Of a stretch of 64,000 nucleotides of DNA, positions 1 through 64,000 are shown one piece after another. A model generated the notes under the pieces. That model saw only the letters and a list, made by a program, of their open reading frames with translations. It had not been told where the DNA came from and searched no databases. The stretch covers positions 7,833 to 71,832 of the forward strand of contig CAZWBG010000003.1 in the NCBI GenBank assembly GCA_964632215.1, in the 5' to 3' direction. A program made the translations under genes and the position numbers. The stretch is from an uncultured Candidatus Saccharibacteria bacterium (GTDB lineage: Bacteria; Patescibacteriota; Saccharimonadia; Saccharimonadales; UBA7683). Within the stretch, counting starts at the first letter, position 1. The number at the start of each line of letters is the position of its first letter.

Positions 1-1
1 A

Positions 2-934
2 ACAACTAAAGACGAGCCAGCCGATGACGATATTTGGGCAACAACAGAAGAAGAAGAGGAAGTGGCAGCAAACGAACAGGCTAGTACGTATCTAGACGAT
101 ATCTCCGATGACTCAGTTCGCCTGTATCTTCGTGAGATTGGTAAGATCCCACTCCTAACGGCCGAGGAAGAATTAGAACTTGCGAACCGAGTAGTAGCGG
201 GTGAAAAACGCGCTAAAGATAAAATGGCCGAGGCAAACATGCGACTTGTGGTTTCAATTGCCAAACGCTATAGTGGCCGTGGTCTTGATTTTCTTGATCT
301 GATTCAAGAGGGTAACACTGGTTTACTGCGTGCGGTTGAAAAGTTTGACCCTTCAAAAGGTTTTAAGTTTTCTACCTATGCTACGTGGTGGATCCGCCAG
401 GCTATTACTCGAGCTATTGCCGACCAAGCCCGTGTAATTCGTATTCCAGTACACATGGTGGAAACTATCAACAAATTACTTCGTACCCAACGGCGCATGA
501 CTCAAGAACTCAACCGTGAGCCAACCATAGAAGAGCTTGCCAAAGAGATGGAGATGGAACCTGAGAAGATCGAATACGTTATGAAGATTAAGCAGGATGT
601 TAATTCACTTGATGCTGCGGTACGTGATGACGAAGAAGATTCAGTTTTGGGTGATTTTATTGAAGATGAAGATACCAAAAGTCCGGATGAAACAGCAACT
701 GAACAATTGCTAAAAGAACAAGTTCAGGACATTTTAGAATCCGCTCTGAGCGAGCGTGAACTTAAGATTGTGAAGATGCGTTTTGGCCTTGAAGATGGTA
801 AGAACCATACACTTGAAGAAGTGGGTCACGAATTTTCCGTAACTCGAGAACGAATTCGACAGATTGAAGCCAAAGCTCTCGCGAAGTTACGTAAACATAA
901 GGATGCTAAAAAACTATATGAGTACCTCAGCTAA
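2..934 (+). CDS. rpoD: Primary sigma-70 family sigma factor (RpoD/SigA-like), 5' end truncated by window edge
   Basis: The frame stays open back to nt 2, so the ORF-track GTG at 62 is probably internal. Region 2 reads '[41 protein letters not shown]'. Region 4.2 HTH reads '[28 protein letters not shown]'. Confidence 0.93.
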
Positions 935-1484
935 GATATTTGGTCTTGCTGGCACTTTCTCAAGCGGGAAAGATAGCCTGGCCTATTTTTTGGAAGAGAA
1001 TTACGGGGTCAAACATATATCAACCAGTGATATTCTGCGTGAACTTGCCCAGGAAAAATACGGTTCTATCGAACGGCCGATTTTATATAAAACAGCCGAT
1101 GAGTTGCGGACCAAGAACCCTGGGGTCTTGAGCGAAATGGCGCTTGAGAGATATGAAAATTACCAAAATGATTATCCGAATGGTGTCTGTGTGAGTGGCC
1201 TTCGAGCCTGGGCGGAAGCCGAGATTATTCGACAACGCGGTGGCCTCATAATCTTTACTGATGCACCAGCAAAACTTCGGTATGAGCGGAGTATTGAACG
1301 AGCTCGTGATAACGAAAAGCTCAATACCTTTGAAGAGTTTTTAGAACGTGAAAAACGAGAGAACGGTACACCGAATAGTAGATTTAGCCTAGTTGGTATT
1401 CAGCAAAGAGCCGATATTCTGCTGGAGAATCCAGGTGATATGGAGGCATTCTTGAAGAGTGCAGTTCAGGCACTAGGATTATAA
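918..1484 (+). CDS. P-loop nucleotide/nucleoside-monophosphate kinase-like protein (CoaE/dNMP-kinase-like)
   Basis: Walker-A-like '[12 protein letters not shown]' lies at the N-terminus and the ~190-aa size matches small kinases. I prefer ATG 918 because the ORF-track start at 864 lies inside rpoD. The gene overlaps the rpoD stop by 17 nt. Substrate is unknown. Confidence 0.55.
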
Positions 1485-1566
1485 CCTTTGGTGGCACGTA
1501 TTATCTTCTAGGCAAGGTGGGCGCCAGGCTTGCTAGTTTATATCTGATACCCGATACTAGTAGTAG

Positions 1567-3048
1567 ATGACTAAGAAAAAACATATTGTGGTAATTGGCG
1601 CAGGATTTTCCGGACTCTCAGCTGCTGCTTATTTGGCACGCGACGGATACCGAGTTACGGTGTTAGAAAAAAATGCCCAACCTGGTGGACGGGCCCATAC
1701 CTTGGAGCAAGATGGCTTCCGATTCGAGCTGGGTCCGAGTTGGTACATGATGCCCGATATTTTTGAAGAATTTTTTGCTGACTTTGGCACTGAACAAAAA
1801 GATCACTATACATTGACGCGACTTGACCCGAACTATCGAGTATTCTTTGCAGGCAACCAGCAGTTTGATATTGCCGATAGTCTGCATAATAAAACACTTT
1901 TTAGCCAGCTCGAACCCGGGGCAGGCGTCGAGCTCGAACGTTTTATAGCAAAAAGTGAAAAATATCATACTTTCGTTCGTGAACATTTTCTCACGGAAGA
2001 TTCTAGTACTATTTGGCAAATGCTACACCCTAAGTCACTCCTGACATTCGTACAAATGCCAGTTTTTAAGAATTATCATCAGGTGATAAAGCAGCATTTT
2101 CATGACCCACGACTACAACAAATGCTGGGATTCATGTGCGTATTTTTGGGCGCTTCACCTCGTTCTATTCCAGGTATATATACGCTACTTGCCCATGTTG
2201 ATATGAACCAGGGTATTTGGTACCCAGAAGGTGGATTTACGAATCTTGCAGAAGTTTTTGCCAGGTTTGCCAAATCTCAGGGCGTGACTATTAAATATAA
2301 TCACGCGGTTACTTCAATAGAGGTCAGGGACGGTACGGCGCGAGCGGTACGAGTAGGTAAAAAACGGATTGTTTGTGACGCGGTAATTGGCGCAGCGGAT
2401 TATCACTTTATAGAAACAAAGCTTCTTAAGCCGGCTTCTCAAACCTATCCGCAGCGCTATTGGAATAAGAAAGATCTTTCACCCTCAGCGCTACTTATTA
2501 GCGTGGGTTTAAATACTAAGCTGAGCAATTTAGCACATCATAATTTATTTTTTGATACCGACTGGAACGAGGACTTCAAGCAGCTATACAAAAAGAAAGA
2601 ATGGCCTGAAGAACCACAGTTTTATGTATCAATACCAAGCAAAACTGACGCAACAGTTGCACCAGAAGGTCACGAGGCAATGTTTGTTTTAGTACCACTC
2701 GCAGCTGGACTTGAGCATGACGAGTTGGCTCAGCGTGAGCTCATTAAGAATGTGTATGCAAGAATCGGTGAACGAGCCCAGCTAGATATTGCCAAGCATA
2801 CCGTTAGTGAAGATATCAGGTCTATAGATTATTTTAAAGATACGTTTAATTCTTATCAGGGCAATGCTTTTGGCTTGTCTCACACGCTGTTTCAGGGTAG
2901 TTTCCTGCGGCCCAAAAATCGGAGCAAAAAAGTGAGCAACCTTTTTTATACTGGGCAATATACCAACCCAGGAACTGGGGTACCACTAGCGGTACTATCT
3001 GGAAAAATCGTGGCTAAAGCATTTAGTAGAACACCTGATCACTCTTGA
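1567..3048 (+). CDS. FAD-dependent phytoene desaturase (CrtI) family oxidoreductase
   Basis: N-terminal dinucleotide-binding motif 'VVIGAGFSGLSAAAYLARDGYRVTVLEKNAQPGGRA'. CrtI-type C-terminal motif 'FYTGQYTNPGTGVPLAVLSG'. Length is 493 aa. Confidence 0.75.
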   Translation: MTKKKHIVVIGAGFSGLSAAAYLARDGYRVTVLEKNAQPGGRAHTLEQDGFRFELGPSWYMMPDIFEEFFADFGTEQKDHYTLTRLDPNYRVFFAGNQQFDIADSLHNKTLFSQLEPGAGVELERFIAKSEKYHTFVREHFLTEDSSTIWQMLHPKSLLTFVQMPVFKNYHQVIKQHFHDPRLQQMLGFMCVFLGASPRSIPGIYTLLAHVDMNQGIWYPEGGFTNLAEVFARFAKSQGVTIKYNHAVTSIEVRDGTARAVRVGKKRIVCDAVIGAADYHFIETKLLKPASQTYPQRYWNKKDLSPSALLISVGLNTKLSNLAHHNLFFDTDWNEDFKQLYKKKEWPEEPQFYVSIPSKTDATVAPEGHEAMFVLVPLAAGLEHDELAQRELIKNVYARIGERAQLDIAKHTVSEDIRSIDYFKDTFNSYQGNAFGLSHTLFQGSFLRPKNRSKKVSNLFYTGQYTNPGTGVPLAVLSGKIVAKAFSRTPDHS

Positions 3049-3079
3049 TAGATTATTTCTACTCGTGGTGCGTTAATTT

Positions 3080-3904
3080 CTACCACTCAGGATTATCTTT
3101 GGTACTAATGTCTTCACTTCTTTTGGCGAGTAGGGGCATCTGCTCGTAGTCTGGCGTTGCCCTAAGGCCCTGCTGCATTAAGCAAAAAAGCTGGCGAAGT
3201 GACTCGGCGATTTGTGGGCTATCAATAACTAAGCCCATAGCTTCTTCGCCAAAAGATATCACGGAGACTTTACTACCGAATATATTCCATTCTACTGGGG
3301 CGGTGTAGTCTTCTTGCTTCATCCAGGTACGATCAAAGAGGTACTTCTTATCTATATCAGGATCATTGTTTGCGTCGGGCACGTCAGGGGATAGGATTGT
3401 GGTAGGTATTCCGTAAGTAGAGGGTCGCTTGCGCCATACATTGTAAACACCTTTACCGAAAAATTCTCTATCTTTCCAGGAACGAATGATGTACAGATCT
3501 TGTTTGTCCCGTAACTGCTCCTTGTAGATAGTCTCAATACCTTCTTTTCCCTGAAAGTAACGTACGCCCGGTTGTTCGGAGAAAGTAAAAAAGTAGTTCA
3601 GCAGCGAGGGTATCGCAGCTTTCACCTGTTTTTCGTGCTCAGCTGCAGCTTTGCGTTTAGTTTCAGCAAGATGTTCTAGTGCAGTGGGGTGGCTAGCGGT
3701 ATAGGTGAGTTTTTTATCTTGCTCTAACTTTTTTGCCAGACCAAATTCTTCCAATTGGTCAAAGACTTTATAGGCATTAGTTCGGGTAACACCAAGTTTT
3801 TGGGCGATAACTGGCGGCTTCAAACTGCCGTGTTTTACAAGTAGTAAGTAGGCCTTTGCTTGAGGTTCGGTGAGGCCGATATCTTGTAATATCTTTATAT
3901 CCAT
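3080..3904 (-). CDS. TrmB-family transcriptional regulator
   Basis: N-terminal wHTH 'LQDIGLTEPQAKAYLLLVKHGSLKPPVIAQKLGVTRTNAYKVFDQLEEFGL' is typical of TrmB-like regulators. A ~170-aa C-terminal effector domain follows. Confidence 0.7.
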   Translation of the reverse strand: MDIKILQDIGLTEPQAKAYLLLVKHGSLKPPVIAQKLGVTRTNAYKVFDQLEEFGLAKKLEQDKKLTYTASHPTALEHLAETKRKAAAEHEKQVKAAIPSLLNYFFTFSEQPGVRYFQGKEGIETIYKEQLRDKQDLYIIRSWKDREFFGKGVYNVWRKRPSTYGIPTTILSPDVPDANNDPDIDKKYLFDRTWMKQEDYTAPVEWNIFGSKVSVISFGEEAMGLVIDSPQIAESLRQLFCLMQQGLRATPDYEQMPLLAKRSEDISTKDNPEW

Positions 3905-3910
3905 AGGTGT

Positions 3911-3919
3911 ATATTAGCA
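3911..3919 (-). promoter_or_regulatory. Extended -10 box (TGcTAATAT) 6 nt upstream of the TrmB-like start codon; leaderless candidate
   Basis: The minus strand reads TGC-TAATAT-acacct-ATG, and no SD lies between box and start. Confidence 0.5.
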
Positions 3920-3928
3920 CATATTATC

Positions 3929-3957
3929 TACTTTGTGAATAGTATTTTCACAAAGTA
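3929..3957. promoter_or_regulatory. Perfect palindrome, candidate operator in the divergent promoter region
   Basis: tactttgtgaa-N7-ttcacaaagta has 11-bp perfect arms. It lies between the TrmB-like gene and the 4037 operon. Confidence 0.5.
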
Positions 3958-4021
3958 CTGCCTATATTTTATCTGTAAGGTAAATATATGACCGCATAAT
4001 ATTGACATAATTAAATAAGAA

Positions 4022-4030
4022 TGATACTAT
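4022..4030 (+). promoter_or_regulatory. Extended -10 box (TGaTACTAT) 6 nt upstream of ATG 4037; leaderless candidate
   Basis: Sequence reads TGA-TACTAT-atgtac-ATG(4037). No SD is present. Confidence 0.4.
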
Positions 4031-4036
4031 ATGTAC

Positions 4037-4774
4037 ATGAAAAATATTGAGCAGATCCCGCAAGTACGACCAGTTATTCTTTATGACGACACACCCTACT
4101 ATCATTGGGGCTCAGAATCACCTATAGAGGAGCAGGCAACTATTCTAGCTGGCTTCCGTGGTTATACAGAGGGTGGTTTTACACTCATTAAGTTCAGTGG
4201 TCTTGTAGGTGATGAAGTTAAGAGAGCTCCTGATTACGGCTACAGTACGTCAAATTCCGAAGTGTATAAGCAATTTGTTAGTGATACAATCGCAAACTAC
4301 CTGGAAGAGGGTGGCGCTCCTATCACAGACATCGTAGCTCAAACTTATCTGAGAGAGTCACCAATATTAGACGAAGATCCCCGACTTGAGCATGTAGTAT
4401 GGTGGAAACTTAAAGTTGCATCGTATCCGTTTTACCACGGATCCACAGATAGTTTAACCTATGCAGGAGGTGGGCCAGCCCACAAGGCTAAGCCTATTAT
4501 TGTGGACTCCCAAGGAAGCGACATCCAGGGTGGTTTTAACGGTCCGATAGAAATATATCTCTTCGATAGCGATCCTATGGTTAGTGTGCGTGAAGAGTAT
4601 GACTATAAAGCAGGAAGATCTCTTGGTGGTGAAAAAAGGCAGATGGATCTTAGCGAACTACCTACATTCACAGAAGCCTTGCCACAGTTTAGTTTTATTC
4701 GTGCGGTCAGGGAGAGCAACCAGAGAATCGAAGACCAGGCATACAAGGAGTTTGTGGAGTCCATGGCTTGGTGA
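4037..4774 (+). CDS. Hypothetical protein (no recognisable domain)
   Basis: The ORF is 245-247 aa with balanced composition. The start may be 4031 or 4037. It is the first gene of a two-gene unit divergent from the TrmB-like regulator. Confidence 0.6.
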   Translation: MKNIEQIPQVRPVILYDDTPYYHWGSESPIEEQATILAGFRGYTEGGFTLIKFSGLVGDEVKRAPDYGYSTSNSEVYKQFVSDTIANYLEEGGAPITDIVAQTYLRESPILDEDPRLEHVVWWKLKVASYPFYHGSTDSLTYAGGGPAHKAKPIIVDSQGSDIQGGFNGPIEIYLFDSDPMVSVREEYDYKAGRSLGGEKRQMDLSELPTFTEALPQFSFIRAVRESNQRIEDQAYKEFVESMAW

Positions 4775-4823
4775 TATTGACAAAAGTAAACATAAGTGTT
4801 TTAATGAGAGGCGGTAAACAATA

Positions 4824-5882
4824 ATGAAAAATCAAAATACACTGACAGTAACAAGAGAAGATGAACATCAGTCAGACAGATGGCCCGAAGCTCCCAGCCC
4901 AGCCGAGAGCTGGCTGATGAGTGGCGAAGCTGGGCCAGCTTATCTTGTGTCTATCGCTACTTATGGTGCCGATGGACCAGAAGCGGCTGGTAGTATGAGC
5001 CCTAACTGGGGCCAGCCTGGTAGGCTTGAGCTTAACAAGAGGCCAGCTGAAATGAAGCAGCTAACAGACGAGCAAAGAGCTGAGATCGTGAAACTGCGAG
5101 CTACTGAGTCTCGGCTAAAAATGAACAAATTCTTAGATGTACATAGACTAAACAGGGCTGACCTTGTAGTCATTAAGCCCCAGGGTGAGCGTAGCTCAGG
5201 AGTGATCGATATCGTGTGTGCTGATAACCTGCCACGACCAAGTGACTCATACCTAGAAGATTCAACTCCAGCCAGTATGATGTACACACGAGATCCAGAG
5301 CGTGTTTTGGCAATTCGGCCTGCTGACTGCCCAACCTTGATCGGCTATGGATTAGATGAAGAGAGTCAACCACTACTCTTCTTGCTACACTCTGGTTGGC
5401 AAGATGAAGAAGCCGGCTTCGTAGAGCAGGGTCTTAGTTTCGTCCGTGACGAGTTGGGCGTGGACCCAGCCATTATGAACTTCATTATTGCACCTGGTGG
5501 CATAGATTTTGACTATAAGCGACCAACAGATCCAGCAACTGGCCAAGATGAACGGTTTCAGCATTCAGCTTGGGCGGATCACTTGAAAAACGTGCAACAA
5601 GATGAAGATGGAAACTATCGGTTTATCATTGATATGCCAGGGTTTCTCACTTCACGATTGCATGAATTTGGGGTAACCGATCACCAAATATTTTTTGATG
5701 ATTCTGACACATCTCGATTAGATTCTGGCTATAGCTCGCATAAGCGATGGGCCAACAAAGACGTGCAAACACCGATGCGTGATGTGGTCGTGGCTATGAT
5801 GCCCCAATATGCTGAGAAAACAAGCGAAAGAGGCAGGCGATTCAGGACTCTAGAGAAAAAACTTTTACAGCTGGAGGTGTAG
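4824..5882 (+). CDS. YfiH/PgeF (DUF152, 'laccase-domain') family protein with ~170-aa N-terminal extension
   Basis: Family-like motifs 'RPADCPTL', 'LLHSGWQ' (compare HAGWRG) and C-terminal 'GYSSHKRW' (compare FSYRR) occur in the correct order and spacing. The N-terminal ~170 aa is unrelated. Confidence 0.55.
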   Translation: MKNQNTLTVTREDEHQSDRWPEAPSPAESWLMSGEAGPAYLVSIATYGADGPEAAGSMSPNWGQPGRLELNKRPAEMKQLTDEQRAEIVKLRATESRLKMNKFLDVHRLNRADLVVIKPQGERSSGVIDIVCADNLPRPSDSYLEDSTPASMMYTRDPERVLAIRPADCPTLIGYGLDEESQPLLFLLHSGWQDEEAGFVEQGLSFVRDELGVDPAIMNFIIAPGGIDFDYKRPTDPATGQDERFQHSAWADHLKNVQQDEDGNYRFIIDMPGFLTSRLHEFGVTDHQIFFDDSDTSRLDSGYSSHKRWANKDVQTPMRDVVVAMMPQYAEKTSERGRRFRTLEKKLLQLEV

Positions 5883-6007
5883 TACCAGGGTGCAGATGAT
5901 GCCTTTGCCTTCGCATCATTTGAAGCAGCTGAACGTGGCTGGGATCGTGCCTCAAATCAGTATTGGCCACAAAAGAAGTACTAGAAGCAGAAGTCAATGA
6001 TCTCCTC

Positions 6008-6550
6008 TCAGAACAGGAACCAGGCCGCTAGGGCTATTAGGCCAAGCATAAAGATATCGGTGATGCTGGTGACAATTGGTATGAGTATATCGCTGGGGTT
6101 GAGTCGATGCTTCTCCAAGAGTTTGTCTAAGAAAGTAGTGAGACCAAACATAGCAACTATCGTGGTTACCATGGAGATGATAACGAAGAGTATGAACTTA
6201 ATCATGAATACAGATGTAAATAAGTAATCTCGATGCCAGGCAATAAAGACGCTGAGGATGATGATACCGATGATATTGACCCAGATAGCCTTACTAATGG
6301 CTTTGCTGAGCTCTCGTTTGGTGGTGGTCTGTTCAGCTGGATCCGAAGCGTGAGCAGCAATAATGGCCGCGTAATCTCCGACCATGGTATTGAGTGCGGG
6401 CAAGGCAATAATGAGTGGTACAAGCGGAAGTAGTTTCGCTTGTACGGCCTCTAAACTTAGACCACCGATAAGACTCATGCACGAGGCAGCGCCTGTCGTG
6501 AAAGCGATAAAGCCGATACTGCGAACGCGACGCCAGTTCATGTCAGCCAC
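6008..6550 (-). CDS. MgtE/SLC41-type divalent cation transporter membrane domain protein (half-size)
   Basis: Polytopic membrane protein. C-terminal 'RLNPSDILIPIVTSITDIFMLGLIALA' resembles the MgtE TM-domain signature (DPA..s.P.ittl.D..g). No cytosolic CBS or N domain is present. Confidence 0.55.
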   Translation of the reverse strand: MADMNWRRVRSIGFIAFTTGAASCMSLIGGLSLEAVQAKLLPLVPLIIALPALNTMVGDYAAIIAAHASDPAEQTTTKRELSKAISKAIWVNIIGIIILSVFIAWHRDYLFTSVFMIKFILFVIISMVTTIVAMFGLTTFLDKLLEKHRLNPSDILIPIVTSITDIFMLGLIALAAWFLF

Positions 6551-7143
6551 CCAATCACTACTACCATGGTGATGACGCTTAAGATATCAAAAATGGAAGA
6601 TTCAATAGGTCCCACGACATCGTCGGGATTTATTTTAAATGAACGGAAGACGACACTCAGTAAGCCAATAATTGGGAAGCCAATGAGTGCGCTAAGGCCA
6701 ATGGCGCCTAGAGCAAGCCAGAAGACTTGCCAAAATATAGCATCAAAAAACCAAACTGAAAGCCCTGCGCCGACAACTCCAACTAAGATACCTGAGAGCA
6801 GAGAAATAAGTAGAGCAAAACTGACATTACGCAGGAGTACAGGCCACCATTTTGCTTCTAGTTCTTCGAGCTGGTGATTAATCTTGGCGCTTAGCGTTGC
6901 ACCTAGAGAGCCGTCTAAATCAAAAATGCCGGGTAGTACCACAAAGGCTCCGGCCACGAGAGCCAGGGTGCCCTTATTGGTTTCAAGTAGTACTCCTGCT
7001 ATGACTGAACCAACAAGTGAGATAACTTGTGTCCAGGCCATCTGCTTTCCGTTGATACCAAGTGCTCGACGCCGACGCTTTTGGTAAAGATGGTGCCAGT
7101 GACGACCGTTATGGGCTGGCAAGTTCTTGGTTTTTGTGGGCAT
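6538..7143 (-). CDS. MgtE/SLC41-type divalent cation transporter membrane domain protein (half-size), paralog of downstream gene
   Basis: 'FKINPDDVVGPIESSIFDILSVITMVV' matches the same signature. It overlaps the downstream gene by 13 nt. The ORF-track start at 7224 lies inside a terminator hairpin. ATG 7143 (MPTKTK...) is preceded by CATAAT plus 6 nt. Confidence 0.5.
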   Translation of the reverse strand: MPTKTKNLPAHNGRHWHHLYQKRRRRALGINGKQMAWTQVISLVGSVIAGVLLETNKGTLALVAGAFVVLPGIFDLDGSLGATLSAKINHQLEELEAKWWPVLLRNVSFALLISLLSGILVGVVGAGLSVWFFDAIFWQVFWLALGAIGLSALIGFPIIGLLSVVFRSFKINPDDVVGPIESSIFDILSVITMVVVIGWLT

Positions 7144-7149
7144 GCGCTC

Positions 7150-7155
7150 ATTATG
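7150..7155 (-). promoter_or_regulatory. -10 box (CATAAT) 6 nt upstream of ATG 7143; leaderless candidate
   Basis: The minus strand reads CATAAT-gagcgc-ATG. Confidence 0.35.
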
Positions 7156-7203
7156 CGTGAATGGACTGATCATGTAAATAAGATGTCGGTGTTTGAAATA
7201 ATT

Positions 7204-7254
7204 ACGGCCGATGACAGTGAGCACTTGAAGTGCTCGGAACTGTCATCGGCCGTA
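7204..7254 (-). terminator. Compound hairpin terminator downstream of the ACP gene
   Basis: The outer 14-bp stem pairs acggccgatgacag with ctgtcatcggccgt. The inner 6-bp stem pairs gagcac with gtgctc. On the minus strand the hairpin is followed by a T-rich 'gtaattatttc'. Confidence 0.6.
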
Positions 7255-7289
7255 CCCGATTTAGGTAGAATGGATGTGGTTGGTGGAAT

Positions 7290-7547
7290 TTAGGTCTTAT
7301 CGAGCATGCGCTCGATCAGGGTTACTACATCGCCAATAGTGACGATATCTTCCAGTTCGGACTCATCAATAGTGATCTTGAACGCCTCTTCCAGCGCCAT
7401 GGTTAGTTCAACCAGATCAAGTGAGTCGGCCTCGAGGTTATCGGCGAAACTTGCTCCGAGTGTTACGAGAGCTTCGTCTACCGCGAGGTATTCGACAACG
7501 ATGGGCTTGAGGCGATTGAGGATATCATCTTGTGATTGGGTGGTCAT
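7290..7547 (-). CDS. acpP: Acyl carrier protein
   Basis: Phosphopantetheine-attachment motif 'LEADSLDLVELTMALEEAF'. The product is ~85 aa from ATG 7547 (MTTQSQDD...). The ORF-track start at 7580 adds 11 unlikely residues. Confidence 0.85.
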   Translation of the reverse strand: MTTQSQDDILNRLKPIVVEYLAVDEALVTLGASFADNLEADSLDLVELTMALEEAFKITIDESELEDIVTIGDVVTLIERMLDKT

Positions 7548-7773
7548 ACTCAACCTTTTTATAGATGGGCGGGTACACACTTAGTGGCGTAAGTTGCGCG
7601 GTTGCGCTCTTACAGACCTCTGGTGATGGTTTGATAGTACGTTAAATGTGACTAAAAAGCGAGCATAAGCATAAAAAATTACCTCTGTAAAAGAGACATC
7701 ATATAGGGAGTAGGGTATACTTTAGGTATGAGTGCGAGAAAAAACCACAGTATCAAAGCATTCTGCTTGATAC

Positions 7774-10443
7774 GTGGCAAGCCTGGCGGAGGTTATGGTG
7801 TCTGAGCGTAAGAAGCTAGCTATTATTGATGGAAAAAGTGTTTTTTATCGTGGATACTACGCTATGCCGAACCTTTCAGCGGCTGACGGTACACCAACTG
7901 GTGGGGTGTACGGCTTTGCAACGCTGGCTATTCAACTAATGAAGCAACTCAAGCCGGATTATGTAGCCGTAGCCTGGGATAAACCAAAAACAAACATTAG
8001 AAAACGCAAAGAAATCTACCCAGCATATAAAGCTGGGCGCAAGCCACCTCCAGATGATTTTTACGCCCAGATTCCTATTTTGCACGAACTGCTTGCTGCG
8101 CTCGGCTGGCCGCTATATGAGCTAGACGATTATGAGGCTGATGACATTATGGCCACCCTTGCCAAAGAGGCTGATAGCCTAGATATTGAGACAGAACTGG
8201 TTACTTCGGATCTGGATGCTTTGCAGGCTATCACGCCATTGACGCATGTCTATATCTTAAAAAAAGGCTTAACAAATATAGAGCGTTTTCATCCAGAGAG
8301 TTTTGAGGCTAAGTACGGTATTCGAGTTGATCAATTTTTGGATCTCAAGAGCCTGAAGGGGGATTCTTCGGATAATATTCCTGGCGTCGCGGGGATAGGT
8401 GAGAAGACGGCCATCCAACTTTTACAGCAGTACGAAACGCTCGATGGTATTTATGAAAATATCGCATTGATTAAAGAATCAACGGCTAAGAAACTTGAAG
8501 CGGGCAAAGAATCCGCCTATATGAGCAAACAAATTGCCACGCTTTGGGTAGATGCACCAGTAAAGTTTAACGAACAAGAGCTTGATGGTAGTAAAATTGA
8601 TGTTAAGGCCTTGAAAGATCTGCTCGAGAAACTTGATTTTCGTACACTCATTCGGCAGTTGCCTGACTATCTTAAAGATCGTGGAGATGGTGGATCAGCC
8701 GTAGATTTTACAGCTGAGGCCTCGCCACAGACTCATGTTAAAAACACGCTGATTACCAAAGGTGCCGACTTACCGACACTTAGCGCGAAAGAACTTTTGG
8801 TTTACGCACGTTGTAGCAAGGCACAGGGGTGTGGCCTGCAATACTTGATTGTTTCACCAGATGAAAAAACGAGTTACACTTTACAATTGGGCAAGGCGCT
8901 CGACGAAAAAATGGTTGCTAAGTGGCTTACAAAAACTTTTGCTCAAACTGAGCTGATAGGACATGATCTTAAGCAGATTCTAAAGGTATTTTTACAGCTT
9001 CAAGTACCGATACCAGCAATTGCTCACGATACCCATCTCGCAGCATTCTTGCTGAATCCTCTGCTCAGAAGTCAGGATTTAAGCGATCTGTTAGAAAAGT
9101 CATTTGGCTTCGGCTCGGGTATTGATAGCGCTTCGCCAGAGGACTTTTTGCAATACGTTGAACAGATTGTAAGTGGTGTCTGGAGATTAACTCAATCTCA
9201 GCGTAAGGAAATGGCACTTTATCCAAAATTTGAGCAGTTGGCACACGATATTGAATGGCCGATTGTGCCGGTACTAGCCAATATGGAATATACCGGAATC
9301 AAGCTGGATAGCCACTATTTAGAAGTGATGAGTCAAGAGTTTACAGGACAGATTAGTGATATCGAACAAGAAATTTACGGCTATGCCGATAAAGAGTTTA
9401 ATATCAGCTCGCCAGCTCAGCTGGCGACGGTTTTGTTTGAGGACCTGAAACTCCCTGTAAAAGGTATTAAAAAAGGTAAGACCGGCTATTCAACAGCTGC
9501 TAGTGAGCTCGATAAACTGCGGTGGTCTCATCCGATAATTAATTTAGTTACTCAGTACCGTGAATACACAAAGCTTAAAAGCACCTATGTGGATACCTTA
9601 CCGAAATTAGCGGATAGCCAAGGCCGCTTGCATACGACATTTAACCTGACAATTGCTCAGACTGGCCGACTTTCAAGCACTGATCCGAATTTGCAGAACA
9701 TACCAATTCGTACCGAGATTGGTAGAAAAATTCGTGAGGCTTTTGTGGCAGGTGAGGGTAATGTATTGGTGAGTGCTGATTACAGTCAGTTTGAGCTTCG
9801 ACTTGCGGCCGCTTTGGCACACGACGAAGAGCTAGTGGAGCTGTTTAATCAAGACGCTGATATTCATACTACAACTGCTGCTCAGGTGTATGACATTAAA
9901 CCACACGAGGTGACACCCGACCAGCGCCGACACGCTAAAGTGATTAACTTTGGGATTCTTTACGGTATGAGCCCGCATGGTCTTTCGGTTGCTACGGGTA
10001 TGAGTGAGATTGAGGCTCGTGAGTTTGTACTCAAGTACAAAGAGCTGCGCAAGCCAATTTTTGACTATACGAATACTTTGATTGAGCAAGCGCGAGAAAA
10101 AGGTTATGTAGAAACGCTATTTGGTCGCCGCCGCCCAATGCCCGATATCCATTCGAGTAACTTTATTGTTCGTTCGAGTGCGGAGCGGGCTGCGATGAAT
10201 ATGCCGATACAAGGAACTGAGGCAGACTTAATGAAACTTGCCATGATAGAAGTTGAAAAAAAACTCCCGGAAGGTGCCAGGCAACTTTTGCAGATCCATG
10301 ACTCAATTATTGTTGAATGTTCTGAAAAACAAGCTGAGACGATAGAGAGGTTACTAGCTGAGACGATGGAAAATATCTACAAAGAATTGCCCGTAAAACT
10401 CAAAGTAGACGTCCATACTGGCAAAACCTGGGGTGAGCTGTGA
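7774..10443 (+). CDS. polA: DNA polymerase I
   Basis: 5'-nuclease domain ('GDSSDNIPGVAGIGEKTA'). Pol A motif 'LVSADYSQFELRLAA', motif B 'RRHAKVINFGILYGMS' and motif C 'LLQIHDSIIVE'. The start may be ATG 7795, which follows GGAGG. Confidence 0.95.
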   Translation: MASLAEVMVSERKKLAIIDGKSVFYRGYYAMPNLSAADGTPTGGVYGFATLAIQLMKQLKPDYVAVAWDKPKTNIRKRKEIYPAYKAGRKPPPDDFYAQIPILHELLAALGWPLYELDDYEADDIMATLAKEADSLDIETELVTSDLDALQAITPLTHVYILKKGLTNIERFHPESFEAKYGIRVDQFLDLKSLKGDSSDNIPGVAGIGEKTAIQLLQQYETLDGIYENIALIKESTAKKLEAGKESAYMSKQIATLWVDAPVKFNEQELDGSKIDVKALKDLLEKLDFRTLIRQLPDYLKDRGDGGSAVDFTAEASPQTHVKNTLITKGADLPTLSAKELLVYARCSKAQGCGLQYLIVSPDEKTSYTLQLGKALDEKMVAKWLTKTFAQTELIGHDLKQILKVFLQLQVPIPAIAHDTHLAAFLLNPLLRSQDLSDLLEKSFGFGSGIDSASPEDFLQYVEQIVSGVWRLTQSQRKEMALYPKFEQLAHDIEWPIVPVLANMEYTGIKLDSHYLEVMSQEFTGQISDIEQEIYGYADKEFNISSPAQLATVLFEDLKLPVKGIKKGKTGYSTAASELDKLRWSHPIINLVTQYREYTKLKSTYVDTLPKLADSQGRLHTTFNLTIAQTGRLSSTDPNLQNIPIRTEIGRKIREAFVAGEGNVLVSADYSQFELRLAAALAHDEELVELFNQDADIHTTTAAQVYDIKPHEVTPDQRRHAKVINFGILYGMSPHGLSVATGMSEIEAREFVLKYKELRKPIFDYTNTLIEQAREKGYVETLFGRRRPMPDIHSSNFIVRSSAERAAMNMPIQGTEADLMKLAMIEVEKKLPEGARQLLQIHDSIIVECSEKQAETIERLLAETMENIYKELPVKLKVDVHTGKTWGEL

Positions 10444-10865
10444 ACGATATTTTACAGCGGGTGGCGCTTAAGGCAGTGATAGTTAACGATGAAGATAAAA
10501 TACTACTTCTTCGCGAAGCCAGTACATATGAAGAGGGTACAAACGTTGGACGCTACCAGATACCTGGCGGAAGACTTGAGCCAGGAGAAAAATGGGAAGA
10601 CGGTCTCCACCGAGAAGTGGCGGAAGAAACAGGTCTCACGGTTGAGGTTCGTAAGCCACTCTATGTTGGTGAGTGGCATCCAGTTATCAAGGGAACCCAA
10701 AACCAGATTATTGCTGTATATGTGATCTGCGAGTCTTCGCACAAAAAAGTACAACTGAGCGAGGATCATGATGCATATGTTTGGGTTTCAGCGGCTGACT
10801 ATTCTCGGTATGATGTTCTAGATCCAGAAGGTAAGGTAATTGAGGCTTACTACAATGAATGTTGA
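10440..10865 (+). CDS. NUDIX hydrolase
   Basis: Nudix box 'GGRLEPGEKWEDGLHREVAEETGL'. The GTG start overlaps the polA stop (GTGA). Confidence 0.85.
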   Translation: MNDILQRVALKAVIVNDEDKILLLREASTYEEGTNVGRYQIPGGRLEPGEKWEDGLHREVAEETGLTVEVRKPLYVGEWHPVIKGTQNQIIAVYVICESSHKKVQLSEDHDAYVWVSAADYSRYDVLDPEGKVIEAYYNEC

Positions 10866-11292
10866 GGTAAAGATAAGAAAGGTTTCTGAGAGTGCGCAGA
10901 TACCGCAGTATCAGACTACGGGTGCGGCAGCGGTAGATTTGCACGCCTGCTTGGACGAACCTGTTACGTTGCAATCTATGGAGCGCACAGCAGTTCCTAC
11001 GGGGATTGCAATTGAACTTCCTGAAGGATACGAGGCGCAGTTACGTGGCCGAAGCGGACTGGCGGCGCATCATGGCGTTGGTCTTACGAATGGCATCGGT
11101 ACGATCGATAGTGACTATCGCGGTGAAATTAAAGTGTTACTCATCAACTGGGGGAGTGAACCATTTACTATTGAGCCTGGTATGCGAATTGTACAGATGG
11201 TTATTACCCAACATTCTCGGGCACAATGGGTCGAGGTAAAAGAACTTGGCGAGACGGAGCGTGGCGCTGGCAAATTTGGCAGTACAGGTTAG
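10855..11292 (+). CDS. dut: dUTP diphosphatase
   Basis: Motifs 'GAAAVDL', 'GRSGLAAHHGV' and 'GTIDSDYRGEI'. ATG 10855 (MNVEVK) overlaps the Nudix stop. Confidence 0.9.
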   Translation: MNVEVKIRKVSESAQIPQYQTTGAAAVDLHACLDEPVTLQSMERTAVPTGIAIELPEGYEAQLRGRSGLAAHHGVGLTNGIGTIDSDYRGEIKVLLINWGSEPFTIEPGMRIVQMVITQHSRAQWVEVKELGETERGAGKFGSTG

Positions 11293-11300
11293 AGTAGTAA

Positions 11301-11309
11301 TGATATAAT
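11301..11309 (+). promoter_or_regulatory. Extended -10 box (TGaTATAAT) 9 nt upstream of GTG 11319
   Basis: Sequence reads TGA-TATAAT-ttaccagac-GTG. No SD is present. Confidence 0.45.
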
Positions 11310-11318
11310 TTACCAGAC

Positions 11319-12254
11319 GTGAAAAAAATAAAACTTTCATACAATAAATGGCTACTAATTGGTTTACTGAGCATGTTGTTGGCCGCGCCCAATGCAACGG
11401 TGATTCGTCATACTGTGGGGTCAATAGATCCGACATTCTTTAACGTTATTAAATACGGACTATTGGCTGCTGGGTTGTTGCCATACGTGCTGATCAGGCG
11501 AAAAACATTCACAAAGCTATCACTGAAGTACGCGGTGATAGCCGGTGCTTCGATGGCTGCCGCTATCACTTCTTTTGTATGGGCGGTTTATCATAGCCAG
11601 GCAAGTCACGTGGTGATTATAACTTTACTAACGCCGATCATCTTGATTCTGTATTCGATCCGTCTGAACAAAGAACGAGTTACTAAGAGATCAATCGCTG
11701 GCATTAGCTTAGCTGCTGCAGGCGCTTTTATGATTGTAGCTCTTCCAATAGCCCTGCAGAATCGGGCGGACTTTCAATTTTATGGTCTTGCGACTGCGTT
11801 GGCATTGGTAAATTGTTTGACGTTTCCATTGGCAACTATCTATGCCAAGAAGGCTAATGACGCAGGCATTTCTTTACTTTCTGTTTCTGGTATCACAACC
11901 TTCATTGCCTTTGCGGTGTCGCTTGTAGTCCTCTTGGTGCGCGGAGGTACCGTGGAGGTGCCAACAACACTTTCTCTTGAAGTGATTGCTGGGATAGCTT
12001 ACAGTGCTCTTGGCGTAGCTCTGAGCGCACGCATATTGGGAGTTGCCAGCTATGAACACATTGGTGCCACGGCGATAGGTGCTCTGTTCTATCTTGAGAT
12101 GCTCATAGCTATTATCATCCCAGTACTATTTTTACATGAGAAGATATCGGTTGAGTTGATCGTGGGCGGTGTTTTGATTCTACTGGGTATCTATGTAGTG
12201 GAACATCGATCTGCGCTGCATCATCGACATTTTAATTTCTCGCGACACCACTAG
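11319..12254 (+). CDS. EamA/DMT-family transporter
   Basis: About 10 predicted TM helices in two similar halves. Size is 311 aa. Confidence 0.65.
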   Translation: MKKIKLSYNKWLLIGLLSMLLAAPNATVIRHTVGSIDPTFFNVIKYGLLAAGLLPYVLIRRKTFTKLSLKYAVIAGASMAAAITSFVWAVYHSQASHVVIITLLTPIILILYSIRLNKERVTKRSIAGISLAAAGAFMIVALPIALQNRADFQFYGLATALALVNCLTFPLATIYAKKANDAGISLLSVSGITTFIAFAVSLVVLLVRGGTVEVPTTLSLEVIAGIAYSALGVALSARILGVASYEHIGATAIGALFYLEMLIAIIIPVLFLHEKISVELIVGGVLILLGIYVVEHRSALHHRHFNFSRHH

Positions 12255-12262
12255 GCAATCTT

Positions 12263-12271
12263 TGCTATCAT
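12263..12271 (+). promoter_or_regulatory. Extended -10 box (TGcTATCAT) 6 nt upstream of ATG 12278; leaderless candidate
   Basis: Sequence reads TGC-TATCAT-gagcat-ATG. Confidence 0.45.
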
Positions 12272-12277
12272 GAGCAT

Positions 12278-12844
12278 ATGGTAAAAGCGATAGTTTTTGA
12301 TTGTTTCGGAGTGCTCACTGAAGACGGCTGGCTGGCCTTTGTGCACCAGTGGGTTACGCCAGACACGCTAGACGCAGCTAATTATCTCAACCATCAGCTA
12401 GATGTTGCAATGATTGCCTACCCTGACTTTTTAGACCAGATAGCTGTTTTGACGGGCGCTTCTAAAGACGAAGTAAATAAAATGATTCGCAGGTATCATC
12501 ACAGAAATGCAGCGCTTCTTACGTATATCACTCAGCTGAAAAAACACTATAAAATTGGCCTACTTTCTAACATAGGCGGTAACTATTTAGCCGAATTCTT
12601 AACTAAGGAAGATCTGACACTTTTTGATGCCATGTCACTTTCGTGTGAGACTGGCTTTTTAAAACCAAACTCCGAGGCGTATCAAGATATCTGCACAAAA
12701 CTAGATACGTTACCCGAAGAAGCGATTTTTATAGATGACAGAGAGGGTTACTGCGAGGGCGCGCGGACGGTTGGTTTGCAGGCGGTTCACTATACCGGGG
12801 TGTCAGCATTAAGACGTGAACTTGCCAAGCTTCATATAGGCTAG
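12278..12844 (+). CDS. HAD-superfamily hydrolase
   Basis: N-terminal 'AIVFDCFGVLT' is a motif-I-like sequence in which the second Asp is replaced. 'IGLLSN' is motif II. 'IFIDDREGYCEGA' is motif IV. Confidence 0.65.
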   Translation: MVKAIVFDCFGVLTEDGWLAFVHQWVTPDTLDAANYLNHQLDVAMIAYPDFLDQIAVLTGASKDEVNKMIRRYHHRNAALLTYITQLKKHYKIGLLSNIGGNYLAEFLTKEDLTLFDAMSLSCETGFLKPNSEAYQDICTKLDTLPEEAIFIDDREGYCEGARTVGLQAVHYTGVSALRRELAKLHIG

Positions 12845-12929
12845 CACTTAGAGTGAGCTCCTCTGTTGAGAACCTTCATTCTATCTTGCGCAAAGAGAAG
12901 CGTAAGAGGTATACTATAGGGTAAGTCTA

Positions 12930-15900
12930 ATGAGGACGAAATACACTATTCATATGGAAAAAACACCGAGCAAAGTCAGTCGTAGAACTCCTGTGATTTC
13001 GATGGTTGGGAGCGTTATTATTGCTCTGCTTATAGCGGTGCTTCTTTTTTGGCTTTTTCGTTATTTGGGTAATCTAACGCAACCGACTGATAATACTGGA
13101 ACACCTCAACAAGCGCAGCTTGATGCTATTCAATCTGAACTCAACAACCTTAAACTACGCGTTACACAAGCAACTTCAGCAAATGACACTACACCGAATA
13201 GTTCACTTCAGGGATCCTCAGAAACATCTGCATCCCAAGGCGCTCCTAGCGTTCAGGGTCCAGTTGGCCCACAGGGTCCTCCTGGACCCAGCGGTACGGC
13301 TAGTTGCCCCAATGGCCCGTGTGCCTCGTTGCAGTCTACGACTCCAGGGGTGCAGGAAACTGGAAATTTTAACATTAGTGGTGGAGCCGTCTTTGGCGGC
13401 GATATCTCTGCTGGAGATATTACTGCCAGTGGTACCATTAGTGGTGATGGTTCTGGTCTCACGAACGTTGATGCCGCCACCCTGGGTGGCTACAGTGTCG
13501 GTAATAATGCGAACCAGATACCCCTCAACAATGGTACGCTCAATACCGACTTAAATGCCGATCTGCTCGATGGACAGCATGGATCCTTCTACCAAAATGC
13601 CGACAATCTCACTGCTGGTACCCTCGGTGATGCCCGTCTCTCAGCCAACGTCGTCCTGCAAAATGCTGCCAATGTCTTTACTGCCCCTACCAATACCTTC
13701 CAGGGCATAGCTGCTACTAACCTCCTGCAAGGTGGCAACCAAGTTTGTGACATCTCCAACAACTGTAACTATGCCCCAGGCTCTGGTAGTGGTAACTACA
13801 TTCAAAATGGTACCTCTGCTCAGACAGCCAATTTTAATATTACGGGTAACGGTTACTTTGGTGGTAATGTGGGGATCGGGACAACGAATCCTTTAAATCC
13901 ACTACAGATATTGAGTAATGGCGGTGCGGATGTCAGTATTGGTAATATTGCATCGTCGTATGGGGCGATCGGATTTTCTGATGCAGCTCTTTCAACATCT
14001 AACTATGCGCTGGCGGGTAATGGAGCTGGAGAAACAATTTTACAAGGTGGGACTGGCGGTATTGGGTTTAGGAATGGTGCAGGCGATCTCATGCGGCTTA
14101 CGCAGTCAGGTAGGCTTGGCATAGGGGTAGCGGCACCAAACAGTCCACTTGACGTCTTGGGTGGTGCAAATAATGGATATGTTGCTCGTCTCCAAAACCC
14201 CACACTAGGTGGCTATGGTTTGTTGATACAGACGAGCAGAAATAACTCTTCGGATGTAGGTTTAGCTATTAACGATCTGTTCTCAGTTACTACTGATGGT
14301 AGGGTGAACGCTACTAACCTTATTGCCACCAATACAATTACTGGTGCAAGCTTATTACAGGGTGGCAACCAGGTCTGCGATATCTCCAACAACTGTAACT
14401 ATGCCCCAGGCTCTGGTTCAGCTAACTACATCCAAAATGGCACAAGCTTACAGACAGCCAATTTTAACATTACGGGTAACGGTTACTTTGGTGGGAACGT
14501 TGGAATAGGGACAACAACACCGAACTATAAGCTAGAAGTAGGAGGCTCAGCACTATTTTCTACTATCTCAGGCTCTACGGTTGTTCACCTCAATGCAAGA
14601 AGTTCTGCGAATCAGTCGACCTTGCGATTCCAGGAGGACGGCACGCGTGCAGCAGATATTACTTTTGGTAATTCAACTCACGCATCACTCGCCAATCAAC
14701 TTAGGATCGTAAACGCTACCTCTACGGGGTCTTTGGTCCTTGGTACTAACGATTCGAGTAGGCTCACGATTCTTAGTGATGGTAATACTGGCGTTGGCAC
14801 GACAACGCCTGGCGCTCGTTTAGAGGTTGTAGCATCTAACGATCGAGCCGCGATATTTAACTCAGGGATCATGAGCGGAAATGGAAACATCGTTGATATA
14901 CAAGGCAGCCTAACGCGCAGCAGCACTGCCTCTACATATGGAGCTGCGCTCAACATAGGGGCTACAATTAGCCCGACGAGCGGCACCAGTAACCTGAGCT
15001 TTATAGATATAAATGGGACGATTAATCAAACAGCCACAGGTATTACTCGTGGGCTTTACGTACGACCAACAATAACTGCAGCACCTAACTTCCGTGGTGT
15101 AGAAATCGCCAACAATACTGGCTTTGGTTTGTATCAGAGTGGGGCAAACGCTTTGAACTACTTTGCAGGCAATGTGGGGATAGGGATGAGCAACCCTTCA
15201 GCAAAGCTTAACGTATTAGGAGATACCCAATTCTATGCTTTTGGCGCTACGGCTATGGGCGGCTTAACAAACTGGCTCAGGAGCGATCAAGGTACTGTTA
15301 CAGTGGTTGTGGGTATGAATGGTTCAACCAATGGACTTGGTGCCAATGTATCGAGCGGTAATATCCGTTTCAGTGGCCGCGACGTAGCCTCGGGCGACTT
15401 TGGCTATTATCCCACCGGTGGTGGAGCTGGCAACTATGGGACGTTCCGTTTTTCTAATAGTGGTAATGCGATCGCGACAACTCCCAATGCAAAGATTGGT
15501 GTAGGACAACTGTATTCGGCGGGAAGTGTTGCTATTGGTACAACATCCCCAAGCTACCTCTTGGACGTCCAAGGTGGCACCGGCATTGTCGGCCAGTTCT
15601 CTGGACGCGTGATTGGTGGCGATGCAGCAAATGCCAATGAATTCGTAACACTCGGGCAACTTAATGGTGCAGCTGGTAATTACATCCAAAATGGCACCTC
15701 TGCTCAAACAGCCAACTTTAATATCACAGGAAATGGTATTTTTGGCGGTAATGTGGGCATTGGCGCTACTCCTGTATCTAAGTTAACGGTTGGGGAGTAC
15801 ACCGATACAGCTCAGTCGCTAACCTTTGGCGATGATAGTAGCGCTCAGTATTACGGTATTTCAGCCTTTGATAATAAATTGAAGTTTGCGAGCCCTGGTG

Positions 15901-16814
15901 GCTTCCGGTTTGTGACTAATAGTAATACTACGCCGCAAGATGCTTTAACTATTTATGAAAGTGGTGGAGTATTCGGTGTTGGTATTAATAATGCTGTTGC
16001 TCCAAATATGCTGTCAGTCAACAGCCTTAGTACTGCTAATACTACGGCGCAGGTAGCTATTGGTACCAACGGAACGGGGAATAAGGGCTTGGTTATCCAG
16101 GGCACTTCTGGCCAATCCGCCAATCTGCAAGAATGGCAGGATAGCACTGGCTCAAGTGTTGCTGCCGTAACCTCGGGAGGCACCATAATTAGTACTGATA
16201 TGCGGACGGGTGGTATTGTTGATACTACGCAGGCTGGTCCTTATCTTACCTTCGGCTCAGATGCTCTGACACTTATAACGCGTCAGGCAGCCAATACTGG
16301 TTTAGCAATTCGCGGAGCTTCAGGTCAGGTCGCAAGTCTCTTACTCCTGCAAGACGCTTCTGGTGTGGCGCTGGCGCAAATTGATGCCAGTGGCAACTTA
16401 AGTGTCAAATCAGCAATGGTTGAGGGTGATTTATCGGTAACTGGCTCTATCACCACAGGAAACATTACTGTCAACGGGCATATCATCACCGGCAACACCT
16501 CTGGTTCCACTACCGCTGCAGCTGGATCAGACTCTGGCTTAGGTGCTAGTGTCTCAATAAATGGTAACGATACGTCCGGAACTATTACTATTACGACTGG
16601 TACTGGAGTGAGCGCTGGGCAGCTGGCAACCGTTACTTTCGCTAACGCGTATGGTACTAACCCTAGTGTAGTGATTACACCCAAGGATATTCCTGGTGGC
16701 GCTATTTTTCCGCAATATCATTACACCAGCACTACTGGTGGCTTTGAGCTAAAATCCTTTAACGCGCTCACCGATAGCGTTACCTACACATTCAGCTACT
16801 TCACTGCCCAGTAA
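12930..16814 (+). CDS. Giant membrane-anchored fibre/adhesin-like protein with collagen-like tract and tail-fibre-like repeats
   Basis: N-terminal TM 'ISMVGSVIIALLIAVLLFWLF' is followed by a coiled-coil-like segment and the GXY run 'GPVGPQGPPGPSG'. There are three copies of 'YIQNGTS.QTANFNITGNG.FGGNVGIG' and a Gly/Ser/Thr/Asn-rich beta-rich body. The start may be 12954. Confidence 0.8.
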   Translation: MRTKYTIHMEKTPSKVSRRTPVISMVGSVIIALLIAVLLFWLFRYLGNLTQPTDNTGTPQQAQLDAIQSELNNLKLRVTQATSANDTTPNSSLQGSSETSASQGAPSVQGPVGPQGPPGPSGTASCPNGPCASLQSTTPGVQETGNFNISGGAVFGGDISAGDITASGTISGDGSGLTNVDAATLGGYSVGNNANQIPLNNGTLNTDLNADLLDGQHGSFYQNADNLTAGTLGDARLSANVVLQNAANVFTAPTNTFQGIAATNLLQGGNQVCDISNNCNYAPGSGSGNYIQNGTSAQTANFNITGNGYFGGNVGIGTTNPLNPLQILSNGGADVSIGNIASSYGAIGFSDAALSTSNYALAGNGAGETILQGGTGGIGFRNGAGDLMRLTQSGRLGIGVAAPNSPLDVLGGANNGYVARLQNPTLGGYGLLIQTSRNNSSDVGLAINDLFSVTTDGRVNATNLIATNTITGASLLQGGNQVCDISNNCNYAPGSGSANYIQNGTSLQTANFNITGNGYFGGNVGIGTTTPNYKLEVGGSALFSTISGSTVVHLNARSSANQSTLRFQEDGTRAADITFGNSTHASLANQLRIVNATSTGSLVLGTNDSSRLTILSDGNTGVGTTTPGARLEVVASNDRAAIFNSGIMSGNGNIVDIQGSLTRSSTASTYGAALNIGATISPTSGTSNLSFIDINGTINQTATGITRGLYVRPTITAAPNFRGVEIANNTGFGLYQSGANALNYFAGNVGIGMSNPSAKLNVLGDTQFYAFGATAMGGLTNWLRSDQGTVTVVVGMNGSTNGLGANVSSGNIRFSGRDVASGDFGYYPTGGGAGNYGTFRFSNSGNAIATTPNAKIGVGQLYSAGSVAIGTTSPSYLLDVQGGTGIVGQFSGRVIGGDAANANEFVTLGQLNGAAGNYIQNGTSAQTANFNITGNGIFGGNVGIGATPVSKLTVGEYTDTAQSLTFGDDSSAQYYGISAFDNKLKFASPGGFRFVTNSNTTPQDALTIYESGGVFGVGINNAVAPNMLSVNSLSTANTTAQVAIGTNGTGNKGLVIQGTSGQSANLQEWQDSTGSSVAAVTSGGTIISTDMRTGGIVDTTQAGPYLTFGSDALTLITRQAANTGLAIRGASGQVASLLLLQDASGVALAQIDASGNLSVKSAMVEGDLSVTGSITTGNITVNGHIITGNTSGSTTAAAGSDSGLGASVSINGNDTSGTITITTGTGVSAGQLATVTFANAYGTNPSVVITPKDIPGGAIFPQYHYTSTTGGFELKSFNALTDSVTYTFSYFTAQ
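13731..13885 (+). repeat. Intragenic repeat copy 1 (155 nt)
   Basis: Near-identical to 14361-14515. Both encode 'GGNQVCDISNNCNYAPGSGS.NYIQNGTS.QTANFNITGNGYFGGNVGIGTT'. Confidence 0.9.
14361..14515 (+). repeat. Intragenic repeat copy 2 (155 nt)
   Basis: Same length and frame as 13731-13885. The differences are mostly synonymous. Confidence 0.9.
15675..15764 (+). repeat. Intragenic repeat, partial copy 3 (90 nt)
   Basis: Matches 13791-13880 ('GNYIQNGTSAQTANFNITGNGIFGGNVGIG'). Confidence 0.8.
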
Positions 16815-16944
16815 ACGGCTCTGATCTTGATGCAAATCTGTAGTATAGCCACCTCAACAGTTCAGACTATAGGTTGGCTTGTGGTCTACTAGCAGATCAG
16901 ATATAATAAAGCTTAAGATTAAAGCTTAATGGAGGGATATTTTT

Positions 16945-17445
16945 ATGGATCAGTTTCGAGCAAAGCCAGCCGTGCATAAACAGGCTACACCTACTTCACA
17001 ACCTGTATCGGCACCGAGTGCACCGCGCCGAAACAGAGGCTTGATTATCAAGGGTCTTCTGATAGTGGTGATTATTGGGGTGCTTGTAGCGGGCGGTGTG
17101 ATGGCATGGCGAATGAAGCACGGTACGACACCTCTAATTGGTGTAAATCAAGATCAATATCAGGCGCTCTTTCTAACAAATGGTCAGGTGTACTTCGGTA
17201 AGTTGAACAGTGCTGGATCACAAACCATTAAGATTTCTGATATCTATTATCTGCAGGTACAAGAGAAAGTACAGCCTGCTGAAGGTGAACAAAAAGAGGG
17301 TGATACATCTCTAGTAAAATTGGGCGAAGAATTACATGGTCCGGAAGATCAAATGTTTATTGAACGACATCAGGTCATATTCTGGGAGAATCTGAAGGCT
17401 GATGGTAAAGTAGCTCAGGCTATTGCTGAACACCAAAAGAAATAA
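16945..17445 (+). CDS. Hypothetical single-pass membrane protein
   Basis: SD GGAGGG lies upstream. TM helix 'LIIKGLLIVVIIGVLVAGGVMAW' is followed by a ~110-aa extracytoplasmic domain. A strong terminator follows the gene. Confidence 0.65.
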   Translation: MDQFRAKPAVHKQATPTSQPVSAPSAPRRNRGLIIKGLLIVVIIGVLVAGGVMAWRMKHGTTPLIGVNQDQYQALFLTNGQVYFGKLNSAGSQTIKISDIYYLQVQEKVQPAEGEQKEGDTSLVKLGEELHGPEDQMFIERHQVIFWENLKADGKVAQAIAEHQKK

Positions 17446-17462
17446 CTTCTAATATTCATAAA

Positions 17463-17499
17463 TTAATAACCTCCCAATAAGGGAGGTTATTAATTTTTA
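17463..17499 (+). terminator. Rho-independent terminator
   Basis: Perfect 13-bp stem (ttaataacctccc / gggaggttattaa), 5-nt loop, then TTTTT. Confidence 0.9.
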
Positions 17500-17697
17500 A
17501 CGTAAACTATTGAGATAAAGGTATGTAGTTTTTTACAACAAAACATTAAATTTTTATTAAATATTTGCAGTTTTTATAACAGATAGGAATGACACTATAC
17601 GGCTCAAAAACTGTCTTTACTTGGGTTGACTCAGGCAACTAGGAGCGTTATACCAGGTAGTAAGAACATTAACTAAATATGAAACATGAGGTAGGTA

Positions 17698-17958
17698 GTG
17701 GCATGGATAGATTTAGGTAATCCATTTGGCCCTGTTGTCTTGGGTCAGGACGCTTATGTTGTGGCTGAGAGTAGTGGCTTCGCTGACGTGAGTAGAGAGG
17801 CAGACCCAGAGGGATATAGAGCATGGGTTGAGGAGACGAGTAACGGTACAGTAGCTGAGCATCTTGCAAAGATATCCGTGGGCCAAGAGACGAAACCATC
17901 GACGGGTCGTTGTAGTCATGCGGTTTTGCGTGCTAGCGGCATAGCCTACGCTGCCTAG
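17698..17958 (+). CDS. Possible small acidic protein (86 aa), uncertain; could instead be non-coding
   Basis: A GTG start sits 6 nt after GAGG and the translation looks protein-like (MAWIDLGNPFGPVVLGQDAYVV...). The region is locally GC-richer than its flanks and shows no recognisable homology. Confidence 0.3.
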   Translation: MAWIDLGNPFGPVVLGQDAYVVAESSGFADVSREADPEGYRAWVEETSNGTVAEHLAKISVGQETKPSTGRCSHAVLRASGIAYAA

Positions 17959-17965
17959 TAGACTT

Positions 17966-17974
17966 TGCTATACT
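17966..17974 (+). promoter_or_regulatory. Extended -10 box (TGcTATACT) 6 nt upstream of mutM ATG; leaderless candidate
   Basis: Sequence reads TGC-TATACT-aagccc-ATG(17981). Confidence 0.5.
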
Positions 17975-17980
17975 AAGCCC

Positions 17981-18850
17981 ATGCCAGAATTACCCGAGGT
18001 AGAGACAGTCCGTCGTGGGCTACAAGATTTGCTCGTGGGACATGTAGTCACCGCAGTAGCCTTTGATACACCAAAGGGTTTTCCTAACGCTTCGGCTGAT
18101 GTCAAAGCTTTTTTGGTAGGTGCCAAGATATTATCGGTTCGTCGTAGAGCAAAAGTACTCATGATTGATCTTTCAACCGAGTATAGTTTAGTAATTCATC
18201 TTAAAATGACAGGCCAACTTGTGTATCGAGGAGAGTTAGCATTTGGAGCTGGGCACCCAACTGCCTCGTTGGTCGGTAAGTTACCCGATAAGTCTACCCG
18301 AGTCACGCTAGATTTAGATAAAGGTGCACACTTCTTTTTTAATGACCAACGTAAGTTTGGCTGGATGCGTCTGATGCCAACTGTAGAAATACCGAATATT
18401 GATTTTATGAAGAAGGTTGGTCCTGAGCCACTAGAAAAAAGCTTTACGAGCACCATATTTATTCAGCGGTTACAGCGCCGCAAAAAGAGTACCATTAAAG
18501 CCGCACTGCTTGATCAAACGGTTCTGGCGGGTGTCGGTAATATTTATGCAGATGAATCGCTGTGGGGTGCTAAAATTCACCCCGCTACTCGAGTGGAGCT
18601 GGTGCCACAAAATAAATTAAAAAAGTTATTCAGTGAGCTACAAGAAATTTTACTGCTAGCAATTGAAAAAGGTGGCTCGACCGATAAAAACTATGTAAAC
18701 GCTGAGGGTAAAAGTGGTAGTTATCTTACTTTTGCCCGAGTGTTTCGTAAAGAGGGCACGCCTTGCCCGCGACATCCGGATACATTAATAGAAAAAATTC
18801 GGGTGGCTGGCCGCGGAACGCACATCTGCCCCAAATGCCAGAAGCTATAG
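17981..18850 (+). CDS. mutM: Formamidopyrimidine-DNA glycosylase
   Basis: N-terminal catalytic 'MPELPEVETVRRGL', H2TH region, and C-terminal zinc finger 'CPRHPDTLIEKIRVAGRGTHICPKCQ'. Confidence 0.92.
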   Translation: MPELPEVETVRRGLQDLLVGHVVTAVAFDTPKGFPNASADVKAFLVGAKILSVRRRAKVLMIDLSTEYSLVIHLKMTGQLVYRGELAFGAGHPTASLVGKLPDKSTRVTLDLDKGAHFFFNDQRKFGWMRLMPTVEIPNIDFMKKVGPEPLEKSFTSTIFIQRLQRRKKSTIKAALLDQTVLAGVGNIYADESLWGAKIHPATRVELVPQNKLKKLFSELQEILLLAIEKGGSTDKNYVNAEGKSGSYLTFARVFRKEGTPCPRHPDTLIEKIRVAGRGTHICPKCQKL

Positions 18851-18894
18851 ACCCGAGAAACTGGTATACTAAGTGGCAAGAGGAATAAAGGTGC

Positions 18895-19719
18895 ATGAGC
18901 GAATTACCCCGCCGAATTAAACAAGCAGTTAAGCAGCCATGGCGTTTAGCCGTACCACTCAAGCGATTAGTAATCGTGGTACTTTTTTTGATTGTCGCAG
19001 TAATCATTTATGCCTGGGCTTTTGATAACGTTTGGAGGCGGCAAGATATCGCCGTCACATTAGTTGCGCTCTGGCTGGTGACGGCCTACTTTTTACTGCC
19101 TCGGGCACATCGGTTCTTAACAGGTATTTATGTACCCAATTACTTTATCGGTAGAGCCAGAACGTCCGACGGCTTGCTGGCTGATCCGGTTAATATGGCT
19201 ATCCGAGGTTCAGAAGAAAAACTTACACATGCTATGGCGAAGGCTGGCTGGTCAACGGCTGACCCTATTACCATCAGAAGTGCTCTACGGATTGTTTTTG
19301 ATACTCTGCGGCGCAGTAGCTACACGAACGCACCAGTTAGTGACTTGTACGTTTTTGGCGCTAAGCAAGAGCTAGCTTATCAAAAAGAGGTAGACGGCAA
19401 CCCAGCGAAGCGTCATCATGTCAGATTTTGGCGTGTGCCAAAAGGAATGTATCTACCTGGTGGGCACAGGGCTGACTGGGTCGCAGCAGCTAGCTATGAC
19501 GACGCGGTGGGTGTTTCTTTATTCACGCTGCAAATTACGCACAGTATTGATGGAGATGTCGATGCCGAGCGTGACTTTGTAGCGCAGACTATAAAGGACG
19601 CTGAGCACGCACAGGTAGTGGAGAAGATTGAACATTTCTTTCCTGGTTATCATCATAGAAATGGTGGCGGTAGTAAATTCTTTACAGACGGCTCTATGGT
19701 AATCGTGGAGCTAAAATAG
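18895..19719 (+). CDS. Membrane protein, tentatively LssY C-terminal-domain-like
   Basis: Two N-terminal TM helices precede a ~190-aa soluble domain containing 'RHHVRFWRV'. The family assignment is from memory only. Confidence 0.45.
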   Translation: MSELPRRIKQAVKQPWRLAVPLKRLVIVVLFLIVAVIIYAWAFDNVWRRQDIAVTLVALWLVTAYFLLPRAHRFLTGIYVPNYFIGRARTSDGLLADPVNMAIRGSEEKLTHAMAKAGWSTADPITIRSALRIVFDTLRRSSYTNAPVSDLYVFGAKQELAYQKEVDGNPAKRHHVRFWRVPKGMYLPGGHRADWVAAASYDDAVGVSLFTLQITHSIDGDVDAERDFVAQTIKDAEHAQVVEKIEHFFPGYHHRNGGGSKFFTDGSMVIVELK

Positions 19720-19721
19720 GC

Positions 19722-20636
19722 ATGGTAATCACGCTTTCGGGCAAGAATAGCTTTTTACGAGGTCAAAAACTCGCAGAACTGAAACAGTCATTTGTACAAG
19801 AACATGGAGAGAGTGGAGTTGAGACAATTCAGGCCGAAGGCTTAACGACCCAGGAACTTAAGGGGCTGGTAGCTGGGGTTTCCTTGTTTGCCGAACATCG
19901 CTTTATTGTACTCAAAGAGGTCAGCGGTAATAAAGCAATTACCGAAGCGCTGGGCTCGATTCTAGACAGTGTACCCGATACGACTACGTTAGTTTTACTC
20001 GAAGCTGTGTTCGACAAGCGTACCCAATTTTATAAAGTATTACAAAAGCAGTCCGAACTTCTCATATGTGACGAGCCTTCCGACCAGGAGTTGCTCGCAT
20101 GGATTCCACAATTTGCACAAAGTTTGGGTGGCAAAGTACAAAATTCAGGAGCACGTCAACTCTTAGAGTATGTGGGGCCCGACCAGGAGCGATTAGCGCA
20201 CGAACTCGAGAAGCTCGTAAGCTACAGTCCTGAAATAGATAAGCAGTCAATTGAGCTACTCGTGGAAAAGCGCCCCCAAGAAAGCGTCTTTTTACTACTA
20301 GATGCAGTGATTGCAGGCAAGACCCACGAGGCACTGAACCTCCTGGCTAGGCTAGAACAGGCTTATGAAGACCCTTATCAAATAGCCAATATGCTCACCT
20401 GGCAGATGCAAGTTGTGGCAGTTTTGGTGGTGGCACCCGATGTGTCAGAAAGCGAGCTTGCTAAACAGACCAAGCTTAATCCATACGTGCTTAAGAAGAG
20501 TCGGCGATTTACTGACCAACTCTCAAAATCAGCGTTTTATGAGTTGATAGATCAGGTTGCTCGCCTAGATATCATGCTCAAAACAACTGCCACGAACCCT
20601 TGGAGGGTTTTAGAGCAGACAATCTTTTCAATCTAG
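19722..20636 (+). CDS. holA: DNA polymerase III delta subunit
   Basis: At 304 aa, the N-terminal layout ('ITLSGKNSFLRGQKLAELKQ...LFAEHRFIVLKE') and helical C-terminal domain are typical of HolA. Confidence 0.7.
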   Translation: MVITLSGKNSFLRGQKLAELKQSFVQEHGESGVETIQAEGLTTQELKGLVAGVSLFAEHRFIVLKEVSGNKAITEALGSILDSVPDTTTLVLLEAVFDKRTQFYKVLQKQSELLICDEPSDQELLAWIPQFAQSLGGKVQNSGARQLLEYVGPDQERLAHELEKLVSYSPEIDKQSIELLVEKRPQESVFLLLDAVIAGKTHEALNLLARLEQAYEDPYQIANMLTWQMQVVAVLVVAPDVSESELAKQTKLNPYVLKKSRRFTDQLSKSAFYELIDQVARLDIMLKTTATNPWRVLEQTIFSI

Positions 20637-20643
20637 AAGATAT

Positions 20644-20671
20644 AAAAACTGGTCCGTGAAGACCAGTTTTT
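20644..20671. terminator. Bidirectional rho-independent terminator between convergent holA and rpsT
   Basis: aaaaactggtc-cgtgaa-gaccagttttt gives an 11-bp perfect stem flanked by an A-run and a T-run. Confidence 0.85.
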
Positions 20672-20698
20672 GAAAATGTACTTGCGTACAAAAAGGAG

Positions 20699-21100
20699 TT
20701 ACTTTTTTGCGACAGCTTTTTTGACTGGAGTTTTCTTCGCAGCTGGCTTCTTTGCTGGGACTTTCTTAGCTACTGCTTTGGTAGTTGCTTTAGCAGCTGG
20801 CTTCTCGACAATCTTTTTGGCAGTAGTAGCTGGCTTGGCGCCGAGTGTCTTAAGCTGTGCATTCAGGCTACTGAGCTTGCGAGCAGCAGTATTCTTCTTC
20901 AAAACGTTCTTTTTTACCGCAAGATCAACCTTACTCTGAACTTTCTTCAGTTCCTGAGCTGCTTTTTTAGCATCTTTAGCTGCAATCGCAGTACTAAAAG
21001 ACTTAAGCTCCGCGCGTAGACTTCGTTTAGTGGTAACGTTACGTGCATGGCGTTTTGTAGTTTGGCGCATGCGTTTCGCGGCGGATTTAATAATTGGCAT
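20699..21100 (-). CDS. rpsT: 30S ribosomal protein S20 with Lys/Ala/Pro-rich C-terminal extension
   Basis: 'MPIIKSAAKRMRQTTKRHARNVTTKRSLR' is canonical S20. The C-terminal ~46 aa 'AKPATTAKKIVEKPAAKATTKAVAKKVPAKKPAAKKTPVKKAVAKK' is extra. SD AGGAG lies upstream. Confidence 0.9.
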   Translation of the reverse strand: MPIIKSAAKRMRQTTKRHARNVTTKRSLRAELKSFSTAIAAKDAKKAAQELKKVQSKVDLAVKKNVLKKNTAARKLSSLNAQLKTLGAKPATTAKKIVEKPAAKATTKAVAKKVPAKKPAAKKTPVKKAVAKK

Positions 21101-21301
21101 AGATGTTCTTTCTCCTGATTTTAGTCGTTAATAACAGTCTAGGGGACAAGTATACCGTAAACTGGGGTGAAGGTAAAGCCCCTTATCTGTTGTAAGTGCT
21201 TCCCGTATCCTTTAAGTTTCCACCTAGCGGGCTCTTGACAGTTTAGTGTATCTGATGATACTGTTTATGTATTACATTATTCTAAATAAAACAAAAATAC
21301 T

Positions 21302-23455
21302 ATGGATCAAAACCCGCAAGATCAAACACCAGTAACAGATGAGCAAACCAGTCCGGTTTCATCAAATGTGAAGCAACAGATTGCCGAGAGTATCAAGGGC
21401 GGTAAAAACATCCTAGTTACCGTAGATTCTAATCCAACAGTTGATGAGCTTGCCGCAGCACTTGGACTTACATTTTTACTTAGCAAGCTCGATAAGCACG
21501 CCTCGGCGGTCTTCAGTGGTGAGATTCCTCCTGCGATGGAATTCTTGGACCCCGATGCGACATTTGAGAGCTCCGTTGATTCGCTCCGTGATTTCATTAT
21601 TGCGCTGGACCGCGAAAAAGCTGATAAACTGCGTTACAAAGTAGAAGATGAAGTGGTAAAAATCTTTATTACGCCATATAGGACAGTGTTAAAGAAAGAT
21701 GATTTCCAGTTCAGCCAGGGTGACTTCAATGTTGATGTAGTGGTTGCGTTAGGTGTAGAAAAACGAGACAACTTAGACAAAGCAATTATTGCGCACGGTA
21801 GAATTTTGCACGATGCTACAGTTATTACCATCAATATTGGTGATATCAGTAGTGGTTTGGGTGCACTTGATTGGAATGATCCTAATGCGAGCTCAATTTC
21901 GGAAATGCTCATGAGTATAAGCGAATCTTTTGGTAGCGGATTGCTGGATGAGCAGATCAGCACCGCCTTTTTAACGGGTATCGTGGCAGCAACCAACCGT
22001 TTTAGTAATGAAAAAACCAGTCCAAAGGTGATGACGATGGCTGCACAGCTTATGGCAGCTGGTGCTAACCAGCAGCTTATTGCAACGAATTTACGGCGTG
22101 AGGGAATGATTAGCGAGCAGGTTCGTCAAGACAATCATGCTCACAAAGACGATGGCGAGATGCTTGTAGAACACGAGCAAGAGAAACCCAAGCAAGACAC
22201 CCCTCAAAATAAACCACAACCGAGTCAAAATAGTGGACCTGCCAGAAAAGATAATAATACTAGCAACAAAAAGCCTCCAAAGAATGACGGTGGACAGAAG
22301 CAGGGCCAGAATCAGAATGCAAGTCAGAACCGAAACCAGAGTCAGAGTCAGCCACCTCAGAAACCCCAGAGTAATATTTCTCGAGTTCATCTGCAGAGCG
22401 CAGAACCGTCTCAGAGTGCAGACAGTGCGGGCGAGTTGAAGAAGACCCTCGACTTAGCTAACCAAAAAGTTGAAGCTGTGCCGCCACAGGCACCACAAGC
22501 TCCTTTATCGGTTGATGCACCACTTCATTCAATTACAGATGTTAAGTCAGAGGATGGGCCCGTGACTCGTGTAATTTCGGCACCAGCCCCACAGTTAGCT
22601 CCAACCAAAGCAGACGACCGCCCAACTTTTGGAGGGACACTCAATGCAACAACGGCCCAAGCAGCACAAAATGAAGTTGCACAAACCTTCCAAGAGGGTA
22701 CAACCAACAACGCAACGTTAGAGCACATGACGAGCGAATCTTCTAATGACGAAGCTGTAGCCGCAGCACGAAGAGCCGTAGAAGACGCTACCTCCCTTGA
22801 GCCATTTAATCCTGCGGGTCAGCCTCGAGAAGACATAGCCGCACAATCCTTGCCGTTACCAAGCTTAGGTGCGGTACCAGCTCCTCAGCCAAATGAGATT
22901 GAGTCTGTTGTGGCTGTGCCAGAGGTTTCACAGGTGCCCGAGCTGCCACCTTTGCCTCAGAGCGGTGGGTTCTCAACCGAGGCTGTGCCGATGCCACAAG
23001 CGGTGAATCAGCCAGAGCCATTCCCAGCTCCAGCTACACCACAAGTAGAATCACCAGGTGTTGTGGAGCCGATACCACTTGCAGCTCCTTCGGCAATGGA
23101 TGCTTCACCAGTCGGTGGCATACCGCCTTTGCCCCCAATGCCACCAATGCCTGTATCAACCGGTGATTTACCGCCTTTACCACCAATGCCAGGTCAGACA
23201 AATGATCCCGCGGCTAGCTTTCAACCTCAAGTGAGCCCAGACTTTATGCAAAACCAACCTCGAAGCCAGAACTACTTGACCGAACAAGGAGAAGCGATTG
23301 CAGCACAACAAGCTGAAAAAACTGCTACCCGCCAGGCTAAGATTGATGAAAGAACTGAACAGTACGACGCAGCCGTAGAGAAGAACCAAGAGCTCAAGGC
23401 TCAGGCAGCCGATCCGAACGATCATGCAACCTTCCCATTACCTCCGCAGTACTAG
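21302..23455 (+). CDS. Degenerate DHH/NrnA-like domain protein with long Gln/Pro-rich disordered region
   Basis: The N-terminal ~260 aa aligns by eye to the DHH-DHHA1 layout, but the catalytic motifs are replaced ('VTVDSNPTVDE' for H.nPDGD, 'GIVAATNRF' for G..tDTg.F). Low-complexity Q/N/P-rich sequence follows, including 'PPLPPMPPMP...PPLPPMP', and the protein ends in a coiled-coil tail. Confidence 0.5.
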   Translation: MDQNPQDQTPVTDEQTSPVSSNVKQQIAESIKGGKNILVTVDSNPTVDELAAALGLTFLLSKLDKHASAVFSGEIPPAMEFLDPDATFESSVDSLRDFIIALDREKADKLRYKVEDEVVKIFITPYRTVLKKDDFQFSQGDFNVDVVVALGVEKRDNLDKAIIAHGRILHDATVITINIGDISSGLGALDWNDPNASSISEMLMSISESFGSGLLDEQISTAFLTGIVAATNRFSNEKTSPKVMTMAAQLMAAGANQQLIATNLRREGMISEQVRQDNHAHKDDGEMLVEHEQEKPKQDTPQNKPQPSQNSGPARKDNNTSNKKPPKNDGGQKQGQNQNASQNRNQSQSQPPQKPQSNISRVHLQSAEPSQSADSAGELKKTLDLANQKVEAVPPQAPQAPLSVDAPLHSITDVKSEDGPVTRVISAPAPQLAPTKADDRPTFGGTLNATTAQAAQNEVAQTFQEGTTNNATLEHMTSESSNDEAVAAARRAVEDATSLEPFNPAGQPREDIAAQSLPLPSLGAVPAPQPNEIESVVAVPEVSQVPELPPLPQSGGFSTEAVPMPQAVNQPEPFPAPATPQVESPGVVEPIPLAAPSAMDASPVGGIPPLPPMPPMPVSTGDLPPLPPMPGQTNDPAASFQPQVSPDFMQNQPRSQNYLTEQGEAIAAQQAEKTATRQAKIDERTEQYDAAVEKNQELKAQAADPNDHATFPLPPQY

Positions 23456-24162
23456 TCTTTAAAGTAGTGGAAATGGTCTTGCATGTGCTCAGTTGTCCCG
23501 ATGCTCTCTTGCAAGGCAAGAACTTGCTTCATATCTTCTCGTTGAGAGTGGTGGGCACGCATAATTTCGAGTTTATGACTAATAACGTCACGATTGTCGA
23601 CAATCTCATCTATTTCTGCAGCTACTTTACCTGCAGGCATGTAGAGCCAGTTGATATTGGCTTGGGGTACCGAGACCTTCGGCAGGCAGAAATACTTTAG
23701 TACTCCCAGCGTAATATTGGGCTTGGCTTGTTCGCGCAGTGTCAAATAGACGAAGGTGGTGATACAGCTGACTGCAATATGGTCAAGGTGACCCGATATG
23801 CCTCCGCTGTCGAACGTCATAAAATCAACCGTAATAGGCTCGTGGTAGTGTCCGAGCGTTATTTCAATATATGTGAGTATTTTCTGGGCAATTTCAAGGT
23901 ATAGGTCATTATCAAGTCCACCGTCGGGGTAGTGCAGGGCGTGGCCGGATTTCACACCGATGAGCTTACCGCTATTTGCCCATTCTTTGAGTCGCACCTC
24001 TCCGAGATTCGTCACATTGTCGGGGTTGCGACCTGCCTCGCCGTCGGTCACAAGTATTAAGTGCACATCTGCACCAGCCTGAGTGGCTTTATAAAGAGTA
24101 GCGGAGGGGCCAAAGCCTTCGTCATCTGGGTGAGCAAAAATACCAAACAATACTTTCTTCAT
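23452..24162 (-). CDS. PIG-L/LmbE-family N-acetylglucosaminyl deacetylase
   Basis: Signature 'FAHPDDEGFG', plus downstream 'HLDH' and 'AHHSQ' metal and substrate motifs. Confidence 0.8.
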   Translation of the reverse strand: MKKVLFGIFAHPDDEGFGPSATLYKATQAGADVHLILVTDGEAGRNPDNVTNLGEVRLKEWANSGKLIGVKSGHALHYPDGGLDNDLYLEIAQKILTYIEITLGHYHEPITVDFMTFDSGGISGHLDHIAVSCITTFVYLTLREQAKPNITLGVLKYFCLPKVSVPQANINWLYMPAGKVAAEIDEIVDNRDVISHKLEIMRAHHSQREDMKQVLALQESIGTTEHMQDHFHYFKD

Positions 24163-24168
24163 AGCTCT

Positions 24169-24176
24169 AGTATACT
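24169..24176. promoter_or_regulatory. Palindromic shared -10 element (AGTATACT) for divergent PIG-L and truB genes
   Basis: The plus strand reads TATACT + 8 nt + ATG(24185). The minus strand reads TATACT + 6 nt + ATG(24162). Only 22 nt separate the two start codons. Confidence 0.55.
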
Positions 24177-24184
24177 AAATATCA

Positions 24185-24865
24185 ATGAAAGATATTATTC
24201 TGATTGATAAACCTGCCGGTTGGACTAGTTTTGATGTGGTAGCTAAGATCCGCGGGAAGATTCGAGCCCAGTATACCGAGCGTGGGGAGAAGCCCACGAA
24301 GAAACAGTTGCGCGTGGGACATGCTGGTACGCTGGATCCTTTTGCAACAGGCCTGTTGATCATTCTACTCGGCGAAGGTTGCAAGAAAGCTGGTGAATTC
24401 TTGAAACTCGACAAAACCTATGAATTTACCGCCAAACTAGGAGAGATGAGTACTACTGGTGACACTGAAGGAGGAATTGAGGTAGTATCTGACACCAAAC
24501 CAGATGAAAAAGCCGTCCTGGGGGCTCTAGACCAGTTCAGGGGGCAAATTACACAGGTACCTCCGGCATTCTCGGCTGTTAAGATTGGCGGTAAACGGGC
24601 ATACAAGCTTGCTCGAGAGGGTAAAACGTTTGAAATACCTTCTCGTCAGGTACAGATAGCCCGCCTTGAGCTTGCTTCGTACGAATATCCGTACCTTAAA
24701 TGCGTCTGCGATGTAAGCAGTGGAACCTACATCCGCACCTTGGTGGAAGATATTGGCAAAACTCTCAAAACTGGCGCCTACTGCACAGAACTCCGCCGCA
24801 CCAGAATAGGTGACTACCAGATTAAATATGCAAAGAATATAGAGGATATTATAAAAAGCACTTGA
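24185..24865 (+). CDS. truB: tRNA pseudouridine(55) synthase
   Basis: Catalytic motif 'VGHAGTLDPFATGLLIILLG', plus 'QVPPAFSAVKIGGKRAY'. Confidence 0.92.
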   Translation: MKDIILIDKPAGWTSFDVVAKIRGKIRAQYTERGEKPTKKQLRVGHAGTLDPFATGLLIILLGEGCKKAGEFLKLDKTYEFTAKLGEMSTTGDTEGGIEVVSDTKPDEKAVLGALDQFRGQITQVPPAFSAVKIGGKRAYKLAREGKTFEIPSRQVQIARLELASYEYPYLKCVCDVSSGTYIRTLVEDIGKTLKTGAYCTELRRTRIGDYQIKYAKNIEDIIKST

Positions 24866-26239
24866 TTAGTGGCGGGAGATACGGCGGCGGTGTATCAGGT
24901 AGAGACCAGAGCCAATAATTGTTATGAAGGAGGCCGCTGTAAGCGGTAGCAGGTTGGTGCCAGTATTGGCCAAGCTACTACTGGCACTGGCTAGATTCAC
25001 GGTTACGGTGCTAGTAGTACACAGCTGGGAGTTTGCAGTTGAGCAGATTGAATAGGTAAATGAATCCTGAATAGCACTTTGAGCTGAAGCAGGCTTGAAA
25101 AGTAAGCTATCGAATGACGCGAGTAAATTAAAACCAAGATTAGCCTGCTTATTTGGGGTATAGGTTATTTCACCGGTGGTTTGGTTGACCACTACAGTAC
25201 CTTTTTGCGGCTGGGTAGTGATGGTAACACTTGTGGGATCGACACTTTCATAGGTATCAGTATGGTTACTTGGAGCGTTGTAGGTTACGGAGCCTTTAGT
25301 CGCATCTAGAGTAATGGAAGAATCTATAATACTTGGAGCTATCGTGAGAGGTTGCCAGTCTTGGGACATCAGAGAGGAGATTTGCTGAGTATTAGTCAGT
25401 TGTTCCAACTCTGTACCGTCGATATTAATTGTATGGATTTGGCTTAAGCCTGTAACGTTTGATCTAAAAACGGCTTTCGCTCCATCTGGAGAAAAAGCTG
25501 GTCCAGATGTGTTGGATGCGGCTGTCCCAGGAATCGGAGATTGGTTAGCACCATTAGTATCCATAAGATACAGCTCATATGTACCGCTACGATTAGAGAC
25601 AAACAGTATCCTTAATCCGTTTGGAGAGAAGCTTGCATTTTGATCATTTCCAGTGCTAAATGTGAGTCTTTGAAGTTCGGTTCCATTGATATTGATACTG
25701 AAGAGTTCTACACCAAATCCTGATACTGTTTGGTGATAAACAATCGTTGTCCCGTCAGGTGAAAACACAGGGTAATTGCAGCTCGCACCTGAACCATTAG
25801 TGACTTGCTCTATATTAGTTCCATCAGAGTTCATCACAAAAACTTCTTGTATTGCCCCGCCCGCCCTGTTGCTTTTAAACACAATTCGAGAACCGTCCGG
25901 ATGCCAGCTTGGGTGCGCTTCGGTATAAGCGTTGTTACTTATATTAATCGCATTACTGCCATCTGCATTCATAATGTATATTTGATTATTGAGCCGATAA
26001 GCGATCTTCGTACCGTCCGGAGAGTATCTTGCCTCTTGTATCGCTTCAGAAGATACCAACTTGATATCCTCTCCGTTACTCCTCATTGTATAAATACCGT
26101 TGGGGTTTGCAGCGAGGTCTTGATACATAATTCTCCCGTTTAAACCTTGGAACGAGGCATAAGTTTGAGATGGAATAAGAGCCACCAGCAAAGCCAGAAC
26201 AGATGTGGTGGCTGCTAACTTTTTGAACGTTTGTTTCAT
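24866..26239 (-). CDS. Secreted PD40/TolB-like beta-propeller surface protein with LAxTG cell-wall sorting signal
   Basis: Signal peptide 'LAATTSVLALLVALIPSQTYA'. Repeated 'SPDG/HPDG...I.F.SNR' blades (at least 6). The C-terminus reads 'LANTG' followed by a hydrophobic stretch and 'HRRRISRH'. Its stop abuts the truB stop with a 0-nt gap. Confidence 0.8.
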   Translation of the reverse strand: MKQTFKKLAATTSVLALLVALIPSQTYASFQGLNGRIMYQDLAANPNGIYTMRSNGEDIKLVSSEAIQEARYSPDGTKIAYRLNNQIYIMNADGSNAINISNNAYTEAHPSWHPDGSRIVFKSNRAGGAIQEVFVMNSDGTNIEQVTNGSGASCNYPVFSPDGTTIVYHQTVSGFGVELFSININGTELQRLTFSTGNDQNASFSPNGLRILFVSNRSGTYELYLMDTNGANQSPIPGTAASNTSGPAFSPDGAKAVFRSNVTGLSQIHTINIDGTELEQLTNTQQISSLMSQDWQPLTIAPSIIDSSITLDATKGSVTYNAPSNHTDTYESVDPTSVTITTQPQKGTVVVNQTTGEITYTPNKQANLGFNLLASFDSLLFKPASAQSAIQDSFTYSICSTANSQLCTTSTVTVNLASASSSLANTGTNLLPLTAASFITIIGSGLYLIHRRRISRH

Positions 26240-26342
26240 TTATAACCTTACAGATTGATAGATCTATTTTAACATGGTTATGCTCGTATACAAGTAAGTC
26301 ATAACGACCGATTAGCTCCAGCTATGCAAGGTGGGGTGTTGG

Positions 26343-26468
26343 TACGCTCGTGGAGCTGTCTTTGTTGAAGAAAGCAAAAGAGGTGCTTATTGCACCGAGT
26401 TTCATCGTACTAGAATAGGCGACTACCAGATTGATAATGCACAGAACATAGTCGATATTACACGATAG
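26343..26468 (+). pseudogene. Relic of a truB 3' end (copy 2)
   Basis: 26388-26468 translates to 'YCTEFHRTRIGDYQIDNAQNIVDITR*', against truB 'YCTELRRTRIGDYQIKYAKNIEDIIKST*'. The alignment is gapless, with 18/26 aa and about 55/75 nt identical by hand. Weaker similarity continues upstream ('KRGAYCTE' vs 'KTGAYCTE'). Confidence 0.8.
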
Positions 26469-26494
26469 TTCCTAGTTCCTAGTAAATTAGGAAC
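26469..26494. promoter_or_regulatory. Candidate operator: three TTCCTA(G) half-sites (two direct, one inverted)
   Basis: The sequence ttcctag-ttcctag-taaat-taggaa lies immediately upstream of the -10 box of the wHTH-PRTase gene. Confidence 0.35.
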
Positions 26495-26499
26495 CTTTA

Positions 26500-26508
26500 T
26501 GATATACT
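26500..26508 (+). promoter_or_regulatory. Extended -10 box (TGaTATACT) 6 nt upstream of GTG 26515; leaderless candidate
   Basis: Sequence reads TGA-TATACT-cactac-GTG. An in-frame stop at 26500-26502 leaves GTG 26515 as the only available start. Confidence 0.45.
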
Positions 26509-26514
26509 CACTAC

Positions 26515-27492
26515 GTGAAAACATCAGAAAAAATTATCCGATATATTAAAAAACACCAACAGGTTACAGGTGTTGAATTGGCAGATTATCTTGATATTGG
26601 TGATCGAGCGGTACGTAAACAGCTGAAAACATTGCTTGATGGGGGAAAAATTCACAAGATTGGTAAGCCACCCAGGGTATACTATTATTTCAATACACAA
26701 GAAGTGTCAGAAGAACCTGTTGCTATACAACTTGATCCAGACACTCGGGATCTTATTGAAGAGAATTTCTATCATGTTACTCCAGTAGGGAACATACTTG
26801 AAGGGGTGGCAGGGTTTGTGGCTTGGTGTACCGCCAGGAATACCGATCCAGCTCATATGGCGGCCCAGTATTGGCAGGTGTATGAAAAATATGATAAGTA
26901 TCGTATCGATGGACTGGTTGACGGTACCAAAAAGCTACAGACTACCTTTGACAAGACGATGCTTGACGAACTTTTTTACATTGATTTTTATAGTGTGGAG
27001 ATATTTGGTAAAACTAAACTAGGTCAAATGCTTCTTTTCGCAAAGCAGAGTCAAGACAGATCACTGATTAACCAGGTTGCAGACATTGTTGCACCTCGAG
27101 TACGAAAAGTGATAAAAGACTATAAAATTGAGGCAGTTGGCTTTATACCACCAACCGTGAAGCGTGAACTGCAATTTATGAAACAGATTGAGAAGAGACT
27201 GCAGCTAGAATTGCCGGTAATTCCAATTTTAAAGATCAAGACCCCGGTAGTTGTCCCACAAAAAACACTTTCAAAACTTCAAGACAGGGTGATGAATGCT
27301 CAGAATACTATCAAAGTGGGTGGTCATACACCATATAAAAATATATTGCTGATAGACGACGCAGTTGGATCAGGAGCTACTTTGCAAGAAACTGCTCGTA
27401 AATTGCGCCAGAAAGGACTTGCAGAAGGCAGCATCATAGGACTTGCAATTACTGGCAGTATCAAGGGATTCGATGTAATTAGTGAGGTATAG
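26515..27492 (+). CDS. wHTH domain fused to ComF/GntX-like phosphoribosyltransferase
   Basis: N-terminal wHTH 'VTGVELADYLDIGDRAVRKQLKTLLDGGKIHKIG'. C-terminal PRTase PRPP loop 'ILLIDDAVGSGATLQETARKL', preceded by a ComF-like 'VGFIPPT...' segment. The Cys4 zinc finger typical of ComFC is absent. Confidence 0.65.
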   Translation: MKTSEKIIRYIKKHQQVTGVELADYLDIGDRAVRKQLKTLLDGGKIHKIGKPPRVYYYFNTQEVSEEPVAIQLDPDTRDLIEENFYHVTPVGNILEGVAGFVAWCTARNTDPAHMAAQYWQVYEKYDKYRIDGLVDGTKKLQTTFDKTMLDELFYIDFYSVEIFGKTKLGQMLLFAKQSQDRSLINQVADIVAPRVRKVIKDYKIEAVGFIPPTVKRELQFMKQIEKRLQLELPVIPILKIKTPVVVPQKTLSKLQDRVMNAQNTIKVGGHTPYKNILLIDDAVGSGATLQETARKLRQKGLAEGSIIGLAITGSIKGFDVISEV

Positions 27493-27626
27493 CCTCCGCC
27501 GCACTAGAGTAGATGAGTACTTAATTGCGAGTACCTGGACCATTGACGAGATACCTAAATAAACATATAGTTTACTCAGCTTTCGGGGGATCCTGAAGGT
27601 GTACCTATCAATCAAGGAGGTCCACC

Positions 27627-28334
27627 ATGGCGGTGGAGCAGTATATGCGAGAAGGTTCACTGCTCGTCAGTGACGAACGCCTCACGGAGCGTAAAGCTCG
27701 CCAGCAGCTGCTGAGTGAGACGGGGTTCGAACAGGTGCTCTCCTACGAGGAGACCCAGGTCCATCGGCTTGAGATGGCCAAGCTGGTCTTCACTGAGTTG
27801 ACGGGGAAAGAGCTGACCATGTGGCGTCGGTTTCTGCCGACTACGGTCTCCACTGAACAATATCGTTTCGATCAGCCGCCAACCGAAGTACTCGAGGTCA
27901 TCAAGGCGGCTCAAGCGATGCAGTGTTTTGATCGGATCGAAATCTGGACACCAGAAGGTAACAACGTACGTGGGGCCATTGCTCGTGTGATCAAACGAGG
28001 GGTCAACCGTGTTACCAACTTTCTGGCTGAGATCGATCCGATGGCGGTTGGAGTAATCAATGGCGCCGACAACGCTCCGTGCTACTACCCGATTGTGCGT
28101 TGGGGCGAGAGTCTCTTGCCCGTCAAGCGAATAAAGGCCCATGTTAGACATACCCGCTTAGGTGTGCGTACCGTCGCCACACTGTTGGCCATGGTCATCC
28201 TGGCTGCGCTCGGTGGAGCAGTTTTCGGCATCGCTGCGATGGCCGCCGCTTTCGGCTGGTGGCTACTCCTCTGTGCGGCTGTGGTGGTTATTGTTGTCGC
28301 GTGGTTGGGGCGCGGCGTTTACCTCTTGTGGTGA
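27627..28334 (+). CDS. Hypothetical protein with C-terminal double TM anchor, encoded in a GC-rich (foreign) patch
   Basis: Strong SD AAGGAGG lies 7 nt upstream. A soluble ~170-aa N-domain is followed by 'VATLLAMVILAALGGAVFGIAAMAAAFGWWLLLCAAVVVIVVAWLG'. Hand GC counts are 36/60 and 40/60 nt inside the gene versus 18/60 in the neighbouring gene. Confidence 0.7.
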   Translation: MAVEQYMREGSLLVSDERLTERKARQQLLSETGFEQVLSYEETQVHRLEMAKLVFTELTGKELTMWRRFLPTTVSTEQYRFDQPPTEVLEVIKAAQAMQCFDRIEIWTPEGNNVRGAIARVIKRGVNRVTNFLAEIDPMAVGVINGADNAPCYYPIVRWGESLLPVKRIKAHVRHTRLGVRTVATLLAMVILAALGGAVFGIAAMAAAFGWWLLLCAAVVVIVVAWLGRGVYLLW

Positions 28335-28504
28335 CCTAGTTCAGCCGACTTTCCTTAACGGACTACATAGCCTCATCCTGATGTATCAGGATGGTCCGTG
28401 CCCTGCTGCACATATATTTGTGCGCGGGGTGTAGGCGTCCTACTTGCGTAGCAACTGATGAGACCTAGGAAGTTTAGGTCGAATAGGACAAAAGATGAGT
28501 ACGT

Positions 28505-28650
28505 GTGAGCTCTACCCACACGATTTACTTTGAGAACTTCTCGGCAGTGGTGTTCTCTTGGGATTGGTACTTTATTGTACCGACCCCTGCCACACTAAAA
28601 CAGGCAACTACAGTATTGAAAATGCCCTGAATATTGACAATATAGCCTAG
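28505..28650 (+). pseudogene. Relic of a truB 3' end (copy 3, more decayed)
   Basis: 28573-28650 translates to 'YCTDPCHTKTGNYSIENALNIDNIA*' and aligns without gaps to both other copies (YCT[ED]...T[RK].G[DN]Y.I..A.NI..I). A possible frameshifted 'VSS...' segment begins at 28505. Confidence 0.65.
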
Positions 28651-28663
28651 AGTATGCTATAAT
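28634..28663 (+). promoter_or_regulatory. Consensus sigma-70 promoter (TTGACA-18-TATAAT)
   Basis: The -35 TTGACA (28634-28639) lies inside the last codons of truB relic 3. The -10 TATAAT is at 28658-28663. The promoter drives the 28706 gene. Confidence 0.6.
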
Positions 28664-28705
28664 AAAATAATAGATATGGTTCAATATGATTGAAAACGAT
28701 AGCTG

Positions 28706-30085
28706 ATGAAGAACTATGAAACAAACACCAAGTTAAAGAATCCAGGTATTCCTAAAAGCCGCGAGATCTTTGTAGGCGATATTAACGACGCTGTCATCAA
28801 AGTACAGCAGGTTACTGGCTTTGAGGTTACACCTGAATGGTGGATGAGTGAAGTTGGTAATGAGGGTGCGACCGAAGACATACTCGACCGCTTCGACAGA
28901 GCATTTGAGCAGTTTATTCACCTACAAATGAGTACAGCTGAATCTAGCGAGGTTGAGAATGCGACGATTTCCGAAGCTGATAAGCAGTTAGACGAGTTTG
29001 ATCAGGCAATGCCAAAAACAGAAGCAGATGTTCAGCTTCGAGAGGAGTTCCTTGAGGAGCTCGCAGAACATCTGAAGGAGAAATATTGCTCAGAGAAGCC
29101 AGAAGTAGTAGGTACCGACCCCAGAGACCAGATACTTCTATCAGGATCCGTAGAGTACTTAGCGGCGGAGCAGGCACGTAAAGAGCTTGAAGACCCGGTA
29201 ACGCGAATCGTGGAGCTTCACTACTCGAGCGAAGGTCGAGAGATTACGCTTCTTGGCACGAACCACACTTTTGACCCTGATGACCCAGGGATCGCTTATT
29301 TAGACAGTTTTGTGAGAGAAAAGGCGAGTAACCCGCGAACGGTATTTATTCTCGAGGGTCAGTACAGTAAAACCGAAGCGCCAATGACCAATCCAGTTGA
29401 TGCGGTGATAACTGGCGGCGAATTTAACTACACGGCTTCTTTGGCTAATCAACTTGGTGTTGAATATATTCCAGCTGAACCTGATCCCAGGACTAATGCT
29501 GAACAGATCTTAGTGGAAAACCCAGAGATTACTCGTGAAGAAGTAGCTTTGCACTACACGGTGAAAACATTGTCAGCATTATTCAAAGATCAGGATGAAC
29601 AGCCTCTAGCTGATATTTCTCCGTATGTTTATTGCAGCGCAGGTATTGGCGGTACCACAGAAGACGGAGGAGTAGTTGAAAAAAGTTTCAGTAGGACCGA
29701 CATTCTAGAAATTAGCGATGATCTGCGGGGTAAGATTAATCTTGCTATGCCACAGCTTATCGAACAGCTCAACGAAGTATTTATTAAAGTTGTACCTGGG
29801 GAGACCTTACTGGAATTAATAGATGATGACGTCGTGAAACTAGTGTATAACCTTAATAGTCAACCGGTGCTTTGGGATCCTGCACCCGAACTCTCAAATC
29901 GTGAACCAACTGTCATAACGAAAATATCACAACTAGATATGCTTATGAGAGACCGTCACACGTTTAGTCTTATGCAGCAAGCACTGGATGAGGGTAAGGA
30001 GCCCGTAGTGGCTGTTGGAAGCTCGCATGTGAGTACACTAGGTCCAGCCATGGATGCAGCATACAAAAAATCAGAAGAGCAGTAG
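28706..30085 (+). CDS. TraB/GumN-like (erythromycin-esterase superfamily) protein with acidic N-terminal region
   Basis: 'ITLLGTNHTFDP...VFILEG' and C-terminal 'MRDRHTFSLMQQAL...PVVAVGSSHVSTLG' resemble the TraB/PrgY/GumN motifs (GTaH...E, RD..m, vGagH). The assignment is by eye only. Confidence 0.4.
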   Translation: MKNYETNTKLKNPGIPKSREIFVGDINDAVIKVQQVTGFEVTPEWWMSEVGNEGATEDILDRFDRAFEQFIHLQMSTAESSEVENATISEADKQLDEFDQAMPKTEADVQLREEFLEELAEHLKEKYCSEKPEVVGTDPRDQILLSGSVEYLAAEQARKELEDPVTRIVELHYSSEGREITLLGTNHTFDPDDPGIAYLDSFVREKASNPRTVFILEGQYSKTEAPMTNPVDAVITGGEFNYTASLANQLGVEYIPAEPDPRTNAEQILVENPEITREEVALHYTVKTLSALFKDQDEQPLADISPYVYCSAGIGGTTEDGGVVEKSFSRTDILEISDDLRGKINLAMPQLIEQLNEVFIKVVPGETLLELIDDDVVKLVYNLNSQPVLWDPAPELSNREPTVITKISQLDMLMRDRHTFSLMQQALDEGKEPVVAVGSSHVSTLGPAMDAAYKKSEEQ

Positions 30086-30217
30086 CTTATGACTTTTAGT
30101 CTACATCTGGTAGACTACGGGTATGGATATTTATGCAATTGGTAAGATTCAGGCAGGTACCTCAAGTTGATTAACTGAGTCAGAGACATTAATCAACGGA
30201 TAACAAGGTAGGATTTT

Positions 30218-31891
30218 ATGATTGCACGAATTTTAATTGCTAATAAGAGTTTTGGTGACAAACAACTTTATAAAGATTTAGACATCTCAGTTCAGCGTGG
30301 GGAGAAGATCGGCCTGATTGGTCGTAATGGTACGGGTAAATCTACTCTACTAAATATTATCAGTGGACTAGATAAAGATTACGACGGCGATATCACTTTG
30401 CAAAAAAGTGCTGTTTTGATCTCGAGTCGTCAGGAGCATCATGGCTATGAGAAACTTTCAGTCTTAGAGTACATCCTGGGTGATTTACCAGAGTACGCTC
30501 AGCTCAAGCACGTGATAGAAACCTATCCGGAGCACATGGGAGAGAACGAGCAGAAATTGCAGGCTTACAGCGATGCACTGGAGCGGTTTGGTAGTTTGGG
30601 TTATTTTGAGATTGAAAGTGATGTTGAGCGAGCGCTGTCAGATTATCAGTTAGTGCTTGATATCAACCATACAACTCTCGGTAGCTTGAGCGGTGGCCAA
30701 AAGCGGATGGTGGAGCTCGTAAAGGTACAGCGGGCTCGGGCCGATGTAGCGTTGATTGATGAGCCGACTAACCACATGGACTATGTAGCCAAGCAGTCGT
30801 TTGTGAGCTGGCTGAAGAATACCGACGAAGCAGTGCTGGTGATTACTCACGACCGCGATGTTTTGGGCGTGGTGGACAGAATTGTCGAGATTCGCGATGG
30901 CAAGGCCTACAGCTTCAAGGGTAACTATAACGACTACTTGCGATCTAATACTCAAAATATCACCTCACAAGTAAATGAATTTGAGACTGCCCAGCGGCGG
31001 ATTGTAAATCTTAAGAGTAACGTCGTAAGGTTTAAGCGAATGAAAGAACGCTCGCGTGATCCGGGTACGATCCACCGTTTTAAATCACTCGAGCAGCGGG
31101 CAGCGGCTGAGTTGGCTGAGCTCTCAGGTGGCGAGAAGCCAACTTTCTGGATTGATCGTGAATCTGCCGAAGATCTTGGGACGAAGATGAGTGAGGCTTA
31201 TTCTGAGCATAAAGCTCGTAATATTCGAGTGCGCACCAAGCATAAAACTGATGCGAGCGAGAAGCAGCTGATTAAGGTTGATGGTATCAGTTTGGGCTAC
31301 GGTAAGGAGCCACTTTTTGCACCTGTAAATTTTGAGCTACGATCTGGCAGTAAATTGCAGCTGAAAGGTCGTAATGGTGCTGGTAAGACCACGCTAGTGC
31401 AGGCAATTCTAAGTACGGTACACGGTGGCAAGCCAGAATCGACTGTATTTAGCGGACATATTGAGCACGAGCCACGCTTGAGAATTGGTGTTTACGAACA
31501 AGAAATTGACCCACAGTATTTGGAGATGACACTGAATGAAGCGATCGAACACATTTATAATGTAAAAGATTTATCCATTACCGATGAGAAGATTAAGCAG
31601 CTACTGAGTGACTACCTTTTTAACCCACACACCGATGCAATCATGCAGCTGCAGCGGTTGAGTGGTGGTCAGAAGGCTCGCTTCCAACTGATTGCGATGC
31701 TAGCGGGTGACCCAGAGGTACTTATTTTGGATGAGCCAACCAACCACCTTGATCTACCGAGTATTGAAGAGCTGGAGGATGCTTTGAGTCAGTACCACGG
31801 GGCAATTTTGTATATCTCACACGATAGCTTCTTTACCAAAAACCTTGGCGGCGAAGTTGTGGAGGTGGCAGCTGAGACAAAAACGACTTGA
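30218..31891 (+). CDS. ABC-F family ATPase (two ABC domains, no TM domain)
   Basis: Walker A motifs 'GRNGTGKSTLL' and 'GRNGAGKTTLV'. Signature motifs 'LSGGQKRMVEL' and 'LSGGQKARFQL'. Walker B motifs 'ALIDEPTNHMD' and 'LILDEPTNHLD'. A charged interdomain linker joins the two ABC domains. Confidence 0.9.
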   Translation: MIARILIANKSFGDKQLYKDLDISVQRGEKIGLIGRNGTGKSTLLNIISGLDKDYDGDITLQKSAVLISSRQEHHGYEKLSVLEYILGDLPEYAQLKHVIETYPEHMGENEQKLQAYSDALERFGSLGYFEIESDVERALSDYQLVLDINHTTLGSLSGGQKRMVELVKVQRARADVALIDEPTNHMDYVAKQSFVSWLKNTDEAVLVITHDRDVLGVVDRIVEIRDGKAYSFKGNYNDYLRSNTQNITSQVNEFETAQRRIVNLKSNVVRFKRMKERSRDPGTIHRFKSLEQRAAAELAELSGGEKPTFWIDRESAEDLGTKMSEAYSEHKARNIRVRTKHKTDASEKQLIKVDGISLGYGKEPLFAPVNFELRSGSKLQLKGRNGAGKTTLVQAILSTVHGGKPESTVFSGHIEHEPRLRIGVYEQEIDPQYLEMTLNEAIEHIYNVKDLSITDEKIKQLLSDYLFNPHTDAIMQLQRLSGGQKARFQLIAMLAGDPEVLILDEPTNHLDLPSIEELEDALSQYHGAILYISHDSFFTKNLGGEVVEVAAETKTT

Positions 31892-31971
31892 TAATTTTGG
31901 CTACATCTGGTAAGATGGTTTGTAACGCCATTGGAAACAATACATCTCTAACACAATTTTGAAAGGTTCGG

Positions 31972-32238
31972 ATGATTACAACGGAGAAAAAAGCAGTTGC
32001 CATTAAAGCAACACAACGAAGCAAAGCAGATGTCGGTTCATCAGAAGTACAGGCTAGTATTTTAACTGCTCGTATTAAAGAATTAACTGAACATCTTAAG
32101 ATTCATAAAAAAGACAATCACTCACGTCGTGGCCTTTTACAGATGGTTGGTAAGCGCAAGAGACTTCTCAAGTATCTAAAAGAGACAAACTTCGCAACCT
32201 ACAAAGCTACCGTCGAAAAACTCGGTCTTCGTAAGTAG
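31972..32238 (+). CDS. rpsO: 30S ribosomal protein S15
   Basis: '[48 protein letters not shown]' is canonical S15. Confidence 0.92.
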
Positions 32239-32455
32239 AGAACTCGCGAGAACTCTCCATGGCTAGGGCTGTGGAGGGCAAGGCGAGCGCTCCATAAAGA
32301 GTAGTCGATCGCGCGAATGCGTGTCTCAATGGGCATATCTCGATGTTTAACAATAAACTGCCAGTTGGTGGTGTATGACGCTGAGCGCGCAGCCCTTTTG
32401 GTGCGAACTGTGCGGTATACATCATGCTGGTCATGAAGAAGAAAGGACATACATC

Positions 32456-34579
32456 ATGTCATCAGATACTATTAACCCATTTGGTAAAGAAAAAATTTCA
32501 GTTGAGACTGAGCTTTGCGGTAAAACCCTTAAGCTCGAGGTAAATCGAGTTGGCTTTAGAACTTCAGCCTCAGTTATTGTCAGTTACGGAGAAACAGTGG
32601 TTCTTGGTACGGCTATGGTTGGTAATAAGCCAATGAGTGGTATGGATTACTTTCCACTTTCTATCGACTACGAAGAAAAATTCTACGCAGCTGGTAAGAT
32701 TAGTGGCTCCCGCTTTGTTAAGCGTGAAGGTCGCCCATCTGACGATGCTATTTTAATTGGCCGTTTAATTGATCGTCCAATACGACCACTCTTTCCAAAA
32801 GGCTATCGCCAAGAAGTCCAGGGAGTGGCGACGGTGCTTTCTATGGATCCAACTTTCCGCCCAGACATGGTAGCGATGATTGCTATGAGTGCAGCCCTAA
32901 GCCTTACCGGTGCTCCATTTGATGGCCCGATCGCAGGACTCCGCCTTGCACAGGTGAACGGTGAATTTAAAGCTTTTGCGTCACCTGAGGAAATTGAAAA
33001 TAGCGACCTCGACCTTGTTGTCGCAGCTACTGAAAAAGCTATTATTATGGTAGAAGCTGGTGCCAGCGAAGTCAGCGAAGAATTGGTCGGAGATGGTCTC
33101 GCTTGGGCGCACGAGGCTATGCTGCCGGCTATTAAACTGCAGCAAGAACTGATAGCTCTTGTGAAGCCAGAACCACGTGAGTACGAACTTGTATTACCGA
33201 ATGAAGAGATTCAGACCGAAGTAAATGCTTGGGTAGATGGCAAGCTTGGTGAAGGTCTGCGTGCGCCATATCCAGAACGTAATGAGCTAGTTTCAACTTT
33301 GAAAAATGCTTTCCACAGTGAATTTAAAGAAAAGCATGGTGAAGAATATACGAATCTCCATAATGAATACGAGGAAGCTTTTACCAAGGCACTTCACGAA
33401 GATGTACGCAAGGGAATTGTCGAACATCAACTGCGTCCAGATGGTCGTCAGTTAGATGAAATTCGCCCACTCAGCTCTGAGGTTGGCTTCTTACCCCGCG
33501 TACACGGATCAAGCATCTTTACTCGTGGTATGACTCAGGCGATCAACATTATAACGCTTGCTCCACTTTCTTACGCACAAGTTGTTGACACGATGGAGCA
33601 GACCGATGGTGAGCGACGCTATATGCACCATTACAACGCTCCTGGTTACACGGTTGGTGAAGTACGCCGACTTGGTGGAGCAGGACGACGCGAAATCGGT
33701 CACGGCTACTTAGCTGAACGAGCCCTAACTGCAGTTCTGCCAAAAGAAGAAGATTTCCCATATGCCATACGTTCGGTCACTGAAATTATGAGCCAAAACG
33801 GTTCTACCTCTATGGCTGCAACGTGCTCAAGCTGCTTGGCCCTTATGGATGCTGGTGTTCCTTTGGTTCGCCCAGTGAGTGGTATTGCAATGGGTCTGAT
33901 GATGGACGGTGATACGCCGTACGTACTTTCAGATATTGCTGATGCTGAAGACTTTGCTGGCGACATGGACTTTAAGGTGACTGGAACTGAAAAGGGTATT
34001 ACTGCACTCCAGATGGATATGAAAGTCCACGGTTTGCCGATTGAGATTCTGCGGGAAGCTTTAGCTAAGGGTAAAATTGGCCGAGCTAAGATTCTTGACC
34101 ACATGATTACCATCTTGGCTGAGCCACGAGACAAGCTTAGCCCATATGCTCCGCGTATTGAAAAATTGATGGTTAACCCAGAAAAAATCGGTGCAATTAT
34201 TGGTAAGGGCGGTGAAACCATCAACAAGATTACTTCTGAGACAGGTGCTATGATCGACATTAAAGACGACGGCTTAGTAACAGTCGCTGCTGTTGACGGC
34301 GACTCAATTGAGCGAGCTTTGAATTGGATTAAGGGCCTAGTTGAGGAGCCAGAAGTCGGCAAGATCTATACCGGTAAAGTCGTGAAAGTCATGGACTTCG
34401 GTGCCTTTGTGCAGTTTATGCCAGGTCAAGACGGCATGGTGCATATCTCCGAACTAGCTGATGGCCGAGTAGAAAAAGTTACTGATGTCGTTAACGAAGG
34501 CGACGAAGTACAAGTAAAGCTAATGGCGATTGACGACCGTGGTCGCATGAACCTTTCTATCAAACAAGTTAAGGAATAA
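32456..34579 (+). CDS. pnp: Polyribonucleotide nucleotidyltransferase (PNPase)
   Basis: Two RNase PH domains ('RPDGR...IRP', 'GGAGRREIGHG'), a KH domain ('IGAIIGKGGETINKI') and an S1 domain ('GKVVKVMDFGAFVQF'). I prefer ATG 32456 after GAAAGGA over ORF-track 32375. Confidence 0.95.
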   Translation: MSSDTINPFGKEKISVETELCGKTLKLEVNRVGFRTSASVIVSYGETVVLGTAMVGNKPMSGMDYFPLSIDYEEKFYAAGKISGSRFVKREGRPSDDAILIGRLIDRPIRPLFPKGYRQEVQGVATVLSMDPTFRPDMVAMIAMSAALSLTGAPFDGPIAGLRLAQVNGEFKAFASPEEIENSDLDLVVAATEKAIIMVEAGASEVSEELVGDGLAWAHEAMLPAIKLQQELIALVKPEPREYELVLPNEEIQTEVNAWVDGKLGEGLRAPYPERNELVSTLKNAFHSEFKEKHGEEYTNLHNEYEEAFTKALHEDVRKGIVEHQLRPDGRQLDEIRPLSSEVGFLPRVHGSSIFTRGMTQAINIITLAPLSYAQVVDTMEQTDGERRYMHHYNAPGYTVGEVRRLGGAGRREIGHGYLAERALTAVLPKEEDFPYAIRSVTEIMSQNGSTSMAATCSSCLALMDAGVPLVRPVSGIAMGLMMDGDTPYVLSDIADAEDFAGDMDFKVTGTEKGITALQMDMKVHGLPIEILREALAKGKIGRAKILDHMITILAEPRDKLSPYAPRIEKLMVNPEKIGAIIGKGGETINKITSETGAMIDIKDDGLVTVAAVDGDSIERALNWIKGLVEEPEVGKIYTGKVVKVMDFGAFVQFMPGQDGMVHISELADGRVEKVTDVVNEGDEVQVKLMAIDDRGRMNLSIKQVKE

Positions 34580-35145
34580 TGGAAGCAAAAAAACCACTAT
34601 TACTAGCACTTCTTGGTGTGCCAGGCTCTGGCAAGAGTTATTTTGCGCGTAACTTGGCACTGGAAATCGGCGCAGTTCATTTAAATAGCGATTCAATGCG
34701 CCTCGCAATTTTTAAATCAACTGATGAAACGACAAAAATCTATAATTCTGAAGACCGACCGAAACTAAATACCTATGTATTTGGCGCGCTTGACTATGTG
34801 AGCGCGCAAATACTAGGAAGCAGTACAAATCTTATATACGACGCTAATAACAATAGTCGAGAAGAAAGGGTGAGCCTAGAGAAGATCGCTCAAGAACATA
34901 GAGCTCTTGCAGTGGTAGTCTGGATCAAGACACCACATGAACTTGCCTTGAAACGTGGTCAAGAGCGGACGGCTACCAACGAACAGCGTCAGCTTTCGGC
35001 AGATGTCATGCGTGATACGATAGCCAAGCACGCTGCAAAGATTGATGAACCAAAAGATGACGAACATGTAGTTATAATTGACGGTACGATACCGTTTGAC
35101 GAGCAGTATGTCTCATTTACCGAACAACTGGAGACTATAATATGA
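34579..35145 (+). CDS. P-loop ATPase/kinase (AAA_33-like)
   Basis: Walker A 'LLGVPGSGKSYFA'. Size is ~188 aa. The gene shares a 1-nt overlap (TAATG) with pnp. Confidence 0.55.
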   Translation: MEAKKPLLLALLGVPGSGKSYFARNLALEIGAVHLNSDSMRLAIFKSTDETTKIYNSEDRPKLNTYVFGALDYVSAQILGSSTNLIYDANNNSREERVSLEKIAQEHRALAVVVWIKTPHELALKRGQERTATNEQRQLSADVMRDTIAKHAAKIDEPKDDEHVVIIDGTIPFDEQYVSFTEQLETII

Positions 35146-35714
35146 GTAAACGGGATGATTTGCAGGTGATTGCAGACGACATTATCAAGAATAATGTTAC
35201 GCCTGAGCTTCGGGATGGAGCGACTCAGTTGGTGTTTGCAGACGGCAACCCTGCGGCCGAGATTGTCTTTATTGGCGAGGCGCCTGGCAAAAATGAGGAT
35301 CTAAAAGGAATTCCATTTATCGGTGCAGCGGGGAAGTTTCTAGACGAGATGCTGAGTACAATTGGTCTCAAACGAGAAGATATTTACATTACGAATATTG
35401 TAAAATACCGTCCGCCAGAAAACCGCGACCCATTACCGGAAGAAAAGAAAGCATTTTGGCCATACCTGGTGCGTCAGCTTGATGTCATACAACCAAAATT
35501 GGTGGTGACATTAGGCCGGCACAGCATGGAATATTTTCTGCCCGAACAGAAGATAAGTACCATTCATGGTGAGCCCAAGCGGATTACATTCGGCGAGCGA
35601 AAGCAGGTGATTATGCCGTTATTTCACCCGGCTGCAGCGTTATATAACGGCGGGATGCGACAAACATTACTGGATGATTTTAGTCGGATCCCAAACATAC
35701 TAAAGAAGATTTAA
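35142..35714 (+). CDS. Uracil-DNA glycosylase, family 4
   Basis: Motif A 'GEAPGKNEDLKGIPFIGAAGKFLDEML' and motif B 'HPAAALYN'. ATGA overlap with the upstream gene. Confidence 0.85.
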   Translation: MSKRDDLQVIADDIIKNNVTPELRDGATQLVFADGNPAAEIVFIGEAPGKNEDLKGIPFIGAAGKFLDEMLSTIGLKREDIYITNIVKYRPPENRDPLPEEKKAFWPYLVRQLDVIQPKLVVTLGRHSMEYFLPEQKISTIHGEPKRITFGERKQVIMPLFHPAAALYNGGMRQTLLDDFSRIPNILKKI

Positions 35715-35909
35715 CAGGAAACAGAATGACAGAACACAGAAATTTATCAGGGATCAGAAAGCAGACGAAAGTTAGTGTCTGTTATCTGACATCTGCTAAA
35801 TTTCTGCAACCTGCAACCTGTCAGTCTGAAACAGCAAGAATACGAATAATAAATTGACTGGATCCCCGGTCAAGACCGAGGATGACAACCAGTTTGAAAG
35901 GAAAATTAT

Positions 35910-37898
35910 ATGGTAAAACCAAGAATGCAACCAAAGAGTCCCGAAGAGCGTAAGGAAAAAGCTCAGAAATATCAACAGAAACCACGAACCGACCGACCGG
36001 CTCGTCCGCAGATTAGTCAGATGAAGACTAATCGTGGCGAAGCAATTCGTGCAGGACGTCGTAACTTTGACACAGCCGATAAAGCAGTTGACCGTTGGAA
36101 CGTGTTTGAAAAGCATCACGAACATCAGGCAAACTATATCCCACTTTCTGCACCAGATAAGCTGAGAATCACTATTTTGGGTGGTCTTGAAGGAATCGGT
36201 GAAAAGAATATGATGGTGCTTGAGCATGGCAACGATGCAATTATTGTCGACTGTGGCTTTGACCTCTCGGTTGACCTACCAGGGGTAAACTTTGCTATTC
36301 CAGCAACTCAGTACCTTGAAGGTATTAAAGATAAAATTCGAGCTTACGTGGTAACACATGGTCACATGGATCACATTGCGGCACTGCCCTATGTAGGTGA
36401 GACATACCCAGCTCCAATTTACTGCGGTAGCCAATTTACGGCCGGTATGATAGAAAAGCAATTCGATAACATTAACCAAGAACGCGGTACCGACCTCAAC
36501 CCCGATATCGTTATTCTGGACATGGACAAGCACGAACGTTTTGTTATTTCGCCGTCGTTTACCATTGAGTATCTGCGTGTAACACACTCCATTCCAGACT
36601 GTTCATCGCTAGTAATCGATACGCCGTTTGGCCGAATCGTTAATACTGGTGATTTCCGTCTCGACCCTGAGCCACTGGATAACCACCCGTCAGATTTGGC
36701 TCGCTTCGCTGAACTTGGTAAAGAAGGTACATTGCTACTGATGAGCGATAGTACTAACGCGCGCTATCCTGGGCGAACTGATACCGAGCACACCTTGCAG
36801 CAAAGTTTTCACGATATTTTTGAGCAATCCGGTGGCCGTATTTTCGTGGCTATCTTCTCGACCAATATGAACCGAGTTCAGATGATTATTAACTCAGCTG
36901 CTATAGCTGGCCGTAAAGTCGCCTTCGACGGTCGCGGTATGATGACAGTTGGTGAGATTGCTGTGCGTACGGGGAACTTGAAGATTCCTAAGGGTACTGT
37001 TATTGCAATGCGTGAAGCACCAAATGTACCGGAAGATAAACTAGTGGTTGTCTGTACTGGTGGACAAGGTGAGCCAGGTTCAGCCTTGCAGCGCATGAGT
37101 ATTGGTGAGCATAAACACATTAAACTCAAAGCTGAGGATACGGTAGTAGTGAGTTCTTCGCCAATCCCTGGTAACGAAGTCCGTTATCAGCAGATTGGAA
37201 ACGATTTAGCGGAGCTTGGTGTTACCATCTTTAGGCACCCTTCACGAGAGCTTGATGGCTGTGGTCCGCTACACGTTTCAGGACACGCTAACCAGGATGA
37301 GCTCAAAGAAATGGTTGAGATGACAAAGCCAAAATGGGTCTTGCCGATTCACGGTGGTATGTTGGACCGTAGATACCACTCTATGGCAGCAGTAAAAGGT
37401 GGTGTACCTAAAGACCGCGTCATTTTGGCCAAGAACGGCTCAATTTTGGAGTTTGATAAGGACGGTAATATGACCGAGGCTGGCGAAGCTCCAGCGGGTG
37501 CCGTATTGGTAGACCAAACAGGTGCTCTAGTACCAGGCTTGGTAGCCAAAGACCGACTATTAATGTCAGAAGAGGGTATGGTTGTTATTATGCTAACAAT
37601 TGATAAGCGAAGTGGACGCCTCCTTACGAGCCCAGACATTATTACTCGTGGTTTCATCTATATTCGAGATAACACCGAGCTTATGGACGGTCTGCGTTCT
37701 GAGCTAAAGCGCGCAGCGGCTCAACGCTTTAACCGAGTAGATCTTGATCGTTTCAAGCAAGAGTTGAAAGACCACATTGGACACTACCTGTACGAGCACA
37801 CCAAGCGTTCACCAGTTTTGATACCAGTTGTGAATGTGATTGGTGCCAACGGACAAAGTAATGTTCGACCCAAACCTCAAGCCGATACAGGCCGCTAA
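35910..37898 (+). CDS. rnj: Ribonuclease J with ~85-aa basic N-terminal extension
   Basis: Metallo-beta-lactamase motif 'THGHMDHIAALP', beta-CASP layout, and 'HVSGHANQDELKEM'. The N-terminus 'MVKPRMQPKSPEERKEKAQKYQQKPRTDRPARP...' precedes the usual 'LRITILGGLEGIGEKNM' start. SD GAAAGGA is present. Confidence 0.85.
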   Translation: MVKPRMQPKSPEERKEKAQKYQQKPRTDRPARPQISQMKTNRGEAIRAGRRNFDTADKAVDRWNVFEKHHEHQANYIPLSAPDKLRITILGGLEGIGEKNMMVLEHGNDAIIVDCGFDLSVDLPGVNFAIPATQYLEGIKDKIRAYVVTHGHMDHIAALPYVGETYPAPIYCGSQFTAGMIEKQFDNINQERGTDLNPDIVILDMDKHERFVISPSFTIEYLRVTHSIPDCSSLVIDTPFGRIVNTGDFRLDPEPLDNHPSDLARFAELGKEGTLLLMSDSTNARYPGRTDTEHTLQQSFHDIFEQSGGRIFVAIFSTNMNRVQMIINSAAIAGRKVAFDGRGMMTVGEIAVRTGNLKIPKGTVIAMREAPNVPEDKLVVVCTGGQGEPGSALQRMSIGEHKHIKLKAEDTVVVSSSPIPGNEVRYQQIGNDLAELGVTIFRHPSRELDGCGPLHVSGHANQDELKEMVEMTKPKWVLPIHGGMLDRRYHSMAAVKGGVPKDRVILAKNGSILEFDKDGNMTEAGEAPAGAVLVDQTGALVPGLVAKDRLLMSEEGMVVIMLTIDKRSGRLLTSPDIITRGFIYIRDNTELMDGLRSELKRAAAQRFNRVDLDRFKQELKDHIGHYLYEHTKRSPVLIPVVNVIGANGQSNVRPKPQADTGR

Positions 37899-37947
37899 TA
37901 AGCAGTCGCATAAATGAGAAGAAAGTGTTGTAATTTTTTAACGCTTA

Positions 37948-37956
37948 TGGTATACT
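37948..37956 (+). promoter_or_regulatory. Extended -10 box (TGgTATACT) 7 nt upstream of ftsK ATG; leaderless candidate
   Basis: Sequence reads TGG-TATACT-actacat-ATG(37964). Confidence 0.5.
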
Positions 37957-37963
37957 ACTACAT

Positions 37964-40177
37964 ATGGCAAAAAAGAAAAAACCGGTACGCAAGGCCGTAA
38001 AAAAAACTACTTCTAAGCCAAAAGCCCAGCATATTCTACCAAGTGGCTGGTGGCAACAGGTTGTCAGCGTGTTGGTTGGGCTCACGGCTATACTCTTGAT
38101 TCTCGCGATGTTTAACCTTGCCGGGCCGTTACCAAAGGGTCTTTTAGATACGACCCGCACACTCTTTGGTTACGGAGCGTTTATATTACCAGTGGTGTTA
38201 ATTACGCTCACAATTCAGAAGTTTCTCTCGGAAGAGGGCCGCCTCAGCGTGATGGTATATCTAGGCTCATTTATATTCATGGGCTCATTGAGTGGCTTCA
38301 TGCATCTGTTTGTACCAGTTGGTCAATCGGCCGCTACGGTAGAAAAAGGCCAAGGTGGAGGTATGGTGGGTGCTTCTATCAATCAATTTTTGAGCAGCTT
38401 TTTAAGTCCAATCGCTCAGGGTGTTATATTATTCGCCCTGATTTTGCTTTCAATTCTCTTCATTTTAAAAATTCCGGTTAAAGATGTCTTTAAGGCATTC
38501 TTCGAAATATTTAAGAGCGATGAGCTCAGTAGTACAAAAGAACCCACTCTGGCCGTGGAGACCAAAAAGTCTACCCCTGAGCTTAAGATGAACACTGGTG
38601 TACCAGTAGAGGAGCAAGGTGAGTTTAAGGAAGAAACTAAGCCTTCGCGTCTTTCAACCCTGCGCAATAGTGTTGTTCAAGATAAAACTGAAGAGAGTAA
38701 AGAGGCGCTTACGCTTGCGAGCGATCCAGACTGGAATCTGCCTGGACTTGATATTCTTGTTAATAAACAATATAAAGCCGATGCTGGAGATATTAAGCAT
38801 AATGCTCAGGTTATTAAAGACACGCTACAAGATTTTAAAATTAATGTTGAGATGGAAGAGGCCAACGTTGGTCCGCGGGTCACTCAGTACACTATGCGTC
38901 CACCTGCTGGAGTACGTCTTTCTAAGATCACGGCTCTGGATACTAACTTAGCGCTCAATCTAGCCGCTGAGGCTATTCGTATGGAAGCACCGATTCCGGG
39001 CAAACGAGCTGTTGGTATTGAGGTACCAAACAAGAAGTCGGCCATTGTGACGCTACGTAGCGTGCTGGAATCGCCCGAGTGGACTAGTAGCGCCTCAACT
39101 CTAGCCTTTGCAATTGGTAAAGATATTGCTGGTCAACCAATTGTTGGCGAGCTGGAGAGTATGCCGCACCTGCTCGTAGCTGGTCAGACTGGTTCTGGTA
39201 AGTCAGTTATGATCAACACTTTGCTTAGCAGTTTACTGTACCGCAATAGCCCAGCTGATCTCAAGTTGATCTTAGTTGACCCCAAGCAAGTTGAACTGAC
39301 GCCGTATAATCATATTCCACATCTGCTAACCCCAGTAATTACGGAGCCCGAAAAATGTATTTCAGCGCTGAAATGGGCGGTGAATGAGATGGAGCGCAGA
39401 TATACACTGTTGGCTGAATCTGGCAAGCGAAATATTCAGGGTTTCAACGCTACCAACAAAGAAGACCATATGCCTTATATTGTAATCGTGATTGATGAGC
39501 TTGCAGACCTAATGATGCTTGCAGCTCGCGATGTCGAAGCTTTGATTGTGCGAATTGCCCAAAAAGCTCGAGCCGTTGGTATCCACCTGGTGCTTGCTAC
39601 ACAGCGACCAAGTGTGGATGTCATTACTGGGCTCATTAAAGCTAATATTCCGGCCCGTGTAGCCTTTACAGTTGCCTCACAAATTGATTCACGTACTATT
39701 ATCGATCAGATGGGTGCTGAGAAGCTGCTTGGTAAGGGTGATATGTTACTCACTACTGCTGCCAACCCGAAGCCACGTCGTGTTCAAGCAGCCTTTATGG
39801 ACGACCCTGAGATTATGAAGGTTACCGACTTTATGAAGATGCAGCGACCACCTGAATATAACGACGAGGTGGTAACGCAGCCAGTCCAGATCAGCAACAA
39901 GGGTGGCCTGGTGATGGATATGGACAACGCTGCAGACGACGATATGTATAAAGATGCCGTTCAATGCGTGATCGAGAGCGGTAAGGCTTCAGCTAGCCTT
40001 CTACAGCGCCGCCTGCGAGTAGGCTACGCCCGCGCGGCCAGGCTCATGGAAACTATGGAAGAGCAGGGGATTATTGGCCCAGCCGACGGTGCTCGTCCCC
40101 GCGACGTGCTTGTCTCAAGCCTCGACGATGTCTTCGGCAGCAGAGACACACAAGCCGACGCCCCAGAAGAAGTGTAG
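37964..40177 (+). CDS. ftsK: DNA translocase FtsK/SpoIIIE
   Basis: N-terminal TM helices and a linker. Motor Walker A 'AGQTGSGKSVMIN' and Walker B 'IVIVIDELADLMM'. C-terminal gamma wHTH 'ASASLLQRRLRVGYARAARLMETMEEQGIIG'. Confidence 0.92.
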   Translation: MAKKKKPVRKAVKKTTSKPKAQHILPSGWWQQVVSVLVGLTAILLILAMFNLAGPLPKGLLDTTRTLFGYGAFILPVVLITLTIQKFLSEEGRLSVMVYLGSFIFMGSLSGFMHLFVPVGQSAATVEKGQGGGMVGASINQFLSSFLSPIAQGVILFALILLSILFILKIPVKDVFKAFFEIFKSDELSSTKEPTLAVETKKSTPELKMNTGVPVEEQGEFKEETKPSRLSTLRNSVVQDKTEESKEALTLASDPDWNLPGLDILVNKQYKADAGDIKHNAQVIKDTLQDFKINVEMEEANVGPRVTQYTMRPPAGVRLSKITALDTNLALNLAAEAIRMEAPIPGKRAVGIEVPNKKSAIVTLRSVLESPEWTSSASTLAFAIGKDIAGQPIVGELESMPHLLVAGQTGSGKSVMINTLLSSLLYRNSPADLKLILVDPKQVELTPYNHIPHLLTPVITEPEKCISALKWAVNEMERRYTLLAESGKRNIQGFNATNKEDHMPYIVIVIDELADLMMLAARDVEALIVRIAQKARAVGIHLVLATQRPSVDVITGLIKANIPARVAFTVASQIDSRTIIDQMGAEKLLGKGDMLLTTAANPKPRRVQAAFMDDPEIMKVTDFMKMQRPPEYNDEVVTQPVQISNKGGLVMDMDNAADDDMYKDAVQCVIESGKASASLLQRRLRVGYARAARLMETMEEQGIIGPADGARPRDVLVSSLDDVFGSRDTQADAPEEV

Positions 40178-40367
40178 TGACCTTTAGAAGATTTAGAAGC
40201 AGGACTTCCTTGGTATAGGCATCATATGGTCTTTGACTATCGAGACCGGGCGGGTTTACTCAAGGACAGCCCAGGCCTAGAGCTTGAGGAGTGTAGATTT
40301 GCTCCGTTTAACGCACTTAGCCTACTAGCATCGCTAGATATGTCCTATACTCTCCGACCTTCGAGTG

Positions 40368-40396
40368 TTGACCAACAGGGGTGATTTTGGTATAAT
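40368..40396 (+). promoter_or_regulatory. Near-consensus promoter for rpsF operon (TTGACC-17-TGgTATAAT)
   Basis: -35 at 40368-40373, extended -10 at 40388-40396. An ~85-nt leader follows. Confidence 0.65.
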
Positions 40397-40484
40397 TAGC
40401 TTACTATTACTTAACTCATGCGTGGTGGAGTTGCAATCACGCTCCTGAGGAGTTTAATACTCAGCAGGAACCAAAGGAGTTCTC

Positions 40485-40832
40485 ATGGAAAAAACGTACG
40501 AACTAATCGTTGTACTACACCCAGATCTAGAGATTGATCTGGAAAAACCTCTTAAAAAGGTTGAAGAGATTATTACTCAAAATGGTGGAAAAATCACCAA
40601 GCAAGACAGTTGGGGTAAGCGAAAACTTGCCTATCCAATCCGCAAGCTAGACTACGGTATATATGTCTACTCAGAGGTAGAGATTGCGCCAACTCAAGCT
40701 AATAAGGTTCAGTCAGTTTTTAATATTACTGATGAAATTCTACGTTATCTTATGGTAGAAAAAGATCTTAAAGCTCCAGCCGCTACCGAAGCTGCCGCTG
40801 TTGTTGAGACTAAAGAAGTAAAGGAGGACTAG
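40485..40832 (+). CDS. rpsF: 30S ribosomal protein S6
   Basis: 'YELIVVLHPDL...WGKRKLAYPIRK' is canonical S6. SD AAAGGAG is present. Confidence 0.92.
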   Translation: MEKTYELIVVLHPDLEIDLEKPLKKVEEIITQNGGKITKQDSWGKRKLAYPIRKLDYGIYVYSEVEIAPTQANKVQSVFNITDEILRYLMVEKDLKAPAATEAAAVVETKEVKED

Positions 40833-40833
40833 T

Positions 40834-41304
40834 ATGGCAAAAGGATTTAACAAAGTTACTCTTATGGGTAATCTAACTCGTGATCCTGAAACTCGTACCA
40901 CACCGAATGGTCAGAGTGTTACTAACTTTAGTTTAGCCGTTAATCGTACCTGGAAGGGTGCTGATGGCAATACGCAAGAAGCAGTCAGCTACATCGACTG
41001 TGTTGCTTGGGGTCGCCCTGGTGAGGTTATCTCGCAGTATATGCAAAAGGGTCGCCCAATCTTGGTCTCTGGTCGTCTTGACCAGCGTAGTTGGGAGCAG
41101 GATGGCAACAAGCGTTCTAAGGTAGAGGTAGTTGTAGAAGACTTTAACTTTGTTGGTGGCGGCGGTGGTGAAGGCGGCGGTTATAGTGGTGGTGACTCAT
41201 CTACACCTGCCGCTAAGTCTGGTACTAAGAGTGATGCGCCTGATGATGTCGTGATCGAAGATATCGACGATAAGCCAATTGACCTCAGTGAAATTCCATT
41301 TTAA
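40834..41304 (+). CDS. ssb: Single-stranded DNA-binding protein
   Basis: OB fold 'NKVTLMGNLTRDPETRTTPNGQSVTNFSLAVNR', a Gly-rich linker, and acidic tip 'DLSEIPF'. Confidence 0.92.
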   Translation: MAKGFNKVTLMGNLTRDPETRTTPNGQSVTNFSLAVNRTWKGADGNTQEAVSYIDCVAWGRPGEVISQYMQKGRPILVSGRLDQRSWEQDGNKRSKVEVVVEDFNFVGGGGGEGGGYSGGDSSTPAAKSGTKSDAPDDVVIEDIDDKPIDLSEIPF

Positions 41305-41328
41305 TTTAAGAAGTACAGGAACTATATT

Positions 41329-41523
41329 ATGCTAAAGAAGAAACCAGATCTTACCTATTTTGACTATAAAGATATTAAGACACTCCAAAAGTTTGTGAAT
41401 CAGTTTGGACAAATTGAGCCAGCAGCAAAAACTGGGCTCTCAGCAAAGCAGCAACGGCAACTTGCCGTAGCAGTAAAGCGTGCTCGACACCTTGCTTTAC
41501 TTCCATTCATCGCACAAATTTAA
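41329..41523 (+). CDS. rpsR: 30S ribosomal protein S18
   Basis: '[51 protein letters not shown]'. Confidence 0.9.
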
Positions 41524-41532
41524 GATGACTCT

Positions 41533-42093
41533 ATGTATCAGCCAACTGATCTAAAAAAAGGAACCATTCTACAACTCGAGGGAAAGCCTTACCGAGTTGT
41601 AGAATACTCCCAAAAAGTTATGGGTCGTGGAGGCTCCATTGTTAACGTTCGTATCAAGAACCTTATAGATGGTAGTGTCATCCCTAAGACCTTCAAGGGT
41701 GCAGATAAGATTGAACCAGCAAGTGTGAACACACGGGCAGTACAATTTTTGTATACAGACAGCGAACTCCACTTTATGGAGCCGGAGAGTTTTGAGCAAT
41801 TTTCTATTGCTAAAGAAGATGCCGAGCATGCTCTGGGTTATCTAAAAGAGGGTGACATGGTGAGCCTGCAATTTTTTGATGGACAAGTTATTAATATTGA
41901 GCTTCCAAAAAATGTCTATCTTGAGGTAACATACGCCGAGGATGTCGTTAAAGGTGATACCACTAGCTCAGTGCTCAAAGAAATCAAAACCGAAACTGGT
42001 TTGAGTGTAAAAGCCCCTTCGTTTATCAAAGTTGGTGATATTATTTCTGTTAGCACAGAGGATGGCAGTTATCGTGAGCGAAAAAAGGACTGA
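41533..42093 (+). CDS. efp: Elongation factor P
   Basis: 'DLKKGTILQLEGKPYRVVEYSQKVMGRGGSIVNVRIKNL' has the EF-P layout. Three-domain length is 186 aa. Confidence 0.9.
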   Translation: MYQPTDLKKGTILQLEGKPYRVVEYSQKVMGRGGSIVNVRIKNLIDGSVIPKTFKGADKIEPASVNTRAVQFLYTDSELHFMEPESFEQFSIAKEDAEHALGYLKEGDMVSLQFFDGQVINIELPKNVYLEVTYAEDVVKGDTTSSVLKEIKTETGLSVKAPSFIKVGDIISVSTEDGSYRERKKD

Positions 42094-42115
42094 TGCGCCT
42101 GAAGCAAGACGACTT

Positions 42116-42571
42116 ATGATCGCTGCTCCGCTGAGTTCTGTGGCTGTTCGTGAAGTGCTACCAAAATTACCACCACACGTAACAATAATCCCGTGGTTTG
42201 ACCTCTCTAGATCAGATTGGGGTGAATTTGATGCTGCTATGTGTGAGTTGACGGCTGAAGAGGACTTTAGTCATATTTTTGGTGGAGAGTCTGCGTGCTT
42301 CGGCGAAGCATGTGATGTGCGTGTACGCAAGCTTGCTGGGGTTCTGTTCGGTGTGCATGCACATGCACTTGGTGTCGTACATAGTTTTGGTTGTGAAGTA
42401 GACCCACAGTTTACGGGTATCAATTGGGCACCACATGTGACGAATACTGACCACTATGAGGTAGCTGAAGGCGAAGCCCTTGATCTGCAACAGATTGCAG
42501 TGTTCTCGAAAGACCCAGAAGACAGGGTTAAGCGGGTGGAGGCAGTGTATGTAAAGGGGTGCGTCTCGTGA
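42116..42571 (+). CDS. 2H phosphoesterase superfamily (LigT-like) protein, tentative
   Basis: Two H-x-T motifs, 'PPHVTIIPWF' and 'APHVTNTD', lie ~85 aa apart. The start is uncertain: ORF-track 42032 overlaps efp, and ATG 42116 is used here. Confidence 0.45.
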   Translation: MIAAPLSSVAVREVLPKLPPHVTIIPWFDLSRSDWGEFDAAMCELTAEEDFSHIFGGESACFGEACDVRVRKLAGVLFGVHAHALGVVHSFGCEVDPQFTGINWAPHVTNTDHYEVAEGEALDLQQIAVFSKDPEDRVKRVEAVYVKGCVS

Positions 42572-43293
42572 AGCATCGGCTTGATCACCTGCTAGTTGAG
42601 AAGAGCCTTGTCCCAACCCGCTCTCAGGCAGAGAGTTATATTCGCATGGGGCAAGTCAAGGTTAATGGCACGGTGATCAAGAAACCAGGTTATTTTGTCG
42701 CCGAAACTGCCCAGATCGAATTTGGGGTAAAAGAGCAATATGTGAGTCGGGCAGCTCTCAAGTTAGCCTCGGTCGCTCAGGTATTGAAGCTCGATTTTAA
42801 GCATAAAGTAGTATTAGATGTGGGGAGTAGTACTGGCGGATTTACCGATTATGTCTTGCAGCACGGTGCAACTAAAGTGATAGCAGTGGATGTTGGCACA
42901 CAGCAGCTACATCAAAAATTACGGGCAGATACACGTGTAGAACTACATGAGAAAACTGATATTCGTAGTTTTACATCTGAAGTTAGGGCTGATATTGCAG
43001 TTATCGATGTTAGCTTTATCTCTATGACTTTGGTGCTTGCCAGTGTGGGTAAATTGATTAAAGATGATGGCCAGATAGTGGCAATGCTCAAGCCACAGTT
43101 TGAGGCAGGCAAGGGGCAGCTTAATAAAGGTGTGGTTAAAAATAGTATTCAACGACGTGAGATTCTACAAAATTTTGAGCGATGGTGTAAGGACCATGGC
43201 TTTGTCATTCGTGCAAAATCAGATAGTGCAGTGAGTGGCGAAAAAGGTAACGTCGAGCGATTCTACTTATTAACCCTAGAGAAGCGCTCGTAA
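42559..43293 (+). CDS. tlyA: TlyA-family rRNA 2'-O-methyltransferase
   Basis: S4 domain 'RLDHLLVEKSLVPTRSQAESYIRMGQVKVNG' plus SAM-MTase motif 'VLDVGSSTGGFTDYVLQHGA'. Confidence 0.85.
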   Translation: MRLVKHRLDHLLVEKSLVPTRSQAESYIRMGQVKVNGTVIKKPGYFVAETAQIEFGVKEQYVSRAALKLASVAQVLKLDFKHKVVLDVGSSTGGFTDYVLQHGATKVIAVDVGTQQLHQKLRADTRVELHEKTDIRSFTSEVRADIAVIDVSFISMTLVLASVGKLIKDDGQIVAMLKPQFEAGKGQLNKGVVKNSIQRREILQNFERWCKDHGFVIRAKSDSAVSGEKGNVERFYLLTLEKRS

Positions 43294-43923
43294 CTTCTCA
43301 GGTTCACATACAACAATTTGTGGGCCACTGAGTATGATGTATCCATGTCTGGCGAGCGAGGTAAGTTCACGGCTGGTTGTCTCGCGACTCGCATTGATTG
43401 AGCTTGCAATATCATGACGGCGAATTGGTGCACTAATAGCAATGCCATCTTTTGTTTTAGTTCCAAAACGATCAGCGTGTGTCAGCAAGAATGAAGCTAC
43501 CCGTTCCCGAACGGTGCGATACTCGAGGTTGTTCACTCGTTCAGAGTGTAGTCGATAGGCCTCGATAGCCATATCTAGCAGCACGGGTACCACATGCTCA
43601 TTCTCTTGTAGGAACTTGAGGAAGTCACTCCGGGCAACTCGCCATAGAGTGGTGTCACTCATAGTCTCATAGGTAATATCACGATGTAGTCCCGTAAAGG
43701 CCCAGATGAGTGGGAATAGATCATCTTTCTGACGAATAATTAGAAGATTCTCCTCACCGTACTTAGTAATGGCATAGGCTTTTACAAACCCTGAGGTAAC
43801 GTAATAGATTCCACGCGGGTCATCACCAGCGTGGACGATCGATTCACCCTTTTTGTATGAAAGCTGTGTTCCAGTGTGAAAAAAGGCTATAAGTTTTTCG
43901 TGCGCTGCTTTATCCGCCAACAT
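43276..43923 (-). CDS. Crp/Fnr-family transcriptional regulator
   Basis: cNMP-binding beta-barrel ('GESIVHAGDDPRGIYYVTSGFVKAY') and C-terminal HTH ('RHDIASSINASRETTSRELTSLARHGYI'). I prefer ATG 43923 (MLADK), which is preceded by TGtCATACT plus 6 nt, over ORF-track GTG 43974. Confidence 0.75.
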   Translation of the reverse strand: MLADKAAHEKLIAFFHTGTQLSYKKGESIVHAGDDPRGIYYVTSGFVKAYAITKYGEENLLIIRQKDDLFPLIWAFTGLHRDITYETMSDTTLWRVARSDFLKFLQENEHVVPVLLDMAIEAYRLHSERVNNLEYRTVRERVASFLLTHADRFGTKTKDGIAISAPIRRHDIASSINASRETTSRELTSLARHGYIILSGPQIVVCEPEKLRALL

Positions 43924-43929
43924 GCCACC

Positions 43930-43938
43930 AGTATGACA
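43930..43938 (-). promoter_or_regulatory. Extended -10-like box (TGtCATACT) 6 nt upstream of ATG 43923
   Basis: The minus strand reads TGT-CATACT-ggtggc-ATG. Confidence 0.35.
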
Positions 43939-44056
43939 GGTCAGGATATTTTTATAAAGCGTGATAAAGATCACTACTCATATGTGAGATTGCGTACAGC
44001 ATGCTACTCCCGTTAGCCTATACTAAGAGTACAAGGTAAGGCAAAGGAGGCGAACA

Positions 44057-44668
44057 ATGGCATACGTGGCTGGTAAACCGATCCTAAGAACTAACCCACT
44101 CGATCTTTTCACCCGCATGGAGTTGGCTGAATTACCTCATTTACTCACACCTGGCGAAACAGTTCTCGGTATAGTGGGAGGATTCTACAGTGCCGGTACT
44201 GCAATTTTATGCGTTACAACTCAGCGACTGCTATTACTTGATAAAAAGCTTTTTCGACTCTCTTTTGAAGATGTAAGATTCGATGTTATTAATGAAGTAA
44301 TTTACAGCCATCAAATGTTCCTTGCATCAGCTACTTTCTATGTTGCAGGTAGGAATTTAAATTTCCGTACATGGTATAAAAAGGAACTTCAGCTACTAGT
44401 GCGCTATGTGCAGAATAAGATGTTTGAATCTAGGGGTGAGGCTACGGTCGAAGATAGCGGTGTACAGGAGTTGTTGGGCGAGCAGGCTAAGCATGAAATT
44501 TCTGGTAATGAAGTAGCAAAGCCACTTTCTCAGACTCAGTACCATTATACCTCACGATTAACTCCCGCCAGGCGGCCGTATATGGGGCAGGGAACAGCTA
44601 GGTGGCGTCGAGCTGGCCGATTTATGAATACACTTCCGAGTCACCCCGGCTCACGGAATAGTTCGTAG
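44057..44668 (+). CDS. Bacterial PH-domain (YokE/bPH-like) protein with basic C-terminal tail
   Basis: 'LLTPGETVLGIVGG...AILCVTTQRLLLLDKKLFRLSFEDVRFDVINEV' is typical of bacterial PH domains. SD AAGGAGG is present. Confidence 0.45.
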   Translation: MAYVAGKPILRTNPLDLFTRMELAELPHLLTPGETVLGIVGGFYSAGTAILCVTTQRLLLLDKKLFRLSFEDVRFDVINEVIYSHQMFLASATFYVAGRNLNFRTWYKKELQLLVRYVQNKMFESRGEATVEDSGVQELLGEQAKHEISGNEVAKPLSQTQYHYTSRLTPARRPYMGQGTARWRRAGRFMNTLPSHPGSRNSS

Positions 44669-44682
44669 CGGGGTATATTGGA

Positions 44683-45819
44683 TTACTTACTGACGTTGAA
44701 TCTAAACTCAACCACATCATCTGGTTGCATACTGTAGGTCTTTCCTTCGGTACGCACCTTACCAGCAGTTTTCGCGGCTTGTAGTGACCCGACACTAAGC
44801 AGATCGGAACAGGTGACTATTTCTGCTGCAATAAATCCGCGTTCAAAATCGCCGTGAATCACACCTGCAGCTTGCGGAGCAGTCGCTCCAATTTTGATAG
44901 TCCAAGCTCGCACTTCTTTATCCCCCGCAGTCAGGTAGCTTTGTAAACCCAGGGTTGTGTAGGCGGCATGAATAACCTGTGTGAGGCCAGATTCGTTCTG
45001 ACCGTAACTTTCTAGAAGTTCACTGGCTTCAGTTTCGGACATGTCTTTGAGCTCGGCCTCAAGTTGAGCATTCACAAATAAACTTTGAGCGGGCTCGCCT
45101 GACTGGCTTTCTGATCGGGCAGGTGAGACAAGCTCACTGAGCTCTTTTTGCTCTGCTGTATTACCAAGGTTTTCCTCATCAATATTAAAAACATAAATAA
45201 CTGGCTTAGTGGTGAGTAGTTGCATGTTACGAAGTGCTAATACTGGCTCTGAATTGGCGTCGAGATTACCGAGTGTTTGCGTGAGTGAGCCTATATCTCC
45301 AGCTTCTAAAAATGACAGCACAGTTTTTAGAAGGTCTACATTACCCTTGAGCTTAGGATTGGCTCGGGCTTCTTTTTCAAGTTTGGGTAAGCTTTTTTCA
45401 ATAGTCTGTAGATCGGCCAGAATAAGCTCGGTATTGATAATCTCGATATCATCCTTAGGGTGAACTCGCTCGTGTACGTGTACAATATCGTTATTCTCAA
45501 ATGCCCGAACCACGTGCACAATAGCGTCACACTCGCGAATATTGGCTAAGAATTGATTGCCCAGGCCCTCGCCTTTACTGGCCCCTGCAACCAAGCCCGC
45601 GATATCTACAAAGGTAACCGTAGCCGGGACGATCGGTGCGTTGTTGTAGAGTTGGCTTAGCTGTGTGAGTCTTTCATCTGGTACGGGTACAATACCAGTA
45701 TTTGGTTCAATAGTTGCAAATGGATAATTAGCCGCTAAAATATCATTTTTAGTCAGTGCATTAAAAAGTGTAGATTTGCCTACATTTGGTAAGCCAATAA
45801 TGCCAATGGATAAACTCAT
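44683..45819 (-). CDS. ychF: Redox-regulated ATPase YchF
   Basis: G1 motif 'GIIGLPNVGKSTLFNALT', 'DIAGLV', and a TGS-like C-terminus 'DFERGFIAAEIV'. Confidence 0.92.
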   Translation of the reverse strand: MSLSIGIIGLPNVGKSTLFNALTKNDILAANYPFATIEPNTGIVPVPDERLTQLSQLYNNAPIVPATVTFVDIAGLVAGASKGEGLGNQFLANIRECDAIVHVVRAFENNDIVHVHERVHPKDDIEIINTELILADLQTIEKSLPKLEKEARANPKLKGNVDLLKTVLSFLEAGDIGSLTQTLGNLDANSEPVLALRNMQLLTTKPVIYVFNIDEENLGNTAEQKELSELVSPARSESQSGEPAQSLFVNAQLEAELKDMSETEASELLESYGQNESGLTQVIHAAYTTLGLQSYLTAGDKEVRAWTIKIGATAPQAAGVIHGDFERGFIAAEIVTCSDLLSVGSLQAAKTAGKVRTEGKTYSMQPDDVVEFRFNVSK

Positions 45820-45826
45820 TAATCTT

Positions 45827-45835
45827 ATTATAACA
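45827..45835 (-). promoter_or_regulatory. Extended -10 box (TGtTATAAT) 7 nt upstream of ychF ATG; leaderless candidate
   Basis: The minus strand reads TGT-TATAAT-aagatta-ATG. Confidence 0.5.
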
Positions 45836-46014
45836 GAGGTATAATATAAGTACTAGGTAAAGCCTTCTTGAGTATGCCCGCAGTATAAATTCTGAGGAAC
45901 TTCTCCAAGCTTGATGTGTGCTGTGGCTAGAATATGTGGGGGTTGAATAGATTCTAACGTTACTAAATGCTGGCCAGACACACTTGCTTAATTGAAAAAG
46001 GGGTAAGCATAAGC

Positions 46015-46020
46015 TATAAT
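46015..46020 (+). promoter_or_regulatory. -10 box (TATAAT) 9 nt upstream of ATG 46030
   Basis: Sequence reads TATAAT-tctctcaag-ATG. No SD is present. Confidence 0.4.
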
Positions 46021-46029
46021 TCTCTCAAG

Positions 46030-46554
46030 ATGTCTCAAGAAGATTTTAAAGATACTCAGAAGAATAAAAAAAGATCACTCATCGGCAAGAGAAAGTGGGT
46101 TGTGCCAGTGGCCCTACTGGTAGTTATTTTACTTGTGGCAGGCGTAGCTGGCGGATATTTTGTGCAAAAAAAGCGGGCGCAGAATATTTGTAGCGGTAGT
46201 GCTGCGGGAACTGCTTTCTTTGAAGAAGCTGCCGGGTTTCTTGCAATTGGTAGCTCTGTATCAGAACTAAGGCCATATGCCGAAAAGGTGTTTGCCACAA
46301 AAGGGTATGAAAAGTCTGCAAGTTGTCTCTATGTAGTGCTTGTGTACAGTATTGACCTCAGTGACCCGGGTGAGTCACGCCTATACTTGGATAAATTGAC
46401 AGCAATTTATAATCCCGAGCAAGGGTACGACAAGGGGATCGAAGGGGTTGCGCTCACACTCGATGAACTAAAGCCCATTGTTGAATTCTTGGAACAACAA
46501 GCGAAGCCAACTAATCCTGGATTGCGTTACGCACCACAGGTGTCAGAACAATGA
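46030..46554 (+). CDS. Hypothetical single-pass membrane protein
   Basis: I prefer 'MSQEDFKDTQKNKKRS...' plus the TM helix 'VVPVALLVVILLVAGVAGGYFV' over ORF-track 45967. The stop overlaps the next gene's start (ATGA). Confidence 0.55.
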   Translation: MSQEDFKDTQKNKKRSLIGKRKWVVPVALLVVILLVAGVAGGYFVQKKRAQNICSGSAAGTAFFEEAAGFLAIGSSVSELRPYAEKVFATKGYEKSASCLYVVLVYSIDLSDPGESRLYLDKLTAIYNPEQGYDKGIEGVALTLDELKPIVEFLEQQAKPTNPGLRYAPQVSEQ

Positions 46555-49382
46555 AATATAATAAATATGTCGTATCTAAGTATTACGTATTGACGAGGCT
46601 AGTATGCCTAGTGTTATTTTGGGTAGTTCTCTCTCTTGTTACTGGTGTATTACCAACTCATGCAGCTATCCCATTGAACCCTGATCCAAATACACACGGC
46701 GGCATACCGTGGGTCTATAGAGATCACCTCCAGCAGTGTAATAGTGGCGGCCCTGCGCTTACGACCTGGATATCTGCTCGCAATCAATCGGCCAGCACTA
46801 GCATAACAGTTCCATATGGTACCCCTTATGTAGATTTACAACTTAACGACTCCGGTGCCACATGTGCCAGTGATAACGCCGGCAGAGCTTACGTTAATAG
46901 GGTTACGGGAGTGGGGCAGGGTGTGGACCCGAGCATTATTGGTCAACAAAACGGCTACGCTTTTGTCAATTACACTCAACCGGGTAATTACAACCATGCT
47001 TCAATGCCTTTTCGCTATACACCAGTTGGCGGTTTTACAGTAAGTGGAGATTATTATGTTAATATTACTGCCCACTCCATTGCGCAATTTACGAGTGACT
47101 TTAGATGTATCCCGGGTGGTCAACCAACCACGAGCTTAAATAACTTTGCCCCCTGCCCTACAGAAGCTACTAATTTTAATATTCATATAACGGTAAGTGA
47201 TAATACACCCGAGGGAACCATAGACTCAGGGCACTGCAGTATTTTATCGGGGTGGGTAGTAGATAGAGATAGGCCAAGCAGCTCCATAAATGTACATGTG
47301 TATGCAGACGGTCGTGCGGGAGATGGTGGTAACTACATAGGTAGCTATTTGGCAAATGCATCCCGTCCTGATGTTAATAGTGCTCTTGGTGTGAGCGGAA
47401 ATCATGGGTTTAGTATTGACCTTGCGAGTAACATGGCAACTACACCAAGAACTTTCTATGTGTATGCTATCGGTGTTAACGTAGGTGGAGCTACAAATGG
47501 CAATAATCCGCAACTGCATGCACGTCCGGATATTCCTCTTTATACGGGACCACCTGGCCCGGGTCGGAATCCACTAGGAGGTATGGTGGCGAGCAGCGCC
47601 AAGGGTCCGGCCTGTAATCAGGCGCCCATGGGGGATGTTTGGACAGGTGACTGCAGTATTATGACAGGTTGGGCCTTAGATATGGACAGACCAAGTAGCG
47701 AGATTAATATAGATGTCTACGCAGACGCGCCACGTGGAACAGGTACATACATCGGTCGTTTTCCGACGAATGTCTACAGTGCTGGTATAAACGACTACTT
47801 CGGGGTGACCGGTAATCATACCTTTAGTATTAACATGACAAATTATATGGCAACCACCCCTCGAGCCTTTTATCTCTACGCCATTGGTGTGAATAGTAGT
47901 GGCTCACTCGACGGAATGAACCCGCAGCTCTTATCAAGCACCCTACCGTCGTATACTACCCCACCTGGCCCGGGTAAGACTGGCACGGGTGGAATAGTGG
48001 CCAGCAGCGCAAAGGGACCAGCTTGTGTGCCAACCTGTACAGCGTCTGCTAATCCATCAATCATTAGTTATGGGGGTAACTTTACACTTAACTATTCATT
48101 TACAGGTGGACAGTCGGCAACATTAAACCCTGGAAACATCTCTGTTACAACTGGACAAAATCCGAATAATACTATTAACGGTGCTAGCGTGATTACACCC
48201 TCTCCATCTCCTGTCGCAAAAACAACCTACACTCTGACAGTCACCAACTCGATTTCGGGCAAGTCGAGTAACTGTAGCTTTGTAATTGATGTCAAAGTTA
48301 ACAAACCTTACCTTAGGGTTTCAGGTAACGATGTTATGAGTGGAGCGGTATTTGCCGGTATAGACGGAAGAACCTGCGAGACTGCTCGGCAGAGTCCTAT
48401 TCCGGGGAATGATATTAGTGCCCAAAATGCTTCTATTAATACCAATGGGTATTACTCTCAAAGCAGCGTAGCACTACGTTCGACATACGCAGCATATGGA
48501 GTTTCGTCGTCCCAATACGCTGTATTTGCCAGTGGTATCGTCGGTAATAACAATAAAGATGACAATAACTTTGTAGGAAATAGCGGCTACTTCCGTCAAA
48601 ATATTGCCAAAGATGTGACTTTTGCAAACGATCAGGGGTTTGCAGGCAACTACGGCCAATACTATATGACAGCAGGGACTATACCTTGTGTTAACCTCTC
48701 TACGATTTCGGTACCCGTTACCACTACTGGCGGCCCTAATGCCCAGCTAGAGACGTTGCTCAGTGACTCAGCAACAATCGTGCGTGCACCAGGTAATGTA
48801 ATCGTTACTACTGCTGCGCCATCTGGATCGGCTCCAGTCACGCTAGTCGCTGGTACTCGTAAGGTGGTTATAGCTGAAGGTGATGTTACGATTGCTAAGA
48901 ACATTGTGCCTAGTAGTAGCTATAGTGACCTAGATGCCGTACCTAGTTTAACTATTATTGCCAAGGGTAATATTTATATCCAAAGTGGAGTCACTGATGT
49001 TAATGCTACGCTCATAGCTTACCCTACAACTGCAGCTACGGGTCGCCTAGATACCTGTAGCAATGTAGGTGGAACAGGTGCCTGGCCCGCCAATGGTACG
49101 ACGTTTACAACAAGTGTTTGTGCTAATAAATTAACGATTAGTGGTTTCGTGGCCGCCAAGCAAATACTCTGGAAACGAGCATATGGAACCCTGGGTCCAA
49201 CGAGCAATGCTGTTAATACTACCTGCGTTGTTAACAGTGTTGCAATTGCTCGGCTGGAAGCATGTAGTGCTGAACAGATTAAGGCCGTACCTTCTCGATA
49301 TCTTGTTGACCCGCTCGCGCCAAGCGCAAGTGGAGTCGGAAGTATTCCTGTAAGCACTCGAGAGCTACCACCAATATACTAG
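46551..49382 (+). CDS. Large secreted protein with internal tandem domain duplication (adhesin-like), function unknown
   Basis: Signal or anchor sequence 'LVCLVLFWVVLSLVTGVLPTHA'. Two ~128-aa repeats are each bounded by Cys ('G.CSI..GW..D.DRPSS.IN..VYAD ... VASSAKGPAC'). The C-terminal half is Thr/Ser/Gly/Asn-rich. Confidence 0.8.
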   Translation: MKYNKYVVSKYYVLTRLVCLVLFWVVLSLVTGVLPTHAAIPLNPDPNTHGGIPWVYRDHLQQCNSGGPALTTWISARNQSASTSITVPYGTPYVDLQLNDSGATCASDNAGRAYVNRVTGVGQGVDPSIIGQQNGYAFVNYTQPGNYNHASMPFRYTPVGGFTVSGDYYVNITAHSIAQFTSDFRCIPGGQPTTSLNNFAPCPTEATNFNIHITVSDNTPEGTIDSGHCSILSGWVVDRDRPSSSINVHVYADGRAGDGGNYIGSYLANASRPDVNSALGVSGNHGFSIDLASNMATTPRTFYVYAIGVNVGGATNGNNPQLHARPDIPLYTGPPGPGRNPLGGMVASSAKGPACNQAPMGDVWTGDCSIMTGWALDMDRPSSEINIDVYADAPRGTGTYIGRFPTNVYSAGINDYFGVTGNHTFSINMTNYMATTPRAFYLYAIGVNSSGSLDGMNPQLLSSTLPSYTTPPGPGKTGTGGIVASSAKGPACVPTCTASANPSIISYGGNFTLNYSFTGGQSATLNPGNISVTTGQNPNNTINGASVITPSPSPVAKTTYTLTVTNSISGKSSNCSFVIDVKVNKPYLRVSGNDVMSGAVFAGIDGRTCETARQSPIPGNDISAQNASINTNGYYSQSSVALRSTYAAYGVSSSQYAVFASGIVGNNNKDDNNFVGNSGYFRQNIAKDVTFANDQGFAGNYGQYYMTAGTIPCVNLSTISVPVTTTGGPNAQLETLLSDSATIVRAPGNVIVTTAAPSGSAPVTLVAGTRKVVIAEGDVTIAKNIVPSSSYSDLDAVPSLTIIAKGNIYIQSGVTDVNATLIAYPTTAATGRLDTCSNVGGTGAWPANGTTFTTSVCANKLTISGFVAAKQILWKRAYGTLGPTSNAVNTTCVVNSVAIARLEACSAEQIKAVPSRYLVDPLAPSASGVGSIPVSTRELPPIY
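47229..47615 (+). repeat. Intragenic tandem domain repeat, copy 1
   Basis: 'GHCSILSGWVVDRDRPSSSINVHVYADGR...TPRTFYVYAIGVN...GGMVASSAKGPAC'. Confidence 0.85.
47646..48026 (+). repeat. Intragenic tandem domain repeat, copy 2
   Basis: 'GDCSIMTGWALDMDRPSSEINIDVYADAP...TPRAFYLYAIGVN...GGIVASSAKGPAC'. The start is offset 417 nt from copy 1. Confidence 0.85.
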
Positions 49383-49430
49383 TCAGCGTGATTATTTCTT
49401 ACCTACCCCTTGGCAAGTATAAAACGCTTA

Positions 49431-49439
49431 TGGTAAACT
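49431..49439 (+). promoter_or_regulatory. Extended -10 box (TGgTAAACT) 10 nt upstream of pilM ATG
   Basis: Sequence reads TGG-TAAACT-aagcacaagt-ATG(49450). No SD is present. Confidence 0.4.
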
Positions 49440-49449
49440 AAGCACAAGT

Positions 49450-50502
49450 ATGAAGCAATCAATATTCAATGCGGTGGGAGAGTTCTTTGCCTTGGACATC
49501 GGGTCAACGGCAGTAAGAATTGTACAGCTACGTCCAAGCGGGCATGGTTTTAACCTAGTAAAGTATGGTGCTACCCCTGTTGATGTCAAAACTGCACTCT
49601 CAGATGCTCCAGCTGACCAACTTAAGATTGGCGAGATTATCTCTAGTCTTATCACTGAGATAGGTCTTTCTACTCGTAACGTGGCAGTAGGCTTACCGTC
49701 TAATAAAACTTTCGTGACCATTGTTGATGTTCCTAAGATGTCACCACAAGAACTGGCGAGCACAATTAAGTACCAAGCTGACCAATTTATCCCTATGGCT
49801 GCGAATGAGGCAAAAATCGATCATGCGGTCTTGGGTGATTCACCTACGGAACAGGGAAAGTCAGAGGTATTACTTGCTAGTGTTACTAATAAATTTAGTG
49901 AACAAAGACTAGAGATGCTTGAGGCGATTGGACTTAATGTTGTAGCCTTGGAGCCAGAATCACTGGCCTTGGCTCGTGCGCTTACGCCCCTAAATGGATC
50001 AGCAGGCGGACAGATGATTGTCGATATTGGTGAGTACGCCACAGATATTGTGATTACACTGGGCGGAGCTCCGCGGCTCGTGCGTACTATACCTACGGGT
50101 GGTCAGACCCTGATTCGTTCAGCGGTACAAAACCTTAACATAGATGAAAATCAAGCTCGCCAGTTTGTTTACAAGTTTGGTCTTGATAAAACTAAGCTTG
50201 AAGGTCAAATATACCGAGCCCTAGATGCATCAGTAGAAGTGATTGCTACCGAAGTACAAAAATCGATCAAATTCTTTTCAGCACGCTATCAGAATGCACC
50301 TATTAATGCTATTACTACTTCAGGTGCAGCAGCAGTTTTACCTGGTTTTCACCAATATCTTTCAGCCTCTGCAGGCAATATACCAGTTCAGGCGGGCAAT
50401 AGTTGGCAAAATGTCTCGTACCCTAATAACATTCACGAACAGCTGATGGCTGTAAATCATCAGTTTGCGGTGGCCGTAGGCTTGGCAGAGAGGAGTGCTT
50501 AA
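49450..50502 (+). CDS. pilM: Type IV pilus assembly protein PilM (actin-like ATPase fold)
   Basis: 'FALDIGSTAVRIVQL' phosphate-1 motif. Size is 350 aa. It is the first gene of the pil operon. Confidence 0.8.
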   Translation: MKQSIFNAVGEFFALDIGSTAVRIVQLRPSGHGFNLVKYGATPVDVKTALSDAPADQLKIGEIISSLITEIGLSTRNVAVGLPSNKTFVTIVDVPKMSPQELASTIKYQADQFIPMAANEAKIDHAVLGDSPTEQGKSEVLLASVTNKFSEQRLEMLEAIGLNVVALEPESLALARALTPLNGSAGGQMIVDIGEYATDIVITLGGAPRLVRTIPTGGQTLIRSAVQNLNIDENQARQFVYKFGLDKTKLEGQIYRALDASVEVIATEVQKSIKFFSARYQNAPINAITTSGAAAVLPGFHQYLSASAGNIPVQAGNSWQNVSYPNNIHEQLMAVNHQFAVAVGLAERSA

Positions 50503-51221
50503 TGGTTCAGATTAATCTCTTGCCAGATGTAAAGCGTGAGTATCTACACTCTCAACAAATGAAGCACACCTTTATTATTGGTTCAGTACTACTCGCAGCC
50601 ACAGTATTGGTGCTTCTGGCTCTGCTTTATGGCTATGTGCAAGTTTTACAGCCTCGTCACCGAGTTAATCTCCAGAAAGACATAGATGTTACTGTCGCTT
50701 CGATTCAAGATAAGAAAGATGGTTCAAAGGTCGTCACTGTTCAGGGTGCTCTTGAGCAGTTGCCAGGATTACAGGATAAAAAATTGATGACCACTCGATT
50801 ATTTGGCTACATACAAGGGTTTACACCTACTGGTATTGCATACAATGATGTTAGCCTTGATACGTCTATTAACACCATGAAGCTTACCGGTACATCAGTT
50901 AGCTATGAACGAGCTAACGCTCTGGCCAATAACTTAAAGAGTGCTCAATTTAGTTACAAACAAAATGATACTACTCAAACTATTCAACCATTCTCAAATA
51001 TTGTATTTGAGGGTCTCTCTAAGAGTGAGCAGGCAGAGGTTGGTAGCGCAGTTTCGTTTCAGATTTCATTTACGTATAACCCGATTCTCTTTGATCAAAG
51101 TATCAGCGACACCAAACTCGTAGTAAATGCTTCGTCAGAAGAGCTTCTTTTACCGACTGTTCAACCTTTTAGTAATATGCCTAGCACAACTAATACTCCA
51201 TCTCCAGGAGGAGCACAATGA
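50502..51221 (+). CDS. pilN: PilN-like pilus assembly protein
   Basis: Hallmark N-terminus 'MVQINLLPDVKRE' followed by a single TM helix. ATG overlaps the pilM stop. Confidence 0.7.
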   Translation: MVQINLLPDVKREYLHSQQMKHTFIIGSVLLAATVLVLLALLYGYVQVLQPRHRVNLQKDIDVTVASIQDKKDGSKVVTVQGALEQLPGLQDKKLMTTRLFGYIQGFTPTGIAYNDVSLDTSINTMKLTGTSVSYERANALANNLKSAQFSYKQNDTTQTIQPFSNIVFEGLSKSEQAEVGSAVSFQISFTYNPILFDQSISDTKLVVNASSEELLLPTVQPFSNMPSTTNTPSPGGAQ

Positions 51222-51835
51222 ACCAGAAAACTGAGAGTAAGCGGGCGCAAATTACTAAAGCTGGATCAGCCGTATTTGTTGCAGTTGCCGTAGCAGCGGT
51301 TGTTATTGCGGTGAGTGCAGTTTCCATAAAGTTCTTATGGGAACGCAAGGTTTACAACGATCGTGTTATTGAAGCAAAAACTCAAGCTCGGAATGAATTG
51401 CAAAGTAATGCTACTAATATAGATAAACTTCTAGAACAATTCCCAACTTTGGAAAATAGCCCGACTACGAATTCTAGAACTATCCTGCATGCCCTACCAC
51501 CAGTGTATGATTACCCAGCTCTGGTTACGTCGCTCGATTACTTGGCTCAGATTTCGGGCGTCACCATGACTGGTGGTGCTGGTGCGGATCTTTCTGCAAC
51601 CGCAATCAAACAGTCAGATGTGTCAGTACCACAAGAAATACCACTGAGCTTTGAAGTACAGGGAACCTACCAGTCAGTAAGCCAATTTATAGAAAATCTT
51701 GAGCGCAGTATTCGTCCTATTTTGGTAACGAGCGTGCAGTACAGTGGTACAAATGCAGACCTCAAGGCCAATATTCAGGCTAAGACCTATTACCAACCGG
51801 TACGATCGCTAGAAGTTATAAGGAGTCCACTCTAA
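51218..51835 (+). CDS. pilO: PilO-like pilus assembly protein
   Basis: N-terminal TM helix, a coiled-coil segment and a ~100-aa C-terminal domain. The position after pilN and the 4-nt overlap support the call. The assignment is positional and architectural. Confidence 0.5.
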   Translation: MNQKTESKRAQITKAGSAVFVAVAVAAVVIAVSAVSIKFLWERKVYNDRVIEAKTQARNELQSNATNIDKLLEQFPTLENSPTTNSRTILHALPPVYDYPALVTSLDYLAQISGVTMTGGAGADLSATAIKQSDVSVPQEIPLSFEVQGTYQSVSQFIENLERSIRPILVTSVQYSGTNADLKANIQAKTYYQPVRSLEVIRSPL

Positions 51836-52077
51836 TGAAGAAGAACGACATCGCAGCAGTAGTGTTAATTGTGGCCATTGCAGGTATTATCTCTTGGTTT
51901 GGTGCGGGCGCTCTGATTGGGAAGCCAGAGAATAACCCTGTAGAGATTGAGCGGATGACTGTTATCGAGCCTAATTTTCCGACACCAGATCCGCGTATTT
52001 TCAACGACAAAGCGATTGATCCTACGGTAGAAATCAAAGATGGTGGACAATCTTCGCAGAATCCATTTGGAAACTAA
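51835..52077 (+). CDS. Small single-pass membrane protein of the pil operon
   Basis: 'IAAVVLIVAIAGIISWFGAGALI' TM helix. The 80-aa gene overlaps the pilO stop. Confidence 0.5.
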   Translation: MKKNDIAAVVLIVAIAGIISWFGAGALIGKPENNPVEIERMTVIEPNFPTPDPRIFNDKAIDPTVEIKDGGQSSQNPFGN

Positions 52078-52088
52078 AAGCATAAAGG

Positions 52089-53900
52089 GTGGCTGGTTTG
52101 AGCGTATTGTCTGAGGAGAATCAAAGAAAGCTAGAGTCTCTACTTGTAGAAGACAAGCTACTGAGTGCTGCAGATGTTGCAAAATATAAGCAGATTGCTA
52201 ACGAAAATAAAGTCCCTTTTCTCAGCTATCTTGTACAAGAAAAACACCTAACTAGCGAGCAGTTTACAAAGGTAATGTCCCGTGTTTTGGGCCTGCCATA
52301 CGTAAACCTGATGGCTTCAAAGGTGAATCCTGCTATTTTAAATCTTTTACCACAAGATGTAGCAGAGCGGTTTATGGCGGTACCCTTAGGTGAGATGCAG
52401 CATCGTCTAGCAGTCGCTATGCTTGACCCGAATAATGTGCAGGCAGTTGATTTTCTCTCCAACAAGATTGGGCGAGCACTTAAAGTCTATATGGCGAGTG
52501 AAGATGGTATCCGACATATCCTTGACCAGTACAATACTGATCTACAAGAAGGGGTGAGCGATGCGCTTACATCCGCAGATGATCTGCTAGATAACGATGC
52601 TCAGGTTGAGTTCGATCGTGATAGTAAGAAGAATAGTACCGAAGAGATTAAGACCATTGTACAAGATTCTCCAATCAGTCGGGCGCTCAGTACTATTTTG
52701 GAATATGCAGTTCGGGCCCGAGCCTCAGATATACATATAGAGCCGCTGGAAAATACGCTGCGTATTCGTTGTCGAGTAGATGGTGTCTTGCGTGAGATCA
52801 TGAAACTCCCTAAAACCATTGAGCCAGCTCTTATCTCACGTGTTAAAATTCTCTCCAACCTAAAGATAGACGAACACCGTATTCCGCAAGATGGTCAGTT
52901 TACAGTACGCATTGGGAATCATGGGGCTGATCTGCGTATAGCTATCTCTCCGGTCGTATGGGGTGAGCAAGTTATTATCAGAATTTTAGACAAGACAAAT
53001 ACGAGCTTTAAGCTTCAAGACCTAGGATATGCCGGTCGAAGCTTACAGGCAGTCTACAAAGGTCTTAAAAGACCGAGCGGCATGATTCTAACCTCTGGAC
53101 CAACTGGTTCGGGTAAATCTACAAGTTTGTATGCCCTGATTCAAGAGATTAAGAACGATACCATTAATATAGTCACCCTAGAAGACCCAGTTGAGTACAA
53201 GATGGAAGGTGTGAATCAGATACAGGTGAATCCAGATGTGGGCCTTACTTTTGCAACTGGACTTCGTTCAATTTTGCGTCAAGATCCAGATGTGGTTTTA
53301 GTAGGTGAGATTCGTGACAAAGAGACTGCTCAGCTAGCAGTGCAGGCGGCACTTACGGGGCACTTAGTGTTTAGTACATTACACACGAACTCAGCAGCCG
53401 GTGTGTTACCGCGACTACTTGATATGGGGATAGAGCCGTTTCTTATTGCTTCAACGGTCAATACAATTATTGGCCAACGGCTCGTTAGACGTATTAGTGA
53501 AGAGAAAACTACTTACCAGGCAGATAAGGTTGAAGTAGGAGCAATCAACGAGACTCTACAGAGGTTATTACCCGAGAAGGAGGCAGATCGTAAAAAAACT
53601 GGTGAAGAATTAGGCTACCAGAACTTGCCCTTACGGGACCAAAACGCTTATACTTTATGGAGAGGTAAAGATACCTCCCAAACACCCGGTGGTTATAAGG
53701 GTCGTGTTGGGCTATACGAAGTGATTGATGTGAATGGAGAAATTGAAACCATGATCCTTAATCGAGCAACTTCGAGTGAAATTCAAAAGAAGGCAGTAGA
53801 GCAGGGCACGATCACAATGCGTGAAGACGGCTACCTGAAGGCAGTAACTGGCCTAACTTCGATTGAAGAAGTAAACCGTGTAACCGCAGCAGATATATAA
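52089..53900 (+). CDS. pilB: Type IV pilus extension ATPase PilB (GspE family)
   Basis: N-terminal GSPII_E_N-like domain. Walker A 'SGPTGSGKSTSLYA', Asp box, Walker B 'VVLVGEIRD' and His box 'TGHLVFSTLHTN'. Confidence 0.9.
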   Translation: MAGLSVLSEENQRKLESLLVEDKLLSAADVAKYKQIANENKVPFLSYLVQEKHLTSEQFTKVMSRVLGLPYVNLMASKVNPAILNLLPQDVAERFMAVPLGEMQHRLAVAMLDPNNVQAVDFLSNKIGRALKVYMASEDGIRHILDQYNTDLQEGVSDALTSADDLLDNDAQVEFDRDSKKNSTEEIKTIVQDSPISRALSTILEYAVRARASDIHIEPLENTLRIRCRVDGVLREIMKLPKTIEPALISRVKILSNLKIDEHRIPQDGQFTVRIGNHGADLRIAISPVVWGEQVIIRILDKTNTSFKLQDLGYAGRSLQAVYKGLKRPSGMILTSGPTGSGKSTSLYALIQEIKNDTINIVTLEDPVEYKMEGVNQIQVNPDVGLTFATGLRSILRQDPDVVLVGEIRDKETAQLAVQAALTGHLVFSTLHTNSAAGVLPRLLDMGIEPFLIASTVNTIIGQRLVRRISEEKTTYQADKVEVGAINETLQRLLPEKEADRKKTGEELGYQNLPLRDQNAYTLWRGKDTSQTPGGYKGRVGLYEVIDVNGEIETMILNRATSSEIQKKAVEQGTITMREDGYLKAVTGLTSIEEVNRVTAADI

Positions 53901-53910
53901 GGAGGATCAG

Positions 53911-54978
53911 GTGGCAATAGTATTACGAATTGAAAATCTACTAGAGCAAGTTATTAAGAACAAGGCTTCTGATTTGCATTTGCAAGTTGATCTTGCTCCA
54001 ATGCTTCGTATTGATGGAAAACTTGTTCCTGTGGCAAGCGCACCAATATTAACGGAAGAATTAGTTGAAAATCTAGTATTCGCTATTTTAGATGATGATC
54101 AAAAACAGGTACTTTTAAAAGATAAAGAGTTTGATTTTAGTTTTGCTTTTGGTGATCTTGGACGCTTCCGCGTGAATGCTTTTCATGAACGAGGTAACCT
54201 GGCGGCTGCTCTACGTCTTATTCCTAATGAAATCCTCTCGCTTGAGCAGCTTGGTTTACCAAATACGGTGAATAAGTTCTCCGAATATCCGCGAGGGTTG
54301 GTATTGGTAACGGGACCAACTGGTTCGGGTAAATCTACGACGCTCGCTGCGCTTGTAGACAAAATTAACACCGAACGGGCAGAGCACATTATTACTATTG
54401 AAGATCCAATTGAATATACCCATAAATCGAAGAAATCGGTTGTTGTGCAGCGAGAGGTACACTACGATACCTACTCATTTAGTGCAGCACTGCGCTCGAG
54501 TCTGCGTCAAGATCCAGACGTCGTACTAATCGGTGAGATGCGTGATCTTGAAACTATCTCCGCGGCAATTACGATTGCTGAAACCGGACACCTGGTGTTC
54601 GCAACACTACATACCAACTCGGCAGCTCAATCAATCGACCGTATGATAGATGTTTTTCCACCGCATCAACAGCCTCAGGTTAGAGCACAGCTTTCGAACA
54701 TCCTAATGGCTATTTGTTCCCAGCGGTTGATACCGACTATTGGTGGGGGCCGTATTGCAGCATCCGAGATACTTATTGCTACTCCAGCCGTCCGTAATAT
54801 TATTCGTGAAGGCAAGAGTCACCAGTTGGATGCAGTTATTCAGACTGGGGCAGATTACGGAATGCAGTCTATGGATCGCACTCTAGTTTCACTTATAAAA
54901 GCCGGAACTATCACCTATGATGATGCAAAAACCTTTGCTGTGGATCTTGAAGAATTCGAACGCTTAATGAGAGGTTAA
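53911..54978 (+). CDS. pilT: Type IV pilus retraction ATPase PilT
   Basis: 'ASDLHLQV', Walker A 'TGPTGSGKSTTLAA', 'GHLVFATLHTNSAAQSIDR', and PilT motif 'AVRNIIREGKSHQL'. Confidence 0.9.
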   Translation: MAIVLRIENLLEQVIKNKASDLHLQVDLAPMLRIDGKLVPVASAPILTEELVENLVFAILDDDQKQVLLKDKEFDFSFAFGDLGRFRVNAFHERGNLAAALRLIPNEILSLEQLGLPNTVNKFSEYPRGLVLVTGPTGSGKSTTLAALVDKINTERAEHIITIEDPIEYTHKSKKSVVVQREVHYDTYSFSAALRSSLRQDPDVVLIGEMRDLETISAAITIAETGHLVFATLHTNSAAQSIDRMIDVFPPHQQPQVRAQLSNILMAICSQRLIPTIGGGRIAASEILIATPAVRNIIREGKSHQLDAVIQTGADYGMQSMDRTLVSLIKAGTITYDDAKTFAVDLEEFERLMRG

Positions 54979-54985
54979 TGATACG

Positions 54986-56197
54986 ATGATTACTTTTCAA
55001 TACGTTGCAAAAAATAACAAAGGACAAGCAGTCAAGGGTCTTGTAGAGGCGGATACCGAAGATTCAGCTGCTAAACTATTACTAGAACAGGGTCTTAATC
55101 CGATTGATATTAAACTCAAGAACCAGGGCAGTGGCGTGCTTTCTATAGTGACGAATCGAATCGGTAGTAAGGATCGGATTATCTTTACGAGACAACTAGC
55201 TACACTTATTAACGCCGGACTACCACTTACGCAGAGTCTCCGAACGGTGGCCGAGCAAACAAATAGCAAGCCTTTGGCGGTTATTGTGAATCAAGTTATT
55301 GCTTCGGTAGAGGGTGGAACAACACTCTCTGATTCGTTGGCAAAATTTCCTAAGGTCTTTAACGACGTTTACATTGCTTTGGTAGCAGCTGGAGAGACCT
55401 CCGGTACGCTCGACCAAGCCTTAGAGCGTATTGCCAATCAGCAGGAAAAAGATGCCGATATGATCAGTAAGGTGCGAGGGGCATTGGTTTATCCAGTCAT
55501 TGTTACATTAGTTATTGTTGGTGTGGTGGTCTTCTTATTGACAACAGTTGTGCCGCAGATTGAGCTACTGTATAAGGATTTTGACAAACAACTACCACTC
55601 CTCACGGGTATCTTGATTAGTATAGCTAAACTTATTACTAACTTCTGGTGGCTGATACTTCTGATATTAGCCGGTGTTGGATTCTTTCTGGCTCGTTGGT
55701 TTAAAACAAAAGCAGGTGAACGATTTGCTGATGCTACGAAGATGAGAATTCCACTCTTTGGAGACCTCTTCCATAAGCTGTACATGGCTCGCTTTTGTCG
55801 CACTGGGCAGACATTGATGGCTAGTGGTGTGCCAATGCTAGAGATGCTGCGTATTACGGCTCGTGCTGTGGACAATGTGTATATTGCTGAGGCGATAGCG
55901 AGGGCTTCGGAGAAGGTCAAGGGTGGTAAGCCACTTTCTGAGGCCTTAAAGCAAGAACCGGTATTTCTGCCCCTTGTTTCACAGATGTTAAAAGTTGGAG
56001 AACAATCTGGATCAATCGACCAGATGATGGACAAGGCAGCAACTTACTACGAGAATGAGCTCGATAATAAGATTAAGACTATTAGTACTACTATTGAGCC
56101 AGTGCTCATGGTGTTGTTAGCTGTTGTGGTAGGTGGTATTGTGCTTGCTATCTTGGTGCCGGTGTATAACCTTGCAAGTGAAAACCTCTCGACCTAG
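54986..56197 (+). CDS. pilC: Type IV pilus platform protein PilC (GspF family)
   Basis: Two T2SSF repeats ('FTRQLATLINAGLPLTQSL', 'FCRTGQTLMASGVPMLEML') and three TM segments. Confidence 0.88.
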   Translation: MITFQYVAKNNKGQAVKGLVEADTEDSAAKLLLEQGLNPIDIKLKNQGSGVLSIVTNRIGSKDRIIFTRQLATLINAGLPLTQSLRTVAEQTNSKPLAVIVNQVIASVEGGTTLSDSLAKFPKVFNDVYIALVAAGETSGTLDQALERIANQQEKDADMISKVRGALVYPVIVTLVIVGVVVFLLTTVVPQIELLYKDFDKQLPLLTGILISIAKLITNFWWLILLILAGVGFFLARWFKTKAGERFADATKMRIPLFGDLFHKLYMARFCRTGQTLMASGVPMLEMLRITARAVDNVYIAEAIARASEKVKGGKPLSEALKQEPVFLPLVSQMLKVGEQSGSIDQMMDKAATYYENELDNKIKTISTTIEPVLMVLLAVVVGGIVLAILVPVYNLASENLST

Positions 56198-56233
56198 TCG
56201 AGGCAGCCTTACTACAAAGGCTCAAAAAAAGGC

Positions 56234-56261
56234 TTGACTAGTAGTCGGGTATGGTTATAAT
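56234..56261 (+). promoter_or_regulatory. Promoter of pilin gene 1 (TTGACT-16-TATAAT)
   Basis: -35 at 56234-56239, -10 at 56256-56261. The leader carries an SD (AAAGGG). Confidence 0.6.
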
Positions 56262-56292
56262 AAGCATTAGCAATTAACAGTTTAACGTGAGA

Positions 56293-56392
56293 AAGGGTGT
56301 GGTATGAGTAGTAAATTGAACAAAAAAGGTTTTACCTTGATCGAAGTAGTGTTAGTGCTTGCAATCGGAGGCTTGATCTTCCTGTTAGCATT
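56293..56392 (+). repeat. Pilin 5' cassette, copy in pilin 1 (100 nt identical to 57488-57587)
   Basis: Character-by-character identity covers the SD, start codon, leader peptide and N-terminal helix. Confidence 0.9.
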
Positions 56393-56786
56393 CTTAGCAT
56401 TCCAACAAGTACAAACAAACCGTCGTGATACAGAACGACGTAGTGCAGCAGGACGAGTTGTTGCTGAATTACAAAATTATAAAGGGGATACGGGCTCACT
56501 CCCTGCGGCTTCAGCAGCAGTTACTCCGAATATATGTGCTGCACCAAGCTCGGCAGGTACAGCCTTCCAAGACTTTATGTGGGGCTATCTCTGCGGCAAG
56601 GTCACTACTGGCTTTGTCTCCCCTCAGGGTAACTACACTACTATAGCCTCTGGTACACCTACAAAAGATCAAATCTTGTTTGTTAAAGATGTCAAATGTA
56701 GTGGTAATACCACAACTGCAAGTACTGGTAATAGCGCGGTGCTTATAGGTCTTGAAAAAGGCGTAGTTTGTCGAGACGATAGTTAG
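56304..56786 (+). CDS. Type IV pilin (paralog 1)
   Basis: Class III signal 'MSSKLNKKG|FTLIEVVLVLAIGGLIF' with Glu at +5. A C-terminal Cys pair is present. Confidence 0.88.
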   Translation: MSSKLNKKGFTLIEVVLVLAIGGLIFLLAFLAFQQVQTNRRDTERRSAAGRVVAELQNYKGDTGSLPAASAAVTPNICAAPSSAGTAFQDFMWGYLCGKVTTGFVSPQGNYTTIASGTPTKDQILFVKDVKCSGNTTTASTGNSAVLIGLEKGVVCRDDS

Positions 56787-56808
56787 GTCAAGCTGATTGA
56801 CACAATAA

Positions 56809-56835
56809 AAATACACCCGTATGGGTGTATTTTTT
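56809..56835 (+). terminator. Rho-independent terminator after pilin 1
   Basis: 10-bp stem (aaatacaccc / gggtgtattt), loop gtat, then a T-run. Confidence 0.8.
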
Positions 56836-56883
56836 ATCACCATTATCTATAATAAGCATGAGGGCAATAAATGACGGAGTGGT

Positions 56884-57426
56884 ATGGGTAAATTGAACAG
56901 AAGAGGTCTTAGCTTGAGCTCGTCGGAAGGTTTTACCTTGATCGAAGTAGTGTTAGTGCTTGCAATCGGAGGCTTGATCTTCCTGTTAGCATTTCTTGCC
57001 TTTCGGCAGGTGACGGTTAACCGCCGCGACACACAACGCCGTGCTGACGCGGCAAGAATAATAGTAGAGCTACAGAACTATTACACCAATAACTATAAAG
57101 ATCCTGACTTATTTCCTACCCCTGGCTCTCCCGGGCTTGCAGCAAGTGCAACCTGTGATCCTGACGAAACCAGCCCATTTATGCTGTTTCTTACTACATA
57201 TATGTGTAAGGATGGCGAGTTTAAATCTCCAAGTGGAGACAACTACAGCACTCGTCGTTACAACCATGCCTTATTAGATAGTGGGGGTACGGATATGATA
57301 CGTTATATCAATAAAGCGACCTGCAACGCCGATTACCCCGGAGGGCCTACTGTGTTGGGTTCAGTCAGGGTAGATATCGGCCTAGAAAACGGCAGCTGGG
57401 TCTGTCGCGATCTAAAAACTCAATAG
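56884..57426 (+). CDS. Type IV pilin (paralog 2, longer leader peptide)
   Basis: 'MGKLNRRGLSLSSSEG|FTLIEVVLVLAIGGLIF'. The globular domain is divergent. The C-terminus reads 'GSVRVDIGLENGSWVCRD'. Confidence 0.85.
   Translation: MGKLNRRGLSLSSSEGFTLIEVVLVLAIGGLIFLLAFLAFRQVTVNRRDTQRRADAARIIVELQNYYTNNYKDPDLFPTPGSPGLAASATCDPDETSPFMLFLTTYMCKDGEFKSPSGDNYSTRRYNHALLDSGGTDMIRYINKATCNADYPGGPTVLGSVRVDIGLENGSWVCRDLKTQ
56927..57049 (+). repeat. Pilin 5' cassette, copy in pilin 2 (123 nt identical to 57521-57643)
   Basis: Identity is perfect by eye from 'aaggttttacc' to 'gtgctgacg'. Confidence 0.9.
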
Positions 57427-57443
57427 GACTAAAACTCGGGACT

Positions 57444-57475
57444 GTTTATTTTACTGAACGTTTCGGTTATGCTTA
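57444..57475 (+). repeat. Duplicated copy of the pilin/pilD junction including the first 7 nt of pilD
   Basis: gtttattttac-N6-tttcggttATGCTTA matches 58039-58070 at 28/32 positions. Here the ATG opens only a 3-codon frame. Confidence 0.75.
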
Positions 57476-57487
57476 TATAGACGTATG

Positions 57488-57643
57488 AAGGGTGTGGTAT
57501 GAGTAGTAAATTGAACAAAAAAGGTTTTACCTTGATCGAAGTAGTGTTAGTGCTTGCAATCGGAGGCTTGATCTTCCTGTTAGCATTTCTTGCCTTTCGG
57601 CAGGTGACGGTTAACCGCCGCGACACACAACGCCGTGCTGACG
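57488..57643 (+). repeat. Pilin 5' cassette in pilin 3: mosaic of the pilin 1 and pilin 2 copies
   Basis: 57488-57587 equals the pilin 1 copy and 57521-57643 equals the pilin 2 copy. The 67-nt core is shared by all three. Confidence 0.9.
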
Positions 57644-58017
57644 GCGCTCGAATTATAGCCGAATTGCAGAATTATTATGTCACAAATGGAAAATATCCTT
57701 TACAGACCAACGTTCCAGAACGAAGTGCAAGCCAGTCGTGCACTCCGCGCTCACCAGAAGACATCGGGAACTTTATAGATTTCTTAAGTGTACATATGTG
57801 CCAAGACGGATTCTTTGAGGCACCAGATGGTAACTACGCTACAGCCCACTACAATAATGCATTGAGTAGCTCATCACCAGTAAATAAGATTAGATATAAA
57901 ACAAACGCCAGCTGTGACTACGAGTATCCAGGTGGAGATAACGTGCCAGGCTCAGTACGGGTAGATATTGGACTTGAGAATGGAAATTGGGTTTGTAGAG
58001 ACTCCAAGGGTCGATAA
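57499..58017 (+). CDS. Type IV pilin (paralog 3, mosaic of 1 and 2)
   Basis: The leader is identical to pilin 1, and the following helix 'RQVTVNRRDTQRRAD' is identical to pilin 2. The C-terminus reads 'GSVRVDIGLENGNWVCRD'. Confidence 0.88.
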   Translation: MSSKLNKKGFTLIEVVLVLAIGGLIFLLAFLAFRQVTVNRRDTQRRADGARIIAELQNYYVTNGKYPLQTNVPERSASQSCTPRSPEDIGNFIDFLSVHMCQDGFFEAPDGNYATAHYNNALSSSSPVNKIRYKTNASCDYEYPGGDNVPGSVRVDIGLENGNWVCRDSKGR

Positions 58018-58038
58018 TAGTGCATTCATACACCCAAG

Positions 58039-58070
58039 GTTTATTTTACGGTAGTTTTCGGTTATGCTTA
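58039..58070 (+). repeat. Original pilin/pilD junction (partner of 57444-57475)
   Basis: Same motif. Here the ATG at 58064 is the pilD start. Confidence 0.75.
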
Positions 58071-58894
58071 GTGTAATGCAGTACGTACTTATCTTTATAT
58101 TGGGCTTAGCTTTGGGAAGTTTTGTGAATGCACTGGTGTGGCGTGTTCATGAGCAAGCACATAAAAAGGGTGCTAAAAGTAAAGACCTATCAATTCTGAC
58201 GGGGCGTTCTATGTGCCCTGATTGTAAACATACGCTTTCGGCTATGGATCTCATCCCGGTTATTAGCTGGGTAGGCCTAAGAGGTAAGTGTCGATACTGT
58301 AAAAAGTCAATTTCATGGCAGTATCCACTCGTAGAGTTACTTGTGGCAGCAGCACTGAGTGTATCGTTCTATGTCTGGCCATACGTGCTAAGTGGTGCTC
58401 TTGGCTACCCACTTTTTATTATCTGGGCAATGATCATCGTTTTGTTCGCTGCACTAACGGTGTATGACCTTCGGTGGATGCTATTACCCAATAGACTCAT
58501 ATACCCAACTGGTGCGCTAACGGCAGGTTTTGTACTTCTCAGCAGCTTGATCTTGGGCTCTTGGCAACCGATAACCTCAGGTTTAATTGGAGCGTTGATT
58601 GCTGGCGGTTTTTTCTGGCTTATGTACCAGATTTCTCACGGTAAATGGATTGGTGGGGGAGATGTGAGACTCGGTTTTCTACTCGGCTTATTACTCGGTT
58701 GGCAACAGACACTCATGGCTCTATCACTTGCAGCTTATCTATCGCTTGCCGTTATTATTGTCATCGTACTCTTGGGTAGATATCATAAACGTATGCGCCT
58801 ACCGTTCGGGCCATTTTTAATTGTCGCAGCTTACATAAGCCTCCTTTGGGGTTCGTATGTTATTGATTGGTATTTGCGACTTGCTGGCCTCTAA
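58064..58894 (+). CDS. pilD: Prepilin peptidase (A24 family) PilD
   Basis: N-terminal Cys pairs 'CPDCKH...CRYCKK'. Catalytic Asp contexts 'DLRWMLLPN' and 'GGGDVRLG'. Polytopic membrane protein. Confidence 0.88.
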   Translation: MLSVMQYVLIFILGLALGSFVNALVWRVHEQAHKKGAKSKDLSILTGRSMCPDCKHTLSAMDLIPVISWVGLRGKCRYCKKSISWQYPLVELLVAAALSVSFYVWPYVLSGALGYPLFIIWAMIIVLFAALTVYDLRWMLLPNRLIYPTGALTAGFVLLSSLILGSWQPITSGLIGALIAGGFFWLMYQISHGKWIGGGDVRLGFLLGLLLGWQQTLMALSLAAYLSLAVIIVIVLLGRYHKRMRLPFGPFLIVAAYISLLWGSYVIDWYLRLAGL

Positions 58895-58936
58895 AATGAT
58901 ACTGCTTATGCTACAATATACTCTAAGGAGAACGTA

Positions 58937-59677
58937 GTGAATAGATACGGTTATACACTGCTTGAAGTAACACTTTTCTTAGCAATTTCAGGAGCACTTG
59001 CGGTAGTTGCTCTTATAGGCTTAGGTCCACGTTTGACGAACGTTCGATTTACAGATGCCGTACGCTCGCTTGAGTCAACGAGCACCAAACAACTGCGTAG
59101 TTTTCAAGCGGGTGAGAATGTGCGGGAATCTGTACGTAAATGTGTAGCGGTAGATGGTCCACCAATAAGAGTTAGCTTCTCTTCTCCTTCGGGTACGGTC
59201 TCGGGAGTCGGTGCAGAAGAGGCCTGTGTCTTAAATGGGAAAGTAGCAATTTTTAAGCAAGATGGCGTAGATTACTACCCAATTGTTTCGCGTAGAAGTG
59301 CACCTACAGGTTGTCCTGTATCTGCAAACCCACTTCTTTGTTACGGCCCGACGATTGTTAACAATGCATACGCTGGAATTTCAAAGCAAATAAGTTTGTA
59401 TCGAAATGGGGCCACAAACCAGGCGCCTGCGACTGCGGCATACGGCTATCTGCAAGATCCGAATAGCACGCGTATCTATCCTTTTGTTATCCCATCTGAC
59501 CAACTGACAACAGAAATTATTAATGATGCTGACAATGTACAACTTGGTGCAGTTAATACTCAATTTACTACAGATCAACAGGCATGCGTAAATTTGAGAC
59601 TTGGATCTCGACAGGCGAGGATTCTTTATAAGACAAACTCTCTTACGCCAGAGACAACTTTTGAGATGGGGTGCTAA
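58937..59677 (+). CDS. Minor pilin-like protein
   Basis: 'MNRYG|YTLLEVTLFLAISGALAVV' class III signal. GTG start after AAGGAG. Confidence 0.65.
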   Translation: MNRYGYTLLEVTLFLAISGALAVVALIGLGPRLTNVRFTDAVRSLESTSTKQLRSFQAGENVRESVRKCVAVDGPPIRVSFSSPSGTVSGVGAEEACVLNGKVAIFKQDGVDYYPIVSRRSAPTGCPVSANPLLCYGPTIVNNAYAGISKQISLYRNGATNQAPATAAYGYLQDPNSTRIYPFVIPSDQLTTEIINDADNVQLGAVNTQFTTDQQACVNLRLGSRQARILYKTNSLTPETTFEMGC

Positions 59678-59679
59678 TC

Positions 59680-60198
59680 ATGAGAGTATTTAAAAGAATT
59701 TTACAAGATGGTGACACAATTGTTGAGGTTATGTTGGCCCTCTCGACCCTCTCTCTTATTCTTTTCATCTCTTGGGGTGTGACTAACCGTGCCACACAAA
59801 TTAGTCTCAATGCTCGTAAGCGCATCGAGATGGTTAATCAGATCAAAGAACAGGCCGAGATCATCAAATCACTCCATGCTACAAATGGTACAGACTCAAC
59901 GATCTTTCAAGAAAAAGTTGTGGGTACGCAGTTACCAGAAGATGTTGCAAATCTGAACCCGTGCGAAGAGCCAAGAACTTCTGAGGGCGTACCAAGAAAC
60001 GCATCTTACCTTTCCGTAACAAATGCCGAGACGGTCTCAAGTCCAGGAGTTAAAGTCGTTGATGATACTTCAAGTGTTTGGATACAGTACAGTCAGGGTG
60101 CGGGGTACATAGACTTTTATGTACGTGGTTGTTGGTTAAGTACTGGTGGCACACAAAAAGAAGAAAATTCACAATTTGTAGTAAGGCTTAACACATGA
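59680..60198 (+). CDS. Minor pilin-like protein
   Basis: '...QDG|DTIVEVMLALSTLSLILF' is an atypical prepilin-like N-terminus with Glu at +5. The start may be GTG 59671 or ATG 59680. Confidence 0.5.
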   Translation: MRVFKRILQDGDTIVEVMLALSTLSLILFISWGVTNRATQISLNARKRIEMVNQIKEQAEIIKSLHATNGTDSTIFQEKVVGTQLPEDVANLNPCEEPRTSEGVPRNASYLSVTNAETVSSPGVKVVDDTSSVWIQYSQGAGYIDFYVRGCWLSTGGTQKEENSQFVVRLNT

Positions 60199-60809
60199 GT
60201 ACCCTGCGTAACGACAGCAAGGGCTTTACACTTATTGAGTTGATGCTTGCAATGGCCCTTTTTATCACAGTTCTTATACTTTCCACCGTGGGTTTTATAG
60301 AAATGAACCGTACTTTCTCACGTGGCTTGGTGCGAAAACAACTTTCTGAGAGTGTGCAGCGTACTACCGAAGAGGTGACGAGAGCTGTTCGTGCGAGTCC
60401 CGTTAATACATTGCCGGGTAACTGTCAGACTTCAGGACAGACTGATTGTCCCGCAGATGGTTGGAAGGCACTCTGTTTTATATCAGTTCGTTTTCTATGG
60501 AAGACAGACGCCGAGCCATACGGGCTATATACTGATAATAAAGGATGCCAAGATGGGGTAGATACGAGTAGTGCGAATCAGATTATGGGTAGTCGTTATA
60601 AGGTTAGTGATCTACAAGTAGGGGACCTAGTGGACGATCTTTACAGGGTATCAGGTGTTTTCAGAACATCTGATGATGAGGCAATTGTAGATCTCGCAGA
60701 CCCGAGTATTATGCGTTGTAAGGGCACAAGCCAGTCACCGCTCGTCCGTAGTTGCGCGGTAGAGAGGTTTAATTTTATCGTAAATGCTCGAGGAGGGACT
60801 AGTCAATGA
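60195..60809 (+). CDS. Minor pilin-like protein
   Basis: 'MSTLRNDSKG|FTLIELMLAMALFITVL'. 4-nt overlap with the upstream gene. Confidence 0.7.
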   Translation: MSTLRNDSKGFTLIELMLAMALFITVLILSTVGFIEMNRTFSRGLVRKQLSESVQRTTEEVTRAVRASPVNTLPGNCQTSGQTDCPADGWKALCFISVRFLWKTDAEPYGLYTDNKGCQDGVDTSSANQIMGSRYKVSDLQVGDLVDDLYRVSGVFRTSDDEAIVDLADPSIMRCKGTSQSPLVRSCAVERFNFIVNARGGTSQ

Positions 60810-61981
60810 AGCGTTTAAATCAGTCAGGTGCGGTTTCATTACTGAGTGTGGTTGTATTTTCGCTCATTATTACAGTTATTGTGACGGTGTATTTACGGGT
60901 TGGGTTAGATTTGCAGCAAGAAGCGAATAACTATGATTTTAGTACAAGAGCTTATTATGCTGCTGAGTCGGGCGTGCAAGATGCAGTTCGCGGTTTGAAC
61001 GCCAATCCTTTACTCCTTACTACGGGTCAAGATACTTGTAAGACTTCTGGTGGTTCATATGTCGGTGGTACAGGGGATCTTGGTAATGGCATGGGCTATA
61101 CTTGCCAATTAATCGACACAAAGGTAGATGAAATCACGGGTAGTACGGCGAATGGTCCGGTTACGGTTCGGATTCGCCCCGAAGCTCCTGTCTCAACTGA
61201 CCAGTACGCACTCAGCATTAATTGGTCTAAGCGCTATGATCCAAGCGACGGCGCAAATGTCGGATATATACCCTTGGTGCCGCGTGATGACGCACCAAGC
61301 CGCCTCTTTCCACCAGAAGCTAACTGGAGAGCAGACGACCCAGACCTTGGTAACGCCGCGGTACATCCTGTCATGCGAACAACTTTACTATCTGTCCCTA
61401 CGACCAATATTACAAGCAGTAATATCTTACAAAAAGTATACTTTTTAAACCCAACTACTGAAAACTCGGGAGCGGTTGCACCGAGTAGCCTGCTTGATGC
61501 ACAAGATTTTTCGGCCCAGGCGGCAGAATCAATTGTTCAGAATGTGAAATGCTATCGTAACGACACAGAGGATGTGTACATTCCAGGACTAGACTTTAAC
61601 GGATACTCTTGCAAGCGATCACTCTTCTTTAGTGGAAGTTTATATAATAGTAACGACCTTTACGTTCGGCTGAGTAGTATATATGGAGCTACAGACTTTA
61701 GTATCACACTTCATAAATATACGCAGGCCAGTGACACGCTTGGTGATATGCAAAAACTCATTGGGTCACAAGCCACTATAGACGTAACAGGAAAAGCTGG
61801 TGACACCTTTCGCCGTGTAAAGCAGACGGTTCCAATTGGAACAGGTTATAGTGTAGATATGTTCCCAGAGGCTGCTCTTGTAGCTGGAGATGGTATATGT
61901 AAATATTTCAGCATTGGAGCATCCGCGGCACAATTTAGCTCGGGCTGTAATCCAACGAACCCACCGTACTACGGACCATAG
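60806..61981 (+). CDS. Large pilus-associated protein (PilX-like N-terminus, no Glu+5)
   Basis: 'QSGAVSLLSVVVFSLIITVIV' hydrophobic N-terminus. At 391 aa it is the last gene of the pil operon, with a 4-nt overlap. Confidence 0.5.
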   Translation: MKRLNQSGAVSLLSVVVFSLIITVIVTVYLRVGLDLQQEANNYDFSTRAYYAAESGVQDAVRGLNANPLLLTTGQDTCKTSGGSYVGGTGDLGNGMGYTCQLIDTKVDEITGSTANGPVTVRIRPEAPVSTDQYALSINWSKRYDPSDGANVGYIPLVPRDDAPSRLFPPEANWRADDPDLGNAAVHPVMRTTLLSVPTTNITSSNILQKVYFLNPTTENSGAVAPSSLLDAQDFSAQAAESIVQNVKCYRNDTEDVYIPGLDFNGYSCKRSLFFSGSLYNSNDLYVRLSSIYGATDFSITLHKYTQASDTLGDMQKLIGSQATIDVTGKAGDTFRRVKQTVPIGTGYSVDMFPEAALVAGDGICKYFSIGASAAQFSSGCNPTNPPYYGP

Positions 61982-61987
61982 CCGTTA

Positions 61988-62914
61988 CTAACTAGGTTTA
62001 ATGTCTTTATGGAACTTCCGGTGAACTTCTTTTAGGTGTGGATCTGTAACGTGTGTATAGATCTGTGTTGTTGATATATCGCTGTGTCCAAGCATTGTCT
62101 GTACGCTGCGTATATCAGCGCCGTTCATGAGTAGGTCGGTTGCAAAACTATGTCGCATAGTGTGAGGTGTTACTTTTTTAATAATGCCAGCTAATTTTGC
62201 GTACCGTTGAACAATACGCTGGATACTACGGGGTGTTAATCGCAAGAAATCGCCACTCGTATCTTGCTCTTTTGTACCGCCGTAGCGAATAAATAGGGCG
62301 GGCGAGTTGTCTTGACGCTTGGTAATGTAAGCGTCTATCCAGTAGGCTGAAACCTCACTCATAAATATCGGCCGATCTTTCTGCCCTTTACCTCTAACCA
62401 CAAATTCTCGGCGTTTCGTACTAACGTGTGTACGATCTAAGCCGACAAGTTCTGAGACTCGCAGTCCGCCGCTAAAAAGAAGTTCAAGTAGGGTCCGATC
62501 ACGTAGTCCAATACTAGTAGAGGTATCTGGTTGAGCAAACAGTGCCTCTAGTTCGTCACGGTTTAAAAATGTCACTTGCTTACGTTTCGTACGCGCCAAT
62601 TCAACCTTGCTTGGCGAAAGGGAGTCAATTTCTCGTTTGGAACAAAACTTTAGAAAACTTCTTAGTGCAATAAGATGATAATTTTGTGTTGTAGTTGATA
62701 TGTCTTGGTCCGTATCTCGGTTTAATCTGTTAAGCCAGAGTCGCCATTTACGAACTGTCTCAGTAGTCATTTTTTCTACTTCAATATCTCCTGAAAACTC
62801 TACCAAACGCATAAGGTAGTGGTGATAATTTTCAATAGTCTTCTGTGAACGGTTTTGTTCAATCTCAAGGTATTCGAGAAACTCAATAATTGTGTCAGAA
62901 AGGTAGTGAGTCAT
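61988..62914 (-). CDS. Tyrosine recombinase XerC/XerD family
   Basis: N-terminal SAM-like core-binding domain. Catalytic 'GLRVSELVGL', 'TPHTMRHSFATDLLMNGADIRSVQTMLGHSDISTTQIYTHV' (R..H-R-Y set). Confidence 0.85.
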   Translation of the reverse strand: MTHYLSDTIIEFLEYLEIEQNRSQKTIENYHHYLMRLVEFSGDIEVEKMTTETVRKWRLWLNRLNRDTDQDISTTTQNYHLIALRSFLKFCSKREIDSLSPSKVELARTKRKQVTFLNRDELEALFAQPDTSTSIGLRDRTLLELLFSGGLRVSELVGLDRTHVSTKRREFVVRGKGQKDRPIFMSEVSAYWIDAYITKRQDNSPALFIRYGGTKEQDTSGDFLRLTPRSIQRIVQRYAKLAGIIKKVTPHTMRHSFATDLLMNGADIRSVQTMLGHSDISTTQIYTHVTDPHLKEVHRKFHKDIKPS

Positions 62915-62920
62915 ATTTGT

Positions 62921-62926
62921 ATTCTA
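62921..62926 (-). promoter_or_regulatory. -10 box (TAGAAT) 6 nt upstream of xer ATG; leaderless candidate
   Basis: The minus strand reads TAGAAT-acaaat-ATG. Confidence 0.4.
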
Positions 62927-63132
62927 GTGAAAATAGACACAAAATACCAGGTTGAAATCATTTATGCTTAAAATTGATACCAGGTTTTGCTAGCGTGGTT
63001 TTTTTGCAACTGAACACAAAAAATAGTGTTCAGTTATCTTGACGGACACCCTGAAATACTGGGCAGATATTGTTCAATAGCAACATGTAGTCTTGAAATT
63101 CTTGGATACTCGCGTCAGTATCCAAAAACCGC

Positions 63133-63138
63133 TATAAT
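63133..63138 (+). promoter_or_regulatory. -10 box (TATAAT) 8 nt upstream of uppP ATG; leaderless candidate
   Basis: Sequence reads TATAAT-agaaagca-ATG(63147). Confidence 0.45.
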
Positions 63139-63146
63139 AGAAAGCA

Positions 63147-63953
63147 ATGAGTATTATTACGAGTATTATTCTGGGTATTGTCCAGGGTGCAACTGAATTT
63201 TTGCCTGTCTCGAGCTCGGGGCATCTTATTATTATGAGCCACCTTTTAGGGAGTAAGAGCTCTTTTGAATTTGATGTGTTGGTCAATTTTGGTACTCTCG
63301 CCACCATTATTATCTATTACCGCAAGCGCTTGTTAAGTATTGCTCAAGACGTCTTTGTGAGACGCGATTTACGCCTCATATTAAAGCTTATTCTTGCTAC
63401 AATTCCTGCCGCTTGCATCGGCTTTTTTGGGCAAAGTATTATTGAAACATATTTACATACGACATGGGTAGTTGTGTTTATGCTCCTGGCCGTGGGTGTT
63501 CTAATGGTTGCTTCCCGTTGGTGGAAGCCGAGTGAATCGCTCGCTATTAATAAAGATTTACACGGCGTAACATTCCGACAGTCACTTCTGATAGGTTTCG
63601 CTCAGTGTTTTTCACTCATTTCTGGTGGTTCACGTTCTGGTATCACAATTTTAACGGGTTTAAAGCTAGGGTTTACTACTCAAAAGGCAGCCGAATGGAG
63701 CTTCTTAATGGGTATCCCGATTATCTTTGGAGCTAGTATGAAGGTGTTATTCAGTGAAAAAGGTATGGCATTTGTGACTGAACAAACAGGAGCGTTCATT
63801 ATAGCCAACATCGTCTCATTTATAACTGGCATGCTAGCCATTCATCTTTTGATGAGATTATTACAACAAAAAGGCCTCTATTGGTTCGGTTGGTACCGCA
63901 TCGCCTTGGCATTTGTACTAGTAATACTGTTATCTGCTAAAATACTTTCATAG
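63147..63953 (+). CDS. uppP: Undecaprenyl-diphosphate phosphatase
   Basis: 'GIVQGATEFLPVSSSGHL' signature and 'SRSGITI' motif. Eight TM helices. Confidence 0.92.
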   Translation: MSIITSIILGIVQGATEFLPVSSSGHLIIMSHLLGSKSSFEFDVLVNFGTLATIIIYYRKRLLSIAQDVFVRRDLRLILKLILATIPAACIGFFGQSIIETYLHTTWVVVFMLLAVGVLMVASRWWKPSESLAINKDLHGVTFRQSLLIGFAQCFSLISGGSRSGITILTGLKLGFTTQKAAEWSFLMGIPIIFGASMKVLFSEKGMAFVTEQTGAFIIANIVSFITGMLAIHLLMRLLQQKGLYWFGWYRIALAFVLVILLSAKILS

Positions 63954-64000
63954 AGTTAACCAAAAAGAGGAGTAAATCATAGTGAGTACACAAATGCACC

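What the first reader, a model, noticed from the sequence alone, without database searches (positions are those of the whole stretch)
3902..63149. Window-wide pattern: (TGn)TAnnnT -10 box 6-10 nt upstream of start codons lacking a Shine-Dalgarno, implying many leaderless mRNAs
Read directly from the sequence (box, gap, start):
- TGcTAATAT, 6 nt, ATG 3904 (minus strand)
- TGaTACTAT, 6 nt, ATG 4037
- CATAAT, 6 nt, ATG 7143 (minus strand)
- TGaTATAAT, 9 nt, GTG 11319
- TGcTATCAT, 6 nt, ATG 12278
- TGcTATACT, 6 nt, ATG 17981 (mutM)
- TATACT, 6 nt, ATG 24162 (minus strand)
- TATACT, 8 nt, ATG 24185 (truB)
- TGaTATACT, 6 nt, GTG 26515
- TGgTATACT, 7 nt, ATG 37964 (ftsK)
- TGtCATACT, 6 nt, ATG 43923 (minus strand)
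- TGtTATAAT, 7 nt, ATG 45819 (ychF, minus strand)
- TATAAT, 9 nt, ATG 46030
- TGgTAAACT, 10 nt, ATG 49450 (pilM)
- TAGAAT, 6 nt, ATG 62914 (minus strand)
- TATAAT, 8 nt, ATG 63147 (uppP)
Transcription normally starts ~7 nt after the -10 box, so these transcripts would begin at or within a few nt of the start codon. Other genes clearly use leaders with strong SDs: rpsT, rpsF, pilin 1, and the genes starting at 16945, 27627 and 44057. The genome therefore appears to mix two initiation modes. The pattern also helps choose true starts where the ORF track over-extends (4037, 7143, 43923, 46030).
Basis: seen in the sequence. Interest (0 to 1): 0.6.

Follow-up and report, generated by a model that had tools for sequence, protein, structure and literature searches.

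The report
Leaderless-gene promoters in a Saccharibacteria genome
About a quarter of the genes in this stretch of an uncultured Saccharibacteria (TM7) genome have a promoter -10 box 6-10 bases before the start codon and no ribosome-binding site, so their mRNAs most likely start at the start codon; this is well known in Actinobacteria and Deinococcus, but I found no report of it for this phylum.

Summary
All 16 boxes, gaps and start codons are in the sequence as written, and the pattern is not chance. With uncorrected longest-ORF starts, TANNNT sits exactly 6 nt upstream of 9 of 64 genes, against 2.0±1.4 in dinucleotide shuffles. TGnTANNNT at 6-10 nt precedes 8 genes, against 0.5 expected.

The window comes from a Candidatus Saccharibacteria (Saccharimonadales) MAG. 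The same gap-6 peak appears in 33 related Saccharibacteria loci and in Actinomycetota loci (positive control). It is absent from 200 kb of E. coli.

The boxes behave as sigma-70 promoters. They carry TGn/TRTG extensions, and a TTG -35 signal that I did not select for appears at a 17-nt spacer. The genes behind them lack a Shine-Dalgarno (SD) site. Profiles and homologues support the starts, for example MutM with its catalytic Pro2.

Orthologues keep the box at an invariant distance while the spacer sequence drifts. In one clade ychF has moved the box upstream and gained a GAGAGGAGG SD.

The leaderless interpretation is supported, but no TSS data exist. This is the known "TA-led" or GeneMarkS-2 group C organisation in a new phylum, so interest is modest.

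The parts
3902..3939 (-). Promoter and leaderless start of a TrmB-type HTH regulator: -35 TTCACA (3939-3934), TGcTAATAT (3919-3911), 6 nt, ATG 3904
   Evidence: Pfam TrmB HTH covers residues 6-73 against profile 1-67. The public call uses the same start.
4002..4039 (+). TTGACA-17-TACTAT promoter with TG (4002-4030), 6 nt, ATG 4037. An alternative ATG at 4031 abuts the box.
   Evidence: 10/12 match. The public call uses 4031, so the start is unresolved.
7141..7178 (-). TTTACA-17-CATAAT promoter (7178-7150), 6 nt, ATG 7143 of an MgtE-domain transporter
   Evidence: Homologues are 197-205 aa, matching the 201-aa product from 7143.
11301..11321 (+). TGaTATAAT (11301-11309), 9 nt, GTG 11319 of an EamA transporter
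   Evidence: Pfam EamA covers 10-140 against profile 2-134, favouring 11319. The public call uses ATG 11373.
12242..12280 (+). GCGACA-18-TATCAT with TG (12242-12271), 6 nt, ATG 12278 of a HAD hydrolase
   Evidence: Pfam Hydrolase covers 2-163 against profile 1-188. The L096 orthologue has TACAAT+6.
17966..17983 (+). TGcTATACT (17966-17974), 6 nt, ATG 17981 of mutM/fpg (MPEL..., N-terminal catalytic proline)
   Evidence: protein 1-288 against profile 1-274. Orthologues: L096 TGgTACAAT+6 and L097 TATACT+7.
24160..24187 (.). Bidirectional core AGTATACT in a 22-bp gap between divergent genes. The minus-strand TATACT (24174-24169) lies 6 nt before ATG 24162 (PIG-L/LmbE-type deacetylase). The plus-strand TATACT (24171-24176) lies 8 nt before ATG 24185 (truB).
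   Evidence: The same architecture occurs in metagenome loci L087, L088 and L092.
26500..26517 (+). TGaTATACT (26500-26508), 6 nt, GTG 26515 (HTH plus phosphoribosyltransferase/ComF-like protein)
   Evidence: HTH_11 at residues 5-46. The public call uses the same start.
37928..37966 (+). TTGTAA-17-TATACT with TATGg extension (37928-37956), 7 nt, ATG 37964 of ftsK
   Evidence: ftsK orthologues carry a -10 box 6-13 nt upstream.
43921..43974 (-). TGtCATACT (43938-43930), 6 nt, ATG 43923 of a CRP/FNR-family regulator. The palindrome GTGATCTTTATCAC (43974-43961) lies upstream.
   Evidence: 7 orthologues all have (C/G/A)A(T/A)(A/G)(A/C)T exactly 6 nt before ATG-MLA, with an unconserved spacer and in-frame stops upstream in 5. 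The NCBI call uses the same start.
45817..45835 (-). TGtTATAAT (45835-45827), 7 nt, ATG 45819 of ychF
   Evidence: protein 1-376 against profile 1-368; about 22 orthologues have a box 6-8 nt upstream, and clade L025-L031 is SD-led instead.
45992..46032 (+). TTGAAA-17-TATAAT (45992-46020), 9 nt, ATG 46030 (orphan membrane protein)
   Evidence: 11/12 match. The public 174-aa call uses this start.
49410..49452 (+). TTGGCA-18-TAAACT with TATGg extension (49410-49439), 10 nt, ATG 49450 of pilM
   Evidence: 19 orthologues have a conserved GCTTATG(n)TATAAT, mostly 9-11 nt before the ATG; L032 has about 19 nt.
62912..62926 (-). TAGAAT (62926-62921), 6 nt, ATG 62914 of a XerC/D-type recombinase
   Evidence: residues 5-302 against profile 5-296. 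The public call uses the same start.
63133..63149 (+). TATAAT (63133-63138), 8 nt, ATG 63147 of uppP
   Evidence: residues 1-262 against profile 1-264. The public call uses the same start.
41521..41535 (+). There is no SD here, although most orthologues have AAGGAG.
44017..44059 (+). Comparator for the leadered mode: TATACT about 34 nt upstream, then AAAGGAGG 5 nt before ATG 44057. It is SD-led in all 7 orthologues.

Best explanation
These are housekeeping sigma-70/sigma-A-type promoters placed so that transcription starts on, or 1-4 nt before, the start codon. They have a -10 hexamer TAnnnT, usually TATAMT. Most carry a TGn/TRTG extension, and about half have a recognisable -35 at a 17±1 nt spacer.

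With the modal 6-nt gap, the A or G of the start codon lies 7 nt after the last T of the hexamer. That is the canonical +1 position, so the mRNA begins 5'-pppAUG.

Such leaderless mRNAs have no room for a Shine-Dalgarno site. The ribosome would bind the 5'-terminal start codon directly (70S or IF2/fMet-tRNA-dependent pathway, as established in other bacteria). Genes inside operons, and a second class of first genes (rpsF, 16945, 27627, 44057, pilins), use leaders with GGAGG-type SDs.

Roughly 14-16 of 64 genes, or about 40% of transcription units, fall in the leaderless class.

Shown here:
- motif, geometry and enrichment
- absence of SD in the box genes
- validity of the start codons
- conservation of box position across Saccharibacteria
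- switching between the two modes among orthologues

Inferred: the actual TSS positions and the translation pathway.
For: 1. Positional peak at gap 6.
- Window: 9 observed against 2.0 in shuffles, p=5e-4. TGn-extended: 8 against 0.5.
- First genes of 33 Saccharibacteria loci: TANNNT 40 against a background of 10.5. TGnTANNNT 20 against 1.3, Poisson p about 1e-17, with the caveat that orthologues are not independent.
- Actinomycetota loci (positive control) show the same peak at gaps 6-8. E. coli (200 kb) shows 0 of 135.

2. Promoter identity.
- In 87 aligned box genes, an unselected TTG signal appears at -23 to -21 (T 59%, T 40%, G 34%), which is a 17-nt spacer. A TATG-like signal appears at -5 to -2.
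- The independent scan finds full -35/-10 promoters at 7 of the 16 sites.
- The same TGnTATAMT boxes occur 20-100 nt upstream of SD-led genes.

3. No SD. All box genes have anti-SD duplex ΔG above -3 kcal/mol, while 27 of the 50 other genes are at or below -5.

4. Starts are real.
- NCBIfam/Pfam profile coordinates begin at residues 1-8 for mutM (catalytic Pro2), ychF, truB, uppP, xerC/D, the PIG-L deacetylase, the HAD hydrolase, TrmB and HTH_11.
- 14 of 16 starts equal the public gene calls.

5. Comparative evidence.
- The CRP-family gene keeps the box exactly 6 nt upstream in 7 orthologues while the spacer varies.
- ychF has a box at 6-8 nt in about 22 loci. Clade L025-L031 has TGCTAAAAT plus a leader of about 29 nt with GAGAGGAGG.
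- pilM, ftsK, truB and mutM orthologues also keep proximal boxes.
- rpsF and the 44057 gene are SD-led everywhere.

6. The 22-bp divergent pair 24162/24185 leaves no room for leaders.
Against: - There is no transcript 5'-end data for this organism. The only TSS set I found for the phylum (TM7x) was inferred from RNA-seq coverage and is imprecise (PMC12641261).
- The count of generic promoter-like sites is not above shuffles.
- The mutual exclusion of box and SD is partly trivial, because both would occupy the same 15 nt.
- Gaps of 9-11 nt (pilM, 46030, 11319) suggest short leaders rather than none.
- Two starts (4037, 11319) disagree with the public calls.
- The locus statistics count orthologous genes repeatedly.
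- The 16S anti-SD could not be examined, because there is no rRNA in the window or the loci.
Confidence: 0.85

Rival explanations
1. The boxes are real promoters, but the true start codons lie further downstream. The mRNAs would then have ordinary leaders, and the annotated N-termini would be over-extended.
For: Longest-ORF starts are over-extended at several genes in this window, such as 7224, 43974, 45967 and 7774. For 11319 the public call uses a downstream ATG at 11373.
Against: Profile alignments begin at residues 1-8 for at least 11 of the 16 genes. MutM needs Pro2 as its N-terminal nucleophile (established enzymology of Fpg). Orthologue N-termini are conserved right up to the ATG next to the box. 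The gene most affected by this rival is 11319; a downstream start is not excluded for the poorly conserved N-termini either.
Confidence: 0.05
2. The TA-rich motif is a translation signal inside a longer leader transcribed from an upstream promoter. It would be a non-SD ribosome-binding or S1-binding element, as in GeneMarkS-2 group B genomes such as Bacteroidetes.
For: The motif is A/T-rich and lies where an RBS would be. A few SD-less leadered genes exist in the window (21302, 28706).
Against: - The motif has the sigma-70 signature: invariant A2/T6, a TG at -15/-14, and a -35 TTG at a 17-nt spacer.
- The gap peaks sharply at 6, as in Actinomycetota.
- Genes internal to operons use SD rather than this motif.
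- The same motif lies far upstream of SD-led genes.
- When the ychF box moves upstream, an SD appears.
Confidence: 0.05
3. The pattern is chance. AT-rich intergenic DNA produces TANNNT matches, and the reader selected starts to fit them.
For: TANNNT is loose, at about 2% per position. Four starts were chosen with the box in mind. The count at any gap from 6 to 10 in the window is only moderately significant (p=0.017).
Against: With uncorrected starts the gap-6 and TGn-extended counts exceed the dinucleotide shuffles (p at or below 5e-4). The peak recurs in independent loci and is absent from E. coli. Box position is conserved in orthologues while flanking bases vary.
Confidence: 0.02

Closest known systems
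"TA-led" leaderless genes (Zheng et al. 2011, PMC3160421) and GeneMarkS-2 group C genomes (Lomsadze et al. 2018, PMC6028130)
   Same: A TANNNT Pribnow box lies about 6-8 nt before the start codon of first genes in operons. The remaining genes use SD. About 20-25% of genes, or 25-50% of operons, are affected. In medium-GC genomes the motif reads TAtaaT.
   Different: Those surveys report Actinobacteria and Deinococcus-Thermus as the rich phyla (Zheng et al. also list Aquificae and others). TM7 is not mentioned in Zheng et al.. The GeneMarkS-2 supplement is not held, so an existing group-C assignment for TM7 genomes cannot be excluded. Here the boxes frequently carry a TGn/TRTG extension.
Mycobacterial, Streptomyces and Corynebacterium leaderless transcriptomes (Cortes et al. 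2013, PMC3898074; Shell et al. 2015, PMC4633059)
   Same: The geometry matches: the -10 box ends 6-8 nt before an A/GTG that is both TSS and start codon. Housekeeping and regulatory genes are included. The Actinomycetota loci analysed here show the same gap 6-8 peak.
   Different: Those cases are backed by dRNA-seq and ribosome profiling, and this one is not. Actinobacterial -10 boxes are TAnnnT with uninformative middle positions, and -35 elements are weak. Here the hexamer is close to TATAAT/TATACT.
Deinococcus deserti leaderless mRNAs (de Groot et al. 2014, as cited in PMC6028130)
   Same: A large share of genes is transcribed without a leader from -10 boxes next to the start codon.
   Different: The fraction is higher there (167 of 262 mapped genes), and it is a different phylum.
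Bidirectional promoters arising from -10 symmetry (Warman et al. 2021, as summarised in PMC10268837)
   Same: The 24162/24185 pair shares a palindromic AGTATACT. Its two -10 hexamers overlap on opposite strands. The predicted divergent TSSs are 21-23 bp apart, inside the 7-25 bp definition.
   Different: The commonest spacing in enterobacteria is 18 bp, with reciprocal -7T/-11A pairing. Here both arms would give leaderless mRNAs of protein-coding genes, and no TSS data exist.

Membership tests
Leaderless (TA-led) gene class / GeneMarkS-2 group C genome | A Pribnow-like TANNNT motif localised about 6-8 nt upstream of start codons of first genes in operons, above background | tested here: met
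   Gap-6 peak in the window, in 33 Saccharibacteria loci and in metagenome loci. It is absent from E. coli.
Leaderless (TA-led) gene class / GeneMarkS-2 group C genome | These genes lack an SD, while other genes, especially those internal to operons, have one | tested here: met
   All box genes have ΔG above -3 kcal/mol. 27 of 50 other genes are at or below -5. Internal genes show an SD peak at gaps 5-10.
Leaderless (TA-led) gene class / GeneMarkS-2 group C genome | A substantial fraction is affected (over about 20% of genes, or 25-50% of operons) | tested here: met
   14-16 of 64 genes, or about 40% of roughly 40 transcription units, in the window. With crude starts, 12% of genes in the related loci. 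The whole genome was not available.
Leaderless (TA-led) gene class / GeneMarkS-2 group C genome | The mapped TSS coincides with the start codon (5' UTR of 0-5 nt) | not testable with these tools
   No transcript 5'-end data are available. The TM7x TSSs in the literature are inferred from coverage only.
Leaderless (TA-led) gene class / GeneMarkS-2 group C genome | The 5'-terminal start codon is AUG or GUG | tested here: met
   14 ATG and 2 GTG in the window. 78 ATG, 5 GTG and 4 TTG among the 87 box genes.
Sigma-70/sigma-A housekeeping promoter with extended -10 | A -10 hexamer with conserved A at position 2 and T at position 6 | tested here: met
   16 of 16 sites. 14 of 16 also have T at position 1.
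Sigma-70/sigma-A housekeeping promoter with extended -10 | A TG dinucleotide one base upstream of the hexamer | tested here: met
   10 of 16 in the window. TGnTANNNT at gap 6 occurs 20 times against a background of 1.3 in the loci.
Sigma-70/sigma-A housekeeping promoter with extended -10 | A -35 element (TTGACA-like) at a 16-18 nt spacer | tested here: inconclusive
   Present at 7 of 16 sites by the scan's criteria. The aggregate TTG signal at a 17-nt spacer (T 59%, T 40%, G 34%) was not selected for. Several sites have no recognisable -35, which is usual for extended -10 promoters.
Non-SD RBS genomes (GeneMarkS-2 group B, Bacteroidetes-type) | The same non-SD motif precedes all genes, including those internal to operons | tested here: not met
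   Internal genes carry GGAG-type SDs. The TA box is concentrated at first genes.
Bidirectional promoter (symmetry of the -10 element) | Divergent TSSs 7-25 bp apart with overlapping -10 elements | tested here: inconclusive
   The hexamers 24169-24174 (minus strand) and 24171-24176 (plus strand) overlap by 4 bp. The predicted TSSs are 21-23 bp apart. The arrangement is conserved in L087, L088 and L092. TSSs have not been measured.

The most novel reading that the evidence does not exclude
Leaderless initiation is a conserved feature across the phylum Saccharibacteria, an ultrasmall CPR/Patescibacteria lineage, at a frequency similar to Actinobacteria, and it has not been described for this phylum. 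Individual genes such as ychF flip between leaderless and SD-led modes between clades.

This could reflect shared Terrabacteria ancestry. It could also reflect compatibility of expression signals with the actinobacterial hosts, which would ease gene exchange. It would also matter for designing genetic tools and for gene-start calling in CPR genomes.
Probability: 0.5. Interest if true: 0.5.

Novelty: new member of a known kind. Interest (0 to 1): 0.38.

Why it matters
Saccharibacteria are now genetically tractable models for the Candidate Phyla Radiation. If about 40% of their transcription units are leaderless, several practical points follow:
- A -10 box placed 6 nt before the ATG is a sufficient expression signal for constructs.
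- Gene-start annotation improves. The ORF track over-extended 3-4 of the 16 genes here.
- Interpretation of RNA-seq and ribosome profiling changes.

It also extends the phylogenetic range of leaderless-rich bacteria beyond Actinobacteria and Deinococcus-Thermus into the CPR. That bears on whether leaderless initiation is ancestral in Terrabacteria. The mechanism itself is well known.

Tried and rejected
- Rfam and tRNA scans of the window found nothing. The canonical anti-SD is inferred only from the GGAGG motifs at the correct spacing.
- The total count of sites in the generic promoter scan is not above shuffles, so I used it only for the location of the best sites.
- Literature: the TM7x transcriptome paper (PMID 35975994) is not held. 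The GeneMarkS-2 supplementary tables are not held. The only co-occurrences of "leaderless" with Saccharibacteria/CPR terms were in reference lists or unrelated contexts.
- The look-up of encoding contigs had no record for P0001. For mutM it returned only Logan assemblies of SRR16797976/7.
- I first read the box/SD exclusion test as independent evidence. I downgraded it because the box and an SD would compete for the same positions.
- I considered that 7774 (DNA polymerase I) was an SD-less GTG start and rejected it. ATG 7795 with GGCGGAGG is the likely start.

Full report
**What is in the sequence**

I extracted the 50 nt upstream of each of the 16 claimed starts. Ten boxes carry the TGn extension. 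Two (CATAAT at 7143, CATACT at 43923) have C instead of T at hexamer position 1, so they are -10-like rather than strict TAnnnT. The comparators 16945, 27627, 44057 and rpsF (40485) have GGAGG-type Shine-Dalgarno (SD) sequences 5-8 nt upstream.

**Is it more than chance?**

Each 40-nt upstream region was shuffled 2000 times, preserving dinucleotides.

| Motif and position | Observed genes | Shuffles (mean ± sd) | p |
|---|---|---|---|
| TANNNT at gap 6 | 9 | 2.0 ± 1.4 | 5e-4 |
| TANNNT at any gap 6-10 | 16 | 9.5 ± 2.7 | 0.017 |
| TGnTANNNT at gaps 6-10 | 8 | 0.53 ± 0.69 | no shuffle reached 8 |

The histogram against gap shows a single peak at 6. The generic -35/-10 scan finds no more sites overall than shuffles (21 vs 31.7, 33 vs 28.5, 32 vs 35.0), so loose consensus matching alone is uninformative. 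Its best sites, however, sit directly in front of the claimed starts:
- TTGACA-17-TACTAT before 4037
- TTTACA-17-CATAAT before 7143
- TTGAAA-17-TATAAT before 46030
- TG-containing 9/12 sites before 3904, 12278, 37964 and 49450

Other top sites precede SD-led genes at leader distance (rpsF 40485, pilin 56304, 28706).

**Where the window comes from**

The YchF protein (44683-45819, minus strand) has its closest relatives (61-73% identity) in Candidatus Saccharibacteria/Saccharimonadales MAGs. The next best are Actinomycetota at 56-60%. Exact-sequence look-ups place the window's proteins on a 72,572-bp NCBI contig and on Logan assemblies of SRR16797976/7. The organism is therefore an uncultured member of the TM7 phylum (CPR/Patescibacteria), at about 45% GC.

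**Is it a property of the clade?**

I ran the same crude pipeline on four sets of sequence and counted motifs at gap 6 in front of first-in-operon genes.

| Sequence set | TANNNT at gap 6 | Background | TGnTANNNT at gap 6 | Background |
|---|---|---|---|---|
| 33 Saccharibacteria loci (~560 kb, 388 first genes) | 40 | 10.5 | 20 | 1.3 |
| 46 Actinomycetota loci (positive control) | 15 (then 7 and 5 at gaps 7 and 8) | 0.8 | 0 | 0.05 |
| E. coli K-12, 200 kb (negative control, 135 first genes) | 0 | 2.4 | 0 | 0.2 |

The loci are syntenic around ychF, so many genes are orthologues. The nominal Poisson p-values (1e-12 to 1e-17) overstate independence. An SD-type motif peaks at gaps 5-10 in both first and internal genes.

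**Are the boxes promoters?**

I aligned 87 box-bearing genes from the window and loci on the hexamer. Two signals appear that played no part in the selection:
- TTG at -23 to -21 (T 59%, T 40%, G 34%), which is a -35 element at a 17-nt spacer.
- T/A at -5/-4 (49% and 45%). Together with TG this reads TATGn, resembling the Gram-positive "-16 TRTG" extension. That resemblance is from my own knowledge and was not tested.

The gap distribution is 6: 42, 7: 13, 8: 14, 9: 12, 10: 4. 90% of the starts are ATG. A 6-nt gap puts the first base of the start codon 7 nt after the hexamer's last T, which is the canonical +1. The same TGnTATAMT boxes occur 20-100 nt upstream of the SD-led first genes (18895, 44057, 16945, 58937, 56884, 40485). 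So one promoter type serves both classes, and only its distance to the start codon differs.

**Do these genes lack an SD, and are the starts right?**

Every box gene has an anti-SD duplex energy between +1.7 and -2.8 kcal/mol, while 27 of the 50 other genes are at or below -5. This exclusion is partly trivial, because box and SD would occupy the same bases. It still shows that these genes cannot use an SD.

Start codons are supported by profile coordinates:

| Gene (start) | Protein residues | Profile positions |
|---|---|---|
| MutM (17981) | 1-288 | 1-274 |
| YchF (45819) | 1-376 | 1-368 |
| TruB (24185) | 2-220 | 2-208 |
| UppP (63147) | 1-262 | 1-264 |
| XerC/D (62914) | 5-302 | 5-296 |
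| PIG-L deacetylase (24162) | 8-135 | 3-125 |
| HAD hydrolase (12278) | 2-163 | 1-188 |
| TrmB HTH (3904) | 6-73 | 1-67 |
| HTH_11 (26515) | 5-46 | 3-46 |
| EamA (11319) | 10-140 | 2-134 |

MutM begins MPEL, and Pro2 is the catalytic N-terminus of Fpg, which is established enzymology.

- 43923 is proven by orthologues. All 7 start at MLA, and 5 have in-frame stops just upstream.
- 7143 is supported by homologues of 197-205 aa.
- 46030 equals the public 174-aa call.
- 4037 remains undecided, because the public call uses 4031.

Overall, 14 of 16 starts coincide with the public gene calls. 11319 is replaced there by ATG 11373, although that start would truncate the first EamA helix.

**Comparative evidence for function**

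- CRP-family regulator: the 7 orthologues have TGtCATACT, TGaCATACT, TGaCAAGAT, CATAAT (two loci), GATAAT and GATACT. Each lies exactly 6 nt before the ATG. The six spacer bases are unrelated between orthologues. Conserved geometry without conserved sequence is what a promoter-to-TSS constraint predicts.
- ychF: about 22 loci carry TGnTAnnnT 6-8 nt before the ATG and have no SD. The L025-L031 clade has TGCTAAAAT followed by a leader of about 29 nt containing GAGAGGAGG. L003, L011 and L018 also have purine-rich SD-like leaders. When the box moves away, an SD appears.
- pilM: 19 orthologues share GCTTATG(n)TATAAT, with the box mostly 9-11 nt upstream and one at about 19 nt. ftsK orthologues have boxes 6-13 nt upstream.
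- truB: an independent scan of JGI metagenomes returned 12 Saccharibacteria-like loci, and at least 10 have a -10 box 6-8 nt before the start. mutM, HAD and PIG-L orthologues there show the same.
- rpsF and the 44057 gene are SD-led in every orthologue.

**The divergent pair 24162/24185**

Only 22 bp separate the two ATGs. The palindrome AGTATACT supplies TATACT on both strands, at gaps of 6 and 8, with the hexamers overlapping by 4 bp. L087, L088 and L092 have the same arrangement. There is no room for leaders. The predicted divergent TSSs are 21-23 bp apart, within the 7-25 bp range used to define bacterial bidirectional promoters (PMC10268837).

**Mechanism**

The most likely mechanism, at about 0.85 confidence, is as follows. 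The housekeeping RNA polymerase holoenzyme recognises an extended -10 promoter, often with a -35. It opens the DNA and initiates at the A or G of the start codon, or 1-4 nt before it where the gap is 8-11 nt. The resulting leaderless mRNA is decoded by direct binding of the ribosome to the 5'-terminal start codon. Downstream cistrons and a second class of transcription units use SD pairing.

What is shown here:
- the motif, its geometry and its enrichment
- the absence of SD in the box genes
- the validity of the starts
- conservation of box position
- switching between modes among orthologues

The TSS positions and the initiation pathway are inferred.

The rivals each get 0.05 or less, for the reasons in their entries: true starts downstream, a non-SD RBS inside long leaders, and chance.

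**Comparison with what is known**

This is the "TA-led" gene class of Zheng et al. 2011 (TANNNT about 10 bp before the start; 19% of genes in Actinobacteria and 39% in Deinococcus-Thermus). It is also the "group C" of GeneMarkS-2 (Pribnow box 6-8 nt from the start, 25-50% of operons). Both have been validated by dRNA-seq in Mycobacterium, Streptomyces, Corynebacterium and Deinococcus. The window's 14-16 of 64 genes (about 40% of transcription units) fall in that range.

I found no paper in the searchable library that attributes leaderless transcription to Saccharibacteria or any CPR lineage. The only TSS data found for the phylum (TM7x, 188 sites) were inferred from RNA-seq coverage and described as imprecise (PMC12641261). 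The public calls already place most starts next to the boxes, so gene finders that model leaderless promoters may handle this implicitly. The GeneMarkS-2 supplementary tables are not held, so I cannot exclude that TM7 genomes were already listed in group C.

**Verdict**

It is a new member (phylum) of a known kind. Interest is modest at 0.38. It is useful for CPR genetics and annotation and for the evolutionary distribution of leaderless initiation, but it is not mechanistically new.

Noticed in passing
window 43961-43974 (minus strand); L012, L013 orthologous positions: A perfect palindrome GTGATCTTTATCAC (CRP/FNR-type half-sites) is centred about 44 bp upstream of the leaderless ATG 43923 of the CRP/FNR-family regulator itself. 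Similar boxes occur in orthologues (GTGATATTTATCAAC, TTTGATCACAAATTGAC). This suggests autoregulation from a class-II-like position.
   Followed up: partly
window 24163-24184; L087, L088, L092: A 22-bp divergent intergenic region has its palindromic AGTATACT serving as the -10 box in both directions, for the PIG-L deacetylase and truB. The hexamers overlap, so the two promoters should compete for one RNA polymerase. The arrangement is conserved in three metagenome relatives.
   Followed up: partly
L025-L031, 60 nt upstream of ychF (around locus position 10001): In one Saccharibacteria clade ychF has switched from leaderless to leadered. TGCTAAAAT is followed by a leader of about 29 nt with GAGAGGAGG, and the N-terminus is one residue shorter (ML.. 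instead of MSL..).
   Followed up: yes
window 7716-7805: TATACT (7716-7721) plus 6 nt precedes an ATG at 7728 that opens a 25-codon ORF (MSARKNHSIKAFCLIRGKPGGGYGV*). This ORF ends at 7805 and overlaps, out of frame, the probable DNA polymerase I start at ATG 7795 (SD GGCGGAGG). It may be a leaderless upstream ORF coupled to polA, or a chance AUG at the 5' end of the polA leader. The listed GTG 7774 start is probably over-extended.
   Followed up: partly
window 28634-28706: A perfect consensus promoter TTGACA-18-TATAAT with TG (12/12) is followed by a 42-nt A/T-rich leader with no SD before ATG 28706 (a 459-aa protein with no Pfam hit). The leader contains a 5-codon mini-ORF at 28676. Orthologues in L092 and L098 have weak AAGG(A)-type SDs.
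   Followed up: partly
window 41521-41535: efp (41533) has no SD here. It has TAAGAT 6 nt upstream and lies 9 nt after a 64-codon ORF. Most Saccharibacteria orthologues have AAGGAG. It may be an additional internal leaderless promoter or a coupled start.
   Followed up: partly
window 37940-37956 and 49423-49439; pilM orthologues in 19 loci: The ftsK and pilM promoters share the upstream motif CGCTTATGG immediately before the hexamer. GCTTATG is conserved before the pilM -10 box across Saccharibacteria. It is either a TRTG-type -16 element or a shared regulator site.
   Followed up: partly
one search hit list (L035-L080): After Saccharibacteria, the nearest relatives of this YchF are all Actinomycetota (56-60% identity), the host phylum of cultivated Saccharibacteria. 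L005 (labelled Verrucomicrobiia) carries a Saccharibacteria-type ychF and promoter, and L033 (labelled Actinomycetota MAG) groups with the Actinomycetota hits. L005 is probably a binning or label error.
   Followed up: no
window 56304-58017: Three tandem pilin-like paralogues (56304, 56884, 57499) have nearly identical SD leaders (..GGGTGTGGT/GGAGTGGT ATG) and repeated 5' coding sequence. 56304 is preceded by a TTGACT-16-TATAAT promoter at 56234-56261.
   Followed up: no
window 4031/4037 and 11319/11373: Public gene calls differ from the box-guided starts at two genes. ATG 4031 abuts the -10 box and would lie upstream of the predicted TSS. ATG 11373 would truncate the first EamA transmembrane helix. 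Both may be annotation errors that the leaderless model would correct.
   Followed up: partly

Follow-up and report, generated by a model that had tools for sequence, protein, structure and literature searches.

Serial insertion of single accessory genes at the 3' end of truB in a Saccharibacteria genome

What separates truB from rpsO in this Saccharibacteria (TM7) genome, and how did it come to lie there? The sequence-only reading of the locus had taken the whole interval, 24866-31971, as inserted DNA. We find that only ~3.7 kb (24866-28557) is inserted, in three single-gene blocks that encode a PD40 surface protein, a wHTH-PRTase and a GC-rich membrane protein. These three accessory genes entered the truB end in succession, and older gene ends were displaced downstream as relics. 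The order of the array is truB, current tail, PD40 gene, R1, PRTase gene, R2, membrane gene, R3 and orf459. The relevant features in the window (the whole 64-kb stretch of DNA that was analysed) are as follows:

24185-24865, plus strand: truB, intact, 226 aa, the target gene (Pfam TruB_N E = 3.6e-46, TruB_C_2 E = 7.9e-9)
24767-24865, plus strand: current truB tail, an attL-like copy and the reference copy for R1-R3
24866-26374, minus strand: block A, the newest insert; PD40 beta-propeller surface protein gene (24866-26239) and a 135-nt upstream region (Pfam PD40 E = 3.6e-30)
26375-26468, plus strand: relic R1, a displaced truB end, KRGAYCTEFHRTRIGDYQIDNAQNIVDITR and stop (blastn, HMM)
26468-26494, plus strand: terminator-like hairpin straight after the R1 stop codon (terminator scan)
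26515-27492, plus strand: wHTH-PRTase gene, 325 aa, in block B (26469-27493) (Pfam HTH_11, Pribosyltran)
27494-27562, plus strand: relic R2, LRRTRVDEYLIASTWTIDEIPK and stop, found in the present analysis (blastn, ungapped scan, HMM)
27543-27571, plus strand: promoter-like site TTGACG-17-TATAGT, 10/12 match, its -35 within R2, facing the membrane gene
27627-28334, plus strand: gene for a GC-rich predicted membrane protein, 235 aa, in block C (27563-28557), the oldest insert (GC content)
28558-28650, plus strand: relic R3, the ancestral truB end, YCTDPCHTKTGNYSIENALNIDNIA and stop from 28573 (HMM)
28634-28663, plus strand: predicted orf459 promoter TTGACA-18-TATAAT with TG, a perfect 12/12 consensus, its -35 within R3
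28706-30085, plus strand: orf459, ancestral truB neighbour (homologues directly after truB in relatives)
30218-31891, plus strand: ABC-F ATPase gene, ancestral resident of the truB-rpsO interval (synteny)
31972-32238, plus strand: rpsO, the conserved distal flank (Pfam Ribosomal_S15 E = 1.6e-33)

The right-hand part of the interval is not cargo. An orf459-family gene lies immediately 3' of truB in at least nine relatives (L004, L006, L027, L029, L035, L050-53, L054/55). The ABC-F gene, 68-81% identical, is syntenic in most related loci long enough to include the interval; in nearly all relatives it belongs to the truB-rpsO interval, in three (L013, L024, L025) as the immediate neighbour of truB. 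Since both genes neighbour truB in relatives, the TraB-like and ABC-F genes, previously read as a cargo block, are ancestral. Nor is direct truB-rpsO adjacency the recent ancestral state in this clade; it was found in distant Proteobacteria-type loci (L016, L017, L036, L037). All relatives lack the three blocks, and many show an empty site in which truB is followed by orf459. What occupies the slot after truB changes with almost every relative, and even within one species the slot is polymorphic. TruB homologues in Saccharibacteria are 58-80% identical; no strain with TruB identity above 80% was found among 5.8 billion proteins, and no intermediate state of the array was sampled. The same arrangement recurs in two further assemblies from Logan (runs SRR16797977 and SRR16797980), three in all, which rules out an assembly artefact.

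The three relics are all stop-terminated copies of the truB 3' end. A tail HMM, trained on truB ends from 14 other species and on no window sequence, was run on 10,600 stop-to-stop frame segments and matched R1 (E = 7.5e-11), R2 (E = 2.1e-4) and R3 (E = 5.9e-5), each match reaching the profile end and closing with a stop codon; the current truB tail scored 87.8 bits. The HMM revealed no further truB-tail site in the window or in relatives, and the ~30 related Saccharibacteria truB loci carry no relics. When the last 30 truB residues were scanned ungapped against all six frames of the window, the three best hits all fell within this interval and scored 104, 59 and 46 (the last being R2), against a background maximum of 37. 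A repeat search independently recovered four in-register copies, the current tail and R1-R3. Two of the relics, R1 and R3, had been noticed before; both are real, where they had been placed, on the plus strand and in frame. The hand counts given for them also hold: R1 matches the tail at 18/26 residues and ~57/75 nt (~55/75 had been claimed), and R3 matches R1 at 12/25 residues. The third, R2, had been overlooked, and the wHTH-PRTase and membrane genes on either side of it, formerly treated as one block, form two.

R1 is 75.6% identical to the current tail over 86 nt by blastn (E = 2e-11; tblastn E = 1.6e-8). Its homology sets in sharply at 26375, and the weaker similarity proposed back to 26343 proved to be background identity only. 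R2 (blastn 85% over 27 nt, E = 0.01) also has a sharp boundary and begins 1 nt past the PRTase stop codon. The 5' boundary of R3 lies at ~28558-28573; a frameshifted continuation from ~28505, suggested earlier, had HMM support in no frame. The original truB end survives as R3, which has the length and stop position of the modal natural truB tail (25 aa from YC) and lies 55 nt upstream of orf459, compared with truB-orf459 distances of 30-48 nt in relatives. The current truB tail is the gene end imported most recently, and the insert nearest truB, block A, is the newest. The core of the earlier proposal is borne out: insertions have hit the truB 3' end serially, and each supplied a new truB end and moved the previous one downstream, the oldest furthest from truB.

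The differences between R1 and the current tail are distributed over the three codon positions as 5/5/14 overall and 1/1/8 in the conserved core (p = 0.003). They fall mainly at third positions, and R1 therefore accumulated them under purifying selection while it served as a truB end elsewhere. At least R1 was thus formerly a working truB end in another lineage. Compared with 117 natural tails, R1 and R3 score as natural tails do against each other, and both stop at natural tail positions. The invariant LRRT motif reads FHRT in R1 and PCHT in R3, as expected after release from selection.

The 5' boundaries of the relics correspond to truB positions 24767, 24779 and 24791; they are close, yet not identical, and span no more than 9 codons (P ~0.005 under random breakpoints). 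The four tails are mutually 24-40% diverged. From one copy to the next, exact matches reach 12, 6 and 6 nt at most, which is below the minimal identity that RecA needs and compatible with a short recombinase core. A search of the junctions for an att core found no identical core longer than 12 nt among the four copies.

The cargo is typical of islands: a surface protein (A), a PRTase resembling a defence effector (B) and a GC-rich membrane protein (C). Each unit is one gene with very tight junctions: the stop of the PD40 gene abuts that of truB with 0 nt between, and 1 nt separates the PRTase gene from R2. The PD40 gene is absent at all related truB loci, and its nearest homologues, ~44% identical, lie in ICE-like or defence-rich contexts. 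Among PADLOC models, the wHTH-PRTase matches the PsyrT C-terminal region (E = 1.4e-19) and, more weakly, ShosT and the retron III-A PRTase. More than 3000 proteins belong to its family, and their gene contexts shift; one is encoded in an ICE-like element (L043). For both A and B, homologues are found in ICE-like surroundings where T4SS genes or a serine recombinase are also encoded. The membrane gene has a GC content of 55-57%, compared with 42-48% in its surroundings; it is absent at related truB loci, and its product has no Pfam, PADLOC, PHROG or plasmid match.

The predicted promoter whose -35 lies in R3 matches the truB-orf459 junctions of L027, L004 and L035 in position (-17) and spacer, and a 12/12 match has a background frequency of 0.07%. 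The geometry of the R2 and R3 promoters matches that in natural truB ends, 13/23 of which contain a sigma-70-like promoter; the current truB tail contains none. R2 and R3 were probably retained because the predicted promoters there now serve the genes to their right. An extended -10, TGATATACT, can be read at ~26500-26508, between the terminator-like hairpin and the PRTase gene.

We consider it somewhat probable that the array arose by serial site-specific integration of elements with a replacement truB end, now integrase-less remnants. This reading is favoured by the clustering of the boundaries within 9 codons together with exact matches of at most 12 nt. Under it, the ancestral order would have been truB-orf459-ABC-F-...-rpsO, with the last truB codons holding the -35 box of the orf459 promoter. 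In three successive events a circular integrative element, bearing its own copy of the last 22-30 truB codons, would have recombined site-specifically with truB around codons 195-203. The replacement end would have kept truB intact each time, while the cargo landed directly downstream and the previous end was shifted distally as a non-coding relic. Recombination genes would have been lost, or never carried, leaving three single-gene CIME-like units without an integrase, and R3 and R2 would persist as promoters. Several findings count against site-specific integration. As had been noted before, the block contains no recombinase; none lies beside the array, and the only one in the window is an Xer-type tyrosine recombinase 30 kb away. 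No related locus has an intact integrase-bearing element at truB, no isolated truB tail was found on viral contigs, the three 5' boundaries do not coincide exactly, no core shared by the four copies exceeds 12 nt, and exactly gene-sized units with 0- and 1-nt junctions are not predicted by three independent decay histories.

The missing recombinase and att core would be accounted for by transformation, which we regard as unlikely overall. Saccharibacteria are considered naturally competent, and a type IV pilin array is encoded in the window. Competence would have imported fragments of Saccharibacteria chromosomes, each with the 3' part of a donor truB and its downstream gene, the left joint formed by homologous pairing in truB and the right one illegitimately, just upstream of the resident tail; variants are homology-facilitated illegitimate recombination and Campbell-type RecA insertion of a circularised fragment. 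The variable slot after truB, polymorphic within a species, implies donors with different truB neighbours. Moreover, R2 with the membrane gene and R3 with orf459 have the natural geometry (-35 in the truB end, -10 just downstream) expected if tail and right-hand gene travelled together from a chromosomal truB locus. However, the 24-40% divergence of the tails, their short exact runs and the TruB identities of at most 80% in relatives leave too little similarity for RecA to anchor the pairing, one would expect illegitimate joins to be scattered and not clustered, and PD40 and PRTase homologues were never found adjoining truB. The tight single-gene units, with minimal flanks and no recombinase pseudogene ORF inside any of the three, would fit a gene-cassette system, a slightly more doubtful idea again, in which a recombinase encoded elsewhere or on a helper element inserts units of a single gene and a truB tail. 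The truB end would play the attI role and the tails that of cassette sites, and the array, like an integron, has its newest unit closest to the target. At the 5' boundaries of R1 and R3 lies a perfect inverted repeat of 5 bp, its arms 5-6 nt apart, and the difference between the two relics there is compensatory; such a repeat occurs in only 1/23 natural truB genes and 6.3% of random segments. But it was noticed post hoc and is missing from the current truB and R2, the tails show no attC-like folding (z -1.7 to +0.1), the cassettes differ in orientation and carry promoters of their own, the ~30 related truB loci yielded no second such array, and the array has no linked recombinase that could be a candidate. 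Copies so short, with R2 and R3 individually modest (E ~1e-4 to 1e-5), might also be put down to chance similarity, to an assembly chimera or to a local duplication, in tandem, of the 3' part of truB with later decay. All of these are highly improbable, being effectively refuted by the third-position excess, which shows that the copies diverged under selection instead of decaying where they lie, by the independent HMM that finds exactly three sites, by the unrelated cargo of differing GC between the copies and by the recurrence of the structure in three assemblies.

Site-specific integration that replaces a gene end has precedents. The E. coli prophages e14 and phage 21 integrate within the 3' end of icd and supply an alternative end with mostly synonymous changes, leaving the original end downstream as a pseudo-fragment. 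Each of these is a lone prophage that bears an integrase and has a defined identical core, whereas truB has three stacked integrase-less remnants. Among the closest known systems are the tandem arrays of streptococcal CIMEs (cis-mobilizable elements), which the truB array resembles as a stack of integrase-less units with replacement gene ends. Up to three CIMEs, each of 1.2-13 kb, can stand in tandem at the 3' end of rpmG, rpsI, fda or rplL (PMC7563491). The truB units, of 1-1.5 kb, likewise number three in tandem, lack an integrase, carry adaptive cargo, are bounded by direct repeats from the 3' end of a housekeeping protein gene and leave the target gene intact. Unlike CIMEs, every truB unit is single-gene, and the att repeats are 24-40% diverged without an identical core; another difference is that no intact ICE or IME partner occurs in the truB array or at relatives' truB. 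This type of hotspot is already known; its host here, a Saccharibacterium, and its target gene, truB, are new for it, and a literature search found no report of truB as an integration target. The tycheposons arrayed in genomic islands of Prochlorococcus also share features with the truB array: a streamlined host genome, repeated integration at one site, displacement of older elements outward by new ones, partial copies of the target gene (there partial tRNAs) between units, and degenerate remnants (10.1101/2020.12.28.424599). Their targets are tRNA genes, of which the window has none, and they carry tyrosine recombinases and replication modules that are absent from the truB array. Integron arrays and CALINs similarly consist of gene-sized units, each followed by a recombination-site-like repeat, with the newest nearest the insertion point, and such arrays are possible without a local integrase. 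In contrast, the truB repeats once were coding sequence and have no attC hairpin, IntI is absent, and the units are of mixed gene orientation with their own promoters.

The truB gene of the window is intact, with TruB_N and TruB_C_2 domains both present by Pfam, and its close homologues all come from Saccharibacteria MAGs. Three displaced relics of the truB 3' end, here named R1, R2 and R3, lie downstream of it among the following features.

24185-24865, + strand: truB (current tail, 24767-24865)
24866-26239, - strand: PD40 beta-propeller surface protein, its stop codon abutting the truB stop
26375-26468, + strand: relic R1
26515-27492, + strand: wHTH-PRTase
27494-27562, + strand: relic R2
27627-28334, + strand: GC-rich membrane ORF
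28558-28650, + strand: relic R3
28706-30085, + strand: orf459
30218-31891, + strand: ABC-F ATPase
31972-32238, + strand: rpsO
3' of rpsO, + strand: pnp

The sequence-only reading had described R1 and R3, both of which are present as it stated, and our searches confirm these relics and raise their number to three. When the window was scanned in six frames with the last 30 TruB residues, the top three matches all fell in the truB-rpsO interval, on the + strand and between genes, with scores of 104, 59 and 46, whereas the background did not exceed 37. The third of these, R2 ('LRRTRVDEYLIASTWTIDEIPK*'), was absent from the earlier account and begins 1 nt past the PRTase stop codon. Blastn aligns R1 with the truB 3' end over 86 nt at 75.6% (E = 2e-11), and tblastn gives E = 1.6e-8. 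Tails of truB from 14 other species, with the window sequence excluded, were used to build a tail HMM, which was searched against the window and the source loci cut into 10,600 stop-to-stop frame segments. Beyond genuine truB genes it matched exactly R1 (E = 7.5e-11), R3 (5.9e-5) and R2 (2.1e-4), each match reaching the profile end and then a stop codon. A repeat-family search returned the same four in-register copies (truB tail, R1, R2 and R3; family D1), and direct repeats of truB 3'-end origin flank each inserted unit. The same arrangement is found in two further assemblies, and it is very improbable that the relics are an artefact or a product of chance. The longer extents once proposed, with R1 reaching back to 26343 and a frameshifted R3 starting from 28505, show similarity at background level and were dropped.

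The window was compared with approximately 30 related truB loci drawn from genomes, metagenomes and Logan assemblies. In at least nine relatives the gene immediately 3' of truB belongs to the orf459 family (L004, L006, L027, L029, L035, L050-L053, L054/L055), and the truB-rpsO interval contains the ABC-F gene in most of the loci that extend far enough to cover it, with ABC-F abutting truB in three (L013, L024 and L025). Because both genes are syntenic near truB in relatives, we regard them as residents and not as cargo. R3 ends 55 nt from orf459, and in those relatives truB and orf459 are separated by 30-48 nt. Since orf459 and ABC-F are resident and R3 sits where the truB of relatives ends, the inserted DNA comprises 24866-28557, approximately 3.7 kb, which R1 and R2 split into three single-gene blocks (24866-26374, 26469-27493 and 27563-28557). 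The proposal of an insertion hotspot with nested relics thus stands, while half of the DNA claimed as inserted, the part carrying orf459 and ABC-F, is ancestral. None of the three cargo genes occurs at truB in any of the ~30 related loci, and none of these loci contains a truB-tail relic. Exact look-ups of the truB and PRTase proteins for intermediate strains returned only the same strain with identical content. Among 5.8 billion proteins the nearest TruB is 80% identical, and no intermediate state is therefore observable.

The far end of the interval also differs between the window and its relatives. ABC-F and rpsO are only 80 nt apart in the window (31892-31971). In 11 relatives a minus-strand orphan gene of ~530-660 aa with no Pfam match lies between them, usually accompanied by a small + strand ORF, and the window is without both. 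From the comparison of the window with L001, L002, L003, L007, L008, L013, L014, L027, L034, L048, L050 and L054, the orphan gene has been lost from the window. At loci L009 and L011 the orphan gene adjoins truB.

The three inserted genes are typical island cargo. The C-terminal 320 residues of the wHTH-PRTase match the PADLOC model of the PsyrT toxin (E = 1.4e-19), with weaker matches to ShosT and the retron III-A PRTase effectors, and no antitoxin-like partner adjoins the gene. Its family has more than 3000 members across Patescibacteria, in contexts that include polysaccharide clusters and an ICE-like element with a serine recombinase and VirB4/VirD4-like genes. Homologues of the PD40 gene adjoin T4SS-type or restriction-modification genes. 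The third block has a GC content of 55-57% (27600-28400) versus 42-48% around it, and searches of Pfam, PADLOC, PHROGs and the PLSDB plasmids returned nothing for its 235-aa membrane ORF; together these results suggest that this block came from outside the lineage.

Differences between R1 and the current tail are concentrated at third codon positions (5, 5 and 14 at positions 1, 2 and 3). In the conserved core 1, 1 and 8 sites differ at these positions, with six codons differing only synonymously and two nonsynonymously (p = 0.003). This third-position excess indicates that R1 was the working truB end of another lineage and diverged under purifying selection; the codon-position pattern rules out a decayed local duplicate. 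The closest TruB homologues supplied 117 natural tails for comparison; against these the variable segments of R1 and R3 gave score medians of 31 and 29, as good as the 28 of natural tails among themselves. The stop codons of R1 and R3 are at natural positions, and the current tail and R1 both fall inside natural tail diversity. The otherwise invariant L-R-R-T motif has become FHRT in R1 and PCHT in R3, a breakage characteristic of sequence released from selection. Pairwise, the four tails diverge by 24-40%. The intact truB and these tails fit a target gene reconstituted by an element-borne replacement end.

The displaced truB ends also contain candidate promoters. A perfect sigma-70 consensus, TTGACA-18-TATAAT (12/12, with TG), is located at 28634-28663 with its -35 box in R3, facing orf459, and R2 contains TTGACG-17-TATAGT (10/12) at 27543-27571, facing the membrane gene. 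A promoter of at least 10/12 with its -35 box in the last truB codons is present in 13 of 23 natural truB ends among the relatives (L002-L004, L006-L008, L014, L027, L029, L035, L048, L050 and L054), six of them perfect at 12/12, against a background of 0.4%. The TTGACA box is encoded by the truB codons for 'IDK' (ATT GAC AAx), and R3 has its promoter geometry in common with L027, L004, L008 and L035. The truB end of this clade thus doubles as the predicted -35 element of the next gene's promoter, and we infer that R3 and R2 were retained because of this second role. No promoter of this kind is present in the current tail, in agreement with the convergent orientation of its neighbour, the PD40 gene.

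Homology to truB starts sharply in each relic, at truB-equivalent positions 24767 (R1), 24779 (R3) and 24791 (R2). These three boundaries lie within 9 codons of a 226-codon gene (P ~0.005 for random breakpoints). A search for a short identical att core, proposed in the sequence-only reading, gave exact runs of at most 12, 11 and 6 nt and no run present in every one of the four copies; successive copies have at most 12, 6 and 6 nt in common, and no shared core exceeds 12 nt. A core of 6-8 nt could have been lost as the old relics decayed. Three observations, namely tails of foreign origin, exact matches shorter than RecA requires and a Campbell-type topology, jointly favor serial site-specific integration. 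Elements carrying a replacement truB end would have integrated one after another at the same site, with the newest insert nearest truB. Accretion arrays of CIMEs (cis-mobilizable elements), ICEs and IMEs are known at the 3' ends of rpmG, rpsI, fda and rplL, with CIMEs of 1.2-13 kb and up to three in tandem (PMC7563491). As the leading explanation, we consider it somewhat probable that the truB locus holds a CIME-like tandem array with a new target and a new host phylum, in which relics are reused as promoters. The units are without recombination, conjugation or mobilization genes, Pfam giving only PD40, wHTH-PRTase and an unannotated membrane protein, and there is no recombinase in or near the array. 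Among relatives, sampled at TruB identities of at most 80%, we found no intact truB-targeting element: neither 20 Pfam-scanned ORFs of their truB-rpsO intervals nor the Pfam annotations precomputed for loci L048-L055 include a recombinase. A tail-alignment scan of viral contigs found no isolated truB tail of the kind expected for a phage attP, and our literature search found no report of truB as an integration target. The sole recombinase among the Pfam-scanned ORFs of the window is a Xer-type tyrosine recombinase at 61988-62914 on the - strand (Phage_integrase E = 6e-42, with a SAM-like N-terminal domain), 30 kb from the array.

Transformation followed by illegitimate recombination could also have brought in foreign DNA, and we regard this origin as unlikely. 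Homology-facilitated illegitimate recombination predicts scattered right-hand joints, whereas the observed boundaries cluster within 9 codons, and it needs a donor near enough for a RecA anchor, a demand at odds with tails diverged by 24-40% and exact runs of at most 12 nt. Nor has the donor arrangement been seen, as the nearest homologues of PD40 (44% identical) and the PRTase (60-65% identical) are never adjacent to truB. A more doubtful explanation still is a so far undescribed, Saccharibacteria-specific cassette system with the truB end as docking site and no local integrase. Its units would be gene-sized, each a truB tail supplying the -35 promoter box plus one gene, and would be exchanged between lineages by a recombinase encoded elsewhere that acts on a short inverted-repeat core at codons 195-203. 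The units are indeed strikingly gene-sized, with junctions of 0-1 nt, and a perfect 5-bp inverted repeat, noticed post hoc, is present at the 5' boundaries of R1 (26382-26396, GGTGC-TTATT-GCACC) and R3 (28565-28580, GGTAC-TTTATT-GTACC), the latter with a compensatory difference relative to R1. The repeat is absent from the current truB and R2 and occurs in one of 23 natural truB genes; it may be a recombinase core or a coincidence. Xer/dif-dependent modules (IMEX, pdif modules) would have a dif-like site of 28 bp (11-6-11) at each junction; the window offers for comparison a Xer-type gene and this inverted repeat, which has a spacer of 5-6 nt and is confined to the R1 and R3 boundaries. The gene-sized units and the repeat in R1 and R3 leave a cassette system with a trans-acting recombinase as a less probable alternative.

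Such a system would resemble an integron in its logic, but the sites here are coding-derived and non-folding: when the four copies were folded as DNA on each strand, z values ranged from -1.7 to +0.1, which gives no attC hairpins. An integron or CALIN, with co-oriented and mostly promoterless cassettes beside intI and attI, is further at odds with the opposite orientation of the PD40 gene, the promoters ahead of the PRTase and membrane genes and the lack of IntI. Tycheposons, whose arrays are the second documented case of this architecture (10.1101/2020.12.28.424599), integrate at tRNA genes and are characterized by partial tRNA repeats and a tyrosine recombinase, features that the truB array does not match; ARAGORN found no tRNA in the 64-kb window, and no Rfam match was obtained at 23000-33000.

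For the CIME-like array, the type itself is already known, and what appears on balance to be new is truB as its target and the host phylum. Saccharibacteria and other CPR bacteria have tiny genomes. To our knowledge, few mobile elements have been documented for them, and their gain of accessory genes is poorly understood. At the truB locus single accessory genes have been inserted repeatedly at one defined site, namely a surface protein, a defence-effector-like PRTase and a foreign membrane protein, leaving both truB and the promoter of the downstream gene unbroken. If a recombinase acting on the truB end were found, the site could serve as a natural landing pad for genetic tools in a group of organisms that is hard to manipulate.

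The truB region is also a general hotspot. Strains with an identical TruB protein, P0283 (L050/L051, L052 and L053), exhibit within-species presence/absence variation, with insertions right after stop codons. L053 has 2.5 kb inserted ~5 nt past the stop codon of its orf459-family gene and 1.27 kb at the ABC-F stop, and L052 has a further 4.15 kb, in which a PheS-like gene and an IS1595 transposase are encoded. On either side of the 2.5-kb insert lies a copy of an imperfect direct repeat of ~20 nt, which includes half of the terminator hairpin and is single in the empty site.

We also considered a general habit of leaving gene-end relics. Scanning all ORF termini of the window and 30 loci returned only the truB relics, pilin paralogues and two unrelated oddities, and the idea was rejected. 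On the Patescibacteria contig carrying a PRTase homologue (L043), an ICE-like region at 1-12981 encodes a large serine recombinase, VirB4-like and VirD4/TraG-like ATPases, an M23 peptidase, Fic and the PRTase homologue. There, a second copy of the last 37 residues of the ORF at 3102-4139 is found 300 nt downstream (4452-4562) at 65% identity, a further relic of a gene end. At locus L007 the last 21 rpsO codons are repeated in inverted orientation at the gene end (16292-16354, 90% identity), probably an assembly artefact or inversion breakpoint. Within the window, at least five type IV pilin-like paralogues at 56304-60809 have a common N-terminal 'GFTLIEVVLVLAIGG' segment, and two of them also have a C-terminal domain in common.

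Follow-up and report, generated by a model that had tools for sequence, protein, structure and literature searches.

Two questions are raised by the locus studied here: what a protein that joins a winged helix-turn-helix (wHTH) to a ComF-type phosphoribosyltransferase (PRT) does, and whether the membrane protein encoded next to it is its partner. The first of the two genes, ORF A, encodes 325 aa and is preceded by three short repeats. In a first-pass annotation it was taken, together with its downstream neighbour ORF B, for a candidate toxin or defence module. The features on which the analysis is based are given below by their position in the window, i.e. the whole 64-kb stretch of DNA that was analysed.

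26468..26494, no strand assigned: three 7-bp half-sites, GTTCCTA GTTCCTA gtaaat TAGGAAC (sequence reading)
26500..26508, + strand: extended -10 box TGaTATACT (sequence reading)
26515..27492, + strand: ORF A, a wHTH–ComF-type PRT protein of 325 aa with a GTG start (ORF call, profile matches, AF2 model)
26515..26694, + strand: winged helix-turn-helix of ORF A, aa 1-60 (Pfam HTH_11, AF2 secondary structure), with the putative specificity residues D30, R31 and R34, plus G19 (mutual information with the operator triplet)
26737..26961, + strand: middle domain of ORF A, aa 75-149 (alignment, AF2 model)
26962..27492, + strand: ComF-type PRT core of ORF A, aa 150-325 (profile matches, alignment, Foldseek)
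27543..27571, + strand: promoter-like site TTGACG-17-TATAGT for ORF B (consensus scan, sequence reading)
27614-27620: SD AAGGAGG of ORF B (sequence reading)
27627..28334, + strand: ORF B, a membrane-anchored orphan protein of Saccharibacteria, 235 aa (ORF call, homologues, AF2)

The first possible start of ORF A is a GTG, and this start is confirmed by the homologues, which align from residue 1 (MKTSEKI...). At the N-terminus, Pfam HTH_11 matched residues 5-46 (E=1.1e-5), and the AF2 model (pLDDT 87) places helices at residues 3-14, 19-26 and 30-42 and strands at 16-18, 47-49 and 56-58, the recognition helix being aa 30-42. The following middle domain (aa 75-149) is covered by no Pfam model. 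It is confidently modelled by AF2, lies inside the PsyrT profile match described below and contains seven residues that are invariant in the family alignment (G92, G100, F101, W104, C105, Y119 and G137). This domain stands where ComFC has its zinc finger. As C105 is the single cysteine among the 325 aa, ORF A has no Cys4 finger.

The PRT core displays the motifs FGKTKLGQ, PPTVKRExQ and VPQKTLxKLxDRxxNA and the PRPP loop ILLIDDAVGSGAT, located at 27343-27381. Both the loop and the C-terminal tail GFDVISEV are invariant in the family alignment, and the motif search found the PRPP loop nowhere else in the 64-kb window. These motifs are putatively equivalent to the ComF signature (RGFNQ, Q...R..N). 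The C-terminal part of the protein matched PF00156 and TIGR00201 comF weakly, below both cut-offs; comF was the best NCBIfam match, scoring 31.7 bits where the cut-off is 233.55, over an aligned part comprising only aa 247-310. The top PDB match in Foldseek was ComFC of H. pylori (7p0h, E=1.8e-4), and a profile search of PDB sequences returned generic wHTH and PRT matches, nothing more specific.

Upstream of the gene, two of the heptamers form a near-palindrome, AGTTCCTAGT-nn-AyTAGGAACy, which is accompanied by a third, direct copy. Within the 64-kb window the inverted repeat is found a single time, compared with 0.00 occurrences expected from 100 shuffles, and a search of Rfam over 24-31 kb of the window gave no match at threshold. 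The repeats at 26468-26494 cover the spot where the -35 box of ORF A would sit. With the -10 box ending 6 nt before the GTG and no recognisable SD, ORF A is probably translated from a leaderless mRNA. Homologous Saccharibacteria loci share this layout, operator-TTTTnTGnTAnnCT-6/7 nt-ATG. The first-pass annotation described this part of the locus correctly: the wHTH and ComF-type PRT (HTH_11 match, PRPP loop, fold match), the missing Cys4 finger, the GTG as the only possible start 6 nt after TGaTATACT and the three half-sites at the -10 box were all recovered.

We searched for the three-heptamer operator upstream of family genes and controls, allowing at most one mismatch. It was present in 66 of the 82 family upstream regions and in 5 of the 649 control regions. 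Outside the family loci the scan covered the CCT class of operators only; in metagenomes and viral contigs, 60 of 95 triple sites were located 1-43 nt upstream of a family gene. Wherever it was found in family loci, the operator overlapped the -35 box, the -10 box or the transcription start.

The operator contains a variable triplet (CCT, TAC, GAC or CAT), which co-varies with the recognition-helix residues 34, 30 and 31. At residue 34, R accompanies CCT in 39 of 39 loci and F or Y accompanies CAT and GAC, while TAC operators go with H or S in 10 of 11 loci, the remaining one having F. When mutual information with the triplet was calculated for all 325 positions, the top four were aa 34, 30, 19 and 31, all of them in the wHTH, and none of 2000 permutations reached the observed value. 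A tree built from aa 61-325 indicates about 15 independent operator switches. Among pairs at least 75 % identical over aa 61-325, the identity of the recognition helix is 0.89 for matching operators and 0.30 for differing ones. One locus (L088) carries tandem paralogues with orthogonal helices and orthogonal operators. Taken together, phylogenetic footprinting and the covariation of protein and operator strongly support autoregulation of ORF A through the predicted operator, which the half-sites had already suggested to the first annotator.

Members of the ORF A family were found in at least 565 species-level genomes from all major Patescibacteria lineages. In the genome pairs compared, ORF A is 49-61 % identical, a value above those of S20, TruB or HolA, and this high conservation concerns the PRT and middle domains. 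No family member was detected in the IMG/VR viral contigs scanned, and tblastn with ORF A gave no match in plasmids. Such a distribution, spanning the candidate phyla radiation (CPR), conserved above S20 and outside viral contigs and plasmids, is the opposite of that of a sporadic defence gene. The 82 family loci share no conserved neighbour of any kind, and neither com, dprA nor pil genes are linked to the family. The synteny holA-rpsT-family gene is found again in L037 and L062, both closely related Patescibacteria loci. Together with a GC3 of 0.34, this synteny does not make ORF A look like the cargo of an island, in which it had been placed before. Judged by these sequence comparisons, ORF A is inherited like a core gene.

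Known proteins with a comparable architecture are PurR of Bacillus and Lactococcus and the archaeal GfcR, both HTH+PRT regulators (PMC10838023, PMC8789054). As in ORF A, an N-terminal winged HTH is combined with a type I PRT domain with a PRPP loop. PurR and GfcR bind promoter operators, to which the predicted operator at the promoter of ORF A would correspond, and their ligand-gated DNA binding resembles the logic that we propose for ORF A. However, the PRT core of ORF A is ComF-type and is preceded by an extra middle domain of ~75 aa, its operator is a three-heptamer array and not a PurBox, its regulon apparently consists mostly of its own gene, and the DNA specificity often switches between close relatives. 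Searches of Pfam and NCBIfam up to E=1 gave no PurR-type model among the matches of ORF A, and the only GfcR model match was NF045507 (E=0.17). ORF A resembles PurR and GfcR in its proposed logic but, judged by its profile matches, is a member of neither family, nor of ComFC or PsyrT. ComFC of H. pylori (PDB 7P0H) has the closest solved fold and has the ComF-like flexible-loop and PRPP-loop motifs in common with ORF A, but it contains a 4-Cys zinc finger in the place of the wHTH and middle domain. The PRT domain of ComFC binds PRPP and NMPs without known catalysis; the same paper names PurR and PyrR as PRT proteins with a regulatory role (PMC9005727). PyrR of Bacillus, a UPRTase and regulator that occupied Foldseek ranks 2-4 for ORF A, is a precedent for a PRT protein joining ligand binding or catalysis to gene regulation, although it binds RNA and has no HTH, whereas ORF A has a wHTH.

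The similarity to defence toxins comes from PADLOC. The model of PsyrT (RqlH), the toxin of the PsyrTA anti-phage TA system, matched ORF A in one stretch (E=1.4e-19), with aa 3-314 aligned to positions 366-683 of the 689 in the profile. As the whole of ORF A aligns there, its wHTH, middle and PRT module is homologous to the C-terminal half of PsyrT. The first ~365 profile positions, which we take to be a RecQ-like helicase, have no counterpart in the 325 aa of ORF A. PsyrTA is a sporadic defence pair, while ORF A is a core-like, CPR-wide single gene, and the PADLOC search of ORF B, ORF C and nine other neighbours gave no match to the PsyrA antitoxin. ShosT (E=1e-4) and the PRTase of type III-A retrons (PRTase_III-A, E=5e-6) have a PRT domain of the same broad type, with weak, domain-only similarity; the ShosT structure 8zvc ranked 29th in Foldseek. 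No DprA-like ShosA was found by PADLOC among the neighbours of ORF A, and no retron RT or ncRNA was found nearby. The proposed toxin/defence type of PRTase is right as to homology (PsyrT, ShosT, retron III-A) and not supported by the distribution.

The reading that we prefer, and to which we give about an even chance, is that ORF A stands alone as a DNA-binding protein of a CPR-wide family and regulates its own gene in a feedback loop. Its wHTH would bind the three-heptamer operator over its own, probably leaderless, promoter and repress it; the covariation points to the binding and the position of the operator to the repression. The PRT domain, with the PRPP loop intact, may bind a phosphoribosyl ligand (PRPP, a nucleotide or an alarmone), as suggested by motif conservation and by ComFC, PurR and GfcR. 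Ligand occupancy could then alter the affinity for the operator, by analogy with PurR and GfcR. In most genomes the main target would be the family gene itself, complemented by a few lineage-specific ones. A regulator targeting mainly itself needs another output, and this counts against the feedback loop. Moreover, the conservation of the PRT and middle domains above S20, TruB and HolA may reflect a biochemical activity or a partner that constrains them, and not mere ligand sensing.

Alternatively, ORF A may be an autoregulated effector or trigger enzyme with its real job in the PRT and middle domains, an explanation that we regard as possible, though clearly less probable than the feedback loop. 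The job could be that of a catalytic PRTase, a PRPP-consuming activity or ComF-like handling of nucleic acids. The wHTH would only keep the amount of the protein in check, as the cell needs it but is harmed by too much of it, and ORF A would be a stand-alone ancestor or relative of the PsyrT C-terminal module, comparable to PyrR in being both enzyme and regulator. The full-length match to the C-terminal half of PsyrT and the matches to the ShosT and retron III-A models speak for it, as does the catalytic PRTase/pyrophosphatase nature of the ShosT toxin (PMC11961720). Conservation of the PRT part is extreme, with an invariant PRPP loop, and a tiny regulon with frequent switching of specificity would be expected if DNA binding served self-control only. 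On the other hand, catalysis has been shown for no ComF-type PRT (PMC9005727), there is no conserved antitoxin-like partner, the gene is inherited in a core-like manner and absent from viral contigs and plasmids, and extra operator-bearing targets do exist. We consider it decidedly unlikely that ORF A is a divergent ComFC for DNA uptake or transformation, with the wHTH and middle domain as a DNA- or partner-binding module in place of the zinc finger. Such a role, raised earlier as an alternative in view of a nearby pilus locus, agrees with the best solved-structure and NCBIfam matches (7p0h and comF) and with the wide occurrence of competence and type IV pili in CPR (PMC6744442, PMC10633639). 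However, the comF score is far below its cut-off and the zinc finger is missing, while sequence-specific recognition of its own operator, as predicted here, is not needed by a ComFC. For S. epibionticum, a Saccharibacterium, the Tn-seq supplement lists SEML1_0021, a canonical ComF that is encoded separately and carries a double zinc ribbon, and a further PRTase, SEML1_0167; we recognised no orthologue of ORF A in it (PMC10633639). A motif search for canonical ComFC in the 64-kb window and all retrieved family loci gave no hit. The family loci are not linked to competence or pilus genes, and the pilus locus of the window, at 49-56 kb, is more than 22 kb away from ORF A.

The two remaining explanations, concerning the neighbour and the repeats, are much weaker. 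That ORF A belongs with the membrane protein ORF B in a toxin-antitoxin or anti-phage module of two genes, placed in an island, is scarcely credible, even if both genes lie on the same strand with 134 nt between them, ORF A shows homology to defence toxins of the PRTase type and ORF B is foreign in composition (GC 0.571, GC3 0.648 vs 0.412±0.041 in 27 other ORFs). No homologue of ORF B was found within ±6 kb in any of the 81 other ORF A homologue loci. Its 26 homologues, with the motifs WRxFLPT, CFDRIEIWTPEG, IDPMAVGV and IVRWGESL, are scattered across contexts without ORF A, as seen in the loci of three of them (L006-L010). The promoter-like site and SD before ORF B suggest expression signals of its own, PADLOC on ORF B, ORF C and nine neighbours recovered nothing beyond generic ABC ATPase matches, and the CPR-wide, core-like conservation of ORF A also argues against a module. 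The pairing is a chance adjacency: the two genes do not co-occur in the other loci examined, which by the first annotator's own standard refutes the module. ORF B is an unrelated, recently acquired, compositionally foreign neighbour and not a partner of ORF A. The first-pass annotation had rightly called it foreign and membrane-bound, and its C-terminus indeed forms a hydrophobic helical tail. The fold and PADLOC searches suggested there were productive for ORF A (7p0h on top; PsyrT, ShosT and retron models) but not for ORF B, which had no match in Pfam, PADLOC, NCBIfam or PHROG and whose confident AF2 model (pLDDT 80) had no fold match in PDB and BFVD. Equally improbable is that the repeats at 26468-26494 represent a terminator or insulator in the form of an RNA or DNA hairpin, or a site to which another regulator binds. 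The consensus scan does mark them as terminator-like, and a T-run often follows the palindrome in family loci. However, the third direct copy is superfluous for a hairpin, the Saccharibacteria motif lies upstream of the -10 box and so would not be transcribed with the gene, and in 32 of 75 loci the gene on the upstream side is divergently oriented. The triplet co-varies with the recognition helix of the adjacent gene through the ~15 independent switches. On these grounds, helix covariation included, the terminator reading of the palindrome was rejected.

CPR/Patescibacteria comprise a large share of bacterial diversity and have tiny genomes in which very few regulators are understood. The ORF A family spans the CPR phyla and is conserved above some ribosomal proteins, and our literature search retrieved no paper describing a wHTH–ComF-type PRT family. 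It brings a testable cis-element and a putative specificity code leading from residue 34 to the operator triplet; if the code is true, R34F or D30R/R31Q/R34H would shift ORF A to AGTTCATAGT or AGTTTACAGT operators. The family may also supply genetic work in Saccharibacteria and other CPR with a natural set of orthogonal repressor-operator pairs, give a handle on the role of the ComF-type PRT domain, unsolved even for ComFC, and suggest where the C-terminal module of PsyrT toxins came from in evolution. The A+B "defence module" is removed as a false lead.

A wider synthesis, which we put forward tentatively and regard as rather unlikely in its entirety, would see the family as a core, self-limiting, nucleotide- or PRPP-sensing CPR protein whose wHTH-operator pair evolves like an immunity cassette. 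The pair would have undergone about 15 swaps, with paralogues staying orthogonal to each other, the operator would be exploited by mobile elements, and ORF A would be the free-living form of the module fused to a helicase in PsyrT-type defence toxins. If so, the host nucleotide status, the stress genes groES and Ham1 and the control of mobile elements would be linked, in organisms that cannot make nucleotides.

Besides the family genes themselves, the extra operator-bearing targets are few, ~0.35 per family gene, and heterogeneous. They are lineage-specific and include groES, Ham1, holA-like genes, ERF, HicBA and PrgI. We examined them for a common theme and found none, and we claim no regulon function. 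ERF, HicBA and PrgI genes belong to types that mobile elements frequently carry, and triple or partial copies of the operator were seen both at these genes and on putative CPR phage contigs.

We re-read ORF A, the 325-aa protein that joins a wHTH to a ComF-type phosphoribosyltransferase (PRT) domain, together with its TM-type 3' neighbour ORF B and the following ORF C. The features concerned are, in window coordinates:

26468-26494, upstream of ORF A: half-sites GTTCCTA GTTCCTA gtaaat TAGGAAC
26500-26508, between the half-sites and the GTG: extended -10 box, TGaTATACT
26515-27492, + strand: ORF A, 325 aa, GTG being the first possible start
27343-27381, in ORF A: PRPP loop ILLIDDAVGSGAT, the sole such motif within the window
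27543-27571: promoter-like site of ORF B
27627-28334: ORF B, 235 aa, hydrophobic helical tail at the C-terminus; separated from ORF A by 134 nt on its 3' side
28436-28490, + strand: sub-threshold Hammerhead_3 match (Rfam)
28634-28663, preceding ORF C: perfect sigma-70 consensus promoter (TTGACA-18-TATAAT, TG-extended)
28706-30085: ORF C, 459 aa

The GTG of ORF A begins 6 nt after the -10 box, with no SD, and is the correct start because homologues align from residue 1 (MKTSEKI...). HTH_11 (Pfam) covers residues 5-46 (E=1.1e-5), and the C-terminal third has sub-threshold matches to PF00156 (E=3.8e-4) and to the comF model TIGR00201 (E=1.3e-7; 31.7 bits, cut-off 233.55). A single Cys means that there is no zinc finger. 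The upstream inverted repeat occurs once in 64 kb against 0.00 expected. The first-pass annotation had described the protein, its upstream repeats and ORF B accurately; the start, the HTH, the missing zinc finger and the half-sites were all found as stated.

The AF2 model of ORF A (pLDDT 87) starts with a canonical wHTH (aa 1-60, recognition helix 30-42), continues with a confidently modelled middle domain without any family match (aa 75-150) and closes with the PRT core. Among solved structures, H. pylori ComFC (7p0h, E=1.8e-4) ranks first, ahead of PyrR, HGPRTs and APRTs, with ShosT (8zvc) at rank 29. In PADLOC, aa 3-314 align with positions 366-683 of the PsyrT profile, which has 689 (E=1.4e-19), and retron III-A PRTases and ShosT match more weakly. 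As the PsyrT profile covers nearly all of ORF A, the protein is, judged by its sequence, a stand-alone form of the module making up the C-terminal half of PsyrT, although the N-terminal ~365 profile positions have no counterpart in it and the PsyrA partner of PsyrTA is not present. PurR and GfcR share its HTH+PRT regulator layout, but their family models gave no significant match. By the membership tests, ORF A belongs to none of PurR, GfcR, ComF and PsyrT; it would work like PurR or GfcR while being built from a ComF-type PRT homologous to the C-terminal half of PsyrT. The ORF A homologues, hereafter the family, thereby fall among HTH+PRT regulators, and are unusual in their CPR-wide distribution, extreme conservation, three-heptamer operator and cassette-like specificity switching. 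A full-text literature search found no paper on a Patescibacteria transcriptional regulator with phosphoribosyltransferase and helix-turn-helix domains.

More than 3000 relatives came out of the word-indexed search; the best 120 are nearly all 320-335 aa long, with query coverage of 97-100% and identity of 53-65%, and the exhaustive search gave 297 clusters (50% identity) at E<=1e-30. With each GTDB species represented by one genome, at least 565 family loci were confirmed, so that the prevalence in CPR is a lower bound. The listed matches come from Saccharibacteria, Gracilibacteria, Peribacteria, WWE3, Doudnabacteria, Microgenomates (Levy-, Roizman- and Collierbacteria) and Parcubacteria/Paceibacterota (Nealson-, Moran-, Zambryski- and Adlerbacteria), as well as from a few MAGs under other labels. 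In the same genome pairs, family members are 49-61% identical, compared with 35-44% for S20, 23-42% for TruB and 23-26% for HolA. FGKTKLGQ, PPTVKRExQ, VPQKTLxKLxDRxxNA, DDAxGSGxT and the C-terminal GFDVISEV are the invariant motifs of the alignment. The last of these, at the extreme C-terminus (window 27469-27489, aa 319-325), is nearly invariant family-wide, although the model is least confident there (pLDDT below 50). Its terminal S-x-V-COOH resembles a PDZ-type or protease-recognition tail and may serve as a signal for a partner or for degradation.

The family gene had been placed in an island, which does not agree with its surroundings. The window belongs to the core chromosome (PolA, RNase J, FtsK, YchF, PNPase); holA and rpsT lie ~5 kb upstream of ORF A, and more than 22 kb separate ORF A from the type IV pilus locus. 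ORF A looks native rather than island cargo, since holA, rpsT and the family gene adjoin one another in L037 and L062, two closely related Patescibacteria loci. No family member was found in 2.9 million IMG/VR viral contigs or, by tblastn, in plasmids, and none was recognised in S. epibionticum, where canonical ComF is documented (PMC10633639). In four loci (L116, L158, L161, L132) the operator precedes a family gene with a partial tblastn match or interrupted by stops, which may reflect an alternative genetic code (Gracilibacteria-type) or pseudogenes.

Upstream of almost every homologue lies a 22-bp palindrome, AGTT-NNN-AGT-nn-ACT-NNN-AACT, joined on either side by a third 7-bp unit. With at most one mismatch in total, this operator precedes 66 of the 82 family genes and only 5 of 649 other genes in the same loci. 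Its variable triplet differs by lineage (CCT 39, TAC 11, GAC 9, CAT 6), and the three copies within one operator change together. Triplet and recognition helix co-vary: CCT is paired with xDRAVRKQL (R34 in 39/39 loci), CAT with xRAVFKQL, GAC with SRQALFKHL, and TAC with SRQAIHRIL or SRMAVSKQL. Among 325 positions, the highest mutual information with the operator was found at 34, 30, 19 and 31, position 34 reaching 1.31 of 1.59 bits (0/2000 permutations as high). On a tree built from aa 61-325, operator class changed ~15 times and residue 34 ~13 times, so the covariation does not come from shared ancestry alone. In pairs at least 75% identical over aa 61-325, helix identity is 0.89 if the operator is shared (n=25) and 0.30 if it is not (n=8); L028 and L071 have bodies 90% identical and helices 29% identical. 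In this pair and in L035/L056, taken together, identity is 85-90% over aa 61-325 but ~29-36% in the helix, and a CCT operator stands against a TAC operator, which suggests cassette-like replacement of the first ~42 codons plus operator, or very fast co-evolution. Locus L088 carries tandem paralogues (5974-6966 and 7309-8286, 44% identical) whose operators (AGTTCATAGT-type versus CAGGTTAA-TA-TTAACCTG) and recognition helices both differ, an orthogonal helix-operator pair within one genome.

Operator and core promoter overlap in every case. In Saccharibacteria the operator takes the place of a -35 box, upstream of an extended -10 box; a spacing of 6-7 nt between this box and the start codon points to a probably leaderless mRNA. 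Outside Saccharibacteria, either the -10 box is at the centre of the palindrome or +1 is the first position of the operator. Predicted binding of the wHTH to the operator of its own promoter is thus well supported, and the autoregulation proposed in the first-pass annotation gains from both the enrichment and the covariation, with repression suggested by operator position.

Outside the family loci, the scan of metagenomes and viral contigs covered the CCT-class palindrome only. It gave 95 triple sites. Of these, 60 lie directly upstream of a family gene (distance 1-43 nt for the first batch) and 21 upstream of some other gene, 13 are at the ends of contigs and one is inside a gene; of 34 palindrome-only sites, which are partly chance, 2 lie at family genes. 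The non-family targets are heterogeneous: groES (3 contigs), Ham1/ITPase, a holA-like gene, ERF, hicBA, PrgI, a 92-aa zinc-ribbon protein, a 108-aa protein and P-loop kinases. Given this heterogeneity and ~0.35 non-self triple sites per self site in the CCT class, the regulon appears small and lineage-specific.

Full triple CCT operators stand 93 nt upstream of groES (Cpn10, E=1.5e-30) at L133 12059-12078, L170 3337-3356 and L204 2712-2731, with a TTGACA-17-TATAAT promoter following 8 nt after the operator and the gene of a 433-aa membrane protein in divergent orientation; groES may be a non-self target. Other triple or partial operators precede, by 8-50 nt, genes of types frequently found on mobile elements: ERF (L107), putative hicB-hicA without Pfam match (L103), PrgI (L194), the 108-aa protein (L136/L139/L142) and the Zn-ribbon protein (L121/L172). 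Triple or partial CCT-class operators are also present on IMG/VR contigs L214 and L218, and viral contigs L212, L213 and L215 carry a longer perfect palindrome, ATAAGTTCCTAATTAATTAGGAACTTAT, with the third repeat absent. CPR mobile elements may exploit the operator of the host protein. The ±6 kb surroundings of 77 family genes contained one extra operator, a full triple site in L032 (~2480-2517, minus strand), 3.5 kb from the family gene and directly 3' of a RelE/ParE-like gene that belongs to a group of small, duplicated TA-like genes; no clear gene comes after the site.

We consider it an even chance that ORF A is a sensor-regulator. The wHTH, whose recognition of the triple operator is supported computationally, would repress its own promoter. 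The intact PRPP loop, and the binding of both PRPP and NMPs by ComFC (PMC9005727), suggest PRPP or a nucleotide as the ligand of the PRT domain. By analogy, the ligand might alter DNA binding, as in PurR, with PRPP as inducer and (p)ppGpp as anti-inducer (PMC8789054), or in GfcR, a precedent for ligand modulation of DNA binding (PMC10838023). A mainly self-regulating protein needs another output, however, and the body is extraordinarily conserved; an autoregulated effector is therefore a serious rival, possible if still unlikely, in which the protein's true function, catalytic or ComF-like, would reside in the PRT and middle module, with the wHTH doing no more than restrict dosage. The kinship with PsyrT and with ShosT, a catalytic toxin (PMC11961720), fits it too. 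A divergent ComFC is improbable, given the absent zinc finger and the comF score far below cut-off. Beside the helix-operator covariation, a foreign site or hairpin as the origin of the repeats is very doubtful.

The pairing of ORF A with ORF B as a toxin/defence-type module, also proposed earlier, is rejected as most improbable. None of the 81 other family loci (±6 kb) has an ORF B or ORF C homologue, and three of the 26 ORF B homologues, on long contigs, lie in unrelated contexts without ORF A (rplS/RNase HII; dprA/topA; Ham1/ATPase). Clustering of 849 flanking ORFs from the 82 loci revealed no conserved neighbour, the best cluster being present in 8, and neighbours on the same strand are mostly separated from the family gene by tens to a few hundred nt, a spacing like that of separately expressed genes. 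PADLOC found nothing specific in nine further neighbours. The first-pass annotation had itself named an absence of co-occurrence elsewhere as grounds for dropping the pairing, and that is what the loci show.

ORF B has its own promoter-like site and a strong SD, and its homologues that carry a name are Saccharibacteria. It was probably acquired recently; its GC3 is 0.648, against 0.412±0.041 for 27 other ORFs (5.8 SD higher) and 0.34 for ORF A. No match was found in Pfam, PADLOC, NCBIfam or PHROG, or for its confident AF2 model (pLDDT 80) in PDB and viral folds; conserved motifs are WRxFLPT, CFDRIEIWTPEG, IDPMAVGV and IVRWGESL. ORF C likewise had no significant Pfam, NCBIfam, PHROG or PADLOC match. 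The Hammerhead_3 match (22.1 bits, gathering 48.5, E=0.45) lies ~100 nt downstream of ORF B and shows by eye stem III GTCCT/AGGAC, stem I TTGC-gta-GCAA, the CTGATGAG core, stem II ACCTA/TAGGT and CGAA. Its 15.1-16.1 pair would be U-A, not A-U; the match may therefore be due to chance, or the element may be inactive.
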